This document shows positions 1-64,000 of a stretch of 64,000 nt of DNA, one piece after another. Position 1 is the first letter of the stretch. Each line of letters begins with the position of its first letter. Where the stretch lies: the IMG/VR virus record IMGVR_UViG_3300028797_000096, positions 13,860 to 77,859 of that record; one strand, 5' to 3'. This DNA is from a virus (taxonomy: Duplodnaviria; Heunggongvirae; Uroviricota; Caudoviricetes). The notes beneath the pieces were generated by a model. It made no database searches. It was not told where the DNA came from and saw only the letters and a list, made by a program, of their open reading frames with translations. A program made the position numbers and the translations under genes.

Positions 1-1077
1 AGCGGCAGTATTTGCAATTGTCCATGTGCATACACCACCAACTGTAGTCAAAGAAGGATTTTGTACAACTTGTTTTGTACCCGTAATAGCGCTTGCAATA
101 GCACTTGCAACAGCTTTTTCTGTTGGAATTGCTGTATCGGAAGCACTCGAAACAGTCCCAACACTTGTAACTCTTGTTAAAGTATCAAATGTGCCTTGTG
201 TACCAGAATATGCAACGATATTATATTGTGTACCAGCGGCAACTTTATCTTGTTTAGTATCTAATTCCGTACGAACAGCTTTAGATGTTGCTAATTCTGT
301 ATCTGTTGCTGCACCAGTACCACTTGCAGGACCAACTGTTGTTACAATTGTACCAGATTTAAAGTTTGATGTTGTTAAATCTGAAATTGTATTATCATCA
401 GCATCAATTGTTTTATTTGTTAAAGTTTGAGTTGTATTTAAACGAACTAAATCAGACGCTTCTGTATTATCAATCTTATCAACATCAGCAGAAGTTACTG
501 TTGTGCCTACTGCAACATCTTTATTAAATACTAAATAGTCACCAGGATTCCATTCAACACCACCAACTGTAGCAGGACCAGTACCTGTAACTAAATACAT
601 ATAACCTTGTTTTACAGGTAATGTAATACCAGAATAATCAGTTGTAGATGTAGTAATTGCCCAACCACCAGCATAATGTAATGCACCTGTTAAAGCTGTA
701 TCAATTGCAGATTTTAATTGATATGGATTAACTGCTACACTTGTTAAACTACCTGCAGTGGCTTCAGCATCTGTTGCAATTCTGATTAAACCTTTTACAG
801 CATTTGTAGCATCTGCAACAGAAATTGTACCATCAGAAGCTACTGAAATATTTGTACCAATAATTACACCACCTAAAGTACTTGTTGTTGCAGGTGGTAA
901 ATAACCAACTGGAATTGAACTTGTTCCATTATAGAAATAGACCAAGTGATCTGTCGAATTATACCAGATTTGACCAGCTTTAGGAGTTGAAGGTGCACCA
1001 CTTAATACTTGAAGCACAGCATTCTGCAACTCATTCTGTTTCAAGTCTAAATCGACTACTACTTTTTTACTTGCCAT
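1..1077 (-). CDS. Tail fibre/virion structural protein, partial (runs off the window start; absent from the ORF track)
   Basis: Open frame from ATG at 1077 (MASKKVVVDLDLKQNELQNAVLQVLSGAPSTPKAGQIWYNST...) to base 1, with SD GGAG upstream. Thr/Gly/Ala-rich with LPPATTSTLGGVIIG and QTLTNKTID motifs typical of phage tail-fibre proteins. The + strand 26..430 ORF is its shadow. Confidence 0.8.
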   Translation of the reverse strand, partial: MASKKVVVDLDLKQNELQNAVLQVLSGAPSTPKAGQIWYNSTDHLVYFYNGTSSIPVGYLPPATTSTLGGVIIGTNISVASDGTISVADATNAVKGLIRIATDAEATAGSLTSVAVNPYQLKSAIDTALTGALHYAGGWAITTSTTDYSGITLPVKQGYMYLVTGTGPATVGGVEWNPGDYLVFNKDVAVGTTVTSADVDKIDNTEASDLVRLNTTQTLTNKTIDADDNTISDLTTSNFKSGTIVTTVGPASGTGAATDTELATSKAVRTELDTKQDKVAAGTQYNIVAYSGTQGTFDTLTRVTSVGTVSSASDTAIPTEKAVASAIASAITGTKQVVQNPSLTTVGGVCTWTIANTAA

Positions 1078-1103
1078 TTTTGTTGACTCCTTACATACGG
1101 CTT

Positions 1104-1400
1104 TTAATTAAAATAGATTTTTCCTTTACAAGGTGCATTCATTGTAACTTTGCATTGCATTGGACTTAAATAATCTACCCCACATTCGATAGTGTTTCCT
1201 CCACTATCAACAACTACTACAGATGGATAATCGTTTAATCCATGTGTAACAATCCATTCATTTTGAGCTATTCCCATATCAAATATATACTTGGCTTGCG
1301 AAGAAACTACCAAATTGTCAATCTTTATACCATTTCCAGCTGTATATACCGTAGGATTAGTTTTATTTGCAATTACAGTATCACCTTGACGAATACTCAT
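1104..1400 (-). CDS. Small tail-fibre-associated structural protein
   Basis: THGLNDYPSVVVVDSGG motif common in small phage tail-associated proteins; lies between two fibre-like genes. Confidence 0.55.
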   Translation of the reverse strand: MSIRQGDTVIANKTNPTVYTAGNGIKIDNLVVSSQAKYIFDMGIAQNEWIVTHGLNDYPSVVVVDSGGNTIECGVDYLSPMQCKVTMNAPCKGKIYFN

Positions 1401-1433
1401 TAGAATCTCTTTTTGTATAATTTTTCTTATATA

Positions 1434-1439
1434 TAGAAC
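1434..1439 (-). promoter_or_regulatory. GTTCTA putative phage promoter
   Basis: AGTTCTATAT, oriented toward the gene starting at 1400. Confidence 0.55.
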
Positions 1440-1480
1440 TGAAAAAGAATCTGTAATTATAGTTACTTCTAGTTAAATTA

Positions 1481-4066
1481 TTAACTTTCAACAATCCACT
1501 CTAATTGTTGATTTACATAATTCCACCTTAATATTAAATTATTAGTGTTTTTTTCAGGTAAGGGTAAATCTGGTAAATTTAGTGGACGATTTATAAGGTC
1601 ATAATAATTACCAGTTGAAGCTACTTGTGCTAAATTTGCTACCCCAGCATCTACTTCATTATCATCATCTGTAATCCAACAAATCCAATCATCCGCTATT
1701 GTATGATTAGCTCTACCTGCTTCCCACTCTTGTTTAGTACCAATCCAATCATACATAATATCATTAGATTTAGTTTGTAAACCAATAGCAGTAATATTTG
1801 AAGAATTAGGCTGTTTTATAATAGTTACATCATCTGTTGTAATTACACTTCCAGAAGAAATATGAATTGTACCATCTGGATCAATTGCAATACCATCACC
1901 TGGTTTATATATTTGTCCGATATTTACCCAATTATTATTATACCAAGTATAAAAAGTATTCTCATCTAATACTTTATAAACTAATCCTTCTTGTAAAGTA
2001 GATTTTCTTTCACCTATAACAAAATCTGTACCACTCATACTCGTATGAAAAGTATTTGTAACTAAATCATACATACCAGCAGCTCGAATAACTTTATTAT
2101 AAGCAGGAATATAATTTAAAACAATTGTATCATCTTCATAAACCGCAAAGTCATATATACTTGTAACTAAAATTCTAACATTAGCATCATTGCCTTTAAA
2201 TAAAAATAAAGTAGAATCTAAACTAAAGTGAGGAATATCTGAATATGTCGAAAGAGTAACATTATCTACTTTTAATTTAGTATTATCTTGCATAACTGTA
2301 TGCTTTGTATTACCCCAATCGGTATCCATACTATAAGATTGTGTACCATATATAAAAGTAGCTCTATTAGTACTATAATTAGCGCCAAATCTAATTTTAT
2401 TACCTTCACTCCATGCAGTACTATAAATACAATTATCTAAACCATCTATTAATTTAAAACTTGCAACTACTTTAGTATGATTATTCGCTTTATAACCAGT
2501 ATCTATATATTGTAAATTATCAGCTGTAATATATTCTAATTCTAAATAATCATCAGATAATCTTGTGTTGCCTGTAGGTAAATCATTAAAAGTTGCTACT
2601 TCACCTTGATATTTATATACACCACCTAATTGTGATTTATTATAGTAATTAACTAAATTATTAGTATATCTATTTACAAATTGTGTTGTACTATTATCAT
2701 ATGTTGATAAATCATCTAATACACTAATTACATCATTAGATATATTAATATGATTTCCCATTTTTAAAGCATCTTGCTTAGCCTCTAATTCTTCTAATTT
2801 TTCAGCAGTTATACCTGAATTAACTGCTTCCATCTGATCTTTATCTAATTCATCTTGTTTATTATCCCAAATCTGCTTTTGTTCTGATGTTACATGAATA
2901 GAAGAATTTCTAGTATGTGCAGTTACTGTACCTGTTACTAGATTTATAGCTGTTTGTGTTGCTCTAGAAATAGGCTTATCTAAATCAGAAGTATTATCAA
3001 CATTACCTAAACCAACTTGTTCTTTAGTTACTTGATGAGGATTATCTGTATCTCTTGTATGTAAATCTAAGTTAGCTACATCTTCTTGTAAATCATTGAT
3101 ATCACTAGCATTTTTTGTAATACTTGGAACATTTGTACCATCACCAGTAATATAGTCTGCTGTTATACCAGAATTTAAAGCATCCCATTGAGCCTGACTA
3201 AAATTACTACTATTTAAAGTAAATTGAAAATTCCATACTGGTATATTATTAGTTACTTCTACACAAATATATCTAGTAGCCGGAGCTACTCCACTTTCTT
3301 CATGCTCTTCATCAGCTAAAACAATAGTATAATCATTTACAGCAGGAATAGCACCGGTACCTCTTTTATACCATACTGTAGCATTATCTAAATCGGCTTT
3401 TGTTGGGAAAGGATTACCATCTACATCATATGTAATATAAGCAGCAGATAAATTTTGTATTGCATAATTTACATAATCTTTATCTGCATAATCAGTTTCT
3501 GCTTCTTGCTTGGATAAATATGTATTATCAACAAATTCTCTAGTTGCAACTGTTTCAGTACTGTTTATAGTAACTATACCGTCTTCACTCTGTAAATTTA
3601 ATGGTAAATCTTCATGACCTATAAACACATGGTTATTACTAGAACCAAATATTTCATAGGCTACATCATCTACCATAACAGTAATAGTATTATTTTCACC
3701 TAAATTAACTGTTTTATGATTATCTACATTTTCATATGTAACACAATTTAATTGAATAATACCATCTATAATTGCATCTAATTGAGATTTAGAAGTAATT
3801 AAAACTTCTCTTGATAATTCTGGTAATGGATTACCTTCTTCATCGACACCTTCACCATTTGCAATTTCTAAATATGTACTACCACCTGTACCTAAAACAT
3901 AATATAATCTATAATCATCAGGATTCTGAGGATCACCATCTTCTACTAATTCATATGAATATACTTGTGTATTTGCAGGAATTATTTGTGTATATAATTC
4001 CCCACCTAACATATAATCACTTCTAGCACGGACAAATCTGTGTATAACTTTTGTTACTGTTGACAT
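1481..4066 (-). CDS. Large tail fibre/receptor-binding-like protein (861 aa)
   Basis: KEQVGLGNVDNTSDLDKPIS fibre motif, a YIDTGY... beta-rich lectin/ConA-like domain, and a C-terminal LAQVASTGNYYDLINRP motif. Confidence 0.7.
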   Translation of the reverse strand: MSTVTKVIHRFVRARSDYMLGGELYTQIIPANTQVYSYELVEDGDPQNPDDYRLYYVLGTGGSTYLEIANGEGVDEEGNPLPELSREVLITSKSQLDAIIDGIIQLNCVTYENVDNHKTVNLGENNTITVMVDDVAYEIFGSSNNHVFIGHEDLPLNLQSEDGIVTINSTETVATREFVDNTYLSKQEAETDYADKDYVNYAIQNLSAAYITYDVDGNPFPTKADLDNATVWYKRGTGAIPAVNDYTIVLADEEHEESGVAPATRYICVEVTNNIPVWNFQFTLNSSNFSQAQWDALNSGITADYITGDGTNVPSITKNASDINDLQEDVANLDLHTRDTDNPHQVTKEQVGLGNVDNTSDLDKPISRATQTAINLVTGTVTAHTRNSSIHVTSEQKQIWDNKQDELDKDQMEAVNSGITAEKLEELEAKQDALKMGNHINISNDVISVLDDLSTYDNSTTQFVNRYTNNLVNYYNKSQLGGVYKYQGEVATFNDLPTGNTRLSDDYLELEYITADNLQYIDTGYKANNHTKVVASFKLIDGLDNCIYSTAWSEGNKIRFGANYSTNRATFIYGTQSYSMDTDWGNTKHTVMQDNTKLKVDNVTLSTYSDIPHFSLDSTLFLFKGNDANVRILVTSIYDFAVYEDDTIVLNYIPAYNKVIRAAGMYDLVTNTFHTSMSGTDFVIGERKSTLQEGLVYKVLDENTFYTWYNNNWVNIGQIYKPGDGIAIDPDGTIHISSGSVITTDDVTIIKQPNSSNITAIGLQTKSNDIMYDWIGTKQEWEAGRANHTIADDWICWITDDDNEVDAGVANLAQVASTGNYYDLINRPLNLPDLPLPEKNTNNLILRWNYVNQQLEWIVES

Positions 4067-4097
4067 ATGAGAATACCTATTATAGTTAATATTTAAT

Positions 4098-4103
4098 TAG
4101 AAC
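4098..4103 (-). promoter_or_regulatory. GTTCTA putative phage promoter
   Basis: AGTTCTAATT about 30 nt upstream of the ATG at 4066. Confidence 0.55.
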
Positions 4104-4132
4104 TTTTTAATTAATTTGTAATTTTTATAGGT

Positions 4133-4239
4133 AAAATAAACCCGGTGGTCAAAAAGGAGGAAAATAACCACCGGGAAGACTGTCGGATGTGTAACACTGA
4201 AAAAATAATAAATCTTAACGATATATCAAAAAATCCGAC
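4133..4239 (-). ncRNA. Candidate small RNA with anti-SD loop
   Basis: GTTCTA at 4251-4246; 5' stem GTCGGAT/ATCCGAC (4239-4233 with 4188-4182); 9-bp CCCGGTGGT/ACCACCGGG terminator stem whose 17-nt loop contains CCTCCTT, followed by a U tract. Confidence 0.5.
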
Positions 4240-4251
4240 TATAAATAGAAC

Positions 4252-4854
4252 TCAACTATTCTTAATTTTTGTATATTCATAGAATTTAACCAAAATATCT
4301 CCTTCTTCTTCTGGTAATTCTTCATTAGAATAATTTAATTCTTTACAATTCCAATCTTTTGTATATTCTTCAATGTCTAAAGGAAATCTAATATATTTAT
4401 CAGGGTCTTTGGTTATATCCTCTGATAAAGTTTTACTTTCTACTTTAGTTAAATAAATTTTATCTACTACATTATTTTCTAAGCAATATTTATAAATAGA
4501 TCTCCCACCACAAATAAATATCTTAGAATAATTAGAAGCAAAGGCTACTGCATCTTCAAGACTTGGCATTTGTATAATACCACCTAACCATTCTTTAGTT
4601 TCATCTTCATTCTTTTTACCTATCCAAACAGCCTGACCTGCTTTATATTCAAAACTAACAACAATATTTAAACGATTTTTCAAAGGATAATCCGGTAATC
4701 CAAAAAATGTTCTATCACCAAATATACAAGGATAACCTTTAGTCATTTGTTTATAATGATAAAAGTCTTGCTTACTATGCCAAGGCATTTTATCTTCAAT
4801 ACCTATAACATTATCTGGACCAATGGCAAAAATAGCACAAATTTCTGATTTCAT
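4252..4854 (-). CDS. folA: Dihydrofolate reductase
   Basis: AIGPDNVIGIEDKMPWHSKQD, GDRTF, PLKNRLNIVVS, FICGGRSIYK and KIYLTKV motifs. Confidence 0.95.
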   Translation of the reverse strand: MKSEICAIFAIGPDNVIGIEDKMPWHSKQDFYHYKQMTKGYPCIFGDRTFFGLPDYPLKNRLNIVVSFEYKAGQAVWIGKKNEDETKEWLGGIIQMPSLEDAVAFASNYSKIFICGGRSIYKYCLENNVVDKIYLTKVESKTLSEDITKDPDKYIRFPLDIEEYTKDWNCKELNYSNEELPEEEGDILVKFYEYTKIKNS

Positions 4855-5903
4855 TCTACAGTACCTCTTTTTCTTAAAATTAAACCTAATCTAGTCTTAC
4901 CACCATCTTCTAAAATATCTGCATAACTAGGAATCTTTGCTACTTTTTTATTTTTCATATCATTTACTTGTTTTGTTATTAAAGCAGGACTTATATTAAA
5001 TCTAGCTTTATAAGTATTTGATAATGATTTAATAAAACTCAATACTTTTGGTGCTCTTAATCCTGCTTTATATAAAAATATCTTTCCTAGTATTACTACT
5101 TTTTTACTTAATTGCCCACCATCTTCATTTTCATAAAAAGTAGCAATATCATTTGTATATTTACCATTTTCATATTGCATACTAAGCATAAGAGCTTTCT
5201 TTTTTATTTCTGTAATATTAAATGTATCCACTGTTGTATCTAAATCAGTAATTGGATCTTTAACTATATCCATTAACGATTTATCATTATTATTTTTAGA
5301 ATCTAATCTAAAATCTAACGAAGGTCTAAACAAAGTAGATTCTGGGCGTTGAGTAGCTAAAAATGCTTGATGTCTCCTTTCACCTGTAATTGCCATTCTA
5401 CATATATAAATAAATTCTTTATATAATACTGGATTGTATACTACAGTAGATTCTTTCTTTAATCTTTCACGATGAAACCAGCGATCTCTGTAGAATTTAC
5501 AAATCTTAGCATATTTTAACCAAAACTCAGACGCCCAATCTTCTGCACTACCACTAGCATTATTCATTACAAAACCATTAAAAGTAATGTAATTTTTTAA
5601 ATATTCTGCTATAGATAAAATACAAGTTTCATAGCGTTCTTCAGTTTCATTCATAGCAGGCTGAATGTCTACTCTTTTCAAATATTTAATCTGAGCTTCT
5701 AAACCTTCAATTTGTTTCATACCTTCAATATACTTATTTAATTCCTCTGGTTTTAAACATGTATATATTAACAAATTTTCATCGTTTTTACAGCTCTTTC
5801 TAAAAGCATCTAAATCTTTATAATCAGAATCAATAAATTTTTTAAAACTCTGCTTATAATTAGTACGCTTTGATAAACGCTTACCTTGTATTTTTACTGC
5901 CAT
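4851..5903 (-). CDS. Divergent sigma70-family-like factor (putative)
   Basis: Region-2-like AEDWASEFWLKYAK...FIYICRMAITGERRH and region-3/4-linker-like SLDFRLDSKNNNDKSLMDIVKD. Confidence 0.45.
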   Translation of the reverse strand: MAVKIQGKRLSKRTNYKQSFKKFIDSDYKDLDAFRKSCKNDENLLIYTCLKPEELNKYIEGMKQIEGLEAQIKYLKRVDIQPAMNETEERYETCILSIAEYLKNYITFNGFVMNNASGSAEDWASEFWLKYAKICKFYRDRWFHRERLKKESTVVYNPVLYKEFIYICRMAITGERRHQAFLATQRPESTLFRPSLDFRLDSKNNNDKSLMDIVKDPITDLDTTVDTFNITEIKKKALMLSMQYENGKYTNDIATFYENEDGGQLSKKVVILGKIFLYKAGLRAPKVLSFIKSLSNTYKARFNISPALITKQVNDMKNKKVAKIPSYADILEDGGKTRLGLILRKRGTVE

Positions 5904-5917
5904 AGCAGCTCCTTTTA

Positions 5918-6493
5918 TTATTTGCTGTGAGTATAATATTTATCAATTAGATTTTCTAATACAAATAGAACACTATCTTTAACATTTGGATCTACTGTAT
6001 AATTTTCATATCTAACACCACAACGAGGAAATAAATCTTTAACTACATATTCCCAACCTGCACCCCAACGATGATGAGAAAAATCAGGTACAGATGCATC
6101 AACTAATTCTGTAATACCAGCATTACAAATACTATTCGCACAATCTACGCATGGTGTATAACTTACAGTCATTGTAGTACCATGTAATGGATTTTCATTT
6201 CTTGTAGCAAAAGCAATAGCATTACGTTCTGCATGCTCTAAACGAAAACGATGTACATTATCAAAATTATTACTTTTTAATAATTCTTGATCTTTAAATA
6301 ATACTACCTTACCTTTTGGATAAGTATTACTACCTAAACCAAAAATATTATAATTTTTATCAATAATTGCTGCACCTGTTTGTTTTTTTGGATCATGTGA
6401 ATATCTTTGCATAATCTCAGCAGCAATTAAACCTAAATCATATGGATTTTTTAATTTTGTTCTAACACACAAAGGCGCTTCTAATAAATTCAT
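5918..6493 (-). CDS. dCMP deaminase
   Basis: S-x-DP-x-K-x-x-GAAI, HAERNAI and YTPCVDCANSICNAGI zinc-deaminase motifs. Confidence 0.9.
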   Translation of the reverse strand: MNLLEAPLCVRTKLKNPYDLGLIAAEIMQRYSHDPKKQTGAAIIDKNYNIFGLGSNTYPKGKVVLFKDQELLKSNNFDNVHRFRLEHAERNAIAFATRNENPLHGTTMTVSYTPCVDCANSICNAGITELVDASVPDFSHHRWGAGWEYVVKDLFPRCGVRYENYTVDPNVKDSVLFVLENLIDKYYTHSK

Positions 6494-6601
6494 TTTGATT
6501 TCTCCTTTATTATTTTTTTACACATTTTAATTATAATAAAAAAGTAAAAAATTTCAGCAGTCAATTTTCTATTATTGACTACTATTTTTCCATTTCAAAA
6601 C

Positions 6602-7060
6602 TTAATTCAGAAAATTACCAAGCATTTTATTTGTTTGACCACATAAATATGTTAAGTCAACCATATAATCACTCCAACATTTTACAACATTATGGATTTC
6701 TTCTAATCCATCAATAGAAGTATCCTCTTCAGAATAATAAGTTACTATATTTTCTGTTATCTTTTCACCAACCATTTTTGCTTTTTTAATTCCTGCTTTA
6801 GCTACAGCGTTTTTTCTTTTTGCAATCAATCCAGCAATTTGCCTTTCATAACGCTGAATTTGTGATTTAAAATAACCTAACTCAATCAAAGTAGTATGAC
6901 GCTTATCATTAGAAAGGCTTACAAACTTTTGAATATTTTTAAGAAATTGAATAAAATTAGCAATATCTGCTTCTGACTTAAATATATACTGTAATTGAGG
7001 AGCTAATGTATCAAAATTTAAAGCTTCTACTTTATCTAAATCAAATTCTAATTCTGCCAT
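6602..7060 (-). CDS. UvsY-like recombination mediator (putative)
   Basis: 152-aa helical protein with an ITENIVTYYSEED segment resembling UvsY; lies in the gp32/gp46/gp47 cluster. Confidence 0.5.
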   Translation of the reverse strand: MAELEFDLDKVEALNFDTLAPQLQYIFKSEADIANFIQFLKNIQKFVSLSNDKRHTTLIELGYFKSQIQRYERQIAGLIAKRKNAVAKAGIKKAKMVGEKITENIVTYYSEEDTSIDGLEEIHNVVKCWSDYMVDLTYLCGQTNKMLGNFLN

Positions 7061-7510
7061 TTAATCCTCCTTCTGTTCTGCTTGTTTTAATAATTCTTCT
7101 ACTGATATATGTAATGCAATCGCTATAATTTCACACTGTAACTGATACTTATCTGTACCCTGATGAAAATGATGCTTGTCACAAAGCAAACATAAATTAT
7201 TTTGATTATATAACAAATCTTTACGCTTACTTCTTAAATGTATATGATGAACTTGTGTACCTTTTTTACCACAAACTATACATTTACCTTTATATCTTTC
7301 TATACAAACCTTTCTAGCTTCTTCCCATTTATCTTTAGCTTTATCATTTTGTTTTTTTAATTCATAATCTTCTGGTTTTTTTAATTCTGTCTTTTTTAAA
7401 ATATAATTTTTCTTGGCTTTTAAAGGACTTTTCTTTAATGTATAAAATTTTTTAGGTTTTAACGGCGTTCTTTTCATCATATCCTTTATAGTAGTGTTGG
7501 GTGAAGTCAT
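7061..7510 (-). CDS. HNH endonuclease with basic repetitive N-terminus
   Basis: CIVCG...QVHHI...NLCLLCDKHH. Confidence 0.85.
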   Translation of the reverse strand: MTSPNTTIKDMMKRTPLKPKKFYTLKKSPLKAKKNYILKKTELKKPEDYELKKQNDKAKDKWEEARKVCIERYKGKCIVCGKKGTQVHHIHLRSKRKDLLYNQNNLCLLCDKHHFHQGTDKYQLQCEIIAIALHISVEELLKQAEQKED

Positions 7511-7551
7511 AACTCTCCACCCATACTACTTACACACAACAAAGATAAGGT

Positions 7552-8358
7552 TTAGAAAGGCATAGTATCTGCAATTTCTGTATTATTATTTATAGCGTTT
7601 TTTGCATTTACATATTCATTTACCATATCTTCTGCAACTTGACGCATCTTCAACATTTCTTCATCAGAAGGTGCTTTCCATACATCAGATAAAGTTAAAT
7701 TTTCATTTTCTTCTTTTAATTTAGCAACAACCTCTGCAGATGGCATAAATTGGCCAAAACTAATTTCACGTTCCCATTTACCATTATCAGTTGAACGATA
7801 AAAACGAATTGTATTACTTGCTTCCCATTGTAATAAGTCAGGTGTTTCAGCATCCATATACTTTTCAACTAACCAACGTGTTAAATAAGTACCTTTTTGT
7901 TGCAAAATAGAAACATGAGCTTGATCCCAATCTTTCTTTAAATCTGTATCCAAAACAACTGCTTTAATATTAGAAGTTAATACAGGATCAAATACAGGTA
8001 TTGGACCATATTTACCCTCTGTTTTTAATTCATCTTCTTTAAAGCCCATTGCTAATAATTTACGCTTGGCTTCACAAATTGGACATTTAATACCCAAATT
8101 TTTCAAATGACTTGTTTGTTCAGGACAAATCATATGCAAATCTTTATTAGGACCTAAATTCCAATGCTGAGCAGCAATAGTAGAAAAAATATTATTTTCT
8201 TTTGAATTACCTGGCAATAATTTAAACTTTACTTCACGTTTAAAAGCTTTACCATTTTGTACCCAATCAATAGGAGTTAATGCTGGGGCTGCGTCTTTTT
8301 TTGCTTGTTTATCATCTTTTAATAATGATTCCATCCATTCCATATTAATTTGTTTCAT
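7552..8358 (-). CDS. Single-stranded DNA-binding protein, T4 gp32-like
   Basis: FKLLPG, H-W...ICP...CPICE zinc motif, acidic C-terminus ending IADTMPF. Confidence 0.75.
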   Translation of the reverse strand: MKQINMEWMESLLKDDKQAKKDAAPALTPIDWVQNGKAFKREVKFKLLPGNSKENNIFSTIAAQHWNLGPNKDLHMICPEQTSHLKNLGIKCPICEAKRKLLAMGFKEDELKTEGKYGPIPVFDPVLTSNIKAVVLDTDLKKDWDQAHVSILQQKGTYLTRWLVEKYMDAETPDLLQWEASNTIRFYRSTDNGKWEREISFGQFMPSAEVVAKLKEENENLTLSDVWKAPSDEEMLKMRQVAEDMVNEYVNAKNAINNNTEIADTMPF

Positions 8359-8382
8359 TTTCTATTCCTTATGTTTGTTGTT

Positions 8383-8422
8383 AAGAGGTTTTAGACAGTT
8401 ATCCTCTGTCATTATATAGAAC
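8383..8422 (-). promoter_or_regulatory. GTTCTA promoter plus structured ssb leader
   Basis: GTTCTA (8422-8417), 6 nt, then GACAG-AGGATAA-CTGTC hairpin with a downstream CCTCT complement. Confidence 0.5.
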
Positions 8423-8467
8423 GCATTTTATATTTAATTTTTTCTTATAAAATTTCCAATTCGAATA

Positions 8468-9517
8468 TTAAATTTTCGCTTTATCTAACAAACGAATACC
8501 TTCTTGTAATAATTTTTCTTTTTGTTCTTCAGTATTATCTGTTTTTTCTATAAATTGTTTCATAATACTTACTTCATCGTCTTCGCTATTAGCTTGCGTA
8601 ATATCAGCCGTAGAATGTTTATCAAAAGAAAGCCTTGTTAAATCTATATGAATATCTTTTCCTTTAACCTGGGCTAGTTTTTGTTCAATTTCAGGTGTAA
8701 TTAATATATCTGAACTAACTTCTACTTTTACATAATTATCATTGCTTATAGTTAAAATCTGATCAATGTTATCATCAGTAAAAGTTAACCAATCTGGACA
8801 ACTAAAACTTTTTCTTTCAATCTTATTAGTTTCTGTATCATAAATAATAATATTATTTCTTGATTTACCAGGATCTTTAAATGATAATCTTTGTGTAGAA
8901 CCAACCACTTGAATATTTTTAGCATAACTACCACTACCATGATAATGACCTTGTATCGTCATTTTAAATTGCTTTAATAATTCTAAAGATACTCCATGAG
9001 TAGTTTCTATACCATTGCCTAAATTAATACCTTTTAATTCAAGATGTGAAAATACTATCTTATCTTGTTTATCTTTAATATTTTCTAATACTGAAGTAGC
9101 ATATTCATCAGAAGTACAATATGGCATATATATAAAGTTACTTATTTCTGTTGGCTTATCATATACTGTCACATTATCAAAATATTTAAATGGAATAAGT
9201 TTATGTACATTTTTATAATTTGTACTTGCACTCAAATCATGATTACCAACAATCATATCTAAAGGTTTGATTTTACTTATTTTTTCTACAAATTCACAAA
9301 CTGCAGATAAAGTTTGTGTAGAAATATTATCCCCAACCGGACCAAATAAATCACCAACAAAAACTATTTTATCTATACTATCTTCTTGACAAATTTTAAT
9401 TATGTCATCTGCACAAGATAAATGTTCTAATTCTCTTACAGTATAACCTTCAGAAGTAATATGAGAAAAACGATGAGTATGATGAAAATGAATATCACTA
9501 AAACATAAAATTTTCAT
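8468..9517 (-). CDS. sbcD: Recombination endonuclease subunit (gp47/Mre11/SbcD)
   Basis: FSDIH, VGDLF, VGNHD, FSH, GHYH and GS metallophosphoesterase motifs; adjacent to the Rad50-like gene. Confidence 0.92.
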   Translation of the reverse strand: MKILCFSDIHFHHTHRFSHITSEGYTVRELEHLSCADDIIKICQEDSIDKIVFVGDLFGPVGDNISTQTLSAVCEFVEKISKIKPLDMIVGNHDLSASTNYKNVHKLIPFKYFDNVTVYDKPTEISNFIYMPYCTSDEYATSVLENIKDKQDKIVFSHLELKGINLGNGIETTHGVSLELLKQFKMTIQGHYHGSGSYAKNIQVVGSTQRLSFKDPGKSRNNIIIYDTETNKIERKSFSCPDWLTFTDDNIDQILTISNDNYVKVEVSSDILITPEIEQKLAQVKGKDIHIDLTRLSFDKHSTADITQANSEDDEVSIMKQFIEKTDNTEEQKEKLLQEGIRLLDKAKI

Positions 9518-11439
9518 TATATTTCCTCCACTTCTGTCTTACCTAAAATCTTTTTAACTAATATTTTTTGCGGTATTGATTCTTTTACAGATGGATGATT
9601 AGTTATCCACCAAACAGTTTCTATATTTTCTGCTTTATCTTCTATAATTTCAATTAATTGTTCACAACCAATCGGATCTAATAAACTTTCTATTTCATCT
9701 AAGCAAAGTAAATTAAATCTTGCTTGTGATACAGTTTGAATTAAATCATATAAAGCTAATTGAATACTAATATCTACACGCTTCTTTTCGCCGCCAGATA
9801 AGCTAGAAATAGATTTAGTAACACCATCTGCTTGTATTTTTATATCAATAGATGCGCCATTAAGTAATAAAGAAACTTCTGTATTTTTGAAAAATCTTCC
9901 AATATAAAATTGCATACGATTATTTAAATAAGTAATATCTTTATTTAATAGATAAGGGCGTAACTCTCCTTTAGCTCCAAGTAATTTATAATAAAAATCA
10001 GACAATAATTTTTTATTGGCTAATATTGTATTACTATCTTCTAATTCTTTCTGTTGAGTTTCTGCTGTTGTAATTTCTTCTATATATTTCTTTATATTTT
10101 CTTTATATTCATTTATTCTATCTTCTGCTTCTTTTTTCTTATTCTCATACATATGAATAACAGCTTCAGCGTTTGTTTTATGCGATTTATATTCTAATAA
10201 TTTATCTCGTAATACATTAAAATTACGCTGCTTTTCTTCTTGTAATTCTTTGGCATTTTCTACTTTATACTGTAATTCTTTATATTCTGTTCTTTTCTTT
10301 TCAATTTCAGTTTCAACTTCTTGTTCTAATTCTGCCAATTCTGTATTATTCTTTTTACTTTCAATACTGTTAACATAATCTGTTATAGTATTTTTAAAAG
10401 CTTCTAATTTATAAGACTTATCTGCTATTTCTTTTTCTGTACGATCTAATTTTTTACCACAAGTAGGACAAGTATCATTAGTAAACCATTTTTCTAAAAT
10501 AGCCTTTTCACGTTCTAAGTCACGCTTATTATATTCTAAATCATTAATTTCTTTTATTAGAGCTTCTTTTTTATATTTTACTTTTGATTTTAATACATTT
10601 ACTTCATCTGTAATTGCAGTCATTTGTTTTACTAAATCTGAACTATCAATTATACTATTGTCAAATTCATTAACTTTAATTTCTTGTTCTTTAATCAATT
10701 CTTCATATTTTTTAAGCTCTTCTTTATTCTTACTTATTTCAGTATCCCATTGTGTTGTATCTACTGAATTTTCTAAAGTAGTATTAGCTTTTTCTAAAAA
10801 TTCTTTATATGTACTAATTCTACCTTTTAATACATCTATCTTTGAATTATTTGAAGAGATTTGAGAAGTATATTCTTTACTATCTTTATTAGCTTCATCT
10901 CTAACTCTTTCCCAAATAGAATAATCACGAATACTTTCTAATGTTTGTATACGCTGTTGCGGAGTTAATGAAGAAAAAGCTGAATCCATACCAGAAGTCA
11001 TAATAATAGTATTTCTAAGCAAATCAAATGGAATTTTAATTAACTTATTAATACGATCTTGCGTATCTATTACTTTATGACAACTCAAATCTTGCCCATT
11101 AATTTCTAAAAATAAATTATTACCAGCTACTGTATCTTTTCTAACACGCGTAACTTTAATTTCATCTTTGTCAGTATTAATATAAACAGATACACGGCAA
11201 TTTTTATTTACTTTAAGATTTACTACTTCATCTGCTAATACTTCATTAGTCAGAGATGATCCTGTTAATGCCCAAAATAATGCCGAAATCAATGTGGATT
11301 TGCCACTTCCATTTGTAGAGTTAGTTTCTGTATAATTAATTCCTTCTATAGAAAATAACCCTGATTTTACATTCAAGGTTACTTTATCTTGGATACTACG
11401 AAAATTTTCAATTTCTAATTTAGTAATATTAAATTGCAT
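9517..11439 (-). CDS. sbcC: Recombination ATPase subunit (gp46/Rad50/SbcC)
   Basis: Walker A NGSGKST, coiled coil with CPTCG zinc hook, LSGGE signature, LCLDEI Walker B. Confidence 0.95.
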   Translation of the reverse strand: MQFNITKLEIENFRSIQDKVTLNVKSGLFSIEGINYTETNSTNGSGKSTLISALFWALTGSSLTNEVLADEVVNLKVNKNCRVSVYINTDKDEIKVTRVRKDTVAGNNLFLEINGQDLSCHKVIDTQDRINKLIKIPFDLLRNTIIMTSGMDSAFSSLTPQQRIQTLESIRDYSIWERVRDEANKDSKEYTSQISSNNSKIDVLKGRISTYKEFLEKANTTLENSVDTTQWDTEISKNKEELKKYEELIKEQEIKVNEFDNSIIDSSDLVKQMTAITDEVNVLKSKVKYKKEALIKEINDLEYNKRDLEREKAILEKWFTNDTCPTCGKKLDRTEKEIADKSYKLEAFKNTITDYVNSIESKKNNTELAELEQEVETEIEKKRTEYKELQYKVENAKELQEEKQRNFNVLRDKLLEYKSHKTNAEAVIHMYENKKKEAEDRINEYKENIKKYIEEITTAETQQKELEDSNTILANKKLLSDFYYKLLGAKGELRPYLLNKDITYLNNRMQFYIGRFFKNTEVSLLLNGASIDIKIQADGVTKSISSLSGGEKKRVDISIQLALYDLIQTVSQARFNLLCLDEIESLLDPIGCEQLIEIIEDKAENIETVWWITNHPSVKESIPQKILVKKILGKTEVEEI

Positions 11440-11996
11440 TATACTTCTCCACGATCAACCATATCATATAATTCATAAGCATTATCAACTAATTTATCAT
11501 ATGTCAAAGGACGCTTCATAGGATTCTGTTTAAAACGTTTATATTCATCTATTGCATTTTGTTCAATGGCTGTACGGAACATTTTATTAAACAATTCCAT
11601 ATTCTTTTTAGCTAATTTCTCACTATCAAATACAACCCAAAAAGATTCTTTATTTTTATAATTATTTCTAGTATAATCTTTGTCTACAACACTAATATTA
11701 AATCCATATTGTGGTTTTAAAATATCACAAATTTCTTGAGTTGTCATATCTGGAAATTGTTCTCTTTTCCAATTAACATACATTCTACAAACATTATTGG
11801 CTTTCTTTAATAAATCACGAGATTCTGGTACAATTGGTAAACAATTATGATAATAACCAGTATCCCCTAGCATAACTTTTTTATCTGAAAACTTAACTTT
11901 TGACCGTTTCAGTAATTCAGCAACTCCTTCTAAAAAAGAATTTAACTTTTCATTATTAGTTTTTTTATCATTTAGAAGCAAATACTGTAAATTCAT
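11439..11996 (-). CDS. Hypothetical protein
   Basis: Long ORF coupled to the gp46-like start. Confidence 0.7.
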   Translation of the reverse strand: MNLQYLLLNDKKTNNEKLNSFLEGVAELLKRSKVKFSDKKVMLGDTGYYHNCLPIVPESRDLLKKANNVCRMYVNWKREQFPDMTTQEICDILKPQYGFNISVVDKDYTRNNYKNKESFWVVFDSEKLAKKNMELFNKMFRTAIEQNAIDEYKRFKQNPMKRPLTYDKLVDNAYELYDMVDRGEV

Positions 11997-11997
11997 A

Positions 11998-12909
11998 TTA
12001 TTTACCTTTTGTTTGTTTGATTAAATTTTTGTATCCACTACAAGAATTTCCAATATAGTTTGGATTAAAATATTTATCTGCTAAACATTCGTTTTTATAA
12101 ATACAATCCTTACATAATAGAATCTGTTTAGATTGAAGTTTTTCTAAGTTTTTTTCCAATTCATCTAAATCTTCATATTCGTCTAAATAAAAATTACCCA
12201 TAGGATCAAAACTTCCTAATGCAAATTTATTTGTTGGTAAAATATATACTGTCTTTATAGGAAAATTTTCTGTTTTAATAATCCCTTCTATTTCTAATTT
12301 ATTTATAAAACTAAACTGCATATAAGGAACTAATTTTAAATAATCTGCAATTATTTTTTCATAATTAGAATATCCTATATTTGGTAATTGGCTATATTCA
12401 GTTTTTTGATAAGGATTAATTTTCCAAGTTTTAATACCTAATTTATTTAATTTAGTAATAATTTCCAATTGGTTACTTTCTACTGAAATATCTAAAGATT
12501 CTAAATTAATAATTTTACCTGTAGAAACAGCCGCTTTAATATTTTGAAATACTTTATCTGTATCTTCACTATAACTATTAAAATTATAATTGACTTTAAT
12601 AATATCAGCACCTTCAATCAAAGAACGATTATAATTTACAAAACTTGTACAAATTGTAATATTTGTACTATAAATTTTTAATAATCTAAATAGTAAATCA
12701 AAATAAAAATCAGAAAGTTCAGAAATTTCACCACCTTCTATAGAAATGCTTAAAACATTAAATTTAAAATATAATTGAGGTAATTCTTTTTCTAACCATG
12801 GTAAATTTAAAGTATCTTGTTTAGATCTTAAAGAATTAAAAGAATAATACGGATAATTCCAATTATTTCTGTATAAAGGTAAAATAACTAATTTAATATC
12901 ATTCTTCAT
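11998..12909 (-). CDS. Radical SAM/SPASM-fold protein lacking the CxxxCxxC triad
   Basis: ILPLYRNNWNYPYY at the triad position, ISIEGGEI motif, C-terminal CKDCIYKNECL...CSG. ATG at 12909 preferred over the TTG at 12957. Confidence 0.6.
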   Translation of the reverse strand: MKNDIKLVILPLYRNNWNYPYYSFNSLRSKQDTLNLPWLEKELPQLYFKFNVLSISIEGGEISELSDFYFDLLFRLLKIYSTNITICTSFVNYNRSLIEGADIIKVNYNFNSYSEDTDKVFQNIKAAVSTGKIINLESLDISVESNQLEIITKLNKLGIKTWKINPYQKTEYSQLPNIGYSNYEKIIADYLKLVPYMQFSFINKLEIEGIIKTENFPIKTVYILPTNKFALGSFDPMGNFYLDEYEDLDELEKNLEKLQSKQILLCKDCIYKNECLADKYFNPNYIGNSCSGYKNLIKQTKGK

Positions 12910-12982
12910 ATTAATTAGAATACTTTTTTGATGATAAAATTTCAAAAAATTTTCCAATTCTAAAAGAAAAGTTTAATAAAAG

Positions 12983-13129
12983 AAAATAATATATTATTTA
13001 TAATTTAATTATTTATTATTTATATTTTTTAATTTATATATTATATATTATTTTTTATATTATTATTATTTATTTATATATTTTTATTATTAATTATATA
13101 TTATATTATTATATATACGCACGCGCGCG
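12983..13129. other. 135-bp A/T-only tract followed by an alternating purine-pyrimidine GC run (origin/unwinding-element candidate)
   Basis: No G or C from 12983 to 13117, then ACGCACGCGCGCG. Confidence 0.45.
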
Positions 13130-13140
13130 AAGAAAATAAA

Positions 13141-13170
13141 AAGCAGGTTTAAATAGCCTGCTTAATTTTT
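13141..13170. terminator. Intrinsic terminator hairpin
   Basis: AAGCAGG-N9-CCTGCTT flanked by A/T tracts, just past the stop at 13186. Confidence 0.65.
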
Positions 13171-13185
13171 TATTAAGATTTATAT

Positions 13186-15603
13186 TTAGACATCAATATC
13201 TTCTAAATTTTTCATTTCTGTTTTTTTAGTATCTATATCTTGAACTTTAACTTTTATATCATCAGGATTATCATCATCCATTAAAACATCAATAATTTCA
13301 TATTCTGGCATATTTGGTAATTGAATATCTATATCTTCTTGTTCATCTGGACTATAATCACCCCTAACATTAACATCAATATCTCCAAAATCTTTTTTAT
13401 CTGTAAAATCAGAAGTACCTAAATCAACATCTGGAATATCAGTAGTAGTTGTTGAAGATGTAGTTGTTGAACTTAAATCACTTGAATCCATATCAGATGA
13501 AATAGGACTACCTGTTGCAAAATCAGCCGGACTATCATCTTCTGTTAATCTTTGACCTAAAACTTTACTTAACCAAGGGTGTTTTTCAGCTGATTCAAAA
13601 ATTACACTTTCTGTTTTCTTTTTCATAAACAATTTAGCTATACCATGTAATTCTTCAGGAGAATAATCATTAATATCAACTTTTTTCTTTTTTAAGATTG
13701 CTTTTTCTTCATCACTAAAGCCTGGTAATGGATCTTTTTCAAATCCTTTAAATCCTTTAGCTGACATTTTTTTGATCATATCTTCTACAGCGTGAAAATG
13801 CTTAAATTTAGCTTGAACTTTTGCATCTGTTTGATATAATTCATCAAGTTTATTCTTTTCCCATTCTTTTCTTAATTTATAATTAACATTTGATCCATCA
13901 TTTGTATCAGATAAAGATACACGTGGAACAAATTTATGACCATCTTCTAAATTATCAGCCATATTTTTATTGAAAATATCAATAAATTTTTTATCCGGGT
14001 TTTCTTGAATTTCTAATGCTCTAGCCTTTATTGCTTCTTTTTGTTTATTTACATCTAAAGCATTAAACATAGGATCTTCTGTTTGTAATAATTTTCTAGC
14101 ATAATCTTGACTTAAATAATCTAAAAGGCCTTTATATTTACGACCACCTTCATCTGCTATATTATATTGGAAGAATGTACTTTTTATTTCATCCCATTTT
14201 GTTAAAAAATCATCAGGTAAAATAATTTCGCCATCTCTGATTTTTTGTTCATTGTGCTTAAGCCAAGCTAAGAATGCATTTACAGCTTTGCCACGTTGTG
14301 CTCTAATACCAGCTGGATCATAACCACCTTTACCATCTGGAGTATAATTAAAAGCTTCATCTATTTCTGTTTCTTCTGTTTTTTCTTTATTGCCAACATA
14401 AGCAACAGCAGAACCTAAATTAGCAGTAGCTGTACCAACACCACATTCTTCTATTTCTTCATCGTATTTAGCACCTGGCATTTTACCAATTTTTTCAGGT
14501 TCTTTTTGTTTAGAAAGAAATTGATAATCTTGTTTATTAATAGCTTTACCTACACCTTGCTGTAAAAGATCTTCTTCTTTATCAAGTTTATCTCTTAATT
14601 GTTTATCAGCAACTAATTCACGACGTAAATTATATACTTCATCAGATCTTTCTACGTTATTCTTTTTAAACTCTAAACTTTGTTTATTTTTTTCTGCTAA
14701 AATTGTATTTAATTCTTTTAAACGTTCTTTAGTTTCTTCTAAATCATCACTTTTATCTTGATAGTTTCTTTCTTCTTCTGGATCAGGTAATACACCTGTT
14801 AATGCACGTTTTTCTGATAATTTATTTACATATTTTTCTAACCAAGATAGTTTTGCTTCAAGCGTATGTTTTTCATCAGATAAGTTAGCTGTAGAAATAA
14901 TATTATCGTAGTAATCTTTATCATAATCATTAATAATTTTTGACCATTTACTTTTGGTTTTATCGTCTAAAATTCTACTTTTTGAGGGTTCCGGATTAGA
15001 ATTAGCTTTATTTGCAATTAATAAATCATACCAATTTCTACCTTCTGATTCTTCTTCTTTCATATCTACAGATTCATGTATAACGATAGATTCATCAGGC
15101 AAGGGATAGTTATGCTCTTTTAACCAATCTCTTAATTCACTTACTGATTTAAATAATTCAATCTTACCAGAATGTGATAAGCAAAGATAATCATTTTGTT
15201 TAAATATTTGAGCATTCTTATTTTCTAAAGATGCTGTATTACCTTGCTTATTTACTTGCCAAGTATTATTATCTTTATCTTGGGATAGTTTTTTCATCTT
15301 TTCTAAGATATCATTTAATTTGGAAGAAGCTGTTAATGTTTGCTTTAAAGTATCTTTAGCTTGGTTAACTAATTGTTCTTTTGTTTCTTTTGCTTCTTCT
15401 GATTCATTATCTAATGTATCTATTTCAAGTCCTGGAGTAGAAGGATTAAAATCAGAATCAGTTTTAACTATAGAAGAGAATTTACCATCTGCTTCAACGA
15501 TAACTGGAGTAAATTCTTTAACTGTATCATTTAGTTTTAATTTTTGCAAAGCTTCATTCATTGTAGACAAAAAACTTGAACGAATTTTAACAGTTTTTTC
15601 CAT
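13186..15603 (-). CDS. Large acidic/coiled-coil protein, probable internal head protein
   Basis: 805 aa with repeated hydrophobic-x-E sites (MNEA, IHES, IEEC, IDEA, IFES, LTED); two GTTCTA sites upstream (15655, 15714). Confidence 0.5.
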   Translation of the reverse strand: MEKTVKIRSSFLSTMNEALQKLKLNDTVKEFTPVIVEADGKFSSIVKTDSDFNPSTPGLEIDTLDNESEEAKETKEQLVNQAKDTLKQTLTASSKLNDILEKMKKLSQDKDNNTWQVNKQGNTASLENKNAQIFKQNDYLCLSHSGKIELFKSVSELRDWLKEHNYPLPDESIVIHESVDMKEEESEGRNWYDLLIANKANSNPEPSKSRILDDKTKSKWSKIINDYDKDYYDNIISTANLSDEKHTLEAKLSWLEKYVNKLSEKRALTGVLPDPEEERNYQDKSDDLEETKERLKELNTILAEKNKQSLEFKKNNVERSDEVYNLRRELVADKQLRDKLDKEEDLLQQGVGKAINKQDYQFLSKQKEPEKIGKMPGAKYDEEIEECGVGTATANLGSAVAYVGNKEKTEETEIDEAFNYTPDGKGGYDPAGIRAQRGKAVNAFLAWLKHNEQKIRDGEIILPDDFLTKWDEIKSTFFQYNIADEGGRKYKGLLDYLSQDYARKLLQTEDPMFNALDVNKQKEAIKARALEIQENPDKKFIDIFNKNMADNLEDGHKFVPRVSLSDTNDGSNVNYKLRKEWEKNKLDELYQTDAKVQAKFKHFHAVEDMIKKMSAKGFKGFEKDPLPGFSDEEKAILKKKKVDINDYSPEELHGIAKLFMKKKTESVIFESAEKHPWLSKVLGQRLTEDDSPADFATGSPISSDMDSSDLSSTTTSSTTTTDIPDVDLGTSDFTDKKDFGDIDVNVRGDYSPDEQEDIDIQLPNMPEYEIIDVLMDDDNPDDIKVKVQDIDTKKTEMKNLEDIDV

Positions 15604-15799
15604 TTATATATACCTTTATAAAAAATTAATAGGTTTAAATATTTTTCTTAGAAATAGAACTATCGAAAAATAAAATCCTTGTTTTACCAAAGATTTATGA
15701 TTTTTGAATTATATAGAACTTAAACTTAATAAAATGGAAATTTTCTTTAAAATTCTTACTCTTTTTATATGTTCAATATAATAGATAAAAGGAGTATTT

Positions 15800-16144
15800 A
15801 TGCAAGAATTTTCTTATTTATACTGGCATTACTATCCTAATACTCTTTCTAAAGGGTATATGTATTCTTGGTTTGATTTATCAAAAGAATTAAATACCGT
15901 CTATATTTATTCTCTTCCACAAATTGATATTAAAGAATATATACCTTCTGTTTTATGTGATTATATTTATGACGTATCAAGTAGGTATGAAACTCAATTA
16001 TTAGATCAGATGGGAACTAATGGTATTAAAAATTATAAAAAGCTATTAACAGATTTTGGTTTTGATACTGGTTATAAAATTTATAAACTTTACTCTACAG
16101 GTACAGTTTTAGATGAACTTCAAACATATTTATTAAATAATTAA
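15800..16144 (+). CDS. Hypothetical protein
   Basis: Strong SD AAGGAG; 114 aa. Confidence 0.75.
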   Translation: MQEFSYLYWHYYPNTLSKGYMYSWFDLSKELNTVYIYSLPQIDIKEYIPSVLCDYIYDVSSRYETQLLDQMGTNGIKNYKKLLTDFGFDTGYKIYKLYSTGTVLDELQTYLLNN

Positions 16145-16154
16145 AGGATAAAAA

Positions 16155-16880
16155 ATGTCTTGGGATGGAAATAATATGTCTTTATCTAAAGATTCACCTA
16201 AAAATTATATGTATAAAAATACAGTATATTTGTTAGATGAAATCTCAGATAATTCTTGTGCATATCTTATTGGTGATTTATATGATTTTGTTACAAATCC
16301 TCAGAATTTTGATACACCTTTAAATTTTATTATTAACAGTCCAGGTGGTGATGTATATGTTATGATGACTATATTAGGATTGATTAACATTGCAAAATTA
16401 AATGGAATTCAAGTAAATACTTTTGTAATGGGTATTGCAGCAAGTGCTGCTTCAGTTATTGCTATTCAAGGTGATAGTCGTAAAATTACAAAAATCTCAA
16501 GACATTTTATTCATTTTGGATCTATGTGGTCATTAACAGAACGCCATAGTGAAATTGAAAAAATTTATGAACAAACAAAAGATTATGCAGAACGAATAGA
16601 TAACTTATATTTACAATCTTGTCCAGGTTTAACTGCTGAAAAATTAAGAAATTTACAATTAGATGAGCGTGGATACTTAAATGCAGAACAATGTATTGAA
16701 TATGGATTGTGTGATGCAATAATCGATGAAGATCTATCTAAAATAAATCAATTACATGAAGATGCAGAAAGTTTTGAACAATTATTTGATGATTATAGAA
16801 ATAGAAATTATAAAGAATTAAAAAAGAAAATTGATGCATTAGAAAAACAAGACCAACCACAAAAAAATAAGAAAAAATAA
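16155..16880 (+). CDS. clpP: ATP-dependent Clp protease proteolytic subunit
   Basis: INSPGGDV, GIAASAAS (catalytic Ser), RHFIHFG (His), YLNAEQCIEYGLCDAI. Confidence 0.9.
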   Translation: MSWDGNNMSLSKDSPKNYMYKNTVYLLDEISDNSCAYLIGDLYDFVTNPQNFDTPLNFIINSPGGDVYVMMTILGLINIAKLNGIQVNTFVMGIAASAASVIAIQGDSRKITKISRHFIHFGSMWSLTERHSEIEKIYEQTKDYAERIDNLYLQSCPGLTAEKLRNLQLDERGYLNAEQCIEYGLCDAIIDEDLSKINQLHEDAESFEQLFDDYRNRNYKELKKKIDALEKQDQPQKNKKK

Positions 16881-18394
16881 TGATAAACGAAGATATTAAA
16901 GAACATTTTAAACAACTTTGTAAAGCTGCTAATCATACATTGACTAGAAGTGAATATCGTAAATTAAATGATATCAGAGAATATAGTTCTTCTAAAATAG
17001 AAGCTTTATGGGGTACTTGGAAAAGCTTTATTCAAGATGTTTCTAGTACTATCAATTTAAACCGATATGAAATTAAAAAAGTTGTAAAAAAAGCAATAAA
17101 TAATGTTGTAATTACTTCTGTTATTGATGGATCTAAAGTTGATTATACTTGCTTAAATACTTTAATCGCATATTGTAAAGAAGAAAAATGCCAATTATAT
17201 ATATTATGGAATAAAGCTTTAGCCTGTAATACACATTTCTCTAAAGAAGATTATGATTTATTAAAAAAATATTTAGTAACTGATTTAACTTTTGAAAAAG
17301 ATACAAGATGTAAAGCTGCTGATTTTTTAATTCCAGCTACAAGTAAAAATCCTTTGCAAAATTTAGATAAATTATCAAAAGGTTTAAATACAATTATTGT
17401 CGGTTCACCAAAGCAATATTTAGAAACCTTACCATGCGATCATTCTCATTCTTATAAAATTGCTTTAAGTACAGGTACAATTTCTTTACCTAATTATAAA
17501 TCCAATATTTCTGGGCATTTAGATGCTCAAAATCATACATTAGGTGGTATTAGATTAGAATGGAATCAACAAAAATCTCGTTATATAGTTCGTCAATTAC
17601 AAATGGATTCAGAAGGATTTGTTTATGATTTAAATACTGCATATTCTTCTAAAGGTATTGCTATGAGAGATAAATTAGTTTCTTGTATGGTATTAGGCGA
17701 TTTACATGCACCAGAAACTGATATGATTGCTTTAGATAATACTATAAAATTACTACAAAAATTAAATCCAGATGATGTTATGATTCATGATTGGATGAGT
17801 TATCAAAGTATTAATCACTATGATGAACATAGAGCATTAACTAAAATTTTAAATCTAACACCAGAAACAAAAGATTTAAAAACAGAAATAATGTGTAGTG
17901 TAGAGATTATAAATAAGTTAGCAAAATCTTGTCCTAAATCTATTTTTAGAATTGTACATTCTAATCATGATGAATTTTTGATAAAATGGCTAAATGAAGG
18001 TGAATTTGTAAAAAGTAACCCTGCAAATAGAGTAGCAGGATGCCAATTATTTGCTAACATTGCAGAAGGTAATCCAATATTTCCTGCAAATTTATTTAAT
18101 AAAAACATTAAATTTCTAGATCCAGAACAAAGTTATGAAATAAAAGGGTATGAAGTTGGAAAACATGGAGACGCTGGTATTGCTGGTGCTAAAGGAAATA
18201 CAAATGCCTATGTAAAAAGTTATGATAAATCAATTACAGGTCATACACATAGTCCAAAAATTAAAGAAAGTGGAGTAGTAGTAGGTACATTATCTAAATT
18301 AAAATTATCATATAATAAAACTTCAATTTCTAATTGGGCACATGCTAATTGTATATTATATAAAAACGGCACATTCCAATTAATTTTTGTATAG
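16880..18394 (+). CDS. Calcineurin-like metallophosphoesterase with an N-terminal homing-endonuclease-associated-repeat-like segment
   Basis: LGDLH, IHD, SNHD, KHG and GHTH motifs; N-terminal TLTRSEYRK...YSSSKIEALWGTW. Confidence 0.65.
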   Translation: MINEDIKEHFKQLCKAANHTLTRSEYRKLNDIREYSSSKIEALWGTWKSFIQDVSSTINLNRYEIKKVVKKAINNVVITSVIDGSKVDYTCLNTLIAYCKEEKCQLYILWNKALACNTHFSKEDYDLLKKYLVTDLTFEKDTRCKAADFLIPATSKNPLQNLDKLSKGLNTIIVGSPKQYLETLPCDHSHSYKIALSTGTISLPNYKSNISGHLDAQNHTLGGIRLEWNQQKSRYIVRQLQMDSEGFVYDLNTAYSSKGIAMRDKLVSCMVLGDLHAPETDMIALDNTIKLLQKLNPDDVMIHDWMSYQSINHYDEHRALTKILNLTPETKDLKTEIMCSVEIINKLAKSCPKSIFRIVHSNHDEFLIKWLNEGEFVKSNPANRVAGCQLFANIAEGNPIFPANLFNKNIKFLDPEQSYEIKGYEVGKHGDAGIAGAKGNTNAYVKSYDKSITGHTHSPKIKESGVVVGTLSKLKLSYNKTSISNWAHANCILYKNGTFQLIFV

Positions 18395-18448
18395 TTCTAG
18401 AAAAAATGTAATTCTATATAATATAACCATAAAATAAAGGAAATTAAA

Positions 18449-18643
18449 ATGGTAAAAGTAAAAAAAGAAACAAAAAAAGTAGCAACAAAGAAAACAGTTA
18501 AAAAAACTAACTGCAAATGTGCTAAAAAATCTACATGTAAAGCAAAGAAAACAACAAAGCCAGTAAAAGTTACAGTTGCAGCTCCAGTAGCTCCAGTAAA
18601 AAAATCTTTCTGGACAAAAGTTAAAGAATTCTTTGGCTTTTAA
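18449..18643 (+). CDS. Lys-rich histone-H1-like small protein
   Basis: SD AAGGA; KKETKKVATKKTVKK...; C-terminal SFWTKVKEFFGF. Confidence 0.7.
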   Translation: MVKVKKETKKVATKKTVKKTNCKCAKKSTCKAKKTTKPVKVTVAAPVAPVKKSFWTKVKEFFGF

Positions 18644-18669
18644 GTAAATCAAAAAGGAGAAAATTTATT

Positions 18670-18978
18670 ATGGATAAAATGTATGCTGCTATAAACAGCA
18701 ATGTATTTGTTAAAGAAATTCAGCAAGAACCTAGACAAGGAAGTATGCTATTACCAAATTCTTTAGACGATGATTTTACATTTGGTGAAGTTATTTCTGT
18801 AGCGGAAGGCTATTTTGATCATGGTAATTTTGTACAATCTTGTGTACAGACTGGTGATATTGTTGCATTTCCAAAAATTTCTGGTACTAAAGTTAATTTC
18901 AATTCTATTCCTTTAATCCGTGTTATGCAATCTGATATTGTAGCAAAACAAGTAGAAGGTAAAATTTTAGAAGATTAA
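18670..18978 (+). CDS. groES: Co-chaperonin GroES
   Basis: GSMLLP mobile loop, GEVISVAEG, VQTGDIV, SDIVAK; directly upstream of groEL. Confidence 0.9.
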   Translation: MDKMYAAINSNVFVKEIQQEPRQGSMLLPNSLDDDFTFGEVISVAEGYFDHGNFVQSCVQTGDIVAFPKISGTKVNFNSIPLIRVMQSDIVAKQVEGKILED

Positions 18979-19002
18979 TTTTATAGAAAAGGAGAAAATA
19001 TT

Positions 19003-20655
19003 ATGTCACGTACTGCACATTTTGGTAAAGACGCTCAAAAAGCCCTTGTAGAAGGATTAAATTATGTAGGTAATGCAGTTAAATCTACATTGGGTCCAGC
19101 GGGTAAAACTGTAATTATTCAGCGTAAAGATAAATTACCTATTTTAACTAAAGACGGTATTTCTGTAGCTAAAGAATTGTCACCTAAAGATGAAAAAATT
19201 AAATTAGGTGCTGATCTTGCTATTTCTATTGCACAAAAACAATTAGATTCTGTTGGTGATGGTACTTCAACAGCTTGTGTATTAGGTCAAGCTCTTGTAA
19301 ACAATGGTGTTCGCCAAATTGAATTAGCTTCTGATACTGCTACTATTAATCGTACTTCTCTAAAGAAAGGTATTGAAAAAGCAAGGGATTATGTAATTAG
19401 TAGATTAGATGAAATCGCAACTCCAGTAGATACTGATGAACGCTTAATTCAAGTTGCTACAATTTCTGCAAACGGTGATGAAAAACTTGGTAAAATTGTT
19501 GCAGAAGCATATACAAAGGTAGGTAAATCTGGTGTTGTAACAGTAGAAGAAACAAAAGAAAGAAACATTAATCTTGTATTTAAAGAAGGTATGACTTTAG
19601 ATAGAGGTTGGACTTCTCAATATTTTATTACTAATTATGAAAATCAAACTGCAGAATATACAAATCCTATGGTTTTATTGTGTAATGCAAGAATTAGTAA
19701 TTTTAAAAGTTTAGTAAATGTAATTGAACCGGCTATTGCAAATGGTCAAGCTGTAATTTTAATTGCAGAAGGCTTTGATAGTAATGTTACACAAGGTTTA
19801 GTTATGAATCGCTTACGTAATAATTCAAAAATTGCTTGTATCGAAGCTCCTGGATATGGTGATCGCCGTTTAGAAATGCTACGTGACTTAGGAGTTTATT
19901 TGGGTGCAGAAGTAGCCGAAGATCCTATGGGAATGAAATTAGAAATGTTTTCTACTGCTAATATGGGTAGTTGTGAAAAAATTATTATTAAAAAAGACGA
20001 AACAATTATTCGGGGTGGTAAAGGTGATCCGAAAAAAATTAAAGCACGCGTAGATAGTATTCGTGGTGTTATGGGTGCAACCAAAGATTCTGATCAGTAT
20101 GAAAAAGATATGTTAAATAAACGTTTAGCTGCTTTGACTACTGGTGTAGCAATTATTCAGGTTGGTGGATCATCTGAAGAAGAAATTCGTGAATTAAAAG
20201 ATCGTGTAGATGATGCTCAATGGGCTTGTAAGTCAGCATTAGAAGAAGGCTTCTTACCAGGCGCAGGAAATCCAATCTTAGTGATTTCTGAAGAATTAGA
20301 AGAACATTTTAAAGATCTTACAAATACAGATGAATTACTTGGTATTAAAATCTTTAAAAACGCTTTAAAGGCTCCATTTAAAGCAATTTTAGATAATGCA
20401 GGTATTTCTTTTGATAATATCCAGAAAGAAATCTTAGAAAAGAAAAATATTAATTATGGATATGATGCAAGAAATTTAAAATTAGTTAACCTAATTGATT
20501 CCGGTATTATTGATCCAGTTAAAGCAACAAAAGGTGCTATTTATGCAGCAACTTCTATCGCTAGCTTGATTTTAACTTCTGATGTATGTATTACAGAAGA
20601 TCCTGTTGAAAATCAAGGATTGTCTTTAGGTATTGAAGCTATGCCTGGAATGTAA
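19003..20655 (+). CDS. groEL: Chaperonin GroEL
   Basis: TLGPAG, TKDGISVAKE, GDGTST, ISANGD, APGYGDRR, KDRVDDA, EGFLPGAG and GIIDP motifs; 550 aa. Confidence 0.97.
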   Translation: MSRTAHFGKDAQKALVEGLNYVGNAVKSTLGPAGKTVIIQRKDKLPILTKDGISVAKELSPKDEKIKLGADLAISIAQKQLDSVGDGTSTACVLGQALVNNGVRQIELASDTATINRTSLKKGIEKARDYVISRLDEIATPVDTDERLIQVATISANGDEKLGKIVAEAYTKVGKSGVVTVEETKERNINLVFKEGMTLDRGWTSQYFITNYENQTAEYTNPMVLLCNARISNFKSLVNVIEPAIANGQAVILIAEGFDSNVTQGLVMNRLRNNSKIACIEAPGYGDRRLEMLRDLGVYLGAEVAEDPMGMKLEMFSTANMGSCEKIIIKKDETIIRGGKGDPKKIKARVDSIRGVMGATKDSDQYEKDMLNKRLAALTTGVAIIQVGGSSEEEIRELKDRVDDAQWACKSALEEGFLPGAGNPILVISEELEEHFKDLTNTDELLGIKIFKNALKAPFKAILDNAGISFDNIQKEILEKKNINYGYDARNLKLVNLIDSGIIDPVKATKGAIYAATSIASLILTSDVCITEDPVENQGLSLGIEAMPGM

Positions 20656-20676
20656 TAAAGTTTCTCCTTTGACCAG

Positions 20677-20705
20677 ACCGGTAATTTATAGTTACCGGTT
20701 TTTTA
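20677..20705 (+). terminator. Intrinsic terminator after groEL
   Basis: ACCGGTAA-N7-TTACCGGT followed by a T run. Confidence 0.8.
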
Positions 20706-20717
20706 TTATTTTAACAA

Positions 20718-20723
20718 GTTCTA
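20718..20723 (+). promoter_or_regulatory. GTTCTA putative phage promoter
   Basis: Immediately after the terminator, 9 nt before the ATG at 20733. Confidence 0.55.
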
Positions 20724-20732
20724 TGATATATC

Positions 20733-21548
20733 ATGGTAAAAATTAAATCAAAATTAGATGAAATAGACTTTTCTGCCTTTAATTTAAGGGATGCTTATAT
20801 TACAAGTTTTCCTGAATATGCAGCAGCATTAAGAGATGAAGCAATATTTTCTAATTATGGAATTAAAGCATTAATTAAAACTCCAAAATATGAAAATAAT
20901 GTTGATGAATATTCAAATTTTGTAGATGATGATTTTGATATTACAACAGAATCAATTGTACCAAGATTTGAACAATATCGTCAAAATGTTTCTGCAGAAG
21001 GTATGTCAGCAGATGGTACTGAAGGATTATATCCTTTAGAAATAATCATTCCAACTAAATTACATTTGCCTAAAAATTCAAGAATTATATTAACAGAATA
21101 TAATTCACATGAAAAAATTTTAGCAAGAGAATGGACTGTTTTAAGTACAGAAATGAAACAATTGAGTGGTAGTAAAACCTATACTAGAATAGCATATTGT
21201 GTACCATCTCGTCAATCTATTCATCGTACTAGTGAATTTGATAGATTATATAGTATTTTGTACTTTGTTATTGATGATGTTAATTCAACAAGATATAGTA
21301 ATATTCGTGCTATGGCTTGTATGTATTTTAATATCAATTCTGTATCACTTACTAAGGGTTATCGTGAAGATATTTATGAGCGTCCTAGTGATCCAAATAT
21401 TGTACAAGAAGTTCCAGATGCTGGTGAAAATATTGGATGGCAAGAAGGTGTTACAGCTGCTGATGGAAGAATAAAATTATTACATGTAAAACAAATAACA
21501 ACAGCAAGTTTTGTTGTAAAACCAACTGCAATATCAGTTCTATATTAA
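20733..21548 (+). CDS. Hypothetical virion protein (head-tail connector-like?)
   Basis: Located in the structural cluster; no decisive motif. Confidence 0.5.
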   Translation: MVKIKSKLDEIDFSAFNLRDAYITSFPEYAAALRDEAIFSNYGIKALIKTPKYENNVDEYSNFVDDDFDITTESIVPRFEQYRQNVSAEGMSADGTEGLYPLEIIIPTKLHLPKNSRIILTEYNSHEKILAREWTVLSTEMKQLSGSKTYTRIAYCVPSRQSIHRTSEFDRLYSILYFVIDDVNSTRYSNIRAMACMYFNINSVSLTKGYREDIYERPSDPNIVQEVPDAGENIGWQEGVTAADGRIKLLHVKQITTASFVVKPTAISVLY

Positions 21549-21566
21549 TAAATAAGGAAATAAAAA

Positions 21567-22010
21567 ATGAATTATGGAATGCAAGATACCTTTATGAATG
21601 AAGTTTTAAACAATTATTTTTCTGGTGCTAGTAATTACCAGATTTATTTAGGTTTGGGCTTATCTAACGAAGGTGGTGATATTAACACAGATGATTTTAT
21701 TGAACCAAGTACAGAAGGTACCGGTTATTCAAAACAACCATTTGTATGTGGGGGTGCTGTTGGCGGAGTAGCATATAATTCAAATGAAATTGCATTTAAC
21801 ACTGCCCTAAAAGATTGGACAGTAGATGGTCGTGTAATTGATAAAGTTGGTTTATTCAATAAGATTACAACTTCTACGGGTACAGGTGAAACAATTGAAA
21901 CATTTGTATTATGGTGCGTATTACCATTAAACCCAGTAGAAACTGTATTACAAGGTGATACAGTTATTATTAATACAAATGCTATTCGTTTACAATTAAC
22001 AAATAAATAA
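21567..22010 (+). CDS. Phage structural protein (tail-fibre-associated family)
   Basis: YLGL...GTGYSKQ...NSNEIAF...DW...VGLF pattern widespread in phage tail-associated proteins. Confidence 0.65.
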   Translation: MNYGMQDTFMNEVLNNYFSGASNYQIYLGLGLSNEGGDINTDDFIEPSTEGTGYSKQPFVCGGAVGGVAYNSNEIAFNTALKDWTVDGRVIDKVGLFNKITTSTGTGETIETFVLWCVLPLNPVETVLQGDTVIINTNAIRLQLTNK

Positions 22011-22028
22011 TTCAAAGGAGAATCTAAT

Positions 22029-22232
22029 ATGACAGATTTTATTAACTATCCTTCACATAGGGAAAAAAAGATTATTATGACTGAAGCTACACGTAAAGTT
22101 GTAGAAGAAGTTATTGGTAACGTTGATGATTTGACAGAAGATGAAGCAATTCAAAAAATCAATGAAAGTAAAAAGGCTGTCGCTAAAAAAACTAAGAAAG
22201 GTGTTAAAGTAAAACAGTCATTAAACGGCTAA
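22029..22232 (+). CDS. Hypothetical protein
   Basis: SD AAGGAG. Confidence 0.65.
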   Translation: MTDFINYPSHREKKIIMTEATRKVVEEVIGNVDDLTEDEAIQKINESKKAVAKKTKKGVKVKQSLNG

Positions 22233-22256
22233 TTTTAAACTATAGAGAACTAATTT

Positions 22257-22718
22257 ATGCTTACAGAAATTAATTATCCAATTCGTGTTATTAGTTATTA
22301 CGCCTCATCTAAATCACAACTAGATGGCAAAAATGATTTTTGTTTTTGGATGCGTAGTAAATTGACAAGAGTTGTTTGTGATAAACCCTTTGCGCGTGGA
22401 GATGTATTACAAATAAATAGTATTAGTAATACTTCTTCAGGAATTTTAATTGATACTACTTTAATTGAAGAATGGGAACCTAATTATCCTGTTTTGGTAT
22501 TTGTGAGTGGTAGATTAATTTATAATAAATGGGCAGATTTTGATTATACACCATCTGAAGGAATACAAATAATTAAACCTATTGAACAAATCTTGTCAGA
22601 TAACTATTCAATAGGCTTTATTTTACTAGTATATCAATCTGGTATAATTAAATGTGTAGATAAAACAACTAATAATAGATTTGATATCCATGTTAATCTA
22701 GAAATGGGAACAATGTAA
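22257..22718 (+). CDS. Hypothetical protein
   Basis: ORF in the operon upstream of the portal gene. Confidence 0.7.
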   Translation: MLTEINYPIRVISYYASSKSQLDGKNDFCFWMRSKLTRVVCDKPFARGDVLQINSISNTSSGILIDTTLIEEWEPNYPVLVFVSGRLIYNKWADFDYTPSEGIQIIKPIEQILSDNYSIGFILLVYQSGIIKCVDKTTNNRFDIHVNLEMGTM

Positions 22719-22719
22719 A

Positions 22720-24510
22720 ATGGCAAGCAAATTATTTAAATCACTAAGTAAAACATTATTAGAAAACTCTGCATATGATAAAGAAACAAATACTTTGTTT
22801 GTTACAAATCCAGGTATTTCTTATAATACATTAAAAGGCTTAGCAAAAAAACATGGATTTGCAATAGGAAAAACAAATTCTGGTAATTTTGTTTCTATTC
22901 CTCTTGCTAGTAAGTATAATAATTTTGATGATCAGTTTGTGGGCTTATATGATTCTTTTATGGAAACATATACCTATTATAACAAAAATTATGCAAGTTT
23001 ATTAGCAGCTTATAAAACATTTGATTTAATGGATGAAAATCTTGCAGAGGTTGGTTTAATCTTAGATACATATGTAGCTGAAGTATTATCACAAGGGTTT
23101 GTTGACAATCCTTTAAAGATTAGTATTTCTGATTCTAAAGCACAAAAAATAGTTGAAAAGATTTTATATAAAAATAAAATTTATCAAAGATTACCAAACA
23201 TTACAAGATCTTTGGCTAAATATGGTAATTATGGTATGGTATTATTTTATCCATACTTAGAAAAATGGTTAGCCACAGATAAACATGCGGATTTTACACA
23301 GATTGATGTAGTTGAAGATTTGAGTATTCGTTTTGTAAATCCTAAATATTTTAATATAAACACTGATGAATATTTAAATGTAATTAATTATGAAACTACA
23401 GATGAAAATGCTTATGTTGCTAGACCAAATACTGGTACAGCTAATAATGTAGCACATGTATGGCAGCCTTGGCAATTTGTACACTTTTTAATTGCAGATG
23501 AAACAACAGAACCATATGGAAAAGGTATGTTATGGTCAATGAGATCTGCATTTGATCAGTTGTCTACATTAGAAGCTTTATTAGGTATTTCTAGAGCAAG
23601 TAAAATACAAAGATTGGTATTTTATGTACCAATTCCAAGAGATACTGCTATTACGGATGCTTATGGTTATATGAACGAATTTAGAACACAGTATTTAAAT
23701 TCAATCTTTACAGATGCTCCAGGTGCTAAAGCTGGTCGTAAAATTCCAGGTGCTACATCTATATTGACTTTACCTAAAGCTGCAGATGGTACAAAAGTTG
23801 ATGTTGATCATATTGAAGCTAATATTGATTTAAGTAGTACAGAAGACGTAGATTACTTTAAAGATAAAATTTATAACAATTCTAAACTTCCAAAAGGTTA
23901 TTTGGTAGGTGAAGATGTTATTACTACTGCTCAAACACTAGAAGCTCAGGATTTGAAGTTAAAACGTGCATTAATTCCATTAAAGAAAGCTTTATTAGAT
24001 GGTATGATGTACTTAGTTGAAAATATCTTAACTCATGCTGGTTATGATGTAAGTAAACTAGATGTTAAAGTAAGTTTAAATGAACCTATACAAATTTCTG
24101 CAGATACTATTAATAAATATAGTGATATTGCAGAATTAGTAAAGAGCTTTAAAGAAGTTAATCCACAGATGACAAATATTAACCAATACCAATTGTTGGT
24201 TAAATTAGGTATGCCATTAGATATATCTGAATTAATTTGTAGAAATTCAAGTGTAAATTCTTTAGATACACCAGAAGATTTAAGCAAATTCTTAATAAAA
24301 CAGAAAATTAAACAAAAAAATTCTGCTTCAATAGAAGATGTGGAAGAAAGTGGTATGTCATTAACTTCAAAGCAATTCTTATTAGAAAATGATTTTATAT
24401 CAAATAAGTTAATTAAATTCCACAGAGAAAGTAAAACCTCTTTAGATCGCTCTTTAAAAGAAAGTTTATTATCTCCAGAAAAGAAATACCTAACAGAAAG
24501 TAAAGATTAA
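22720..24510 (+). CDS. Portal protein, T4 gp20-like
   Basis: EPYGKGML...QLSTLEALL.ISRAS..QRLVFY.P, LPK..DG, EDVDYFK.KIY..SKLPKGYL. Confidence 0.85.
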   Translation: MASKLFKSLSKTLLENSAYDKETNTLFVTNPGISYNTLKGLAKKHGFAIGKTNSGNFVSIPLASKYNNFDDQFVGLYDSFMETYTYYNKNYASLLAAYKTFDLMDENLAEVGLILDTYVAEVLSQGFVDNPLKISISDSKAQKIVEKILYKNKIYQRLPNITRSLAKYGNYGMVLFYPYLEKWLATDKHADFTQIDVVEDLSIRFVNPKYFNINTDEYLNVINYETTDENAYVARPNTGTANNVAHVWQPWQFVHFLIADETTEPYGKGMLWSMRSAFDQLSTLEALLGISRASKIQRLVFYVPIPRDTAITDAYGYMNEFRTQYLNSIFTDAPGAKAGRKIPGATSILTLPKAADGTKVDVDHIEANIDLSSTEDVDYFKDKIYNNSKLPKGYLVGEDVITTAQTLEAQDLKLKRALIPLKKALLDGMMYLVENILTHAGYDVSKLDVKVSLNEPIQISADTINKYSDIAELVKSFKEVNPQMTNINQYQLLVKLGMPLDISELICRNSSVNSLDTPEDLSKFLIKQKIKQKNSASIEDVEESGMSLTSKQFLLENDFISNKLIKFHRESKTSLDRSLKESLLSPEKKYLTESKD

Positions 24511-24512
24511 AT

Positions 24513-24851
24513 ATGGATATAAAAGGAGTATTTTTAATCAAAAGAGATTATGGAAACAAAGTTGCTTTGCAAAGTAAAGCAACAAATAGTATGACTTTAC
24601 TTGATTATTTTGATTTTGAAGATCGAATTCATCAATATTTTTCATACCAAACCGTTAATAAAATCTTAGATAATATTAATTGTGGTAGAAAAGTAATTAT
24701 TGATTTTGATAAAAAAATAGCCAAATTAATCAAAGAGAAAGATTTTGATTTCTCTAAAGTAATACCAGGATGTTTAAATGCAACTAATGTAGAAAATGAA
24801 TTATTTGATGCTACAGAAGATGACATTTATACAAAATTTCAAAATTTATAA
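24513..24851 (+). CDS. Hypothetical protein
   Basis: ORF coupled to the portal gene. Confidence 0.7.
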   Translation: MDIKGVFLIKRDYGNKVALQSKATNSMTLLDYFDFEDRIHQYFSYQTVNKILDNINCGRKVIIDFDKKIAKLIKEKDFDFSKVIPGCLNATNVENELFDATEDDIYTKFQNL

Positions 24852-24869
24852 GTTAAAGGACTAATTTTT

Positions 24870-25226
24870 ATGCCAATAGTAAATCCATTCTTAGACAAAC
24901 GCTCAATTCCAAAAGTAAGTATTAATGTAAAAGTTAAAGTAAAAACCAATTCGGCCAAAGAGAATGCAGATTGGAACAAAGCTTTTGGGCATTTGATGAA
25001 AAAACCTAGAACAAAATTAGAATTTTTAACAGTTAGTATCATTCGTAAATTACAATTGGATAAAGTTACGGTAGAAAATATTAAACCATATATTGACGAA
25101 ACTGATTATATACAACTTAAATCAATTGAAGATATATTCAATAACAGATTAACTACTGATGTTAAAAGTTTTATATTAGCCGTATTACGAATACCTATAA
25201 AGAATTTAGAGAGTCTATGTAATTAA
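24870..25226 (+). CDS. Hypothetical protein
   Basis: SD AAGGA; followed by the hairpin AAGTGCCA-TTGT-TGGCACTT. Confidence 0.7.
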   Translation: MPIVNPFLDKRSIPKVSINVKVKVKTNSAKENADWNKAFGHLMKKPRTKLEFLTVSIIRKLQLDKVTVENIKPYIDETDYIQLKSIEDIFNNRLTTDVKSFILAVLRIPIKNLESLCN

Positions 25227-25286
25227 AGAAGTGCCATTGTTGGCACTTTTTCATTTGAATTAGCAATTAAAACAAGGTAATTTCAA

Positions 25287-25292
25287 GTTCTA
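25287..25292 (+). promoter_or_regulatory. GTTCTA putative phage promoter
   Basis: Between a terminator-like hairpin and the ATG at 25329. Confidence 0.55.
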
Positions 25293-25328
25293 TATACAGA
25301 TAATAACCTATGATAGGATTTTTTTATT

Positions 25329-27743
25329 ATGAGTATAAAGTTATTTCCAAAATTAGAAGATGTTAATTTAACTGAATATGCTGATAATTCTGCATATGAA
25401 CCTTATACAGGTATTGTATTAGATCCAGAAGACAAAGTCTTTAAAACTGTTTCAGGTATGTTTCACGATAAAAAAGAATTTTATGAAAAAATGTCAGATC
25501 GTGGGTATATTGTTAGAAAAGTTTTTGAAAAGAAAGTTTTTGATTGGATTGAAGAACATGCAAAAACTGTGTTAGATGGTTATTTAATGTATAGTACAGC
25601 TTTTTCAAAATGGAAAGGAAATAATTTATTAAATCCTTATTATACTCAATTACTTAATGATATTCCTCAATTAAATCGCGAAAAGCGTAAAGGTGATCCT
25701 AATTCTGTTGGTATTAATCAAAAGAAAGATGAAGCAGTAATTACAGAAGAGCATACATATAGTTATATAAATCCAGATTGGGGAAAACATCAAGTAGAAA
25801 TAATTCCATTAAATAATGATGGTACTATTCGTTCAGATATTGAACCATTAGTAATGAAAAACATTCCATTTAACGGAGATGTAATTAGAGCTAATGATTA
25901 TTTAAGAAGTAATCCTAACTTTGTTTATGATTTATATTCAGAAATTGCGCGTGGTGCTTATAAATTAAAAGCTCATCCATATTTCGGTGAAGAAGATGCT
26001 CCAAATAAATTTTTAATTAGAGTAGATGGTAGAATAGTTAGACATAACACAGATGAAGTAAAAGCCAATGGCGGATTATTGAGTTGGGATGCAAAAGATG
26101 AACCATTAATTGTAAATAGAAATAGTATTGTTAATTGGAATGACGAGGCTAACAAAGGTCAAAAAATTGATATTAATCCACAAGCTCTTGTACAACATAA
26201 AGATAAACAAATAAATAATGAAATAGATAATTATTTGGTTTCTCATATGGCTGATATTGCTGCAGAAGATGATGTAGTCCCATTACAACAACAATCGGAT
26301 GAATATAGAAAAGCTATTTCAAATTTATCAAAAAATCCACTTAATTTAATTAAAGGGGCAGGTGGAGAAGAACGCGTTAATAAAAAAACAAGAAATATAT
26401 TAAAACGTTATGAAAATGATATTGCTATTTTACAGGATGGTAAATCAAATCCTGATTATGAAAATACTCTAAAAACATGGTCAGCAGAAGATAGAACAGA
26501 AGCTGTTTCTAAAATTAAGCAAGCCAAAAAAGATTTGTTAAATAGTGTACAATTATTAAATACTGATAACTCTAAAATAAAAGATATTAATCAAGCAATT
26601 GAAGATATGGAAGGTTTAATTGCAAATAATGAAGCTAGCCCATATAAAACAGTAGATGATTATCTTGAAATCAATGATAGGTTACGTCAAAAATTAAGAC
26701 ATTTACAATCATATTTAGGTTATGCAAAATCACAAGCAAATCAAAAGAAAGCAAACAAAGACCAAAATGAAATTAAATCTTGGGGTGAATTACCAACTAA
26801 TTATATTAAAGGTTATAGAGCTAAATTTGTAAATGGTAATCCAAATGATTTAAAATCAGAATCTTGTGATTGTGAAAATACTATAAAAAGAATTAGTTGG
26901 AAAGATGGTATTCCTATTGTAGATGAAATTGCTCCAGGTAAACATGTAAATCATGGAGCAATGTTAGGATATTTATATCAACCTATTGATGGTGTTATTA
27001 CTAATCCTGGTGCTATTACAATGTCTGGTACTTTTATGACTGAACAGGATGAACATTGGGGTTGGGTACATGAACAATTGAATCAAGATTTGTTTGCAGG
27101 TACACATTTAAAACCAGAAGTACGAGAAGCTTTATTAAGAATTGCTAATAAATTTAAAACTGATTTAGGTATTGCAATTGAACCTGTTGATATTTATTTT
27201 ACAGGTAGTGGTGCAAACTTTAATTATAATGATTTATCAGATATTGATTTACATTTAGTTTATAATTTTGAAGAAATTGGTATCAATGCAGAAATATTAA
27301 TTAAATACTTTATTGCCAAAAAACAGGTATTTAATAATGATTATGAAATTCGTATTAAAGGTATGCCAGTAGAAGTAGGTGTTGAAAATTTAAATGAACC
27401 TATTGTATCTTCTGCAGTTTATTCAGTAGTAAATGATAAATGGTTAGTACAACCAGAATATGCAGAACAATTATTACCAAGACCTGACATGAAACAATAT
27501 TATGAAATAGTTCAAAAAATAGAAGATGCTATTGAAACTCGTGATTCAAAAAGAATTGGTGAAGTTTGGACTGAACTATATAATATTCGTAAAGAAAGTT
27601 TAAAACAAGACGGCGAATATGGCCAAGGAAATGCATTATTTAAAAAATTACGTAATCTTGGATATTTAGATCGTTTAAAAAAAGCATATTATAGTAGTGC
27701 AAGTGAAGAGTTATCATTAGAAGCATTAGAGGAAATAATATAA
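25329..27743 (+). CDS. Multidomain protein with a C-terminal Pol-beta-superfamily nucleotidyltransferase domain
   Basis: DIYFTGSGANFNYNDLSDIDLHL (GS...DxD) and a third carboxylate candidate in PVEVGVE. Confidence 0.75.
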   Translation: MSIKLFPKLEDVNLTEYADNSAYEPYTGIVLDPEDKVFKTVSGMFHDKKEFYEKMSDRGYIVRKVFEKKVFDWIEEHAKTVLDGYLMYSTAFSKWKGNNLLNPYYTQLLNDIPQLNREKRKGDPNSVGINQKKDEAVITEEHTYSYINPDWGKHQVEIIPLNNDGTIRSDIEPLVMKNIPFNGDVIRANDYLRSNPNFVYDLYSEIARGAYKLKAHPYFGEEDAPNKFLIRVDGRIVRHNTDEVKANGGLLSWDAKDEPLIVNRNSIVNWNDEANKGQKIDINPQALVQHKDKQINNEIDNYLVSHMADIAAEDDVVPLQQQSDEYRKAISNLSKNPLNLIKGAGGEERVNKKTRNILKRYENDIAILQDGKSNPDYENTLKTWSAEDRTEAVSKIKQAKKDLLNSVQLLNTDNSKIKDINQAIEDMEGLIANNEASPYKTVDDYLEINDRLRQKLRHLQSYLGYAKSQANQKKANKDQNEIKSWGELPTNYIKGYRAKFVNGNPNDLKSESCDCENTIKRISWKDGIPIVDEIAPGKHVNHGAMLGYLYQPIDGVITNPGAITMSGTFMTEQDEHWGWVHEQLNQDLFAGTHLKPEVREALLRIANKFKTDLGIAIEPVDIYFTGSGANFNYNDLSDIDLHLVYNFEEIGINAEILIKYFIAKKQVFNNDYEIRIKGMPVEVGVENLNEPIVSSAVYSVVNDKWLVQPEYAEQLLPRPDMKQYYEIVQKIEDAIETRDSKRIGEVWTELYNIRKESLKQDGEYGQGNALFKKLRNLGYLDRLKKAYYSSASEELSLEALEEII

Positions 27744-29941
27744 TGAAAATTACAGAAGATAAATTTTTAAACAAATCCGCAGAAGAAATTGTTAATGATC
27801 TTTTAGCTGATTGTAAAGATAGTCCAAAAGATGCTCTTACTACTATTCAAGATCTTTTAAGCAGTGAAGACGGTTTGTCTTTTTCAAGTGAAGTAAAACA
27901 AGAATTACAAAAGGCTTGTGATATGCTAAATTCTAAAGTAGAAAGTACTGGACATGATATATATTTCAAAGTAGTTGAAAATAATCAAAAGCCTTTAATG
28001 TATATATTAGAAAACATAGATAAATTTGATAATCCCTTAGTAGAAAAAACCTGCTTTTATTTAAAAAACAAACATCCAAAAGCAATTATTGACATATTAA
28101 GTGATTTAGGTACTTATTCGCTTTATGAAAATAGTTTAGATGATTATATTATTACTATTACTTTATCTAATGGAAAGATTGAACAATATATAGCTGGAAC
28201 CTTACCTTTAGCTAAAGCCATGGCTAAAAAATTAAAAGAAACAAATCCAGAAAAATATAAAAATGCTAAGTTTAAATTTAGAAAAAAGAAAACTGAAGAT
28301 AGCGTAGTTACTACTGCTTTACAAAACAATATAGCAAATAATTTATCTAACGTTGGTATATCTTCATTACTCGGAATATCACCTGCGTTTACAAAACCTT
28401 TAACAAATATATTGTTGAAAAGTTTAGATAAAAAATTAACTAATGATGATATAGAAGATTTAAAGGAAGATGATGAATTAAATTTAAATAAATCAGCATA
28501 TATAGATAGTAATAAAGATATTGCTGATTTAGATGAACGTTTAGCATATTCTTTACATGGAATTCATCCTGGTTTAGCTGATAAACGTAAACCAAAATGG
28601 CACAATACTTTAAATAATAAATCAAATTTGATTACACTTCCAAATTTTGAAGATACTCCAGTAGAGACACTTTTAGTATTAAATGGTATAGAAAAAACTA
28701 CTGATACACCAAAAGGTACAGATAAAGTTATTGTTACTGAAAAAATTCCTGTTAATATAACAGATTCTGGAATTGTATATAAAGATGGTAAATCATATTA
28801 TATAACTGTTGATATGTTTAAACGTATGATTAATTCACCTGAAAATGCTAATATATTACAAAAATTTGAAAAAACGCATAGTGAAGATCCTGAATTTATG
28901 CTTGCTTTTGATATGTTAGCAAAAGAAAACTTAGAAAAAGCATATCTAGATTGGGAAAGTAAATATTATGATATATATGATTTAGGTAATTATTCTTTAT
29001 CTGAAAGAGCTAAAATATATTTAAGATGGAAAGAAGTTAATAAAGATTCAATGTATCAAAAAGGAAGAGAATTAACACCAGAAGAAGTATTAAAAGATTT
29101 TGGTATTCCACATTTGATTAATCAAGCTAAAGAATTAAATGTATTAAAAGATAAAGATTTAGAAAAGTTAAAAAATTTATTAACTATATTACCAGCTGAT
29201 AAAGCCCAACAAGTTAGAGATAGTTTTGAAAATATTTTAATTAATAACTATAAAAATGATAAAGAAGATTTAATAAAAGATTTATCTGATTGGAGTAATT
29301 TTCCAATTCGTTTTGCTAGTGAAAATAAAATAAACCAAATAACAAATAATGAATTAATTAATTTTGAAGATCTTTTAAATAAAAAAGGTTTAAGTAAAAA
29401 ACAGCAAAAAGAATATGAAAATGATAAAGCTGAATTTTTAAATAAATATATTGATTCAAGACTTAATATTCCTCTAGTTAAAGGTAAAGAAATAGAAATT
29501 AAAAAAGATCTTGAAAATTTAAAAAATAAATATTTGGCAAATAGCAATAATTCTTGGCGAGATGTAGCTTCTAAAATAAAAACTGATTATAAAAACAGCG
29601 TGGATATATTTAATCAACAAAAAGATTCTGAAAATCAAGATTTTGATGATTGGAAAAAGATTATAAACGCGTTAGTTACAACAAAAGTAGCAGGAGAAGA
29701 TGTTCCTACCTTAGACTTAATTGATAAAAAGATTAGTAATATAAGAGATCTTGATACAAAAGGTATGCCAATTAAACAAAAATACCGTGAACTTTTTGAT
29801 AATCAATTAAAAAAATGGAAAGATACATATGATACATATTCACCAGAATTAGATAAAGAAATCAAAAAGTTTTATAAAAGATTAAAAGATGATCTTAAAA
29901 AACCAAGTACAATAACAAAATCATTAGAAACTTATTTATAA
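27743..29941 (+). CDS. Large hypothetical protein, probable internal head protein
   Basis: Begins MKITED; many hydrophobic-x-E sites; shares a domain with the next ORF. Confidence 0.55.
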   Translation: MKITEDKFLNKSAEEIVNDLLADCKDSPKDALTTIQDLLSSEDGLSFSSEVKQELQKACDMLNSKVESTGHDIYFKVVENNQKPLMYILENIDKFDNPLVEKTCFYLKNKHPKAIIDILSDLGTYSLYENSLDDYIITITLSNGKIEQYIAGTLPLAKAMAKKLKETNPEKYKNAKFKFRKKKTEDSVVTTALQNNIANNLSNVGISSLLGISPAFTKPLTNILLKSLDKKLTNDDIEDLKEDDELNLNKSAYIDSNKDIADLDERLAYSLHGIHPGLADKRKPKWHNTLNNKSNLITLPNFEDTPVETLLVLNGIEKTTDTPKGTDKVIVTEKIPVNITDSGIVYKDGKSYYITVDMFKRMINSPENANILQKFEKTHSEDPEFMLAFDMLAKENLEKAYLDWESKYYDIYDLGNYSLSERAKIYLRWKEVNKDSMYQKGRELTPEEVLKDFGIPHLINQAKELNVLKDKDLEKLKNLLTILPADKAQQVRDSFENILINNYKNDKEDLIKDLSDWSNFPIRFASENKINQITNNELINFEDLLNKKGLSKKQQKEYENDKAEFLNKYIDSRLNIPLVKGKEIEIKKDLENLKNKYLANSNNSWRDVASKIKTDYKNSVDIFNQQKDSENQDFDDWKKIINALVTTKVAGEDVPTLDLIDKKISNIRDLDTKGMPIKQKYRELFDNQLKKWKDTYDTYSPELDKEIKKFYKRLKDDLKKPSTITKSLETYL

Positions 29942-29953
29942 GGACTAAATAAA

Positions 29954-31525
29954 ATGAATAAATTTAAAACTTTAGCAACAGAAGCTGCTCTTAATACACA
30001 TGATATGATGGAATTTTTAATTGATCATGGAATTAATCCATCTGTTGTATATTCTCATTTACGTTTATATGATCCTTCTACAAAAGGCTTAATTGTTGTT
30101 AGAGGTCCTGTAAAAACTAGTCCTTATTTTACAGCTGCTAAAAAAGATGAACCAAGACAAGTGTCACCAGATGATGCGTTAGAAATAGTAGATATAGAAG
30201 AAAAACGTATACCCGAAGGAAACTTTTATGTAGTTGATAATGGTACAAAAAGAACTATATCTGTAGATGATTTTATAAAAGATATTTATAATAATCCTAA
30301 AAATGAAATGCTTATTTATGATTTAGGTAAAAATAATCCAGATCTATCATTAGATACTACAGAAAAACGGGATATAGTTAAACAGCAATTAAACAAAGCA
30401 GAAATTGATAAACAGACAAAAGAACAAGCAGCTTTTGAAAAATGGGTAGATGATTATGAATATTTGTTTGGTTTAAATGATTTATCAGATAAAGTTCGTG
30501 AAGAAGTATTGAAAAAACTTTATAAAAAAGCTAAAGAAGGTTTTGCTGCTAAAGATTTACTTAATTTTCCAATTGTTTGGATAGCTAAACATGATATTCC
30601 ATTAAGTATATATAAAAGAAAAATTGATGCAATACCAGATGCAGATGAACGTAAAATTATAAATACATTGTTCAATCGTCAATGCGCAGAATGGTATAAA
30701 CAAAGTAAAGAAAACAAAGCTTTAAATGATGATAGAATTATCTTAAAACTTGCAATGGATTGGTGGAAAGAAATATCTAAAAAATTAGATGAGAATACCT
30801 TAGAAGAAGCTGATACAAGTAAAGTAAGTACTAAAGATGCTCATTTGATAAAAGATGTATATTTACCAAAAATTGGAATTGATCCTAAATTTTATACTGT
30901 TCCTATTACAGAATTATCTTATTATAATAAAGAAAAATATAAATCTGCAAAAGATGATCCAAATGGTAAAAGAGGACATAAATTTACAATAGTTGGTATT
31001 CCAGATATAACTAAATTATCAGATAATGATTCTTTATGGGTTAAAGAATATGAATCAGATGAACGCCCTTATTTAATGAATATTGGTGAGATTAAAGAAT
31101 TAGTAAATCAACCACAGAATATAGATGCAGAATTAGATACGGTTAAATACAGAACTTTGGATTTAAGAAATGCACGTAAAACATTAAATGCAGGTATTGG
31201 TAGATTTGAAATACTTCCAGATGCTGTAATTGAAACGATGTTAAGTACTGTAAACAATGAATATCCAGATGAATTTCCAGTAGATTTAATTGAATATTTT
31301 CATCGTTCACAAAATGAAAATTATAAGCCTCTATTAAAAGGGCATAAAGATCTAGTATTAACTGCATTAAGAAAATACAATGATCCAAATCTAAGAAGTT
31401 ATATAATTGAAAGATTTGATAATAAAGGCAAAGTAGGTTATCGTGGGTTTGTTCCTTATCCTGGTTATGAAAACTTAAAACCAACAAAACCAGGTAAAGA
31501 TGACTTTAGTAAACTAATAGGTTAA
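29954..31525 (+). CDS. Large hypothetical protein, paralog of the upstream ORF
   Basis: HGINP, ISVDDF...NNPKN and W..Y..L..L..LSDK segments align by eye with 27743..29941. Confidence 0.55.
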   Translation: MNKFKTLATEAALNTHDMMEFLIDHGINPSVVYSHLRLYDPSTKGLIVVRGPVKTSPYFTAAKKDEPRQVSPDDALEIVDIEEKRIPEGNFYVVDNGTKRTISVDDFIKDIYNNPKNEMLIYDLGKNNPDLSLDTTEKRDIVKQQLNKAEIDKQTKEQAAFEKWVDDYEYLFGLNDLSDKVREEVLKKLYKKAKEGFAAKDLLNFPIVWIAKHDIPLSIYKRKIDAIPDADERKIINTLFNRQCAEWYKQSKENKALNDDRIILKLAMDWWKEISKKLDENTLEEADTSKVSTKDAHLIKDVYLPKIGIDPKFYTVPITELSYYNKEKYKSAKDDPNGKRGHKFTIVGIPDITKLSDNDSLWVKEYESDERPYLMNIGEIKELVNQPQNIDAELDTVKYRTLDLRNARKTLNAGIGRFEILPDAVIETMLSTVNNEYPDEFPVDLIEYFHRSQNENYKPLLKGHKDLVLTALRKYNDPNLRSYIIERFDNKGKVGYRGFVPYPGYENLKPTKPGKDDFSKLIG

Positions 31526-31530
31526 TATGC

Positions 31531-32160
31531 ATGAGTAAATTTAAAGACTTATTTGAAAATTTAAATGATATAAAACAATGGTTAAGTCAAGATCATTCTT
31601 TTAATACCTTAGATGAGGGTGATAAAAAAGTGTTTGATAAAAAATCAGGATATAATTCATCTAAAGATGAAAGTTATATTTATGATAAATTAAAAGAAAA
31701 ATGGCCAGATGTAATTATATCATATACAGATGATAGATTTGTAAATCCTGAAACCAAAAGACATTTCCAAGCAGATTTTTATGTGCCATCTGAAGATTTA
31801 TTTATGAATTATTGTAAAGTATGGACGCATGGAAGAAGAAAATATGATCCAACTGATCCTAACTGCCAAGCAGATGTAAAATGGTTAGAATCACAAGAGG
31901 GTGATTATTATAAGCGGGCTTTAAAACAATGGACAGTTACAGATCCTATTAAAAGAAAAGTAGCCGAAGAAAATGGATTAAAATTTATTGAATGGTTTAA
32001 TTTAGACGAATTTAATCGTTGGTTTGAAGATCCATTATTAACTTATGAAGAATATAAATATGCTCCTGATAGTATGCAATATGATAGTGATGAATATTTT
32101 AAGCAAAAAGCACGGGGTAGAGATATTTATGGAGTAGATTCAGATCCGTATGCGGCTTAA
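31531..32160 (+). CDS. PD-(D/E)xK/DUF559-like nuclease-fold protein
   Basis: ADFYVPSEDLF...WTHG pattern of phage restriction-endonuclease-like domains. Confidence 0.55.
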   Translation: MSKFKDLFENLNDIKQWLSQDHSFNTLDEGDKKVFDKKSGYNSSKDESYIYDKLKEKWPDVIISYTDDRFVNPETKRHFQADFYVPSEDLFMNYCKVWTHGRRKYDPTDPNCQADVKWLESQEGDYYKRALKQWTVTDPIKRKVAEENGLKFIEWFNLDEFNRWFEDPLLTYEEYKYAPDSMQYDSDEYFKQKARGRDIYGVDSDPYAA

Positions 32161-32205
32161 ATAGTAAAAAGTTTTAAGTTCTAAATAAAATAAGGAAATT
32201 AAAAA

Positions 32206-32607
32206 ATGAGTAAATTTAGACAGTTAGTCGAAGAAATTACAAAACCACAAATTGTTTATACACATCTTACGCCAGAATTACAAGATGCTATTATTCAAGA
32301 AATAGAAAAAAGTGAAAGTGAGGTTGATCAATTTGAAATAGCTGACAATTTAAGTACAGCTCATTGGGATCCAAATCCATATGGTCTTGAACCAGCGTTA
32401 GCTCAAGGAAGTGGTTGTTACGAATATAATGAAGATGAAATGTGGAATTATTTATGTGAAAAATACATAGAAAAACTAAGAGCAGATGGTGCAGTCCAAT
32501 GTTTATGGGATTTTATTCCAGAAGATAAACAAGATGATGAAGAATTTGATGCTGCTTTAACAAAAGAAGCAATTGACTATGTAGAAAAACAAGAAAGAGC
32601 ATTTTAA
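32206..32607 (+). CDS. Acidic hypothetical protein (probable head cargo)
   Basis: MSKFRQLVEE leader; GTTCTA at 32178. Confidence 0.6.
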   Translation: MSKFRQLVEEITKPQIVYTHLTPELQDAIIQEIEKSESEVDQFEIADNLSTAHWDPNPYGLEPALAQGSGCYEYNEDEMWNYLCEKYIEKLRADGAVQCLWDFIPEDKQDDEEFDAALTKEAIDYVEKQERAF

Positions 32608-32631
32608 TTAACAATATAAAGAAATTAAAAA

Positions 32632-33429
32632 ATGGCAAATTTTTATCCTATTAAAACTCTTATTGATAATGCAATAGCTTTAGATGTAGCTAATCCTAAT
32701 TTGGCTATATCTGAAAAAGAAACTTTATTAAAAGAAGCGGCAATATCTTTAGGTACATTAGATTATTATCGTGTATTTCCTTTCCGTTCAACTATGTGTA
32801 CAGCTTATAGTTCAGATAGTGGTTATATGTCTACTTTTAATTGGAGTAGTATGGTTAGACCTACTATGGAAAATGGAATGTTAGTTATTCCATTTGAAGA
32901 TGCCTTATCTAAAGCGTCTCCTGCAGTACCGGTTGATCAATTACAAAATGCATATTTCTTAGGCGTTATGAGAGTTGAAAGACCAGCTTGGAATACTTGG
33001 TCAAATCCTAGTATGTGGTCAATGCAAATGTTTGGTGTACAAGTAGGTAATAATTCTAATTATGATTTGATGAGTACTGTATTAAGTAATACATTAGATG
33101 ATTTATCTACAGGCCAACCAAGATATACCATTAACCGTATGAAAGATAGAATTGAAGTATTAATTCCTTGGGGATTTGGTATGCTATCTTGGGATTTAGC
33201 TATTGGATTTACTTCTCCAGAATATGTTGAACCTTCGAAAGCAAATCATTTATTAAAATTTATTTCTTACCGTTTTATCGAATCTATTATTCAAGCAAGA
33301 AGTGGTGTACAATTAGATGGTGATTTCAAAATTAGTACAGAAGCTTTACAAGCAAGACTAGATAAATTAAAAGAAGATGTTGATTCATTAAAACAACATG
33401 CTGTATTAAGTCTTGCACAATGGAATTAA
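32632..33429 (+). CDS. Neck/head-completion protein, T4 gp13-like
   Basis: C-terminal QARSGVQLDGDFKISTEALQARLDKLKE resembles the gp13 GVQL..G..L....EA motif. Confidence 0.6.
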   Translation: MANFYPIKTLIDNAIALDVANPNLAISEKETLLKEAAISLGTLDYYRVFPFRSTMCTAYSSDSGYMSTFNWSSMVRPTMENGMLVIPFEDALSKASPAVPVDQLQNAYFLGVMRVERPAWNTWSNPSMWSMQMFGVQVGNNSNYDLMSTVLSNTLDDLSTGQPRYTINRMKDRIEVLIPWGFGMLSWDLAIGFTSPEYVEPSKANHLLKFISYRFIESIIQARSGVQLDGDFKISTEALQARLDKLKEDVDSLKQHAVLSLAQWN

Positions 33430-33442
33430 TAGGAATAATATC

Positions 33443-33715
33443 ATGAATGAACAGTATTATGTTAAATTCACATTAGGCGGTGGATATAATACATATTTAA
33501 CTATGAATACACAAAATGGTACTTTACATACAAATAATGATGTAAATAATAAGTATGTATTTAATAATTATAAAGATGCTTATAAAGCAGCTGAACGTTA
33601 TAAAAGATCTAATAATGAAAATTCCAATTATGAAATTATTACATATACACCAAAATTTGAAAGTTTAGCAAATATAAAAGAAAGAATAAAACAATTAATA
33701 GAATCTATTGAATAA
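33443..33715 (+). CDS. Hypothetical protein
   Basis: SD AGGA before the ATG at 33443; followed by the AAAAGCGC/GCGCTTTT terminator at about 33717-33742. Confidence 0.65.
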   Translation: MNEQYYVKFTLGGGYNTYLTMNTQNGTLHTNNDVNNKYVFNNYKDAYKAAERYKRSNNENSNYEIITYTPKFESLANIKERIKQLIESIE

Positions 33716-33774
33716 AAAAAGCGCTGTAAAAAGCGCTTTTTATTATTAACAAAAGGATTAAAACGTTAATAATA

Positions 33775-33942
33775 TTATTCTTTGCAGAACAATTTAAGAT
33801 ATTCCAATACACCATTAACTGCAGCAACACCACCTGCAATATATACTGAAATATCAAAACCCCAAATACTAGCAACAGCAGCGACTGGGATAACTAGGAT
33901 ATTTAAACTATCAATCATTTTTTGAAAAGTTTCTTTTTTCAT
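33775..33942 (-). CDS. 55-aa two-TM membrane protein, holin-like (below the ORF-track cutoff)
   Basis: MKKETFQKMIDSLNILVIPVAAVASIWGFDISVYIAGGVAAVNGVLEYLKLFCKE; SD AAGGAG and GTTCTA at 33969-33964. Confidence 0.7.
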   Translation of the reverse strand: MKKETFQKMIDSLNILVIPVAAVASIWGFDISVYIAGGVAAVNGVLEYLKLFCKE

Positions 33943-34100
33943 CTTATACTCCTTTATATAAAATAGAACTATAGATTTAGTAAAAAATAATATAAAATTT
34001 TTAAGAATAAGCTGTTCTAATTATATAGATTACTAGTTTAACTCTTTTACGCTCAAGTCTTGATTAATTTATAATATATTAACACATAAGGAAAATTAAA

Positions 34101-35177
34101 ATGGCAAAATATTTGAAACGTTTGTCAGCTCGTCTTGCTCGCGAAGCATTGCGTGAATCAAAAGCTTGGGTTGTTACAAAGAAGTTGATTCTAGAAACAG
34201 ACGAAGGTGATGTTGAATTAAACAAAGGTGATATGGTTGATTTAGGTGCTACACCAGAAGGTGATTTAGCAGTAAAATCAAATGCAGCAGCTGTTGTTGT
34301 TATTTCTGATGCAGACTTAGCTTCTAAAATTGCTGATACTGTAGTTTCTTCTGATGAATTAGGTGATGTTGAATTCGTTACTAAAGATGCAGTTGACACA
34401 GTAATGGGTGGTGAAGAAGTTGATGATGTTATTGGCAAATTAGCTGACGAAGAACCAGAATCATCTGAAGTTGAAGTTGGTGAATGCTCCGTTACCAAAA
34501 AAGAATCTGTTCAAGCAAAATTTGATAAATTTGCTGCAAATCCAATTGTATTTACAAAATCTATGGTTTGCGAATCTATCTTAGTTGATGAAGATGATGA
34601 AGAACCAATCGATATGGCTACATTATCTGCAGAAACAGTTGCAAAAGAACCTTACTTTGGTTATGAAGAATTCGTTGCTCGTGTTTCTGAATTAGGCGGT
34701 TCTGTACAACCTGGTGAAGTTGAAAAAGCATTGGATAAAGACGGCAAAATGATCGGTTATTTCGATAAAGCTGCTTCTCAAGGTATGATTTATCCTGAAA
34801 CAACATTTGAATCTGATGAAGATTTGATGAATGTTCCAGCAGATGCACAATCTTTGATGGATGAACCTTTATCTGACGATGAAATGGCTATGGAAGATGC
34901 AGTAGAAGAAGCTTTGGGCTGCTATGAATCTTCTGAAATGTCAGGTGCAGATTATATGAAGATGGTTGAATCTTTGAAAGCTGCTAACTTGTCAGAATCT
35001 ACAGTTGCAAAGATTGCTGGTTCATTTGGTAATCGTACATTGGCTGAAGGCTGCCGTGTATTTGATACAGTATTGGGTAAAAACGTATGTGTCAAAGAAA
35101 GTGGTGTTGATGCTGATAACTGGATCGTTGAATCTGGTGATGAAAAACGCTTCACAAAACGTTATTTCAAAGCTTAA
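34101..35177 (+). CDS. Highly acidic, probably abundant prohead core/internal protein
   Basis: Many hydrophobic-x-E-S/A sites (LRES, VCES, MVES, LSES, VKES, IVES); codon usage like groEL and the scaffold; own GTTCTA (34014) and terminator (about 35201-35232). Confidence 0.6.
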   Translation: MAKYLKRLSARLAREALRESKAWVVTKKLILETDEGDVELNKGDMVDLGATPEGDLAVKSNAAAVVVISDADLASKIADTVVSSDELGDVEFVTKDAVDTVMGGEEVDDVIGKLADEEPESSEVEVGECSVTKKESVQAKFDKFAANPIVFTKSMVCESILVDEDDEEPIDMATLSAETVAKEPYFGYEEFVARVSELGGSVQPGEVEKALDKDGKMIGYFDKAASQGMIYPETTFESDEDLMNVPADAQSLMDEPLSDDEMAMEDAVEEALGCYESSEMSGADYMKMVESLKAANLSESTVAKIAGSFGNRTLAEGCRVFDTVLGKNVCVKESGVDADNWIVESGDEKRFTKRYFKA

Positions 35178-35262
35178 TTATTTTTAAATAAATAAGATTA
35201 ATCCCTAGGTTTTTATAAATCTAGGGATTTTTTATAGTTCTATATTTTTGTAGAGGTTTTTT

Positions 35263-35538
35263 ATGTATATGATCCGTGAAAATATTATTAATGATAAAGT
35301 AGAAGGATATTGGATCGATGAAAAAATCCGTGGTGTTTTAATCGAATCTACATATGTTACATTATCTCCAAAAACTTGCTCTTGTAAACATTTTACAGAA
35401 TCACACAATATATTTAATCATTTTCATATTAATCTAGTAGAACATTGGATACGAGAAGGAAAACCTACTGCTGCTATTTATGCGAAATCAAAAAAAGGAA
35501 AAATAATAACTCTATGTCCAGGCTTTGTTAAACATTAA
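35263..35538 (+). CDS. Small SWIM-like zinc-binding protein
   Basis: CSCKHF...H; GTTCTA at 35237. Confidence 0.5.
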   Translation: MYMIRENIINDKVEGYWIDEKIRGVLIESTYVTLSPKTCSCKHFTESHNIFNHFHINLVEHWIREGKPTAAIYAKSKKGKIITLCPGFVKH

Positions 35539-35601
35539 GTTGAATTAATAACAAAACTTAGATTTAGTATAGTTCTAATTATAAACGATTAAAGGAAAAT
35601 T

Positions 35602-35763
35602 ATGGCTAGCGATATTACATTGCCAAAAATGACTTATCGTGAGTTTGTAACTTTCATGTCTCGCTATGAACGGGATAGGGAGCGTAAAGAAAAAAAGAAT
35701 ACTTACAAATCACCGTACAAATATAAGAAAGTTTTTAATAAAGGCAAAGAAAATGAGTCTTAA
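35602..35763 (+). CDS. 53-aa basic protein (below the ORF-track cutoff)
   Basis: MASDITLPKMTYREF...; SD AAGGA; GTTCTA at 35572; stop overlaps the next start. Confidence 0.65.
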   Translation: MASDITLPKMTYREFVTFMSRYERDRERKEKKNTYKSPYKYKKVFNKGKENES

Positions 35764-36379
35764 AGAAGAATTAATTAAAGTAGCCCATTCTTATTTAAAA
35801 GAAGGTCGCGAAAGTTCCAAAGAAATGATTGCACAAAATACTACAGTATTTGAAGATATGGGTATGGCCAATTCCAATCCTGGTGAATTTGCTCCCGAAG
35901 AAATTACTGATCATGAAAATCTAGTCAATACAGCAAAAATGTCGAATGACACAGATTTTGAAAATAAAGTAGATAATTGTAATTGTGAAGACGCAGCTGT
36001 TGAATTAACAATTACAACAGAAGAAGAACCTACTTTAGAAGATTTAGTAAACTTAGGTAAAGAAAACAAAAAATTCCATCGTATTGCTGATATTTTAGAA
36101 AGTGTCTTAACCGAATCTGATTATGCTGGTAATTTAGCATATAATCCAGATAAACGTTTAAATGCAAGTGATATTTTAAATGCAGTAAAAAACGCGGTTG
36201 ATCCAGAATTAGCACCTAAATTAAGTGTTAATAAAGATGTCGATGCAAACGAAGAACCATCTTATATTATTCTAAACATCGATGAAAAAGATTTACCAGA
36301 AAAAATTGAAATTGATACAAATACAGATAAAAAAGTTGTATTAAAGCGTGATGGTAAAGCTTATAAATTTGATAAATAA
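35753..36379 (+). CDS. Acidic hypothetical protein (probable head cargo)
   Basis: True start probably MSLKEEL at 35753; LKEG, VFED and LTES sites. Confidence 0.6.
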   Translation: MSLKEELIKVAHSYLKEGRESSKEMIAQNTTVFEDMGMANSNPGEFAPEEITDHENLVNTAKMSNDTDFENKVDNCNCEDAAVELTITTEEEPTLEDLVNLGKENKKFHRIADILESVLTESDYAGNLAYNPDKRLNASDILNAVKNAVDPELAPKLSVNKDVDANEEPSYIILNIDEKDLPEKIEIDTNTDKKVVLKRDGKAYKFDK

Positions 36380-36391
36380 AGATAATAAAAA

Positions 36392-37162
36392 ATGAAATTT
36401 ATTCCTAAAGTGCAATTAGTAGAAGGTATGGCAGCTAATCCTTTAGATAAGCAAATTAGTAATGAACAAGATGTTACTAAATTAGCTCAAGAAGGCATTT
36501 TAACTGCAGTAGCAGCAGAAACAGATGCTATTAATCAATATACACAAATATCCGATTTGATTTTTACATCTGAAGATTGGTTTAAACAATTAGCAGAACC
36601 AGTCATTGAAGATATTATTGCAGAAGAAAAGAAACACCTTGGTCAATTAACTGAATTAGTTTCAAAGTTACCTGCATATCAAGAAGATATGGAAAAAGGT
36701 GAAAAAGAAACTGAAACAGGTGAAGATGTAGGAGAAGCAGTCATCGAAGAATCTGTTGATGAAAAAGCTTCTAGCGCTTTTACTAAATTTGATTTTGAAA
36801 ATATTTTGGATGTATTACGTGAAGTTGGAGTTCCTTTTGAAACAGTAGAAAAATTAGAAGATAGTGAATATCCTGCTTATATATATGCAGAAGACGTTGA
36901 TAAATTATTAGCAAGTTTAAATTTAGCTCCAGAAGTATTAGAACAAGCCGAACAAAAAATAATTGAAGAAGCTGATTTTGAAAAGAATATGGCTAATATA
37001 CAACAGGAAATAAAACGTATGGATCTTGAAAAAGATTTACAAACTTTAACTAATCTAATTGAAGATCCCGATAATGATAACTATATTGTATCTTTTAATA
37101 TTAGACAGAAGCTTAATGATTTAATTAATGAAATTAAAAATAATCCTTCTGAAAATATCTAA
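36392..37162 (+). CDS. Protein with a ferritin-like (EncFtn/rubrerythrin-type) N-terminal domain
   Basis: AETDAINQY...DIIAEEKKHLGQL matches the E-x-x-A-x-x-x-Y / EE-x-x-H diiron pattern. Confidence 0.6.
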   Translation: MKFIPKVQLVEGMAANPLDKQISNEQDVTKLAQEGILTAVAAETDAINQYTQISDLIFTSEDWFKQLAEPVIEDIIAEEKKHLGQLTELVSKLPAYQEDMEKGEKETETGEDVGEAVIEESVDEKASSAFTKFDFENILDVLREVGVPFETVEKLEDSEYPAYIYAEDVDKLLASLNLAPEVLEQAEQKIIEEADFEKNMANIQQEIKRMDLEKDLQTLTNLIEDPDNDNYIVSFNIRQKLNDLINEIKNNPSENI

Positions 37163-37191
37163 TTTATCAATCCAAAATTTACTAAATTAAG

Positions 37192-37222
37192 CCTATCATA
37201 TAAGTTCTATATGATAGGTTTT
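37192..37222 (+). terminator. 11-bp hairpin with GTTCTA overlapping its loop
   Basis: CCTATCATATA-AGTTC-TATATGATAGG-TTTT. Confidence 0.6.
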
Positions 37223-37327
37223 ATAATGCTAATAAAAATAAATTATAAAATAAAGCTATAGCAAAATCAACAAAGTTCTAATATATAACTAAGAAAATTA
37301 GAACAAAAAAGAATAAGGATTTGAATA

Positions 37328-39556
37328 ATGGCAAACTATAAATGGCCTAATGTGTACACAAAGATAACCGACTTGTCTGGTGTAGTGGCTACAAATTCAG
37401 TAACATCATGCGCTTATGTTGGCGAAGCAGAATTCGGTCCAATTAATACGCCAACGTTTTTATCATCATTAAGAAATTATACATCTATCTTTGGTGCTTT
37501 AAATGCAGCCAAATATGGTTATGCAGGTTATTCATTAGCGGTTGCTTCTGAATCAATTGATAGCCATTATTTTGTTCGTGTTGTTAAAGCAGGTAAAGAA
37601 GGTGCGCATGAAGCAGATGATGCTAAATATGCAGCTTTAGGTATTGCAGCAAAAGGTAATCCAACTGCTAAAGAAAGTACAGGTTATTATGTAGAAGAAA
37701 TTGATAATGTATTAACAACTGAAGATGCAACAGGTTTATTTACATATCAAAATTACTATGTTAAAACAATTGCATTAACAGCTGGTGGTACTGGTTATGC
37801 AGTAGATGATGAATTATTATTACCATTAGATATTACTGCAGCCAAAGTAAAAGTAACTTCAATCGGTGATAATGGTATTATCACAGGTTTTGAATTGATT
37901 TCAGAAGGTGCAGCAAGTAAAACTTATGCAGATAGTTTAGTTAATCCTGTTACAGCTTCTGGTGGTTCAGCCGGTGCTACAGGTGCTACATTTACAATTC
38001 AATTAAGCAATTTAAATTTAAATGATGCATTAATGGTTGTTGCAAACAATCCTAATAATTTAAATTTAAGTGTTCGTTTAACTGATAGTACAATCAATGA
38101 AAATCGTGCATATTTATTTAAAAAGATTGAATATACTTTAGTATCTGATAATGTTTATACAGCTGTTATAACAGGTGTTAATAGTGAAGTATTTAAAGAA
38201 TTAGCTGTAGGTTCTACAATTGAAATTTCTCGTGTATTATATACAGTACAAGGTGGTTTATATATAGTAAATGCATTTGATGCGGATGCTCATACAATTA
38301 CTTTTACATATACTGCTCCATATGATTCAGAAAGTCAAGTTATTACACCAACAAATTTGGATACAGGTAAAGTAAGTAACTATCCTAATCCAGATCATCG
38401 TACATTCCAGGTTGATGTATATGCTACTTCTGGTCGTGTGATTACTAAAGTAGAAACATATCAATTCTGTACAACTTATCAAGCAAAAGATAATTATGGT
38501 GATTCAACATTTGTTGAAGATGTAATTAATGGATCTTCTAATTATATTAAAATTTATACTAATCCATTCTTATTAGATACATTAGAAGAAGATGAAGTAT
38601 TAGAAGTTACTTTAGCCGAAAAAACAGATAGTGGTATTTCCTTAAAAGGTGGTCAATCTGGAGGCAAACCAGCAAGCAAAGATTTAAATGCCGGTTGGGA
38701 TGCATTTAAAGATCGTACACAAACTAATGTATCTCTATTAATGAATTCTGGTTATTCAAATGCTTCTGATACAAGTTATCAAGAAAAAATGCTAGAAATT
38801 GCAGAAAAACGTCGTGATTGTTTCTGTTTGTTTGATATTCCAATGTCACAAACTGATGCTGATAATGCAATCGATTGGAGAAAAAATGTTTTAGGTATGA
38901 CAACATATCGTGGCGCATTATCATCTCCATGGGTACGTACATATGATTCAGTACAAGGCCGTGCAGGTTTTATAATGTGTCCATCTGCATTTATTGCTAA
39001 ATTGATTGGTCAAGCAGGCGATCCTTGGAATGCACCAGCTGGTCCAAATCGTGGTATTATTGGTTCATCTACAGTTTCTCCTACAGGATTAACACAATCT
39101 TATGATTCAGAAATTGGTGGTGTATTATATGCTGACAATCAAATCAATTGTATTGTTCGTGATACAGCTGCAGGTTATGTAAACTGGGGTCAAAGAACAT
39201 TACAAGCTAAACCATCTGCATTAGATCGTATTAATGTTGCTCGTACAGTAATTTATATTGAAACAATTTTACGTGATGCAGCAAGATGGCATTTGTTTGA
39301 AAATAATACTCCATATGAACGTATGCAAATTACATTACAATTTAGTCAATTCTTAGATACAATTTTAGCAGCAAATGGTATCGCTGCGTATAAAGTTATT
39401 TGTGATAACTCAAATAATACTCCAATTGTAATTCAAAACAATCAATTAGTAATTGATGTTATTATTACACCTGTATATGCAGCAGAAAGTATTATCTTGA
39501 ATACCACAGTAACAGGTGCAGATGCCGATGTTACAGTATCTTCAAGTGCTGACTAA
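37328..39556 (+). CDS. Tail sheath protein, T4 gp18-like
   Basis: WPNVYTKITDLS, GPIN.P, WNAPAGPNRG, WGQRTLQ...ALDRINVAR motifs; followed by a terminator at about 39584-39610. Confidence 0.93.
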   Translation: MANYKWPNVYTKITDLSGVVATNSVTSCAYVGEAEFGPINTPTFLSSLRNYTSIFGALNAAKYGYAGYSLAVASESIDSHYFVRVVKAGKEGAHEADDAKYAALGIAAKGNPTAKESTGYYVEEIDNVLTTEDATGLFTYQNYYVKTIALTAGGTGYAVDDELLLPLDITAAKVKVTSIGDNGIITGFELISEGAASKTYADSLVNPVTASGGSAGATGATFTIQLSNLNLNDALMVVANNPNNLNLSVRLTDSTINENRAYLFKKIEYTLVSDNVYTAVITGVNSEVFKELAVGSTIEISRVLYTVQGGLYIVNAFDADAHTITFTYTAPYDSESQVITPTNLDTGKVSNYPNPDHRTFQVDVYATSGRVITKVETYQFCTTYQAKDNYGDSTFVEDVINGSSNYIKIYTNPFLLDTLEEDEVLEVTLAEKTDSGISLKGGQSGGKPASKDLNAGWDAFKDRTQTNVSLLMNSGYSNASDTSYQEKMLEIAEKRRDCFCLFDIPMSQTDADNAIDWRKNVLGMTTYRGALSSPWVRTYDSVQGRAGFIMCPSAFIAKLIGQAGDPWNAPAGPNRGIIGSSTVSPTGLTQSYDSEIGGVLYADNQINCIVRDTAAGYVNWGQRTLQAKPSALDRINVARTVIYIETILRDAARWHLFENNTPYERMQITLQFSQFLDTILAANGIAAYKVICDNSNNTPIVIQNNQLVIDVIITPVYAAESIILNTTVTGADADVTVSSSAD

Positions 39557-39682
39557 TTTGAAGCATAAATAAAAATTAAAATAAACCTCAGAAATGGGGT
39601 TTATTTTTTTATATAAATGGAAATTTTTACATGTATTTTTAGCATTAGTTATACTATATTAAAAATATAAAAGGAGTACTTC

Positions 39683-39913
39683 ATGCGTATAATAAATTTA
39701 GATGAAACAGGTATTAAATTATTAAATAATAAAAAAAATCAAATTTATATCGCTAAGGAAGATTTAAAGGATTTTGTATTAGGTAAATATACTTTACTTA
39801 ATAATACTTTAACATTTAATGATAAAACATTAACATTATCACAAGAAGAAGTTAATAATTTTCCTGAAATTATAAAATATTTAAAAACAGAAATATTACG
39901 AAATAATTATTAA
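39683..39913 (+). CDS. Hypothetical protein
   Basis: sigma70-like TTTACA-17-TATACT promoter and SD AAGGAG upstream. Confidence 0.65.
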   Translation: MRIINLDETGIKLLNNKKNQIYIAKEDLKDFVLGKYTLLNNTLTFNDKTLTLSQEEVNNFPEIIKYLKTEILRNNY

Positions 39914-40443
39914 CTAATTACAATTTTATATTTATCTTTAATTACTTTACATGTAATTTTAAACATCACATAAGTTTTTCTAAATTCTTCAAGCCAGTTT
40001 AATATACTTTTCTTTATTACATCATTTTTAATAGATATAGTAAATGCTATCTTATCTTCAAATTTATTTGCTTCTTTTAATAACAGTGCTTGAATTAAGA
40101 TATTTTCTAAACTATCATAAGCAAAGCTACTAGTTGTAGTATTATCCCATTCTATGAGTTTTGGTAAAGGTTGTGCTTTACTTAAAAATACACTTTGTAA
40201 ACGTTTTATAATATTATAATTAATAATTTCGTGTAATATATCTTCTGGAGTTTTATTTAATGTAGTATTTTCTGTTGCATAAGCTACCCCTAATAAAGTA
40301 GCACTTGCAACACTATTTAACCAATCTTGATCATTAAATGCTTTTTCAATATCTGCATCTGTTATATTTAAAGCAAAATTATAAGGTTTTGGCATGTTTA
40401 GACTCATTTGTTTTTGTATCTTGTAATTGTGACAGTTTAACAA
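39910..40443 (-). CDS. Hypothetical protein (start uncertain)
   Basis: Last gene of a minus-strand small-gene cluster. Confidence 0.6.
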   Translation of the reverse strand: MLNCHNYKIQKQMSLNMPKPYNFALNITDADIEKAFNDQDWLNSVASATLLGVAYATENTTLNKTPEDILHEIINYNIIKRLQSVFLSKAQPLPKLIEWDNTTTSSFAYDSLENILIQALLLKEANKFEDKIAFTISIKNDVIKKSILNWLEEFRKTYVMFKITCKVIKDKYKIVIS

Positions 40444-40588
40444 AACTAATTAAAGAATGTGCTTTACTTATGGTATCGGTAGAATAGCTTTCATTATTTA
40501 AATAAAATATAAATTTAATAACACCTAATTTGGTATCTATTTCTTTCCAAATATCTATGCCATCATATGAACAATAAAATTCTAACAT
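40379..40588 (-). CDS. Hypothetical protein
   Basis: SD GGAG upstream. Confidence 0.5.
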   Translation of the reverse strand: MLEFYCSYDGIDIWKEIDTKLGVIKFIFYLNNESYSTDTISKAHSLISFVKLSQLQDTKTNESKHAKTL

Positions 40589-40597
40589 TAACTTCTC

Positions 40598-41200
40598 CTA
40601 TAATTGTTTCATTTTAGCTACTGTGAATAGATTTTTTGCCCATTGTACATTAGGTCTTAAATAATGATTATAAGGAGTTTTTGCATTACTTATCATGACA
40701 CAATCCAATCCATTATCTATACATTCTTGTATAACTAATGGACTATCATCAATCATTAAATCTACTTTATGTTCTTTAATAGTATCTATTTTAGTATGTG
40801 TACCTAAATCTATAATATTATCCATAGGTACGCGCATACCATATTTTTCCAATTGTTCATAAGTCCACATTTTAGCAAAGCTAACTTTTTTACGAATAAT
40901 ATCACCAAAAAAGTAACATTCTCCATAATCTGTAGATCTAGATGTTATAACCTTTAAATCATATTTTTGTTGCCATTCCCAAATTAACCAAGAATATCTA
41001 GGATTAAAAGGCTTTGTTTCGTATCCAGGTTTAGTCTTGAAATACTCAATTATTTTATCTGCTACTTCTTTTGGATAACAATCATAAATATACCAAGTTG
41101 AAGGTCGTGTATATTTATATTTATGAAAATACTTAAAACCCATCTTATAAATAGGTTCTGCATCAAATACTGTATTATCAAGATCTAAACCAATAATCAT
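40598..41200 (-). CDS. HAD-family 5'(3')-deoxyribonucleotidase-like protein
   Basis: IGLDLDNTV (motif I), ITSR (II), MIDDSP (IV). Confidence 0.8.
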   Translation of the reverse strand: MIIGLDLDNTVFDAEPIYKMGFKYFHKYKYTRPSTWYIYDCYPKEVADKIIEYFKTKPGYETKPFNPRYSWLIWEWQQKYDLKVITSRSTDYGECYFFGDIIRKKVSFAKMWTYEQLEKYGMRVPMDNIIDLGTHTKIDTIKEHKVDLMIDDSPLVIQECIDNGLDCVMISNAKTPYNHYLRPNVQWAKNLFTVAKMKQL

Positions 41201-41427
41201 TATTTATGTTCTTCTAAACTAGTCGTAGTATTAGCTTTTACTTCTTCTCCACAAGTAACTGCTATTGTTTCTGATTTACGATAAGTATCTGTTATCATTT
41301 CTATCTTAGAAGATACTTGTTCATGCATATTATATACAAACTTAGATTTTGATGATATTTCTACATCATTCCATTGACCAGCTGAAAATACAGACATTAC
41401 AGTTAAAACCGTCATAATACAAGACAT
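41200..41427 (-). CDS. Hypothetical protein
   Basis: Translationally coupled; SD AAGGAG. Confidence 0.6.
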   Translation of the reverse strand: MSCIMTVLTVMSVFSAGQWNDVEISSKSKFVYNMHEQVSSKIEMITDTYRKSETIAVTCGEEVKANTTTSLEEHK

Positions 41428-41430
41428 ATT

Positions 41431-41892
41431 TTACTCCTTTATTCTTTCTTTTATATAATGGTTTGTCTTTTCATCGAAATAAGCCATATACTTAACTCCA
41501 CATTTTTTTAAAAAACTTTGGCAAGCATTACAAGGCTTACTATTTCCTCTTGTTAATGAATAAATTCCTCCTTTACGCCTGACTACAATAATTGTATTAA
41601 AATCTTGTTTTCTACATTCTTTAAAAAATTTATTTTCATTCTTATCTGATATATTATGTTGAATACAAAAATTACGAATTGCTGCTAATTCACAATGCAC
41701 ACCTGTTTGATCTTTTCTATATCCATGTGCTGGTGTCATATACCAATATGGATTATATTCATTAACACCCTCAGCAATTATTTCACCTTTTGAATTTAAA
41801 ATAACGGCTGCCATTCTCTGTCTAAAACTAGCTCTTGGTGTTAAATCAAATGCATAGTTATGTGCATTAATAAATTGTTCGTCTGTTATCAT
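41431..41892 (-). CDS. Zinc-dependent cytidine/deoxycytidylate deaminase-family protein
   Basis: AAVI...G.N, HCELAAI and SKPCNACQ. Confidence 0.8.
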   Translation of the reverse strand: MITDEQFINAHNYAFDLTPRASFRQRMAAVILNSKGEIIAEGVNEYNPYWYMTPAHGYRKDQTGVHCELAAIRNFCIQHNISDKNENKFFKECRKQDFNTIIVVRRKGGIYSLTRGNSKPCNACQSFLKKCGVKYMAYFDEKTNHYIKERIKE

Positions 41893-42170
41893 TATAATAT
41901 ACTATCTAAGGTACTTTTAATATCTACTAATTTTTCATATAATTCAATAGCATTTTTGGTTAAATCTTTTGAATCAATATGATCTCTTACCCGTCTAACA
42001 CAATCATTATTATCTAAGATATTTTGAATGCTTCTAGACATTTCTAAAAGTCTTCCATTGCCTAAGCGTAATTCTTCTAAAAACCATTCTTCATTTTCTT
42101 TTACATATTCTAATACTTCTTCTGGTTCGATTGAAGAATCGGCATAAAAATTAGATGGATATGTAGACAT
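41892..42170 (-). CDS. Hypothetical protein
   Basis: SD GGAGG; coupled. Confidence 0.65.
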   Translation of the reverse strand: MSTYPSNFYADSSIEPEEVLEYVKENEEWFLEELRLGNGRLLEMSRSIQNILDNNDCVRRVRDHIDSKDLTKNAIELYEKLVDIKSTLDSIL

Positions 42171-42434
42171 TTATACCTCCTTAAAGTTATGTATATAAGT
42201 TTTTCCTAAAATTTTAGTCGGCTTAACAATATAAACTTCATCAAAATGAGTCCAATATGTCTCGTTATTTACTTTCCATTCGATAGTATGTAAACTAGTG
42301 TCTATTTTAGAAATAGACGCTTCATTTATATATTCACCACAATCTAAATCACGGGGTAAAGAACAAGGCAAATTCCAACTTTTTGGATGTTTATTTATTA
42401 CTTGCTTATAATCTCTTAAGAATACTGTTTTCAT
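42171..42434 (-). CDS. Hypothetical protein
   Basis: Coupled small ORF. Confidence 0.6.
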   Translation of the reverse strand: MKTVFLRDYKQVINKHPKSWNLPCSLPRDLDCGEYINEASISKIDTSLHTIEWKVNNETYWTHFDEVYIVKPTKILGKTYIHNFKEV

Positions 42435-42485
42435 ATTTATTAGAATATCATATTTATAAATTTTGTATACTCTAATTTTTCCATT

Positions 42486-42755
42486 TTAGTTTAAAACTAT
42501 TCTAGATCTACCGTATGTAATATATTTAATGCCTTCTTCGTTAAGATAATTTATTATTTCTTTATATAGTTTATTTGATATACCAAATATTTTTATTTCA
42601 TCAATATGTTCATTATTTAATGTCTTTTTAACTTCTCGCCAACTCACTTCTTCTCCATCTACAAAACAATTAAGCTGCGTTATTGTATAAACATTTTGAT
42701 TTAATTTATTCTGAGTAGAAGTACTTTCCGGAGTAATGGGAATGTTTTTTGTCAA
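42486..42755 (-). CDS. Hypothetical protein
   Basis: GTTCTA at 42781-42776 upstream. Confidence 0.55.
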   Translation of the reverse strand: MTKNIPITPESTSTQNKLNQNVYTITQLNCFVDGEEVSWREVKKTLNNEHIDEIKIFGISNKLYKEIINYLNEEGIKYITYGRSRIVLN

Positions 42756-42775
42756 TTTTAAATGCCTTTTCTATA

Positions 42776-42795
42776 TAGAACCTTATAAAGTTCTA
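42776..42795. promoter_or_regulatory. Back-to-back GTTCTA promoters
   Basis: TAGAAC-N8-GTTCTA at a strand switch. Confidence 0.55.
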
Positions 42796-42801
42796 ATATA
42801 T

Positions 42802-43494
42802 ATGAAACTTTTTACCTGGATAAAATCTTTATTTAAATCCAAACCAGAACCTCTTCCGGTACCTATTATACCTATTGAACCAGAACCAGAAAAAGAAAAA
42901 ATGCAAAAATTTATTACCGAAAACGATTTTAAAGAATTAGCTAGTAAATTTGGAATAGAAGTAGCGGCATTAAAAGCAATATTTATTGTAGAAGCTGGAG
43001 GGAAATCTGGTTTCCTTAAAGAAGATCCAAATATTCCAGTTACTTTAGAAGAGGGTCATATCTTTTATAAATATATCCAAAACAAGCATAAAAATGCTCC
43101 AGAAATAGCCAAAAAATATCCAACAATCTGCTATAAATCTTGGACAAAACAGTATTATAAAACTGGTTTAAATGAGTATAATAGATATCTTTTAGCTAAG
43201 TCTATTGATGAAGAATGTGCTATGATGGCAACAAGCTGGGGAATGGGCCAATGTATGGGATTTAACTATAAAGCATGTGGATATAATTCAGTTCAAGAAT
43301 TTGTAAAAGCGATGTATGAATCAGAAAGAAATCAATTAATGGCAATGTGTAATTTTATTAAATCTAACAACAAAATGTATACTGCATTAAAAAATAAAGA
43401 TTTTAATACTTTCGCTTCAATATATAATGGTCCAGGTCAAGTAGAATATTATGGATCTAAATTAAAACAAGCTTATAATAAAAATAAAAATTAA
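42802..43494 (+). CDS. Endolysin, N-acetylmuramidase (DUF3380-like)
   Basis: VEAGG, EEGHIF, ATSWGMGQCMGFNY, FASIYNGPG; start at ATG 42802 (MKLFTWIKSLF). Confidence 0.85.
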   Translation: MKLFTWIKSLFKSKPEPLPVPIIPIEPEPEKEKMQKFITENDFKELASKFGIEVAALKAIFIVEAGGKSGFLKEDPNIPVTLEEGHIFYKYIQNKHKNAPEIAKKYPTICYKSWTKQYYKTGLNEYNRYLLAKSIDEECAMMATSWGMGQCMGFNYKACGYNSVQEFVKAMYESERNQLMAMCNFIKSNNKMYTALKNKDFNTFASIYNGPGQVEYYGSKLKQAYNKNKN

Positions 43495-44114
43495 TGTGTT
43501 TTAACTTGTTTATATTTATAAATAGAATGAGTTAAATCTACGTAAATTCCATGTTTTTTTAATATATTTAATCCAACAATTTCCCATTCTTGTGGAGTAT
43601 AAGCTCCTTTATAACTATTACAGGCTTGATGTGTAGGACTACCGTTTTCACCATCTGTCCTACCACCTTTTGATTCTGGATAAATATGATCATATGATAA
43701 TCTCATTGGACCGTTTATTTGTGTAATAAGATTTCCACATATATCACAATATAATTGATGTTGACGCATTAAATATAACCAATATACTTTACAATCTTTA
43801 CGAGTAGCTTCAGCATTTAATTTAAATGGACTAACAAAAGTACCATCTGGAATTTTATCTATTATTGCTTGTACTTCTTCTTTTGTAATCTTTTTTTCAT
43901 CTAATAAGCGCTGAAGTAATACTAAAAATACAGATATATCAAGAGGAATACTTACTCTTGGTATTTTTTGTTTTCTTTTCTTTTTAGGAATTTTTTGTTC
44001 TGGTTGAGTTTCTATAGCTAAACAATTAAAATCTTTTGTTTGCTTATATTTTTGTAATTTCTTACGAAAATCTTTCTTTTCTTTATTATAAATAACTGCT
44101 TTATTTATTTTCAT
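43491..44114 (-). CDS. HNH endonuclease
   Basis: CDICG...SYDHIYPESKGG..N...HQACNSYKG. Confidence 0.88.
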   Translation of the reverse strand: MKINKAVIYNKEKKDFRKKLQKYKQTKDFNCLAIETQPEQKIPKKKRKQKIPRVSIPLDISVFLVLLQRLLDEKKITKEEVQAIIDKIPDGTFVSPFKLNAEATRKDCKVYWLYLMRQHQLYCDICGNLITQINGPMRLSYDHIYPESKGGRTDGENGSPTHQACNSYKGAYTPQEWEIVGLNILKKHGIYVDLTHSIYKYKQVKTH

Positions 44115-44185
44115 ATTTTATAGAACTTAAAAACCCCTATAAAAATTATAGGGGTTTATATTTAATATAATAAATCAAGAAAGAC

Positions 44186-44911
44186 TTATTTTACAGATTC
44201 TAATGCACGACGAGCTGGAGTGACATAGCGTGTCATTGATTTAGCAGGTTGAGATTTCTTTACTGCTTCTAACAACATCTTGTTCATTTTCAAAGAAGAT
44301 TCATACAATTTCTTTGCAGATTTGTATGCTTTTTCATTCTTTTCTGCAGCTTCTGTCAATTCTTTTTCAAATGCTTCACCCTTAGCAATGATAGCTTCAA
44401 AGAAAGCTTCCATTTCTTGAGTATGAGCATCAGACAATTCTTTCTTTTGTGCAGCTAATGCTTCTTCACACAATGCATTCATTTCAGCAACTTTTGCTTT
44501 ATAAGAAGCTTCACGTGCTGTAGCTTCTTCTAATTGTTTCAACAATTCAGCTTGAACTTCTGTATTTTCTTCTACTTTACGATCAGCTACGTTGATAACA
44601 TCTTTCATTGCATTGTCTTCTTTTTTGCGTTCTGCTTCAATTTTATCATTATCGATCAAATCTTCTTCACCGCCGTTTTTAGAAACACCATCTTTGTCAG
44701 CATCAACCAATGGTTCATCTGCTGCTGCAACTACTTTTTCAACATCTTTTTGTGTTGGCAATTCAGAATTTGGCATATCTTCAGCTGGTTTAACATCTTC
44801 AACTGGTTTAACATCGATATTTGCCAATGTTTGTTCTGCGTTTGTAACATTCAAGACATTAGATTCTTTCATGCTTTCTTTGATCTTTGCGATCGCTTCT
44901 GCTTTTGTCAT
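44186..44911 (-). CDS. Prohead core scaffold protein (gp22-like)
   Basis: Acidic, Ala-rich coiled coil directly downstream of the protease; many x-x-E-S/A sites; followed by a terminator at about 44130-44158. Confidence 0.65.
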   Translation of the reverse strand: MTKAEAIAKIKESMKESNVLNVTNAEQTLANIDVKPVEDVKPAEDMPNSELPTQKDVEKVVAAADEPLVDADKDGVSKNGGEEDLIDNDKIEAERKKEDNAMKDVINVADRKVEENTEVQAELLKQLEEATAREASYKAKVAEMNALCEEALAAQKKELSDAHTQEMEAFFEAIIAKGEAFEKELTEAAEKNEKAYKSAKKLYESSLKMNKMLLEAVKKSQPAKSMTRYVTPARRALESVK

Positions 44912-45013
44912 TTTATTTTCCTTATATTCTAGTTAATCTAGTTTGTTTATTTCATGAAATAAATTAGTAATCTTTTTTACTATATGTAATATATAGAACT
45001 GCTTATTTTTCAA

Positions 45014-47470
45014 TTATCCATCAATACCAGCATTATGATACATAGCCAAAGTGTCATCTAATTTTTCATCATCTGACCAATCTCTTTCTGGCTTTTGCTC
45101 TTCTTCGGTGTTACTATAATAAACTTCTCCTGTATTAGCATTTTCAATTTTATCAACATATGCTGATTTGATTGCCCAAGGAGCTTGTTTATTTGCTGTT
45201 GCTAATATTAATTTTCTAATTTCATAAATACCATCACAAGTATCTAAATCCATACCATTCAAACGGATTGTCCAAGGATCTGGTAATGCATCAAAAATTT
45301 CTTTATAAGTTTCACCAGGTTCCAAGTCGACACTATTTACGATAGCATCAATATCCCAATCGATATTACTTAAAGTAACTAAGAAGTCATCAACAGAATC
45401 TTCTAAAGTTTCTTTTTCATATCCATCAGAAGGTTCAGATGGTTTACTATATAATTTTTCTTCTACAGAATTTTCACCAAAGGATGGATAATCACCTGAA
45501 CGTTTGGCTTCACAAGTTTTACAAATAACTTCTGTTCCGTTAACATATACTTGATCTAGATCAAATTGTTCTTCACAAACATCACAAATTACTTCATCAC
45601 TCAAGGTTAAATCAACACCCCGTGCAGCCAAATCGCGTTGACAGCGATCACATAATACACCTAAATCTGATTCAAATTTACAATCACTTGCTTCACAGGT
45701 ATCTTTACACCATGCACATGTAATTGGATTTTCAACTTTATTATCAGCCTCTTCAGATACTAAAATATTAGGATCTGCTTCATCATTATTAACTGCTGCT
45801 ACGCTTACTTTAGCTTCTAATGGAGAATCGAATTCTTTTTCAATTGTTGTACCATCATCTAAAGTACTAATTACTTTATTGTTTTTAATTTCAACACCAT
45901 CATTAGCTTCAGTCATTGAACCTTCGAATAATTGTGTTTGTGGATTATAGTGTAATTGTTCACCTGTTGTTGTATCAGTTAAAAGAATTTCAACAGAACC
46001 ATTTCCTTCGATTGATTTATTTTTCATATCCCATAAATTGCTAATTTCATTTTTAGCACTTTCTAAATCAACTGCAGATACAGGAATAGTTTCACTATTT
46101 GAACCATTTTCACTGTTTATAGATACTTGTGCAACATATTTAGTGTTTGCACCATTTTCTTCTGTCATAGTAGCTTCTTCTGTAGAAGCTTCTGGTTCCA
46201 TTTTTTCAGAAGTTTCAGTACTGCCTAAATTAATATTGCTTTTCTGAAAATATTTTTCTACATCAAAAATACCCATAGCATCTAAAATTTCTGTAACTTT
46301 AGACATAGATACCATACCATTTTCTTCTTTACCTTCTGTGAAATGTAAAGCATCTTCTGGTTTATCTGTGAAATCAATTGCGTTTTTATCAAAAGTTACA
46401 AAACCACGATCAGTATGTAATACAAACTTTTTGCCTAAGTTTGGATCTGTTTCATCTTCTTTCTTAGCTTCTGTAACTGGTTCTTCTTTTAATGTTGCTT
46501 TTTCTGGAACATAGTTACAAACTTCAGCAGATTCAGTTTGACCTTCTTCTGGAATATTTTCAATAGTAATACTGTCAACATTAACCGTACCATTTAGCAT
46601 TGCATTTTTAGCCATTTGTAAAGCTTGATCCAAATCAGATACATCATCAGAAGTTTCTGCTTCTAACGTAGTAATAGATGTTTGAGCACCTGTTTTTGGA
46701 TCGGTTTCTTGATCTAATTTAGTAGATGTTTTTGTTACTGTACCATAACCAATAGCTTCTAATTGCTGTTGTAGCATAGCGGCTTGTTCCAAATCACGAG
46801 TAACATTAGTAGAAGAAGTTGTTACTGTAAATTTTTCAGCTAATAAACGAGGATCTTTAACATCTAAAATAGCAGATTCAGATACTGGCATACGAGTATA
46901 TGTAGAAGAACTCGGATTACCTACAAAATCTACACCTAAAAATTCATAGTTACGAACATACTTTCCTTCCATATCACCAACACCACGGATAGAAGTACCT
47001 ACAGAACAGCCTGCTTCTAATAAAGCACGTAAATTTTTACCTTCGTCTGTGTTTAATACTTCAATGTCTAAGAAAAGCATGTCAAAATTGCCTTCTTCTC
47101 CATCAACAGTAACTCTAACATTTCTTTTGATATATGCATTAGTTACAACATGTGAAGCATCTGTAGGAGCAACAAAAGAACCTTCTGGATGTTCATGTGC
47201 ACTACTTAATAATTGTTTTGTTTCTAATAATGGTTTAGCTTCACGAATTGCTTCTGCTAATACATCAGTTGAATAAATACGACCATTTTGATTTTCACGA
47301 TTTAAAATGGTACCTGGTAAATTTTTAACAATTAATGTACCTGCTTTTCCCGCAGATAATTTTAAAGATTCTTTTAGATCGTTAGAGATCTTAACTTCAG
47401 AAATAAATTCACAGTTTTCTATAAGCAAATATTTTGATTTACCTGTGATAGGAGAAATAATTTTTTTCAT
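45014..47470 (-). CDS. Prohead core protease (gp21-like) with a long acidic, zinc-finger-bearing C-terminal extension
   Basis: NRENQNGRIY, HEHP, GTSIRGVG, VDFVGNPS in the first ~200 aa; two CxxC...CxxC units at about aa 590-650. Confidence 0.85.
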   Translation of the reverse strand: MKKIISPITGKSKYLLIENCEFISEVKISNDLKESLKLSAGKAGTLIVKNLPGTILNRENQNGRIYSTDVLAEAIREAKPLLETKQLLSSAHEHPEGSFVAPTDASHVVTNAYIKRNVRVTVDGEEGNFDMLFLDIEVLNTDEGKNLRALLEAGCSVGTSIRGVGDMEGKYVRNYEFLGVDFVGNPSSSTYTRMPVSESAILDVKDPRLLAEKFTVTTSSTNVTRDLEQAAMLQQQLEAIGYGTVTKTSTKLDQETDPKTGAQTSITTLEAETSDDVSDLDQALQMAKNAMLNGTVNVDSITIENIPEEGQTESAEVCNYVPEKATLKEEPVTEAKKEDETDPNLGKKFVLHTDRGFVTFDKNAIDFTDKPEDALHFTEGKEENGMVSMSKVTEILDAMGIFDVEKYFQKSNINLGSTETSEKMEPEASTEEATMTEENGANTKYVAQVSINSENGSNSETIPVSAVDLESAKNEISNLWDMKNKSIEGNGSVEILLTDTTTGEQLHYNPQTQLFEGSMTEANDGVEIKNNKVISTLDDGTTIEKEFDSPLEAKVSVAAVNNDEADPNILVSEEADNKVENPITCAWCKDTCEASDCKFESDLGVLCDRCQRDLAARGVDLTLSDEVICDVCEEQFDLDQVYVNGTEVICKTCEAKRSGDYPSFGENSVEEKLYSKPSEPSDGYEKETLEDSVDDFLVTLSNIDWDIDAIVNSVDLEPGETYKEIFDALPDPWTIRLNGMDLDTCDGIYEIRKLILATANKQAPWAIKSAYVDKIENANTGEVYYSNTEEEQKPERDWSDDEKLDDTLAMYHNAGIDG

Positions 47471-47608
47471 AGATAATTATCCTTAATATAATATAGATTA
47501 AAGTATACTTTTATATTATAGAACTAACCAAAATTGATTATTTTCTTTATCATAAAATAAAATACCCTATAGAAAGTATAGGGTATTAAAAGGTTATATT
47601 TTTAAATA

Positions 47609-48154
47609 TTAGATTTCATCACCTAATAAGAAGAAATTGAAATTAAATTCTACATCAATCGTTACAGGTTCAGATGAACTAGCTTCGATTTGACTCATGT
47701 CTAAACTAAGTGGAAATACATCATATAATCTGATATCATATCTATCTTTAACTTCTTCTTCATCATATACATCAGGATTTACAATAGAAATATTACAATT
47801 TGCAGCATATGTATTTAACAACGTAATTTTACCTTCTTTATATTGATGGTACATATTAAACCATTGTTTAAACATTTCCATTACTTGTGCATCCCAAACT
47901 TCAACGAAGTTAACTTTCCAAGTACCTTGACGGGTTTGTTTACCTGCATATACTCGTTTAAAACCACCCCAAGTTACGGTTGTATCATCACCAGTTAATG
48001 TAGGTAAACCATATGTTTGGCAACGTAATTCCAAATCTTTTGTATCAATGATATTATTTAAAGGTGACTGGGCATCAAAACTAAACTGCCAAGTACTAAC
48101 AAACTGTTTTAATGGATCTTTCAAAGACCGAACATTATTTAGAGGATTTAACAT
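47609..48154 (-). CDS. Tail tube protein, gp19-like
   Basis: LP...V.WGG....YAGKQ...GTW.V.F.E and LYDVFP...EFNF patterns. Confidence 0.8.
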   Translation of the reverse strand: MLNPLNNVRSLKDPLKQFVSTWQFSFDAQSPLNNIIDTKDLELRCQTYGLPTLTGDDTTVTWGGFKRVYAGKQTRQGTWKVNFVEVWDAQVMEMFKQWFNMYHQYKEGKITLLNTYAANCNISIVNPDVYDEEEVKDRYDIRLYDVFPLSLDMSQIEASSSEPVTIDVEFNFNFFLLGDEI

Positions 48155-48227
48155 TTTTTAATAACCTTTTTATATAATTTTGGTTTTCTTTTATAATAGA
48201 ACTGTTAATATTTTATATATTTAATAA

Positions 48228-49178
48228 TTAAGTAATAATATAACGTCTAAATCTTTCTTCGGCATCTTCTTTGATATTTAAACGTATCATTTCAATTATA
48301 CTTTGTGGAAGAGCTGTATCTGTTAGAGCTGCCCAAACATTTACATTCCAACCTACACCATAAATATATCCTTTGCCTTTCAATCTATCAGTGGCAGATG
48401 GGTATCTTTCTAAGGTTGGAATTTCAAATACTGTATATATTTGATTTTCAATATTTTGTATAGTAGGTGAAGTATACTTAAACCAAATATTAGCATCATT
48501 ACATCTTAAAATTAAATGATCTCTAATATATTGTGCTTCGTCTCTGTTATCAACGAGTACTACTGCAGAATATGTACCTTTAATACCCTTAGCTTTATAT
48601 TCAAACGGAGCTTTATCTCCTGTTTGTCTTAAATCTTCAGCTTGAAATAAAATTGGATTACCTTTTTTATCTACTATTGTATTACCAGTACCTTCATATG
48701 CCAAAATATATTCAGCACCTTTTATATCTTTAACCGTACATTTTTTACCAAATAATGCACTATCATTTTTATTTATAATATAAACAGTATCACCAATCTC
48801 TATACTAGTATTATATGGATTAGCTGTAATATAATGCTGATGATAACGATTACCAGTTCCCCAGAATACAGATTCTATATCATTTTCTTTATATGCCAAT
48901 AATGGATATGTAACATCTACATTTTTATTTGTTTGACTATAGCGTAACAACCATGTATCAAAAATATCTTCAGTAGTCATTTCATCTACTTGAAAGACAC
49001 GATCTGGTTCCCATAACCAATTATCATTAATTACATTAGAATCTTGTTTGTGTGATTTATCTCTAGGATCTGCAATTCGCATTTCCTTTAAAAAAATTTC
49101 CTTCATAGCTAAATCTATTTCATTTAGGCTACTTGAAAAGCGAGAATTCTCTGGAATATGTAATGTAATATTTGGCAT
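48228..49178 (-). CDS. Tail completion/terminator protein, gp15-like (putative)
   Basis: Adjacent to the tube gene; YPLLAY motif; internal KOW/SH3-like segment. Confidence 0.45.
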   Translation of the reverse strand: MPNITLHIPENSRFSSSLNEIDLAMKEIFLKEMRIADPRDKSHKQDSNVINDNWLWEPDRVFQVDEMTTEDIFDTWLLRYSQTNKNVDVTYPLLAYKENDIESVFWGTGNRYHQHYITANPYNTSIEIGDTVYIINKNDSALFGKKCTVKDIKGAEYILAYEGTGNTIVDKKGNPILFQAEDLRQTGDKAPFEYKAKGIKGTYSAVVLVDNRDEAQYIRDHLILRCNDANIWFKYTSPTIQNIENQIYTVFEIPTLERYPSATDRLKGKGYIYGVGWNVNVWAALTDTALPQSIIEMIRLNIKEDAEERFRRYIIT

Positions 49179-49202
49179 ATATTATAGAACTTATAATAAA
49201 TA

Positions 49203-49670
49203 TTAATGAATAAAGCCTTGAGATTGCAAATAATCTACAAATTCAATTATATGATAACAAATACCTGGTAAATGGTGTGGATTGTTTGGTGCACGATTTG
49301 TTTTTCTATGATATACACCAAAAGGTCTTCCTGCTCCTGCTCTATTTTCACGATCTGGTACATCAAATCTAAAACGTTGTGTAGGACAACTACATCTTAC
49401 TTGAATATCATTATTTGCTAAACTAGGCTTAGGCATATATCCTTGTAAAATTTCAGCATCTGTCAATCCATCTGTAGGATTAACATTTGTAAAAGATACG
49501 GTAACAGTATAAGCATGTGTCTTTTTAGAAGAGCGTACCTCTCCATAAAAAGTAAGTATTCTTGTACCTATTTTATAATCCAAATCCAAATGATATACTC
49601 TAGGTGAAGCCGCGAAATTATAATTCGGTGTTACTCTAGGTACATTTCTTAATAATTCATTCCATTTCAT
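49203..49670 (-). CDS. SWIM zinc-finger-containing protein
   Basis: VRCSCP..RFRF...GICYH. Confidence 0.65.
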   Translation of the reverse strand: MKWNELLRNVPRVTPNYNFAASPRVYHLDLDYKIGTRILTFYGEVRSSKKTHAYTVTVSFTNVNPTDGLTDAEILQGYMPKPSLANNDIQVRCSCPTQRFRFDVPDRENRAGAGRPFGVYHRKTNRAPNNPHHLPGICYHIIEFVDYLQSQGFIH

Positions 49671-50082
49671 GATTTAATGTATTTATAGAACCTTCTTTTA
49701 CTTTAGAAACAATCCATTCTCGGCACTGTTCTAAAGTTCTCCATTCTAAAACCTCATAACCCATTTTTTCTAATAAATTACAGCAAGCAATCTGATCTTG
49801 ACTTTTTTTACCTTTACCAAATTTGAATTCTACAAAAGTTACTTCTTTATTATGTAAAATAATCAAATCTGGTTGACCAACAGTTGCACCCATGGCTATG
49901 ATATGTTGTTTATAAATTGCTTTATGTGTAATATCGGGAATAAATCCAATACCATTAAACACATCGGTTGCAAAACATAACATATTATGAGCACGTAAAA
50001 GTGATACACAAGCCTTCTGTAACTGATGCTCAGAAGTAATAGGTTTTTCTTTTTTTAAAGATAATTGTCTTTTATATACCAT
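49657..50082 (-). CDS. VRR-NUC family nuclease
   Basis: EHQLQ, GQPDLII, FVEFK...SQDQ. Confidence 0.85.
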   Translation of the reverse strand: MVYKRQLSLKKEKPITSEHQLQKACVSLLRAHNMLCFATDVFNGIGFIPDITHKAIYKQHIIAMGATVGQPDLIILHNKEVTFVEFKFGKGKKSQDQIACCNLLEKMGYEVLEWRTLEQCREWIVSKVKEGSINTLNHEME

Positions 50083-50453
50083 TATTCTTCTTCATATGCA
50101 TCTAAAACTGCTCCTGCTAAAAAGGCAATGGCAATTTTAGTTTGATTCCATACTTGTACTGCATTAGATAATCTTAATTTTTCAGCATTTTCGCGATTAA
50201 TAGTTAATTGATTCATAAACTTTTCTAATTGCAATAAGGCTGCTGTAATTTCAGATTGATCTTCGGTTAAATTCTTTTCAATTAAATAATTATGTAGAGC
50301 AAAACCTTCTTCTAAAATGGTTTGCAAATCCATAATAGATGATTCGCTTACTACATCTTTACCATCAACTCCTGTATAATTACCACAATAATTATTAATT
50401 TCTTCTAAAAGTTTCTTAGATAGATCACAAGCTTTTTTAACATCTTCTTTCAT
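50082..50453 (-). CDS. Hypothetical protein
   Basis: SD AAGGA; coupled. Confidence 0.7.
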   Translation of the reverse strand: MKEDVKKACDLSKKLLEEINNYCGNYTGVDGKDVVSESSIMDLQTILEEGFALHNYLIEKNLTEDQSEITAALLQLEKFMNQLTINRENAEKLRLSNAVQVWNQTKIAIAFLAGAVLDAYEEE

Positions 50454-50464
50454 TACTCATCCTT

Positions 50465-50731
50465 TTAATCTTCATTTAAATCTGGAAAAGTTTCATATTG
50501 AACATAGCTTTGTAATAATATAATTAATAAACTTACGCACTCTTTGTCTAATACGAAATTTAATTCTTTTTCTTTAATTATCAATAAAGTTGTATTACCA
50601 TTTGCTTTTATTTCTAACTCTATCTTTTTTCCAGTTGAATCTTTAAATGACACTTCTGAACTAGTTGTATATTCCTTTTGTGCCTTAATCTTTTTCTTAA
50701 ATAGTTTTTTAATAGAAGAAAATACCTTCAT
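50465..50731 (-). CDS. Hypothetical protein
   Basis: SD AAGGAG; GTTCTA at 50759-50754. Confidence 0.7.
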   Translation of the reverse strand: MKVFSSIKKLFKKKIKAQKEYTTSSEVSFKDSTGKKIELEIKANGNTTLLIIKEKELNFVLDKECVSLLIILLQSYVQYETFPDLNED

Positions 50732-50808
50732 ATAAACTCCTTTTAATAATAATTAGAACTGGAAATATTTATAAAAGTTCTAAAATAAATAAAAGAATTC
50801 TATATAAT

Positions 50809-52362
50809 ATGATTTATAATACACAAACATTTTGGAGTTACATTTGTAATGAAAGTGAATATATGCTTAATCAAGTTAAGGATATATTAACTCGTAAAGA
50901 ATATAATTTTGATACTAAAAAATATAATATTCGTAAATTTTACCAAAAAATTAATCGAATAGTCGTAGGTGATATAATGCCATATGAAAGCATTAGATTT
51001 CCTACTGGTTTAATTAAATTTATTACAGACAAACTTCCAATTCAAGTAGAAATCAAAGATAGAGGTTTTAAGAAATATACAGAACAAGAAGTTTTAGACT
51101 ATGCAAATATTGTAAAAGAAATTAATCCAAAATTTGAAATTCGTGATTATCAAGTAGAGGCTGTATTAACTTCTTTAAATACTTTTGAAAGTTTAATTTA
51201 TTCTGCTACAGGATCTGGTAAAACTTCTATTATGTCATTAGTTTGTAAAATATTAGAAGAAGACAGAATTCTTATAATGAATGGAAACAATTTTATTTTA
51301 CAACAAATATATGATCGTTTATTATCATTTGGGATTACAGATATTAGTTGGAATCCTAGTAAAGAACCTGATTATACCAAAAGAATTGTAATTATAAATA
51401 CAAAAAGCTCCGATGAAAGACTTAATAAACAAAATCCTGCATATTTAGATTTTTTACAAAAAGTTAATGTATGGATAACAGATGAATGTCAACATCTTCA
51501 AAGTTTGACTTCTTTTGAACCAGTTTTTTATATGAATGAAGAAAATTTAAAACATATCATTGGTTATTCTGGATCTCCATTTAGAAACTATGATCATCCT
51601 TATAATAACCCAGATGATTTTACTTTAATTGCTATATTAGGTGAACCTGCTTTTGTATATGAAATGAAAGATACAATAGGTGATAAAAACGTAGCTCAGC
51701 CATATTCATATTTTATTAATTATCCAAATCGTGCTCCATTTTTACCTGAACATTTAAAAGATAATTACTTTGTACAGTATAGATTAAGCATTACTTATAA
51801 TAAAAACAGAAATAAAGCTGGAATTGAGATGCTTAAATATTTAAACAAAAATAATGTAAAGACTCTTGTTTCTATTAATAATATTAAACCAGGGCAAAAT
51901 TTAATGAAAACTTTAAAAGAAGAAGGAGTTGATTCTATTTTTGTTTGTGGTGATAATACTGTATATGAATGGAAAATGTCTAAAAATAATAAACCACATT
52001 TAAAAACAAGAGAAGGAGGAACTGAAGAAATTCAACAAGCTTTTGATAGAGGCTATAATATAATTTTTGGATCTACGGTATTGGACGAAGGTGTTGATGT
52101 AGAAAATTTCCAAGCAGTTGTTATGTTTTCAGCCGGAAGAACTCCTATTGCGGCTGCGCAAAGAGTTGGAAGAGCTAGTCGTAAGAAGAAAACTGGTAAA
52201 AATATTAGTTTTGTAATAGATTTTAAAGATACCGGAGGTTTACCTACTTTTCAATCTCATTATGAACAACGTAAAAAATTAATGGGAGATTTGGGTATTA
52301 TAAATCTTCCAAAAGTACAAGATTTCTGCAAAATGATAGAAGAATTACATAATGAAGAATAG
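50809..52362 (+). CDS. uvsW: SF2 DNA helicase, UvsW-like
   Basis: RDYQ, ATGSGKT, DECQH, SGS, LDEGVD, QRVGRASR. Confidence 0.88.
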   Translation: MIYNTQTFWSYICNESEYMLNQVKDILTRKEYNFDTKKYNIRKFYQKINRIVVGDIMPYESIRFPTGLIKFITDKLPIQVEIKDRGFKKYTEQEVLDYANIVKEINPKFEIRDYQVEAVLTSLNTFESLIYSATGSGKTSIMSLVCKILEEDRILIMNGNNFILQQIYDRLLSFGITDISWNPSKEPDYTKRIVIINTKSSDERLNKQNPAYLDFLQKVNVWITDECQHLQSLTSFEPVFYMNEENLKHIIGYSGSPFRNYDHPYNNPDDFTLIAILGEPAFVYEMKDTIGDKNVAQPYSYFINYPNRAPFLPEHLKDNYFVQYRLSITYNKNRNKAGIEMLKYLNKNNVKTLVSINNIKPGQNLMKTLKEEGVDSIFVCGDNTVYEWKMSKNNKPHLKTREGGTEEIQQAFDRGYNIIFGSTVLDEGVDVENFQAVVMFSAGRTPIAAAQRVGRASRKKKTGKNISFVIDFKDTGGLPTFQSHYEQRKKLMGDLGIINLPKVQDFCKMIEELHNEE

Positions 52363-52433
52363 AAATTTTTTATTTCATTTTTCAAACAAATATGTTATTC
52401 TATATATAAAATAAGCTAATAGGATAGGATTAG

Positions 52434-53843
52434 ATGTCTACTTTTGATACAGAATTTACTTTAGAAATACAGAAAAAATTCTTACAATTGCTGGTATTCG
52501 ATCAAAAATGGGCAGCTCTTTCAGGTTTGGATATTATTAAGCCCGAATTTTTTGAAAATCGTATCCTTCATAATGTTTGTAAATGGATTCATGAATATTA
52601 TAAAAGTTATAAAAAGATTCCAACCAAAGCTGTATTAACAGAAAAAGCAAAAGATTTTATTAATATTAACACATTAGGTACTAAAGAATATTTTCAGTAT
52701 TCAAATGTATTAGATGATGTATATACTTTAAATGATAACGAAGATTTAGATTTCTTTAAAGATAAAGCAATCGTATTTGTTCGTCAAGCCGCTTGGAAAC
52801 AAGTATTAGCGCAAGGTACAGAAACTTTAAAAGAAGGTAATTATGAAGAAGCTATTAATGCGTTTAAAAAAGTTTTAACGCTTGGTAGTGAAAACGATTT
52901 AGGTTTAGATTTTGATGATACACCTACAGAAAAGTTTTTAGACCTTTTAAAAGAAGATTATGATAAAGGTAGTATGCTTCAAACGGGTATTCCTGGTTGG
53001 GATAAAGCATTAGGCGGTGGTTTTGTTAAAAAGAATTTACACTTGATTGGTGCAGCACCTGGTGGTGGTAAATCAAAAACTATGGCATTTTTAACAAAAC
53101 AAGCATTGATGACATTTAAAAAAGTTATATTTATTACACTTGAATTATCAGAAGTAGAAACACAAGCGAATATTAATTGTGCTATTACAGGATTAAACAT
53201 GTATCAAATGTTAGATCCTGAAAACAGAGAAGAGTTTAATCATAAATTAAGTATGTTTAAATCTAATTTTAATCCGCAATGTGTAGTTAAATTTTATAAA
53301 CCAGGTGCTATTACTGCAGATACAATTCATAATTTTATACAAAAAGTAATTCAACACAAAGAAGAAACTTTGGGTATGAAATGGAAACCAGATGTAATTT
53401 TTGTAGATTACTTGGATAAATTATTACCAACTCAAAAAGTTAAAGGTAATATTTATGAAGACGTAGGTGGAGTTGCAACTGATTTAAAAAACTTAGGTGT
53501 TACATTTGATTGTCCAGTTATTAGTGGATCTCAATTAGGTCGTTATACTTGGAGTATCAAAGGTGATCAAGTAGTTAATATGGATGCTATTGCTGAATCT
53601 GCACAAAAAATTCACTTGGCACATAGTTTAACTACATTAAATGCTAATCCTGCTGAAAAAGAACAAGGTAGAGTTAGATTATTCTTAGCTAAATCAAGAT
53701 CTGGTATTCCTGGTTCTGTAGTATGGTGTAATAACGATTTAGGTAGATGTAAGATAGAAGAAACAGAACCGTGGGATCCAAATACAATGATAACAAGTAC
53801 AATATTTACTATCAAGGATGCACAAAGTAGTAGTAAAAAATAA
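52434..53843 (+). CDS. dnaB: Replicative DNA helicase (DnaB/gp41-like)
   Basis: TGIPGWD, AAPGGGKS, ITLELS, FVDYLD, SQL.R, AES, KSRSG. Confidence 0.93.
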   Translation: MSTFDTEFTLEIQKKFLQLLVFDQKWAALSGLDIIKPEFFENRILHNVCKWIHEYYKSYKKIPTKAVLTEKAKDFININTLGTKEYFQYSNVLDDVYTLNDNEDLDFFKDKAIVFVRQAAWKQVLAQGTETLKEGNYEEAINAFKKVLTLGSENDLGLDFDDTPTEKFLDLLKEDYDKGSMLQTGIPGWDKALGGGFVKKNLHLIGAAPGGGKSKTMAFLTKQALMTFKKVIFITLELSEVETQANINCAITGLNMYQMLDPENREEFNHKLSMFKSNFNPQCVVKFYKPGAITADTIHNFIQKVIQHKEETLGMKWKPDVIFVDYLDKLLPTQKVKGNIYEDVGGVATDLKNLGVTFDCPVISGSQLGRYTWSIKGDQVVNMDAIAESAQKIHLAHSLTTLNANPAEKEQGRVRLFLAKSRSGIPGSVVWCNNDLGRCKIEETEPWDPNTMITSTIFTIKDAQSSSKK

Positions 53844-53855
53844 AAGGAGAGTAAT

Positions 53856-54086
53856 ATGATAGGTGTAATTATTACTATTATAGTAGTAATTTTATTAATT
53901 TCATTAATGTCAGATTTTCGTGTATTTACAGCATATACATTTGATATTGATGAAGCATATTCAGAATTTTATAAATGGAAAAAACACTATGAACAAACTA
54001 CCCACCGAGAAGTTATAATACTTGATATAAAACGCGGTGGAAGTTATGTAGATTTTTATTATAAAACTAAAATAAAAAAGAAATAA
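53856..54086 (+). CDS. Small membrane-anchored protein
   Basis: N-terminal hydrophobic helix; SD AAGGAG. Confidence 0.65.
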   Translation: MIGVIITIIVVILLISLMSDFRVFTAYTFDIDEAYSEFYKWKKHYEQTTHREVIILDIKRGGSYVDFYYKTKIKKK

Positions 54087-54203
54087 AAAAATAACCCCAG
54101 ACCGAAATCTGGGGAATTCTTTTAATTAAGCGTCCTCATGGTTTGGATTTCAAATTTCCAATTATTTAACCTATGGGTCTACGCAGGAAAGAATCAAACC
54201 TAT
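54085..54203 (-). ncRNA. Candidate small RNA
   Basis: GTTCTA at 54215-54210; nested stems GGTTTG/CAAACC and TTTCC/GGAAA; CCCCAGA/TCTGGGG terminator with a TTCG loop and U tract. Confidence 0.4.
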
Positions 54204-54217
54204 GTTTTATAGAACGC

Positions 54218-54364
54218 TTAAAATGTGATTTCTTGGCCTTTTTTAATTCTTTTTCTCTCCATCTTCCACCAAGTATAAGATAACCCTATCCAAAAAATAG
54301 CAGATAATACAGCCGCTCCTAAAACAAAATAAGCGACTATTTGAAATAAGATGCCTAATGACAT
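54218..54364 (-). CDS. 48-aa single-TM membrane protein (below the ORF-track cutoff)
   Basis: MSLGILFQIVAYFVLGAAVLSAIFWIGLSYTWWKMERKRIKK...; SD GGGAG. Confidence 0.65.
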   Translation of the reverse strand: MSLGILFQIVAYFVLGAAVLSAIFWIGLSYTWWKMERKRIKKGQEITF

Positions 54365-54376
54365 TTTAGTTTCTCC

Positions 54377-55162
54377 CTATGATTGAATACATAATGCATA
54401 ATTCTTAGCATATCTTTTTTGCATAATTTTTTGATATGCTTTTTTAGAATGGGTCATATAACTATATAAACTTTTACAATTAATTGTCCCATCTGCATTA
54501 AATAAGTTTCTAGATTGGGCAATACCACGATTATATATAACATCCGTGGCTACGATAAACTCTTCTTGACTACGAAAAGTTTTACCATATAAATAAGGAA
54601 AGACATGCTTAATTAAATGCATCTCTTTCCTCTCTAAAGCTTCTTGTTCTGTAATTATACCTTCCGGTAATAATTGCATTTTTTCTGTAGCAACTAAAGT
54701 AGCTATTTTACCTTTACAATCTCTTACTTGTACTGTTTCACCTACTTTATATTCTTTAAAAACGGCAAGGGTTCCATATCCATTTCGATATCTACCATCT
54801 GAATCACAATATGCCATAGCAGAAAATGATTCATTTGCTTTAATATGATCAGATACTACTTCTAAAGCTATCTCATTCGATTTTTCAGTAAACTTATTTT
54901 GCAACTTTTCATTTGCTTTATAATTCTTTAATTCTTGAGTTAATCTTTTAATCTCCTCTGTTGTTGCTTTTACAAGTTCTTGATTCTTTTGATTTTCTAC
55001 AACTAATTTTTCATAATTTTTATTTAATTTCACAATTTGTTGGTCATTTGTCATACTAATATTACTATTTGTATATGTACCAAACAAATATGAACCTATA
55101 CATAATATACCAATTCCAAATAAACCCATCCAGAATTTAGCTTTTTTATGCATTTTTGTCAT
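54377..55162 (-). CDS. GH24 lysozyme-like protein with an N-terminal TM anchor and coiled coil
   Basis: ANESFSAMAYCDSDGRYRNGYG, then TDVIYNRG and KRYAKNY. Confidence 0.7.
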   Translation of the reverse strand: MTKMHKKAKFWMGLFGIGILCIGSYLFGTYTNSNISMTNDQQIVKLNKNYEKLVVENQKNQELVKATTEEIKRLTQELKNYKANEKLQNKFTEKSNEIALEVVSDHIKANESFSAMAYCDSDGRYRNGYGTLAVFKEYKVGETVQVRDCKGKIATLVATEKMQLLPEGIITEQEALERKEMHLIKHVFPYLYGKTFRSQEEFIVATDVIYNRGIAQSRNLFNADGTINCKSLYSYMTHSKKAYQKIMQKRYAKNYALCIQS

Positions 55163-55333
55163 ATCTTAACCTTTGTTAATATTAAACTAATAAGACTAAA
55201 TTATCTCAAATTTAATCTCTACCTTTGTAGTTTCTTTTTATTAAAACTACAAGAGTAAAGACCTTACCATAAAAGAAACTCCTTTATTCTTTTATTATTG
55301 CAGATCTTTATTCAGATGTAAATAGTAAAAACG

Positions 55334-55924
55334 CTAAAGTAGAAAAAAGTAATTCATTAAGATATAGATTATTAAACAAGTAGGAACACTATAAAATGCT
55401 ACTTCTTCAATATACAAACCCCATGCATTTGGATTACCGGCTTTATTATTTTTATGGTTTTTAATTAAATAATATACTAACCAGCCCAACCAGACCGCTA
55501 ATCCAATATACCATTCTTTACGCAAGCAGCAACCAATCATTGCACCACCTGCAGCTACCCAAGCAGCTGACGCAATATGAGGTTTTAATTCTGTTTTTAA
55601 ATAATCTGCACATAATGCTACACCAATAATACCACCCATACAAATAGCAAATGCAAACTTACTCCAAGCAAGTAAAGGATAAGGTGCATAATACATCCAA
55701 CCACCTGATGTATACATACCATCAGCTAATAAAATTGGATATATTAATAAGATAGGCATAGCTACTAACAATGCTCTAAATTTCCAACCAGTTTTATAAA
55801 AAGTAGAAGATAAACTAGAAGCATCTTTACCTTTGTTATATTTTTTACTATACCATTTTAAATAGCCATATAACATTCCTGCCATACCTAAACAGCATGT
55901 TAATCCGATCAACAATTCATTCAT
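55334..55924 (-). CDS. Multi-pass membrane protein
   Basis: About six hydrophobic helices. Confidence 0.75.
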   Translation of the reverse strand: MNELLIGLTCCLGMAGMLYGYLKWYSKKYNKGKDASSLSSTFYKTGWKFRALLVAMPILLIYPILLADGMYTSGGWMYYAPYPLLAWSKFAFAICMGGIIGVALCADYLKTELKPHIASAAWVAAGGAMIGCCLRKEWYIGLAVWLGWLVYYLIKNHKNNKAGNPNAWGLYIEEVAFYSVPTCLIIYILMNYFFLL

Positions 55925-56223
55925 TATTCATCCTTTTCTTTTTTACCGTTAATATAGTTATTAATAGCTGTACAAATAGACTCTACAACTGCTTGATAAC
56001 CTAATTGTACAGTTGCTAATAATCCGCCACAACAACAAAATATATTCCAGACATCCATATGTCCAAAAGATTTAGCAGCAAATATACCAGCCATTACAGA
56101 TAAAATTAAAGAAACATATGGTGCTAACTTATGAAAATTTTTAATATTTAGCTGTTTCAACCATTCAATAATACCAATAATAGCCATACTTCCTGCAATA
56201 TAAAATTCAAATAATTCCATCAT
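55924..56223 (-). CDS. Holin-like membrane protein
   Basis: Three hydrophobic segments, charged C-terminus, Met-Met start; GTTCTA at 56259-56254. Confidence 0.55.
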   Translation of the reverse strand: MMELFEFYIAGSMAIIGIIEWLKQLNIKNFHKLAPYVSLILSVMAGIFAAKSFGHMDVWNIFCCCGGLLATVQLGYQAVVESICTAINNYINGKKEKDE

Positions 56224-56378
56224 TTTATATTCCTTTTGCGATTTATATTAATATAGAACTACCAAAATGACCTAATTTTAACAGTCATTTTAAAATGGAA
56301 AATTTCGATTCTACTAACTATTTTAAGTGTTTACATTACCAATATTTTTGCTATAATAATTAAAAAAGGAAGTAAATT

Positions 56379-57512
56379 ATGACTCAACTATTAGCTGAAA
56401 TGTATCTAGACTATTCAGATATTCTTATAAAACCTAAGCTTGGTAATAATTGTAGTTCTCGTAAAGATGTTAAATTAAACCGAGAATATACTTTTAAACG
56501 GGGTCAAATTCGTAAAGGATTAGGTATATTTAATGCAAATATGGCAACAGTAGGTAATTTTGCTACAGCTAAAAAATTATTAAAAGCAGGTATGTTTGCT
56601 ACTCTTCATAAATTTTATACGGCAGAAGAAATAGTTGCATTTATGCATGAATGTCAAGATGAAAAAATTGATTATAGTAATTTATTTATAACTATTGGTA
56701 TTAGGCATTGGCCAGAAGAATTTAGCAAACTTAGAGAAATTGAAGATTCTGGTGTATGGCTAAAAGAAAATATTTGTATAGATGCACCTAACTTTTATAT
56801 CCCAGAAGCTTATAGAATATTAAAACAAATCCGAGAAAATTATTTAGATGCGGTTATTATGTGCGGTAATATTGCATCTAGTGATATTTGTCATAAATTA
56901 CTTGAATATGCTGATATTTTAAAAATTGGTATTGGTCCAGGTAGCGTATGTAAAACTAGATCACAAACAGGATGTGGAGTACCTATGGTTTCTAATATTC
57001 TTGAATGTGCAGATGTAGTACATGCAGTAGGTGGTATGATTTGTGCAGATGGAGGAATTACAGAAGTAGGTAGTATTTCTAAAGCTTTCTGTTTAAATGC
57101 TGATTTTGTTATGATTGGTGGTATGTTTGCGGGTACTGATGAAGCAGAAGGTGAAGTAATTACAGAATGTATTAGATCAAATAAGTATAGCTATGAAGAA
57201 ATTAACAATAAACAAATACCCTTAGATCCAATATATGATTATAAAAAATATAAATTATATTATGGAATGAGTTCGGTATTAGCCAACAATAAATTTGCTG
57301 GAGGTATGCAAAATTATAAAGCAAGTGAAGGTAGAGAAGTATTAATTCCTTATACAGGATCTTTAGATGCTATTTTACAAGATATCAAAGGAGGAGTAGC
57401 TTCTACTTGTACATATATAGGAGCTACTTCAGTAAAATATATGTCTAAATGTGCTACTCTAATAAAAGTTAATCATACAATAAATACGGTGTTTGAAAAA
57501 TATGAAAAATAA
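56379..57512 (+). CDS. guaC: GMP reductase (GuaC type 1)
   Basis: LDYSDILIKP, ANMATVG, HKFY, KIGIGPGSVC.TR, ADGG, GGMFAG, YGMSS, ASEG motifs. Confidence 0.9.
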   Translation: MTQLLAEMYLDYSDILIKPKLGNNCSSRKDVKLNREYTFKRGQIRKGLGIFNANMATVGNFATAKKLLKAGMFATLHKFYTAEEIVAFMHECQDEKIDYSNLFITIGIRHWPEEFSKLREIEDSGVWLKENICIDAPNFYIPEAYRILKQIRENYLDAVIMCGNIASSDICHKLLEYADILKIGIGPGSVCKTRSQTGCGVPMVSNILECADVVHAVGGMICADGGITEVGSISKAFCLNADFVMIGGMFAGTDEAEGEVITECIRSNKYSYEEINNKQIPLDPIYDYKKYKLYYGMSSVLANNKFAGGMQNYKASEGREVLIPYTGSLDAILQDIKGGVASTCTYIGATSVKYMSKCATLIKVNHTINTVFEKYEK

Positions 57513-58011
57513 AATATCAAAAATTAAATATAGTTTACAAGAAATAGATTTATTATGTCCAGAATGTCATAAAGCTGTACTTAATAAAGTAAATGGTAAA
57601 TATTTTATTCCAGCCTCTTTAAAATATTGGGGTGATAGTTATATGAATACTTGTCCTCACTGTGGTTATTCATTTGATAATACTACATTTGTAATGGGAA
57701 CGCATATAAAACAATTTTTACCAGATATACATCCTGCAGTATCTGAATTATTAGATGATATATTTTGGGCATCTATGAATGCAAATGATTTTTATCCTTG
57801 TTGTGCAGACGATGAAGAATTTGAAAATTGTATGATTCAATTTTATTTCTATCTTACATTTATAGAAAAGATGAATCCAACAAATACTCTTACTTCATTA
57901 ATAGAATGGCATAGAGGTGAATTAGGTTGGGCAAAAAAAGTTACTAAAGAATTAAAACAAATAAGAAAATTAACAGGCTGGGAATGGTATCCAAGAACAC
58001 AAAAAGGATAA
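57502..58011 (+). CDS. Zinc-ribbon hypothetical protein
   Basis: CPEC...CPHCG. Confidence 0.65.
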   Translation: MKNKISKIKYSLQEIDLLCPECHKAVLNKVNGKYFIPASLKYWGDSYMNTCPHCGYSFDNTTFVMGTHIKQFLPDIHPAVSELLDDIFWASMNANDFYPCCADDEEFENCMIQFYFYLTFIEKMNPTNTLTSLIEWHRGELGWAKKVTKELKQIRKLTGWEWYPRTQKG

Positions 58012-58014
58012 GCA

Positions 58015-58230
58015 ATGATATATATTATTTATGTAGCATGTTTTATAGCAGGTATGGTAGCAACATTAGTTTTTTTAGCTACTGTTGGATGTTCGCATAG
58101 TTATCAGACACGAATACACAAAGTAGATCATTATTATTCCGATGGTACATATCGTTATACAAGTTGGATTTATACAAACACATGTAGACATTGTGGTAAA
58201 GTAAAAGTAAAAAATGTAGGTAAAAGGTAA
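58015..58230 (+). CDS. Small membrane-anchored protein with a zinc motif
   Basis: TM helix followed by CSH...CRHCG. Confidence 0.6.
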   Translation: MIYIIYVACFIAGMVATLVFLATVGCSHSYQTRIHKVDHYYSDGTYRYTSWIYTNTCRHCGKVKVKNVGKR

Positions 58231-58234
58231 TAAA

Positions 58235-58453
58235 ATGATAGAACATACAGCTTTTTTAAACGCAGGTAGTAAAGTTAGATTACCAAATAAAGATCCTAAT
58301 ACATCAAATTGGTATGTAAATTATCAAGTTGGTAACGAATGGAAAAAAACAGAATTTCCAGATTCAGTGGAAGCATGGAGATTTTATTATAAACAATTCA
58401 ATTCGACTAGAGATGAAATTTTAGCAGAATTAAAAAAGGTAAATTCAAAATGA
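58235..58453 (+). CDS. Hypothetical protein
   Basis: Coupled ORF. Confidence 0.6.
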   Translation: MIEHTAFLNAGSKVRLPNKDPNTSNWYVNYQVGNEWKKTEFPDSVEAWRFYYKQFNSTRDEILAELKKVNSK

Positions 58454-59244
58454 AAAAAGAAATTATAATTACTAATGCTAATAACCAAGAAAAATTTATT
58501 TGTTTTAAAATAGATGGTTTGAAAGATGGTATTATGGTAGGTTTATATCCTAATAATGATGGTTTAAGTATTGCTTATAGGGGTGATGTTGTTGGTGTTC
58601 CATTTAATGCTGATTCTGCTTTAATATATGAATTAAATGATAATTCTTTTCCAAGTAAAGATGAAATTGAAAATAATGGGTTATATGATCCAAATTGGAA
58701 ACTTGACAACCATAATATAATTGATTCAAAATTATCAGGACCAGTAAATGCTACTTCTCATCCATTAAAAACAGAATGGGAAATAAAAGCAGATGACAAA
58801 ATTACAACAACACTTACTATGGATAAAGAAACATATGATTGGTTGACTACTCCTAGTGAAGAAGATGATGATGTAGGATATTGGCAACCAGATCAAGTCA
58901 CAGAATTAGATGATGAAGCATTTGATGAATTTGAAAAAGATGTGATGAATCCTGAAATAGATGAAAAAAAAGTAGAAGCAGCTAAACAGATATTTGAAGA
59001 TGTAGATAAGATTCCTGTAGATATATCTAGTTGTATTGAAATGTATGGTAAACCTCATTTATTAGAGTTGATGGATGAATGGGGTATAAACGGAAGCAAT
59101 TATAATGATTTTAGAAGCGTAATTCAAGAACATTGCTTTAATAAAGGTATATACGCATTCGATGATATAGAAAAATCTTGGAAAGAACATGTAAAAAGTT
59201 TAAAAGATGTAGTTAAGAGTATAAAGAAAAATGGCAATAATTAA
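58450..59244 (+). CDS. Acidic hypothetical protein
   Basis: Long ORF; Asp/Glu-rich centre. Confidence 0.7.
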   Translation: MKKEIIITNANNQEKFICFKIDGLKDGIMVGLYPNNDGLSIAYRGDVVGVPFNADSALIYELNDNSFPSKDEIENNGLYDPNWKLDNHNIIDSKLSGPVNATSHPLKTEWEIKADDKITTTLTMDKETYDWLTTPSEEDDDVGYWQPDQVTELDDEAFDEFEKDVMNPEIDEKKVEAAKQIFEDVDKIPVDISSCIEMYGKPHLLELMDEWGINGSNYNDFRSVIQEHCFNKGIYAFDDIEKSWKEHVKSLKDVVKSIKKNGNN

Positions 59245-59557
59245 ACGTTATGATAAAATCTTTGCAGATTTCTTATTAAAACATTGCGATGATATTTATA
59301 TTCCTAAATATATTACAGTAAGTCCATGCGGTATAAATCATGAACCCCTTTTTGAACTATGGGAAACAGAACCTTGGATTGGTAGATGTTCTTTTTGTGA
59401 TTGGCATTGGGATTGGGTAGGTTCAGGAAATATTACTTTTCATACTAATACTGTAAAAGATTTAAATAGACTGGGTAGGATATTATTTAGTAAAGAAATA
59501 AGTAAAAAATCACATTGGGATATAGATAATTGTATTATTCAATTATATGAGGATTAA
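59231..59557 (+). CDS. Hypothetical protein
   Basis: Coupled ORF. Confidence 0.65.
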   Translation: MAIIKRYDKIFADFLLKHCDDIYIPKYITVSPCGINHEPLFELWETEPWIGRCSFCDWHWDWVGSGNITFHTNTVKDLNRLGRILFSKEISKKSHWDIDNCIIQLYED

Positions 59558-59619
59558 CAATGAAAGGCTTTTATCGCTTTTATTTTCATATTAATTGATT
59601 ATAAATAAGGAGAAAACTA

Positions 59620-59805
59620 ATGAAATTTAGAGAATATGATAATCTTTTTGTTAAAATTCTTAAATCTACTAAACCAGATGAGTTAGAATGGGCTATTTCA
59701 AATGCAGCTGAACAATATAATTTAGTAGATATGCAATATTCTACAACTAATTTAAACAATGATATAGTTGAATATAGTGTTTTATTGCTTCTACAAGAAA
59801 AATAA
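59620..59805 (+). CDS. Hypothetical protein
   Basis: SD AAGGAG. Confidence 0.65.
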   Translation: MKFREYDNLFVKILKSTKPDELEWAISNAAEQYNLVDMQYSTTNLNNDIVEYSVLLLLQEK

Positions 59806-59848
59806 ATTACTGCTTTACATTATTTAAAAACTATATATAATACATAGT

Positions 59849-60541
59849 ATGAGTAATAAAACATACTATGAAACTTTAGGAATATCAAATACTGCTACTT
59901 CTGAGGAAATCAAAAGGGCATATCATGATTTATGCAAAAAATATCATCCAGATATTAATCCTAAAACAACTGAAAAGTTTAAAGAAATTAATATAGCATA
60001 TCAAACTTTAATTGATCCAGCTAAACGTAAACAGTATGATTATAACCTTAATACCAATTCATCAGAAGAAACATATTCAGATTCTTCCTATGATGAATTT
60101 AAAGAATTTGTTTATCGTTATTCAAAAGAAAAAGATCTATCAGATGAACCTATTGTTAATATATTAGAAGAGTTTGATAAATATAAATTCGAAACAGCTG
60201 TATCTGCTATATGGAATCGTAATATATTTGTACTCTTAGGTAATACTATCTTTTGTACTTCAATGACTTTAGGTGTATTATCTAATCGTATAGCTAAATT
60301 ATTTAAAAAATCATTACTATCCAAAAAGAACTATAAATCACCATGGATTACAGCTTTTTTTGATGCAATGGCAGAAAATACTCTTGGTAAATTTACTTGG
60401 TGGTCTATCTGTATGTTCTTTATCACTTTTGCTAAAGCTATTTACTACTTAGCCAAATTTGCCTACTTCATCTTTAAATGGCTACTTATTATTGCTGGTG
60501 CTATACTATTCCTATCAGCTATATCTTCACATAAAAAGTAA
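59849..60541 (+). CDS. J-domain (DnaJ-like) protein with C-terminal TM helices
   Basis: YYETLG...EIKRAYHDLCKKYHPD...FKEINIAYQTL.DP.KR..YD. Confidence 0.9.
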   Translation: MSNKTYYETLGISNTATSEEIKRAYHDLCKKYHPDINPKTTEKFKEINIAYQTLIDPAKRKQYDYNLNTNSSEETYSDSSYDEFKEFVYRYSKEKDLSDEPIVNILEEFDKYKFETAVSAIWNRNIFVLLGNTIFCTSMTLGVLSNRIAKLFKKSLLSKKNYKSPWITAFFDAMAENTLGKFTWWSICMFFITFAKAIYYLAKFAYFIFKWLLIIAGAILFLSAISSHKK

Positions 60542-60629
60542 AAACTATATTATATATACAGTAAATAATTTTTATATTTACATTCAATATTTTTTTATTG
60601 TATAATGTTTATATATAAGGAGAAATTAT

Positions 60630-60923
60630 ATGACTGTATATAGTAAAATACAAGCAAATAAACTAGCCCCCGAATTAATACATGGTGTAATTAGAGAAAT
60701 AGAAGAAAATCCACCTAAAAATATGGATTGGGTAGAAAAAATTTTAATAAATGATCAAACTAATGTCTACCGTATAATAATAAAAGAAAATATGGATTAT
60801 TATCCACAATGCATTTTAAAGTATATGCAAAAAACCAAACTAAGAAGTATAACAGGAAATTTATACGAAATTGAACAAAAATTAACTGAAGCATATGAAA
60901 CTAACCAAGCTAAATCATGGTAA
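60630..60923 (+). CDS. Hypothetical protein
   Basis: TGTATAAT -10 and SD AAGGAG upstream; followed by an AAACCCCT/AGGGGTTT bidirectional terminator at about 60927-60952. Confidence 0.7.
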   Translation: MTVYSKIQANKLAPELIHGVIREIEENPPKNMDWVEKILINDQTNVYRIIIKENMDYYPQCILKYMQKTKLRSITGNLYEIEQKLTEAYETNQAKSW

Positions 60924-60955
60924 AAGAAAACCCCTAATAATCAGGGGTTTCTTAT

Positions 60956-61468
60956 TTACCAATTTCCATCTTCTGAAGCATCATTTTCTTCTTCGGAATC
61001 TTCTTCATCTTCCTCTTCATCATCATCTGGAATATGAGTATGCCATTCATTACCTTCTTTATCAGTAATATAAACAACAGTCCAATCTGAATCTGATTCA
61101 TCAAATTCTACATCAATAGGTCCATCTGCTTCAAATATAGCGGCTCCACCTTTACTAACTAAATTACCCAATGCTCCAGATACTTTACCTATATATTCAC
61201 ATACACAAACCATCCCAGCATCTGCAAAAAATGCTCCAGTACCATCAACATTTGGTCCATATAATGTATTATTCCAATCACCAAACCCTGTAGTACATAC
61301 AAACGCTTGACCCTGAACAAAATCTTTTAATGCTACCTCTACTTCATGATCAAACATAGCAGACCAAATAGGATCTTTAGAATATACTTCACATCTATTT
61401 AAACAAGCATCCCATACCTCTTCCGGTAAAATATAACAAGGATCTGTTATAACATATTGCTTTCTCAT
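60956..61468 (-). CDS. Conserved phage hypothetical protein with an acidic tail
   Basis: YVITDPCY...DAGMVCV pattern frequent in phages; GTTCTA at 61507-61502. Confidence 0.7.
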   Translation of the reverse strand: MRKQYVITDPCYILPEEVWDACLNRCEVYSKDPIWSAMFDHEVEVALKDFVQGQAFVCTTGFGDWNNTLYGPNVDGTGAFFADAGMVCVCEYIGKVSGALGNLVSKGGAAIFEADGPIDVEFDESDSDWTVVYITDKEGNEWHTHIPDDDEEEDEEDSEEENDASEDGNW

Positions 61469-61511
61469 ACCATATTTCCTTTATTTTTTAAATACTTAAT
61501 ATAGAACTATA

Positions 61512-62273
61512 CTATCTTTTTTTATAAACTTCTATCTTTTCTAGTTTATCTTGATTTACTAAGTCTTCTAATAACTTACTTATTGTAGCTTTAGCTACCC
61601 CATTAAACTTTTGTAATATATCATTTAAATAAATACAATCATTTTTATCAATATACTCTAATATAGCTGGTATAAGAAAATCTTTAGAACGAATCTTTAA
61701 TTTCCTTTTTATTCTTTCAAGATCTGCTAAACTTAACCCTAACTTCTCAGCTCTTACAAAATCTTCTAAACAAGGATCATCTGTATATGATTGTACTATA
61801 ATATCCTCATACTTATCTATTAAATTTTTAGTGTAATCTACTACTATTTCTTTAATAAAACTTAATTTAATAGCACCTTTAAATCTATGGTATATTTCAT
61901 CTATAGTATAACCCTTACTATATAAAATAATAATATCTTCAGCTTTACCTATACCATAAGATCCTTCTTTATTATCAATAACTTTTCCAATACACTCTAA
62001 TAAACGACCAATTACTTCTTCGTTATTCCATAATTCCTTTAATAAATAATTTAAATTATAATCATAATTATTCATTAAAATATAAATTATACCATTCTTT
62101 TCCTGTATATCTATATACCGTAAAGGAATAGATAAATCTTGCCCAATTTTAAACGTATACCCACCAGTCAAAGTAATACCAGATACAGGGAAATATTCTT
62201 CATACCCAGCTACAATGTTACTTAACCGCTTAATAAATTTATTAAATACTTTATCAATAACTTTTCTTTCCAT
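61512..62273 (-). CDS. Hypothetical protein with HTH-like segments
   Basis: GYTIDEIY and C-terminal LNDILQKFNGVAKATISKLLEDL wHTH-like segments; ATG at 62273 preferred. Confidence 0.6.
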   Translation of the reverse strand: MERKVIDKVFNKFIKRLSNIVAGYEEYFPVSGITLTGGYTFKIGQDLSIPLRYIDIQEKNGIIYILMNNYDYNLNYLLKELWNNEEVIGRLLECIGKVIDNKEGSYGIGKAEDIIILYSKGYTIDEIYHRFKGAIKLSFIKEIVVDYTKNLIDKYEDIIVQSYTDDPCLEDFVRAEKLGLSLADLERIKRKLKIRSKDFLIPAILEYIDKNDCIYLNDILQKFNGVAKATISKLLEDLVNQDKLEKIEVYKKR

Positions 62274-62370
62274 ATCTACCCCGCTAACAATTTCCAAAAT
62301 CTTTTACTGTTATATTACCATATATATATAATAAAGTAAATAAAAATAAACATACAATGTGATATAACAT

Positions 62371-62470
62371 ATATGACTCTAACATATCCACCTCTTCTCT
62401 ATAGAGAATAACATCCCAACAGAGTCATTGAAATATGAGTCTAACCTAATATCCCCCATCTCTATAGAGA
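62371..62470. repeat. Imperfect ~63-bp tandem duplication, each copy with a TCTCTATAGAGA palindrome
   Basis: ATATGA(C/G)TCTAAC at 62371 and 62433; TCTCTATAGAGA at 62396 and 62459. Confidence 0.75.
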
Positions 62471-62499
62471 AAGAAAATATCATACCTGACTCAAAAACC

Positions 62500-62750
62500 A
62501 TATCACATGACCATAACTACGACTACCCGTACCTACCTGCTTCTACCTGTACCTACGTGCCTATATCCTAACCCTATCCTAACTTCTACTTATACCTATA
62601 TCTTTAACACATACTTACTACCCTTGTCTTAACTTCTATCCTAACATATATCCTAACCCCTACTCTAACGTATACTTTAATGTATGTCCTAGCACCTATC
62701 CTAACCCCCTACATTAGCATATACCATAATTCTAACGCATACCCATACCT
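62500..62750. repeat. C-rich, G-poor low-complexity tract with five TATCCTAAC copies
   Basis: Copies at 62564, 62575, 62637, 62649 and 62697. Confidence 0.75.
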
Positions 62751-62960
62751 ACTGGACGGGCCTGTGTCTGTTTTACCCCTACGCGTAAGGGCCTGGTAGG
62801 GGGGGTATCCCCGGGCCCCTCCCCTTCGTTTTGGGCCTTTTTTTGTCTATATACTTGTATAGATTGGGCCCGAATCTGTCAAGTCGGGACTTACTGGGAA
62901 TGATTGGGTCAGTTTTTGTCTTACACGTAAGGGCTCCCTAGCCGGGGGGTCTATGGTCGG

Positions 62961-63384
62961 GACCACTTTCTGGTAATTTGTTGGTTGGTATTCTCGCTTG
63001 ACCACTTTTTTTATATTCAATTGGTTAAAAATTTGTTTCATAATATAATAAACAAAATGAAAATTCAATCTGTTGAATCTAAATTTTGTGGTTGAAAATA
63101 AATGTGTTTGTGGTTATGAACAAAAACGACCACGAAAATTGGATGATTGTGGTTATAAAAAATAGACCACAAATCATAATAAGTTGTGGTTATACATAAA
63201 AATTTGACCGTTTTTTAACTGTATACTTGGTTAAAATCTGTGTTATAATTTATATGTATAAAATAAAAATTCAATATGTTGAATCTACATTTTATATTTG
63301 ATGTATAATCTATTGCGTATGTATACTATTACACAATAAACTATACATTATATATAGTGTATAGATAATCATGTTTTTGTGGTT
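62961..63384. repeat. Array of TTGTGGTT/GACCAC sites and two ATTCAA-N4-TTGAAT palindromes
   Basis: TTGTGGTT at 63086, 63108, 63147, 63184, 63377; GACCAC at 62961, 63000, 63128, 63165; palindromes at 63063 and 63269. Confidence 0.7.
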
Positions 63385-63489
63385 TTACCTTATAATAAGA
63401 GTCTATATTTTAGGATGTGGACTCTTTTTTATATGGGTAAACATTATAAAACATATAAGTCTAACTAGTCAAAACTAAAAGGATGAAAA

Positions 63490-63840
63490 ATGACTAAAAA
63501 ACAAGTAAAAGCGGCACGCTTAACAAATGAACCTGTATTGTTTAACAAAGAAGCGGCACTCTTAGCATACAAGAGCGCCGTTGTTAAGAAGGGGGGCAGC
63601 CGGGGCGCCGCTAGTGAACTGACAAAAGGCATCTTAGAATGCTTTAACGTCGCTAAAGAAAACGGTGTTAAAGAATTGCACGTATCTCAAATTCGTGAAA
63701 TGTATAACGCCGCTAAGAAAACGTCACTGGATGCTAAACTATTTGCTGACCGTGTATGGACTTTGTCTGACCGTAATAAGAAAAACAAAGCCCCAGTATT
63801 GAAAGCGGGTAAAGAAAGCGGCACTTATACTTTGGCATAA
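63490..63840 (+). CDS. Basic Lys/Ala-rich protein, possible DNA-binding early protein
   Basis: SD AAGGA; 116 aa; higher GC and different codon usage from the upstream genes. Confidence 0.75.
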   Translation: MTKKQVKAARLTNEPVLFNKEAALLAYKSAVVKKGGSRGAASELTKGILECFNVAKENGVKELHVSQIREMYNAAKKTSLDAKLFADRVWTLSDRNKKNKAPVLKAGKESGTYTLA

Positions 63841-63937
63841 GTGTTATAGTTAAGAGCGCCGTTCATAAGCAATTGCAGCGAGCGGCACTCTTTCTAAAAT
63901 AAAAATACCGCAAAAACAATAACTTAAGGAGGTTAAG

Positions 63938-64000
63938 ATGTCTTTGAAGCAGCGTACCTATGAAGGTTATGGATGGTGGAAGTTATTGGAAGTTTGTAAG
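63938..64000 (+). CDS. Hypothetical protein, partial
   Basis: Perfect SD AAGGAGG then ATG; open to the window end. Confidence 0.6.
   Translation, partial: MSLKQRTYEGYGWWKLLEVCK

Follow-up and report, generated by a model that had tools for sequence, protein, structure and literature searches.

AGTTCTA as a probable phage-specific core promoter element in an uncultured AT-rich jumbo phage

An uncultured jumbo phage with a genome of 231,566 bp (~232 kb) carries a short box, AGTTCTA followed by an A/T-only stretch, which heads ~30 transcription units in the 64,000-nucleotide stretch analysed here (the window) and is found at 54 such sites genome-wide. This box probably serves as the core element of a promoter class specific to the phage (most likely late, perhaps also middle), from which transcription would start at the seventh base 3′ of the box and which would be recognized by the host core enzyme together with a phage sigma-like reader. 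The class would be T4-late-like with a new box, and its reader protein is a candidate. The initial annotation had proposed a phage-specific, single-element promoter of the −10 type, similar to T4 late promoters yet different from them, and the enrichment, orientation, and position of the motif support this proposal. The clade carrying the box consists of uncultured AT-rich myoviruses of ~200–260 kb.

Enrichment, orientation, and consensus of the box

All 29 window sites listed with their strands in the initial annotation carry GTTCTA, and 28 of them lie in non-coding DNA or at a gene edge, as described there; the exception, the site at 49686, falls within the final bases of the preceding gene. 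The raw number of GTTCTA in the window is only marginally high (48 versus 36 ± 6 in 100 shuffled sequences, two of which had at least 48), and the signal resides in position and orientation rather than in this count. When enrichment, position, and orientation were checked as the initial annotation had suggested, no sense hexamer was more enriched in the non-coding DNA upstream of genes, across the whole genome, than GTTCTA (54 versus 3.8 expected), which exceeded even the Shine-Dalgarno sequence AAGGAG. In total, 63 intergenic sites were found genome-wide, whereas the same intergenic DNA, shuffled 500 times with its dinucleotide composition preserved, gave 9.4 ± 2.9 (at most 20). Throughout the genome, the gaps separating co-directional genes contain 39 sense and 3 antisense copies (p = 5.6e-9), and the density of GTTCTA is 3.4 per kb in intergenic DNA versus 0.40 per kb in coding DNA. 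The association with a preceding terminator, described as frequent in the initial annotation, is only modest (9 of the 54 sites against 14 of the 250 controls; p = 0.01, Fisher test).

The consensus is A-GTTCTA followed by approximately seven A/T-only bases, without a −35 element. The base preceding the box is A at 45 of the 54 sites genome-wide and at 23 of the 29 listed window sites; across the genome, the seven positions 3′ of the box contain hardly any G or C, the downstream heptamers in the window being almost purely A/T, and their majority sequence among the 54 sites resembles TATAAT. No conservation was found 5′ of AGTTCTA across the 54 sites. The box is very strict, as none of its single-mismatch variants was enriched; ATTCTA, as a class, occurred 12 times versus 12.2 expected. 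The 19 unlisted window sites look like background because nearly all are intragenic, with T, G, or C before the box and G/C downstream. One of them, 21537..21542 (+), has every feature of a functional site although it was absent from the earlier list: it is contained in the 3′ end of 20733–21548, 24 nt before a 147-aa ORF (21567–22010), and shows the preceding A and an A/T-only downstream stretch.

The AGTTCTA consensus persists in relatives with tail-sheath identities as low as 53%, and GTTCTA ranks first or nearly first among upstream hexamers in each of the related contigs (62 versus 2.7 when pooled). It also ranks first in phages in which the orthologue of the 350-aa candidate reader described below is just 32–34% identical. 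Boxes are also retained at orthologous junctions, such as both of those 5′ of the sheath gene, the proximal of which (37275..37280, +) is kept in seven of seven related contigs while its flanks diverge.

Genes headed by GTTCTA in the window

As the initial annotation had noted, the box heads mostly structural and lysis units. It is located 31 nt before an 861-aa tail-fibre-like gene (4098..4103, −; gene 1481–4066), 42 nt before the tail tube gene (48197..48202, −; 47609–48154), 48 nt before an 818-aa prohead-protease-like gene (47519..47524, −; 45014–47470), and 30 nt before a holin-like 99-aa ORF (56254..56259, −; 55924–56223). The tail sheath gene is preceded by two boxes: the proximal one lies 47 nt before ATG 37328, and the distal one (37204..37209, +) lies in the terminator hairpin of the preceding gene, embedded in its loop and 3′ arm. 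The endolysin gene (42802–43494) follows the box 42790..42795 (+), which is back to back with 42776..42781 (−; G before the box, 20 nt before an 89-aa ORF, 42486–42755). The box 18394..18399 (+), at the stop of 16880–18394 and 270 nt before the GroES/GroEL genes, is atypical in having G directly 3′ and is therefore uncertain. An ATTCTA-TATAAT variant is present close by, at 18411.

Other boxes precede DNA-metabolism genes, namely the helicase gene 50809–52362 (50777..50782, +; 26 nt), a 268-aa gp32-like orphan, 7552–8358 (8417..8422, −; C before the box, 58 nt; kept at the matching junction in the related contigs L010 and L011), and an 805-aa orphan, 13186–15603, with a tandem pair (proximal, 15655..15660; distal, 15714..15719; both −). 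Late timing is suggested by the gene content, but 'late only' would be too narrow because of these DNA-metabolism genes.

The remaining boxes head ORFs designated here by size: 98 aa, 1104–1400 (1434..1439, −; 33 nt, preceding A, and A/T-only downstream); 271 aa, nearly leaderless, with the box 9 nt before ATG 20733 (20718..20723, +); 804 aa, 25329–27743 (25287..25292, +; 36 nt); 133 aa, 32206–32607 (32178..32183, +; 22 nt); 91 aa, 35263–35538 (35237..35242, +; 20 nt, immediately 3′ of a terminator hairpin); 237 aa, 35666–36379 (35572..35577, +; kept in L002, L003, and L008); 241 aa, 44186–44911 (44994..44999, −; 82 nt); and 170 aa, 60956–61468 (61502..61507, −; 33 nt). The site at 49686..49691 (−), with G before the box and 15 nt before a 155-aa ORF (49203–49670), is a weaker candidate. 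Back-to-back boxes occur in divergent gaps down to 77–81 nt, in which no sigma-70-type match was found. One divergent pair consists of 33964..33969 (−), heading a 55-aa hydrophobic ORF (33775–33942) with an AAGGAG Shine-Dalgarno sequence, and 34014..34019 (+; T before the box, 81 nt before a 358-aa ORF, 34101–35177), which is kept in L002 and L008; in another, within a gap of 77 nt, 50754..50759 (−; 22 nt before an 88-aa ORF, 50465–50731) faces away from the helicase box. The box 54210..54215 (−), preceded by C, has no protein gene downstream and may head an RNA of ~119 nt that ends in a UUCG-loop terminator and has a weaker fold (z = −2.3).

The block 56379–60923, which contains IMPDH and DnaJ genes and begins with an IMPDH/GMP-reductase homologue, lies behind sigma-70-type promoters, in agreement with the host-like promoters assigned to it initially: TTTACA-N16–18-TATAAT sequences are present at 56330, 59814, and 60577. 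The first of these (56330–56357) occupies the other side of the gap that contains the box 56254. GCTTTAC early boxes cluster in other parts of the genome.

Predicted transcription start site

Three independent features of the sequence (ATG spacing, Shine-Dalgarno limits, and an RNA stem) match the start site that had been predicted ~7 nt downstream of the box, and together they point to the seventh base 3′ of it. The ATG of an ORF of at least 60 aa lies exactly 6 nt 3′ of GTTCTA in five cases in the genome (Poisson p ~1e-5). In the window, this spacing is found for the endolysin gene (ATG 42802; identical in the L003 and L008 orthologues), for an HNH-endonuclease-like gene, 43491–44114 (44121..44126, −; 3′ of a terminator), and for a 316-aa ORF, 48228–49178 (49185..49190, −; same spacing in the L003 orthologue). 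Two ATTCTA variant boxes in the genome show it as well, 12916..12921 (−; ATG 12909 of a 303-aa ORF, 11998–12909) and 42441..42446 (−; an 87-aa ORF, 42171–42434), whereas no other variant and no TATAAT did so. Three further cases were found in L003 and L008 and two in L010 and L011, and independently called gene starts coincide with them. Approximately seven genes in the genome, including these five in the window, are therefore predicted to be leaderless, with the A of the ATG as the start site. The initial alignment of AGTTCT with TATTCT boxes upstream of 12909, 42434, and 52434 stands for the first two, where the arrangement is ATTCTA-N6-ATG, and fails for 52434.

Shine-Dalgarno cores adjoin the 6-nt spacer and never start inside it; eight of them start 6–12 nt 3′ of the box. 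The box 4246..4251 (−), which adjoins the stop codon of the dihydrofolate reductase (DHFR) gene and has no protein gene behind it, heads a candidate small RNA of ~107 nt with a predicted +1 at 4239. An equivalent layout is present in L010 and L011, and in the three genomes the RNA begins with GUC, the first base of its 5′ stem coinciding with the predicted +1.

Because these three sequence-only tests put the start at the seventh base, the box would lie at −12 to −7. In the proposed mechanism, AGTTCTA would take the place of the bacterial −10 hexamer, with its first A at −13 and without a −35 element, the six A/T-only bases 3′ of the box would serve as the melting segment, and initiation would follow at the next base. 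Genes for virion proteins, chaperonins, lysis, and homing endonucleases would be driven by the class, as would a few DNA-metabolism genes and one or more small RNAs, while early and auxiliary genes would be served by host sigma-70-type promoters (TTTACA-N17-TATAAT or GCTTTAC...).

Candidate reader of the box

Most probably, the box would be read by the RNA polymerase core of the host after its redirection by a sigma-like subunit that the phage encodes; the best candidate for this subunit is the product of a conserved 350-aa orphan gene (4851..5903, −) that is probably expressed from a non-GTTCTA promoter; no GTTCTA was found upstream of it in four of four relatives. We tentatively take this protein to be the reader, an assignment to which we give slightly less than even odds. 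It has a sigma-region-2-like predicted fold at residues ~83–190: residues 83–190 align to the sigma-2 domains of RpoE, SigR, and SigH with Z scores of 6.4–6.7, and to many other sigmas, although Z stays below 7 for this helical domain. Sigma factors ranked first in Foldseek searches of both PDB and AFDB clusters (E, 0.2–2), and in a protein-atlas feature search 12 neighbouring clusters were 100% Sigma70_r2. The sigma assignment is nonetheless weak. No Pfam sigma match was obtained among 39 members of the family, no profile similarity to T4 gp55 or any PDB sequence was detected for the orphan, an exhaustive profile search of the family against the sigma superfamily gave no link, and its C-terminal domain has no clear match to sigma-4. 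In all genomes examined, this family and the box are found together; as the box shows no covariation with the protein, however, common descent alone may account for this.

Alternative explanations

A compositional artefact of an AT-rich genome would fit the marginal window count, but such a chance origin is refuted by the upstream and intergenic enrichment, the orientation bias, and the conservation of the box at orthologous junctions in divergent genomes. It is unlikely, but not absurd, that the box acts as an upstream extension of a host −10 element. The host sigma-A/sigma-70 holoenzyme would then use the A/T-rich hexamer 3′ of the box as the −10, GTTCTA at approximately −18 to −13 would be contacted by sigma region 3 or a phage activator, and the start would be ~13 nt 3′ of the box. 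The TATAAT-like average downstream sequence makes this conceivable, as does one site (genome position 123356) where the box compatibly overlaps the −10 of a complete GCTTTAC-N17-TATAAT promoter. However, the would-be A(−11) is only 57% A and T(−7) only 56% T, values much lower than those of true −10 elements; the ATG of the seven genes with 6-nt spacing here and of five in relatives would fall outside the transcript; the eight Shine-Dalgarno sequences mentioned above would be truncated; and the conserved 5′ stem of the small RNA begins at base 7, not at around base 13.

We consider it slightly less probable still that the box is the promoter of an unrecognized phage RNA polymerase (very divergent single-subunit or crAss/YonO-like) instead of host core with a phage sigma. 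AR9, also an AT-rich jumbo phage, has strict promoters in which a short element lies ~6 nt 5′ of the start (early, AAATATATATTAT-N6-G; late, AACA-N6-TA/G), a geometry similar to that of the GTTCTA class, and phiKZ-type phages show the same kind of very strict consensus (PMC5312081). Large unannotated ORFs of 1372, 1184, 858, 812, 809, and 805 aa are available in the present phage, the 1372-aa one being located in the baseplate cluster, which speaks against a polymerase. The AR9/phiKZ-type consensus sequences, including TATG, differ from the box, AR9 leaders are 26–491 nt long whereas several genes here are predicted to be leaderless, and these phages encode split beta/beta′ polymerases (PMC5312081), none of which is detectable here: multisubunit (Rpb1, Rpb2) domains, the DxDGD motif, and T7-type domains were sought in the whole proteome and not found, the T7-type search having no positive control. 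In addition, the sigma-70-type early promoters clearly need the host polymerase. Finally, GUUCUA could mark sites at which polycistronic transcripts are processed by an endonuclease, which would cut ~6 nt 3′ of it and generate new 5′ ends, leaderless ones included. A strand-specific upstream motif with fixed ATG spacing would fit this as well, and primer-extension ends cannot separate initiation from processing, as cautioned for T4 (PMC2988020). We regard this as very improbable, given that the back-to-back boxes in 77–81-nt gaps have no upstream transcript in either direction, boxes often lie directly 3′ of terminators, and the A/T-only tract fits DNA melting.

Comparison with known promoter systems

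The proposed core promoter class most closely resembles T4 late promoters, whose TATAAATA box is recognized by the E. coli core polymerase together with gp55, the co-activator gp33, and the sliding clamp gp45 (PMC2988020). Both systems have a single short box, at −10 in T4 and at the predicted −10 position here, an A/T-rich segment for melting directly 3′, and no −35 conservation. Each genome carries ~50 such sites, tightly conserved and present on either strand, which serve virion and lysis genes, and both systems coexist with T4-like sigma-70 early promoters. In gp55, as in the candidate 350-aa reader, only a sigma-region-2-like domain is clearly recognizable. AGTTCTA is, however, unrelated in sequence to the T4 box: it has a fixed G and C and lacks bases of the A(−11)/T(−7) type. 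The T4 box is not enriched in the phage genome (11 versus 7.1). A gp55 homologue was sought with PHROG profiles, T4 gp55 itself, and profile–profile comparison, and a gp45-family clamp was sought in the phage, and neither was detected; unlike in T4, several genes would also be leaderless.

Phage-encoded sigma factors provide a further parallel, since their specificity subunits redirect the host core to private promoters of later genes, as suggested here. SPO1 gp28 and gp33/34 are such factors, and promoters of the SPO1 classes combine a −35 with a −10 element. Another example is gp36 of phiEco32 (PMC5312081). The phiEco32 and SPO1 factors are recognizable members of the sigma-70 family by sequence, whereas the 350-aa family is not. 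In bacterial sigma-70-type promoters, including the phage's own early class (GCTTTAC/TTTACA-N17-TATAAT), the −10 hexamer lies at the same distance from the start as that predicted for the box, but the box lacks a −35 element, shares no key position with TATAAT, and serves different blocks of genes.

General features of the genome

The source contig is 231,566 bp long, with a G+C content of 29% and an estimated completeness of 93%, and the window corresponds to its bases 13860–77859. A simple longest-ORF map, drawn up for the entire genome, contains 303 ORFs and classes 92% of the sequence as coding. The virion genes in the window (sheath, tube, portal, baseplate, and fibres) are of the contractile-tail type, and other genes found there encode GroES/GroEL, a ClpP-like protease, SbcCD (gp46/gp47 type), DHFR, dCMP deaminase, helicases, an endolysin, and a holin-like protein. 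The closest named relatives are distant jumbo myoviruses, e.g. PaBG and Lu11, with a sheath identity of ∼30% over half of the protein. Among GenBank phages, no DNA-level match to the window and no tblastn match to a 350-aa orphan protein encoded in it (window 4851–5903, minus strand) were found, and the clade is known from metagenomes only.

Enrichment and structure of the GTTCTA box

All 29 window sites at which the initial annotation had placed a GTTCTA box do carry the hexamer on the strand assigned. They are located in non-coding DNA or at gene edges, mostly with an A at position −1 and an A/T-only heptamer downstream. The 19 further GTTCTA sites in the window are background-like, except for that at 21537 (+), which had been overlooked. 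Because the hexamer is barely enriched across the window as a whole (48 copies versus 36 ± 6 expected), the caveat raised initially, that it may not exceed a composition-matched background, needed to be tested on position and orientation. The intergenic segments contain 63 sites versus 9.4 ± 2.9 (maximum, 20) in 500 dinucleotide-preserving shuffles of these same segments, the intergenic density being 8.5 times that of coding DNA, and the gaps between co-directional genes contain 39 sense versus 3 antisense sites (P = 5.6e-9); both the enrichment and the orientation bias that had been proposed were thus recovered. GTTCTA is the most enriched sense hexamer in the non-coding upstream DNA of the whole genome (54 versus 3.8 expected under a first-order model), ranking above the Shine-Dalgarno word AAGGAG, and AGTTCTA in sense orientation was observed 45 times versus 1.7 expected.

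In an alignment of the 54 co-oriented upstream sites, an A (45 of the 54) precedes GTTCTA, which is followed by approximately seven positions almost devoid of G/C (majority sequence, TATAATA). No further conservation was found upstream of A-GTTCTA in this alignment, and there is no −35 element. The hexamer is very strict: none of its single-mismatch variants is enriched, and a degenerate promoter class composed of such variants was therefore rejected, leaderless spacing (see the next subsection) being found in ATTCTA only. The association with terminators, originally described as frequent, was retained in a reduced form, as a terminator-like hairpin is located within 60 nt upstream of 9 of the 54 boxes versus 14 of 250 controls. 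At window 37193–37225 (+) and genome 169540–169575 (−), the box lies within the terminator hairpin itself (loop and 3′ arm), so that the end of one unit and the promoter of the next use the same bases.

Predicted position of the transcription start

No RNA run containing the sheath region was found in look-ups of public data, and the start was located from features of the sequence itself. For each offset downstream of the box, the ATGs opening an ORF of at least 60 aa were counted. A spike was found exactly 6 nt after the box (5 cases in the genome; Poisson P about 1e-5), with no ATG at offsets 0–5 or 7–8 and with ordinary leadered starts appearing from about 17–18 nt. The variant ATTCTA provided two further 6-nt cases (window 12916 and 42441), whereas the other single-mismatch variants and a TATAAT-like control word gave no spike at this offset. 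Five additional cases were found in the relatives; for two of these, the gene start is one that the source pipelines had called independently. None of the genes with an ATG 6 nt after the box has a Shine-Dalgarno sequence, and the N-terminal peptides of the endolysin and a 316-aa protein are conserved from this ATG onward. Likewise, no Shine-Dalgarno core starts within the 6-nt spacer; those of eight genes start 6–12 nt after the box, and one core starts exactly at base 7. In three genomes, a box located right after the DHFR stop codon is followed at base 7 by GUC, the first base of which is also the first base of the 5′ stem of a candidate small RNA. Leaderless spacing, Shine-Dalgarno boundary, and small-RNA stem all put +1 at the seventh base, in agreement with the start ∼7 nt downstream that had been predicted, and argue that the box would occupy positions −12 to −7.

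The longest-ORF calls are too long at window 42736–42802 and 12909–12957, where the box-to-ATG spacing and the orthologues indicate that the true starts are probably 42802 (endolysin) and 12909 (a 303-aa ORF).

The box might instead be read in another register, in which the A/T hexamer following it is a sigma-70 −10 element, or it might be an RNA processing site and not a site of initiation. The former is suggested by a composite promoter outside the window (genome 123356–123386, plus strand), where a GCTTTAC −35 element is followed at a spacing of 17 nt by a TATAAT, and the final two bases of an AGTTCTA box fall within this hexamer. In this register, however, the leaderless ATGs and the eight Shine-Dalgarno sequences would fall outside the transcript, and the equivalents of A(−11) and T(−7) are conserved at only 57 and 56%, respectively. 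The gene downstream of the composite site may belong to both temporal classes, with start sites about 4 nt from each other. As for RNA processing, at least one box was found in 12 of the 19 divergent gaps, and in gaps of 77 and 81 nt, the boxes stand back to back and a sigma-70-type match is lacking, which favours initiation. The box class is well supported as a promoter.

Genes served by the box and other promoter classes

The genes headed by the box in the window include those for a tail fibre, the sheath, the tube, a prohead-protease-like protein, the endolysin, a holin-like protein, and HNH endonucleases, as well as a membrane ORF of 55 aa and numerous orphans. The box likewise precedes a helicase gene and two further orphans, one gp32-like and one of 805 aa; GroES/EL have a box upstream as well, but this site is atypical. 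The initial statement that the box heads mostly structural and lysis units holds, with some DNA-metabolism genes among those headed by it. The virion and lysis genes in this set point to a late timing of the class.

The host-like promoters attributed to the block at 56379–60923, which encodes an IMPDH/GMP-reductase homologue, a DnaJ-domain protein, and others, were confirmed as TTTACA-N16-18-TATAAT at 56330, 59814, and 60577. The GCTTTAC early class occurs 14 times genome-wide versus 0.5 expected and is concentrated in the 78–124 kb block, where GTTCTA is rare. One early-type promoter, GCTTTACA-N17-TATAAT at window 59812–59851 (+), is separated from the ATG of the DnaJ-domain gene (59849) by only 7 nt, and the sigma-70-type transcript made from it would likewise have almost no leader.

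Conservation in related contigs

The box is kept in the intergenic DNA of contigs whose sheath proteins share 53–67% identity, where it occurs at orthologous junctions. The two tandem boxes preceding the sheath gene are also kept in related contigs, while the flanking sequence diverges. In an unbiased k-mer test, GTTCTA was at or close to the top of the ranking in each related locus (pooled, 62 versus 2.7), and this also held for two much more distant contigs of ∼200 kb.

In an 8-nt inverted repeat at window 37275–37304 (+), GTTCTAAT ... ATTAGAAC, with the arms 14 nt apart, the left arm is the proximal sheath box. This repeat spans the predicted start and is kept in the related contigs L002 and L003 and in part in L008; its role may be that of an operator or of a DNA hairpin, at what would be the strongest late promoter.

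Candidate small RNAs downstream of the box

A conserved small-RNA design was identified right after the DHFR stop codon at window 4133–4251 (−) and in the related contigs L010 (11887–12000, plus strand) and L011 (11673–11790, plus strand). It consists of the GTTCTA box, a predicted transcript starting with GUC (5′ stem; in the window, an RNA of ∼107 nt at 4239–4133), and a GC-rich terminator, the loop of which (13–15 nt) carries CCUCC(UU), complementary to Shine-Dalgarno sequences. The fold of the window copy has an energy of −32.8 kcal/mol (z = −6.0), and Rfam searches at the gathering threshold gave no match within the window, including this RNA. A second box with no protein gene downstream was found at window 54085–54215 (−), where an RNA of ∼119 nt ending in a UUCG-loop terminator is predicted; its fold is weakly better than those of shuffled sequences (z = −2.3).

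Search for the protein recognizing the box

Six-frame Pfam searches of the genome detected no Rpb1 (Rpb1_2), Rpb2 (Rpb2_6), or Sigma70_r2 domain and, in a search run with no positive control, no T7-type polymerase domain. The DxDGD motif is absent from every ORF of the genome, and the large ORFs encode a DNA polymerase, baseplate, or fibre-like proteins or are orphans. The T4 gp55 protein, phrog_234, and phrog_12791 (gp55 family) matched nothing in the genome, nor did the gp45 clamp profile phrog_223, by which a divergent clamp could be missed; a clamp-loader-like AAA+ protein is encoded at genome 160770–161297. The 268-aa ORF at 7552–8358, adjacent to the gp46/gp47 homologues, was considered as a gp55 equivalent and rejected, as it has no PHROG or Pfam match, no relatives in viral contigs by pattern scan, and atlas features like those of gp32-type clusters.

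The 350-aa orphan at window 4851–5903 (−) belongs to a conserved family with no Pfam domain, the >120 clusters of which come from contigs as long as 263 kb. With 34 sequences as input, AlphaFold gave a model of the protein with a mean pLDDT of 75.8. When this model was compared with 48,161 PDB chains independently of Foldseek, the best matches were to sigma-2 domains (RpoE, Z 6.7 over 86 aligned residues; SigR, 6.5; SigH, 6.4), and at least 12 further sigma factors matched, all on residues 83–190, with Z-scores of 5.0–6.7 for the whole set, although Z-scores in this range are also reached by helical domains by chance. Foldseek placed sigma factors first against both PDB and AFDB clusters, with weak E-values of 0.2–2, and in a language-model feature search, 12 neighbouring viral clusters were 100% Sigma70_r2. 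An ESM Atlas shape search with the model returned no sigma rows. The C-terminal domain folded alone (pLDDT 81) gave its best match (Z 5.3) to generic helical pairs, the others being scattered HTH matches at a Z of around 4 and weak matches to SigB and sigma-28, with no clear sigma-4 domain among them. At the sequence level, Pfam Sigma70_r2 was not found among 39 members of the family, the protein has no sequence match in PDB, hhalign against gp55 gave a probability of 0.5%, and the 28 representative clusters matched in an exhaustive profile search for a link between the family and known sigmas were all in-family. By these searches, a sequence-level link to sigma factors of any kind is absent.

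The family and the box co-occur in every genome examined, down to 32–34% protein identity, and the best-conserved stretch of the family lies within the sigma-2-like domain. In four of four relatives, no box is present upstream of the 350-aa gene, as expected if the factor is made before its promoters fire. The box is, however, unchanged even where the protein identity is 32–34% and does not co-vary with the protein, so that the co-occurrence is compatible with common descent alone. Synteny was given no weight: the gene shares its neighbourhood with gp46/gp47, but the order is not collinear with that in T4, and in more distant relatives it adjoins SHMT/primase instead. We put the chance that the 350-aa protein is the reader of the box at slightly below even. 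A broader proposal, which we consider more doubtful and advance tentatively, is that the family constitutes a new sigma-like branch unrecognizable in sequence, combining no more than a sigma-2-like core with a C-terminal domain of a novel type, that would redirect the host RNA polymerase to AGTTCTA; uncultured gut/rumen jumbo phages of a large clade would rely on it, with several ATG-start mRNAs and anti-Shine-Dalgarno-loop small RNAs produced from the same class. If the sigma-like reading is true, promoter recognition and opening would work differently, as G and C are invariant in the AGTTCTA box and the A(−11)/T(−7) flipped by known sigma-2 domains are missing from it, and sigma factors, like the −10 elements that they can read, would span a wider range of sequences than is now known.

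Comparison with known promoters

T4 late promoters have an 8-bp box at the −10 position and an A/T-rich melting segment downstream, lack −35 conservation, and number about 50 tightly conserved sites in both polarities (PMC2988020). The box class is of the same design, with a single −10-position box, A/T-rich DNA downstream, and no −35 element, but the T4 box TATAAATA is not enriched in this genome (11 sense sites versus 7.1 expected), neither gp55 nor gp45 was detected in it, and leaderless starts are a feature of the class described here. What is left is a resemblance of the 350-aa orphan to sigma-2 domains at the level of fold. The promoters of AR9 and phiKZ (PMC5312081) have only the geometry of a short element, about 6 nt, and a start in common with the box, and they need phage polymerases, whereas a split β/β′-like polymerase was not found here. 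The class also differs from bacterial sigma-70 promoters, which have a −35 element at a spacing of 16–18 nt and a −10 hexamer with conserved A(−11) and T(−7), in lacking a −35 element and in having GTTCTA as the hexamer in the predicted register. Judged from its sequence, it is a phage-private, −10-only, probably late promoter, of a known kind but with a new box sequence, and no description of GTTCTA/AGTTCTA as a phage promoter was found in the literature searched, where the hexamer turned up in primers or unrelated papers only. What the present analysis adds is the start-site register, on which three independent sequence features agree, together with the leaderless subset, the fold test of the candidate reader, and the range of co-occurrence.

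The T4-style late promoter design appears to have been invented a second time, or re-coded, around a box unrelated in sequence. The box provides a ready-made transcription map for a large, wholly uncultured clade of ∼200–260 kb phages, with >120 clusters of the co-occurring 350-aa protein on metagenomic contigs: it marks the starts of transcription units, corrects start codons (endolysin, 42802; ORF, 12909), and indicates which genes are leaderless and where non-coding RNAs may lie. A specific orphan protein can be nominated as the specificity factor, and a 7-bp promoter orthogonal to host TATAAT promoters, together with a single factor, would suit synthetic biology as a part.

Other features of the window

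HNH homing-endonuclease-like genes were found at window 7061–7510 (−) and 43491–44114 (−), both inserted into conserved gene blocks. The latter is leaderless with its own GTTCTA box upstream, suggesting that the phage's private promoter has been acquired by a mobile gene. A non-coding stretch of ∼230 nt (window 12958–13185) separates the 805-aa orphan from the 303-aa ORF. In it, a terminator is followed by a short run rich in G/C (CGCGCGCGTGCG) and then by ∼150 nt of nearly pure A/T repeats (TATAA/TAATA-type); the stretch could be an origin-like or bent-DNA region.

Follow-up and report, generated by a model that had tools for sequence, protein, structure and literature searches.

A conserved candidate small RNA with an anti-Shine-Dalgarno terminator loop downstream of the dihydrofolate reductase gene in uncultured jumbo phages

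Phage genome and organisation of the locus

The DNA analysed (the window) was a 64,000-nt stretch corresponding to positions 13,860 to 77,859 of the IMG/VR virus record IMGVR_UViG_3300028797_000096. Coordinates are given within the window, with the strand in brackets, and positions preceded by G000 are those of the phage genome. The 231.6-kb record (CheckV completeness 93%, ~28% G+C) belongs to a clade of uncultured, ~230-kb, AT-rich jumbo phages. The phage encodes GroES/GroEL, SbcCD-like proteins, dCMP deaminase and dihydrofolate reductase (DHFR), and its structural genes include those for tail sheath, portal and head protease. BLAST at the DNA level found no relative of the window phage among cultured phages, and the closest phage match to its GroEL was only 39% identical (Bacteroides phages DAC), so that the phage has no close cultured relative. 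AAGGAG-type Shine-Dalgarno (SD) sequences (GGAG, GAGG or AGGA at -20 to -4) precede 168 of the 300 phage genes, which indicates that the host reads SD sequences.

The candidate RNA unit lies between two genes of the minus strand. On its upstream side is the DHFR gene (4252..4854, -; 200 aa), identified with Pfam DHFR_1 (E 1.8e-24) and phrog_316; on its downstream side is a tail-fibre-like gene (4066..1481, -), assigned from PHROG tail-fibre matches. The unit begins at the DHFR stop codon (TGA, 4254-4252, -), and this linkage was kept in all relatives. As the original prediction had stated, a GTTCTA hexamer (4246..4251, -; context GAGTTCTATTTATAG) directly adjoins this stop; a second GTTCTA box (4098..4103, -) serves the tail-fibre-like gene. 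No tRNA or tmRNA was detected in the region of the unit, and Rfam searches of the window region and six related loci at permissive E-values (up to 10) returned no family for the phage element.

Predicted structure of the RNA

Transcription would start at G4239 (-), the seventh nucleotide past the GTTCTA box. This position was placed from the spacing of GTTCTA-N6-ATG genes and from the onset of the 5' hairpin at the same distance in 9/9 homologues (see below). G4239 opens the predicted 5' hairpin domain (4182..4239, -), which was obtained with RNAfold and in the consensus fold of alignment A8. Its 7-bp outer stem, paired exactly as had been proposed, consists of GUCGGAU (4239-4233) and AUCCGAC (4188-4182) and encloses a second stem. 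A 6-nt linker separates this domain from the terminator hairpin (4141..4175, -), whose GC-rich 9-bp stem is formed by CCCGGUGGU (4175-4167) and ACCACCGGG (4149-4141), with seven G-C pairs, around the 17-nt loop UAUUUUCCUCCUUUUUG (4166-4150, -). In the RNAfold structure two extra closing pairs, U-G and A-U, extend the stem to 11 bp and reduce the loop to 13 nt. The stem is followed directly by the U tract UUUAUUUU (4133..4140, -), the predicted 3' end, and the RNA would measure ~103-107 nt from G4239 to the U tract.

The core of the terminator loop, CCUCCUUU (4153..4160, -), includes CCUCCUU. It is the core of the anti-SD tail of 16S rRNA and the complement of AAAGGAGG, and it was unpaired in both the minimum free energy (MFE) and centroid structures. 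The loop of the 5' hairpin carries no anti-SD motif, and each RNA has one anti-SD loop. RNAfold of 4125-4252 gave an MFE of -32.6 kcal/mol (z = -4.56), and none of 200 shuffled sequences folded as well. The hairpin, loop and U tract of the original prediction were all recovered (4175-4133).

The GTTCTA box

GTTCTA occurs at 149 sites in the genome and is not over-represented overall. Intergenic DNA, which makes up 7.8% of the genome, holds 63 of these sites against 11.7 expected (5.4-fold), and a same-strand gene start lies within 120 nt of 52 of the 63. The extended consensus reads roughly A-GTTCTA-TATAAT. The exact arrangement GTTCTA-N6-ATG was found for five genes (seven with a spacing of up to 10 nt), and the relatives have the same box-to-ATG spacing with different spacer sequences. 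Transcription starting at box+7 to give leaderless messages best accounts for an exact 6-nt spacing with varied spacers, and from its distribution GTTCTA itself is best regarded as a phage promoter-like box. A sigma-70-type promoter was not supported: a single weak 9/12 match overlaps the box, and such matches numbered 17 compared with 21 in shuffled sequences.

Most GTTCTA-driven genes have 20-50-nt leaders bearing AAGGAG. The RNA had been proposed to be late, in keeping with the position of GTTCTA ahead of the tail sheath, head protease and tail-fibre-like genes; the box also precedes a DNA helicase gene, so that a late class for GTTCTA genes is plausible but not exclusive. Since the tail-fibre-like gene has its own box, the RNA unit is not needed as its promoter.

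Conservation in related phages

Relatives were collected from IMG/VR and metagenome contigs with the DHFR protein, which is 40-68% identical to that of the window; searches with the tail-fibre-like protein and the 350-aa neighbour as handles found no related loci. The unit was present in every relative with sequence past DHFR (L002, L003, L006, L007, L055, L057, L059/L060 and L064), the sequence of L061 being cut off past DHFR. In all nine distinct clade sequences GTTCTA lay 0-14 nt past the DHFR stop, and a G occupied box+7 and opened the 5' hairpin as its first paired nucleotide, with spacer and hairpin sequences differing. In all nine the terminator hairpin had a loop of 13-20 nt, and a U tract came after it.

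The terminator arms were different in every phage and each was perfectly complementary to its own partner. This was quantified by an arm-swap test on pairs 4-9 from the loop: own arms formed 6/6 pairs in 9/9 sequences, whereas swapped arms did so in 1 of 72 combinations. In the model-based alignment A9 (seven sequences), 10 of 13 pairs showed compensatory changes with 100% of cells paired; none of 500 shuffles scored as high, and slid controls were 30-58% paired. Alignment A9 was fitted to the structure of the model, and the arm-swap test is independent of it. MAFFT terminator alignments across subgroups (A3, A7, A8) were structure-inconsistent and were left out of the pair counts. Covariation across related phages, which the original prediction had named as a check, was thereby recovered by two routes.

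The loop core was conserved in the opposite manner to the stems. CCUCCUUU was invariant in all nine jumbo-clade homologues, so the loop conservation on which the original prediction depended was found, while the loop flanks and stems varied; the pyrimidine flanks are rich in U in the close subgroup (window, L055, L057) and rich in C in the other relatives. An invariant core on replaced stems shows that the loop is under selection. Within that close subgroup the 5' domain was almost invariant despite a wholly replaced terminator stem, and this domain therefore appears to be constrained at the sequence level too. The other relatives have shorter 5' hairpins of different sequence at the same position. 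Searching IMG/VR with the exact 18-nt core of the 5' domain in its window-type form gave no other match, and no 11-mer complementary to the invariant 5' domain was found in the phage genome.

A covariance model built with the window and L057 excluded (R2) nevertheless scored them at 38.5 and 39.2 bits, respectively (E about 1e-4). On the window element R2 gave an E-value of 1.6e-4 over 133 kb and 2.8e-4 over the whole genome; the element was the only match in the window and the only significant one in the genome. The element is single-copy in the window genome and, by the covariance models, occurs once per relative genome; weak R1/R2 matches at G000 111864 and 94406 were ordinary small-loop terminators and were rejected as paralogues. 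The window element was assigned to the phage family (models R1 and R2) from its R2 score and its position, with the box no more than 14 nt from the DHFR stop and the hairpin at box+7. By sequence and predicted structure the unit represents a new RNA family, for which two covariance models (R1, R2) were calibrated, and it is very probably a genuine conserved structured RNA unit that goes beyond chance.

The same comparisons bear on the simplest explanation, namely that the element is an ordinary intrinsic terminator and that its large pyrimidine loop plays no role of its own. The GC-rich 9-11-bp stem with UUUAUUUU directly after it is indeed that of an intrinsic terminator. Its 13-17-nt loop lies outside the 3-8 nt typical of such elements, and the hairpin was absent from the output of a standard terminator scan (loops of 3-8 nt). 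The median loop of 21 stringent terminators in the genome was ~5 nt, and the loop of the unit was one of the three largest; two other terminators have loops of 13 nt and 17 nt. Drift would be expected of a neutral loop, yet the core is invariant although the DHFR proteins are only 40-68% identical and the stems are fully replaced, and the terminator is preceded by the promoter box and the 5' hairpin, both conserved. A functionless loop is thus very improbable, in agreement with the earlier view that an ordinary terminator would not account for the element. Separately, a large pyrimidine loop is also present at about 93-94.5 kb of the phage genome.

Strand and neighbouring genes were considered for a further alternative, in which the functional element would be on the plus strand, either as an SD (AAAGGAGG) for a small gene or as a leader or attenuator acting on the gene downstream. 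In this orientation the sequence is AAAAGGAGGAAAA, an ORF of 45 aa (4145..4282, +) overlaps the region of the unit, and the same genome offers a precedent: a second CCUCC-loop hairpin (G000 157684, -) was rejected as a candidate, being the reverse complement of an ordinary ribosome-binding site (RBS). Against this, no start codon follows the plus-strand SD at 5-10 nt (the closest ATG lies at about 27 nt), the plus-strand frame is absent from the relatives or closed after three codons, and the U tract and GTTCTA fit the minus strand only. The downstream context varies among the relatives, and the next gene is convergent in at least three of them (L002, L006, L064), so that the unit is not a leader; in the window, the box at 4103-4098 belongs to the downstream gene itself, and on both grounds a leader or attenuator was rejected. 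A plus-strand element is accordingly given almost no probability.

Predicted pairing of the loop and candidate targets

Across the 300 start regions of the phage, the predicted pairing of the loop had a median of -7.0 kcal/mol, compared with -2.5 kcal/mol at random genomic sites. Shuffled loops of the same composition also paired with the A/G-rich start regions, with a median of -5.9 versus -7.0 kcal/mol. The original prediction had singled out groES and groEL as the best complements. Their complementary strings (18650-18659 and 18987-19000) were correct, the groES site offers an 11-nt perfect complement to the loop, and the two genes ranked 3 and 4 of the 300 start regions, behind an sbcD-like gene and ORF 6602-7060. 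Strong predicted pairing in this phage was thus upheld, but the RBSs of groES and groEL are ordinary in four relatives and do not track the changed loop flanks, and the two genes were rejected as specific targets. The DHFR RBS was rejected likewise, as it showed no covariation with the loop flanks in the relatives.

Apart from the element itself, no site complementary to the loop over at least 13/16 nt was found in eight related or analogous phage records. Because the groES/groEL and DHFR sites do not covary and no extended complement exists in the phage genomes, the conserved feature would therefore be recognition of the generic SD core rather than of one particular phage message. What stands of the proposed RNAIII-type anti-SD seed is the invariant loop core on replaced stems, and what does not is the choice of groES/groEL as its targets.

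It had also been claimed that the leaderless late genes would be spared. This found little support: about 5-7 genes look leaderless, and most GTTCTA genes have SD-bearing leaders. Predicted pairing was slightly weaker for GTTCTA-driven genes (median -6.0 vs -7.3 kcal/mol, p = 0.01), and their SD frequency (46% vs 59%) was not significantly different. As a counterpoint to SD masking, a loop matching every strong SD would strike most phage genes, those driven by GTTCTA included.

Occurrence of the loop outside the clade

IMG/VR was searched for the exact loop of the C-rich subgroup. Thirteen stretches were found, compared with two for the same letters backwards, and four of the stretches were clade relatives. 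Hairpins with unrelated stems also carried the loop. In L025 and L027, two phages with a capsid protein not related to that of the clade, such a hairpin followed the major head gene; in L021 it followed a holin gene, and in L017 it lay in an intergenic spacer. In an odd case, three contigs of 60% GC have the loop hairpin within a coding region. An intergenic two-hairpin RNA with UCCUCCCCGU as its first loop was found in 14 Candidatus Binatia assemblies; phages L003 and L006 have the same terminator loop as this RNA, and the Binatia RNA was matched by R2 (E 0.004) and, below threshold, by the ar14 model (32.8 bits versus a gathering score of 58.8). The remaining loop matches in prokaryote genomes had no stems, and their count fits the chance expectation. 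The sharing of one loop by unrelated stems suggests a recurrent, possibly convergent module directed against SD recognition.

These positions also bear on a reading that makes the unit part of the DHFR operon, as its 3'-UTR or terminator element, the loop acting within the mRNA or a processed 3' fragment, in cis or by binding a factor, with GTTCTA irrelevant. The unit is always joined to the DHFR 3' end while its downstream context varies, and the same loop hairpin occupies 3'-UTR positions in other phages (the terminator of the major head gene in L025 and L027, and past the holin gene in L021). Such an element would not account for GTTCTA, a 6-nt spacer, a G at +1 and an immediate hairpin being kept in 9/9 sequences that otherwise differ, and the DHFR RBSs do not change along with the loop flanks. 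A DHFR 3'-UTR element by itself is considered unlikely, although it deserves to be kept in mind. The 3'-UTR and small-RNA readings are not exclusive, as read-through transcripts would carry the same loop.

The length of the shared loops is relevant to another explanation, that the loop is a decoy of the 16S rRNA 3' tail which titrates a tail-binding protein or nuclease, such as an anti-SD-cleaving abortive-infection toxin or bS21. The invariant core is the core of the 16S tail, no mRNA partner covaries with the loop, and UCCUU in the 16S anti-SD is a cleavage site of some MazF toxins. Unrelated phages and Binatia share identical loops of 15-21 nt, longer than an SD seed requires, but the identity length is partly set by the search pattern, and for the window only the CCUCCUUU core is obligatory. 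The window phage genome encodes a putative bS21 homologue (27.4 bits, at the Pfam cut-off); this protein was not found in the relatives G001 and G004, both of which carry the RNA unit. The difference between U-rich and C-rich loop flanks among the subgroups is what would be expected if only the core matters. A decoy for a tail-binding factor is regarded as doubtful, although together with a 3'-UTR role it is the main rival of SD masking.

Comparison with known regulatory systems

The closest known class is that of the alpha-r14/cuckoo sRNAs of Alphaproteobacteria (NfeR1/SmelC397, CcsR1-4; RF02344), in which invariant anti-SD loops are carried on freely varying stems (PMC10746234; PMC3927594). 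Reporter assays with seed mutants established that NfeR1 silences mRNAs by pairing at the translation initiation region, and NfeR1 was also shown to be Hfq-independent (PMC10746234; PMC3927594). The phage unit shares the invariant loop motif on variable stems. Unlike alpha-r14 RNAs, which have 2-4 hairpins each with CCUCCUCCC, the phage RNA has one anti-SD loop, CCUCCUUU, in the terminator hairpin; and whereas alpha-r14 genes are chromosomal and stress-regulated, the phage RNA is encoded by a jumbo phage of lytic type and follows a phage promoter box. The RF02344 ar14 model matched neither the window element nor its phage homologues, even at E-values up to 10. Because of the lack of a covariance match, the single loop, the different motif and the phage promoter, the phage RNA is on paper analogous to alpha-r14 and not a member of it.

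In Staphylococcus aureus RNAIII, the loop of the terminator hairpin is among the C-rich apical loops that pair with SD sequences. The actinobacterial 6C RNA binds several mRNAs through C-rich loops without a chaperone (PMC6486639). RNAIII (H7, H13, H14), RsaE/RoxS and 6C resemble the phage RNA in their C-rich apical loops pairing with G-rich SD regions, but their motifs are UCCC or CCCC whereas the phage loop holds a full anti-SD core with U-rich flanks, and none of them is known to be phage-encoded. The Rfam covariance models of 6C, RsaE and RNAIII did not match the phage element, which has no sequence similarity to these RNAs either. Among enterobacterial sRNAs, the loop of the intrinsic terminator can itself pair with the target, as for RprA on fepA (PMC11979758). 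Those terminator-loop seeds act on specific targets rather than on a generic SD, depend on Hfq and are unrelated in sequence to the phage RNA.

The 3' end of 16S rRNA reads ...CACCUCCUUUCU in many bacteria. Its anti-SD tail has the same core, CCUCCUUU, so the phage RNA and the ribosome would share their recognition sites on mRNAs; the 16S tail is free on the 30S platform, whereas the phage copy sits in the closed hairpin loop of a small RNA. Phage T4 provides examples of post-transcriptional shut-off at ribosome-binding sites, with RegB cutting within GGAG and RegA competing with the ribosome. These are proteins, and their likeness to the phage RNA is a functional analogy only. Targeted literature searches found no description of such a phage RNA, and nothing resembling a generic anti-SD RNA appears in a 2025 review of phage-derived sRNAs (PMC12197685).

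Proposed mode of action and significance

In the mechanism that we propose, the GTTCTA box right after the DHFR stop would start transcription 7 nt downstream, as its spacing indicates; the 5'-terminal hairpin probably protects the 5' end of the RNA, and the intrinsic terminator with its unusually large apical loop would display CCUCCUUU in single-stranded form. If the RNA accumulates, it would most likely act in trans, its loop pairing with AAAGGAGG-type SDs of mRNAs and blocking 30S binding, the mode of action known for the alpha-r14/NfeR1, RNAIII and 6C classes; the affected messages could be those of the host or of the phage. The unit is likely to be an independently transcribed small RNA. 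That it is a stand-alone, trans-acting small-RNA gene that masks ribosome-binding sites is a reading favoured by somewhat more than an even chance, partly by analogy with the systems above; confidence that the masking of SD sequences is how the RNA works is about even or slightly better.

A second counterpoint to SD masking is that the 15-21-nt loop identity in unrelated lineages, together with the invariant 5' domain of the close subgroup, exceeds the need of an 8-nt SD seed. This excess hints at a further or different partner of the RNA.

A broader reading is also possible, though held to be improbable: the loop could be a deliberate copy of the 16S anti-SD, used by unrelated phages and some bacteria as a ribosome competitor at SDs or as a decoy, with a global re-weighting of translation. 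If this were true, the re-weighting of initiation could favour weak-SD or leaderless messages over strong-SD ones, alongside the phage bS21.

Regulation by RNA is an almost unexplored subject in lytic phages, and especially in jumbo phages. For an uncultured phage the comparative evidence at this locus is unusually clean, comprising the box, the hairpin at +1, the covarying stems and the invariant loop. If the RNA is abundant, it would represent a new phage route to take over or tune host translation.

GTTCTA promoter-like boxes and associated elements

Over the whole genome, 63 intergenic GTTCTA promoter-like boxes were counted, with an extended consensus of approximately A-GTTCTA-TATAAT; examples in the window lie at 44126 and 49190 on the minus strand and at 20718 on the plus strand. 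In five genes the box is separated from the ATG by exactly six nucleotides (N6), a spacing that is conserved in relatives, and these five genes are apparently leaderless. Upstream of groES, a box (18394) opens a 276-nt 'gap' (window 18394-18670), which contains a small lysine-rich ORF with its ATG at approximately 18449; this ORF is omitted from ORF lists with a 90-aa minimum.

A box followed by GGTAGTATAGAA(A/G)CGC... was found both in the genome of this phage (G000:C1:131564-131620) and in a relative (L057:2230-2290), where it directly follows the small RNA. This element may be another small RNA or a tRNA-like gene with the same promoter type. Outside the window, a long hairpin whose pyrimidine-rich loop measures 27 nt (UCCUUCCUUUCC...CUCUCUCCU) lies in a non-coding island, at G000:C1:94334-94400, and a GTTCTA box is embedded in the 3' arm of this hairpin.

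ORF-free region and bS21 homologue

Approximately 1.2 kb of the window (62300-63480) is devoid of ORFs. In a pyrimidine-rich stretch of this region (62500-62760), words resembling CCTAAC or CCTAC are repeated. A GC-rich island at 62760-62990 contains hairpins, and five or more TGTGGTTA-like boxes lie at 63080-63390. The region resembles an origin or some other stretch of DNA that acts in cis.

The phage also encodes a homologue of ribosomal protein bS21, outside the window on the minus strand (G000:C1:172700-172852), which matched Pfam PF01165 at the cut-off (27.4 bits) and was not found in G001 and G004, two relatives carrying the small RNA. On the 30S subunit, bS21 adjoins the anti-Shine-Dalgarno (anti-SD) tail.

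The anti-SD loop in other viruses and in Candidatus Binatia

The 15-nt pyrimidine loop found in the subgroup of relatives with C-rich loop flanks recurs on a 10-bp GC-rich hairpin in 60%-GC viral contigs (L019:5705-5739, also L020 and L023), within an apparent coding region. Since a purine run 13 nt 3' of this hairpin is complementary to the loop, a pseudoknot could possibly form there.

In intergenic DNA of Candidatus Binatia chromosomes, an RNA with two hairpins is conserved; it lies at L036:2731-2852 on the minus strand and at 13 further loci among L028-L054. The loop of its first hairpin is UCCUCCCCGU, and in its terminator it has exactly the same loop as two phages of the jumbo-phage clade (L003 and L006). 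Its match to the Rfam alpha-r14 sRNA family (ar14, RF02344) is weak (32.8 bits), and the RNA looks like an undescribed bacterial family of anti-SD-loop sRNAs.

In an unrelated phage lineage, a hairpin with the same loop forms the terminator directly 3' of the major head protein gene (L025:7402-7479, minus strand; L027:3876-3949), the last codons of which also contain GTTCTA. The head gene mRNA probably exceeds all other late mRNAs in abundance, and an anti-SD loop would thus lie at its 3' end.
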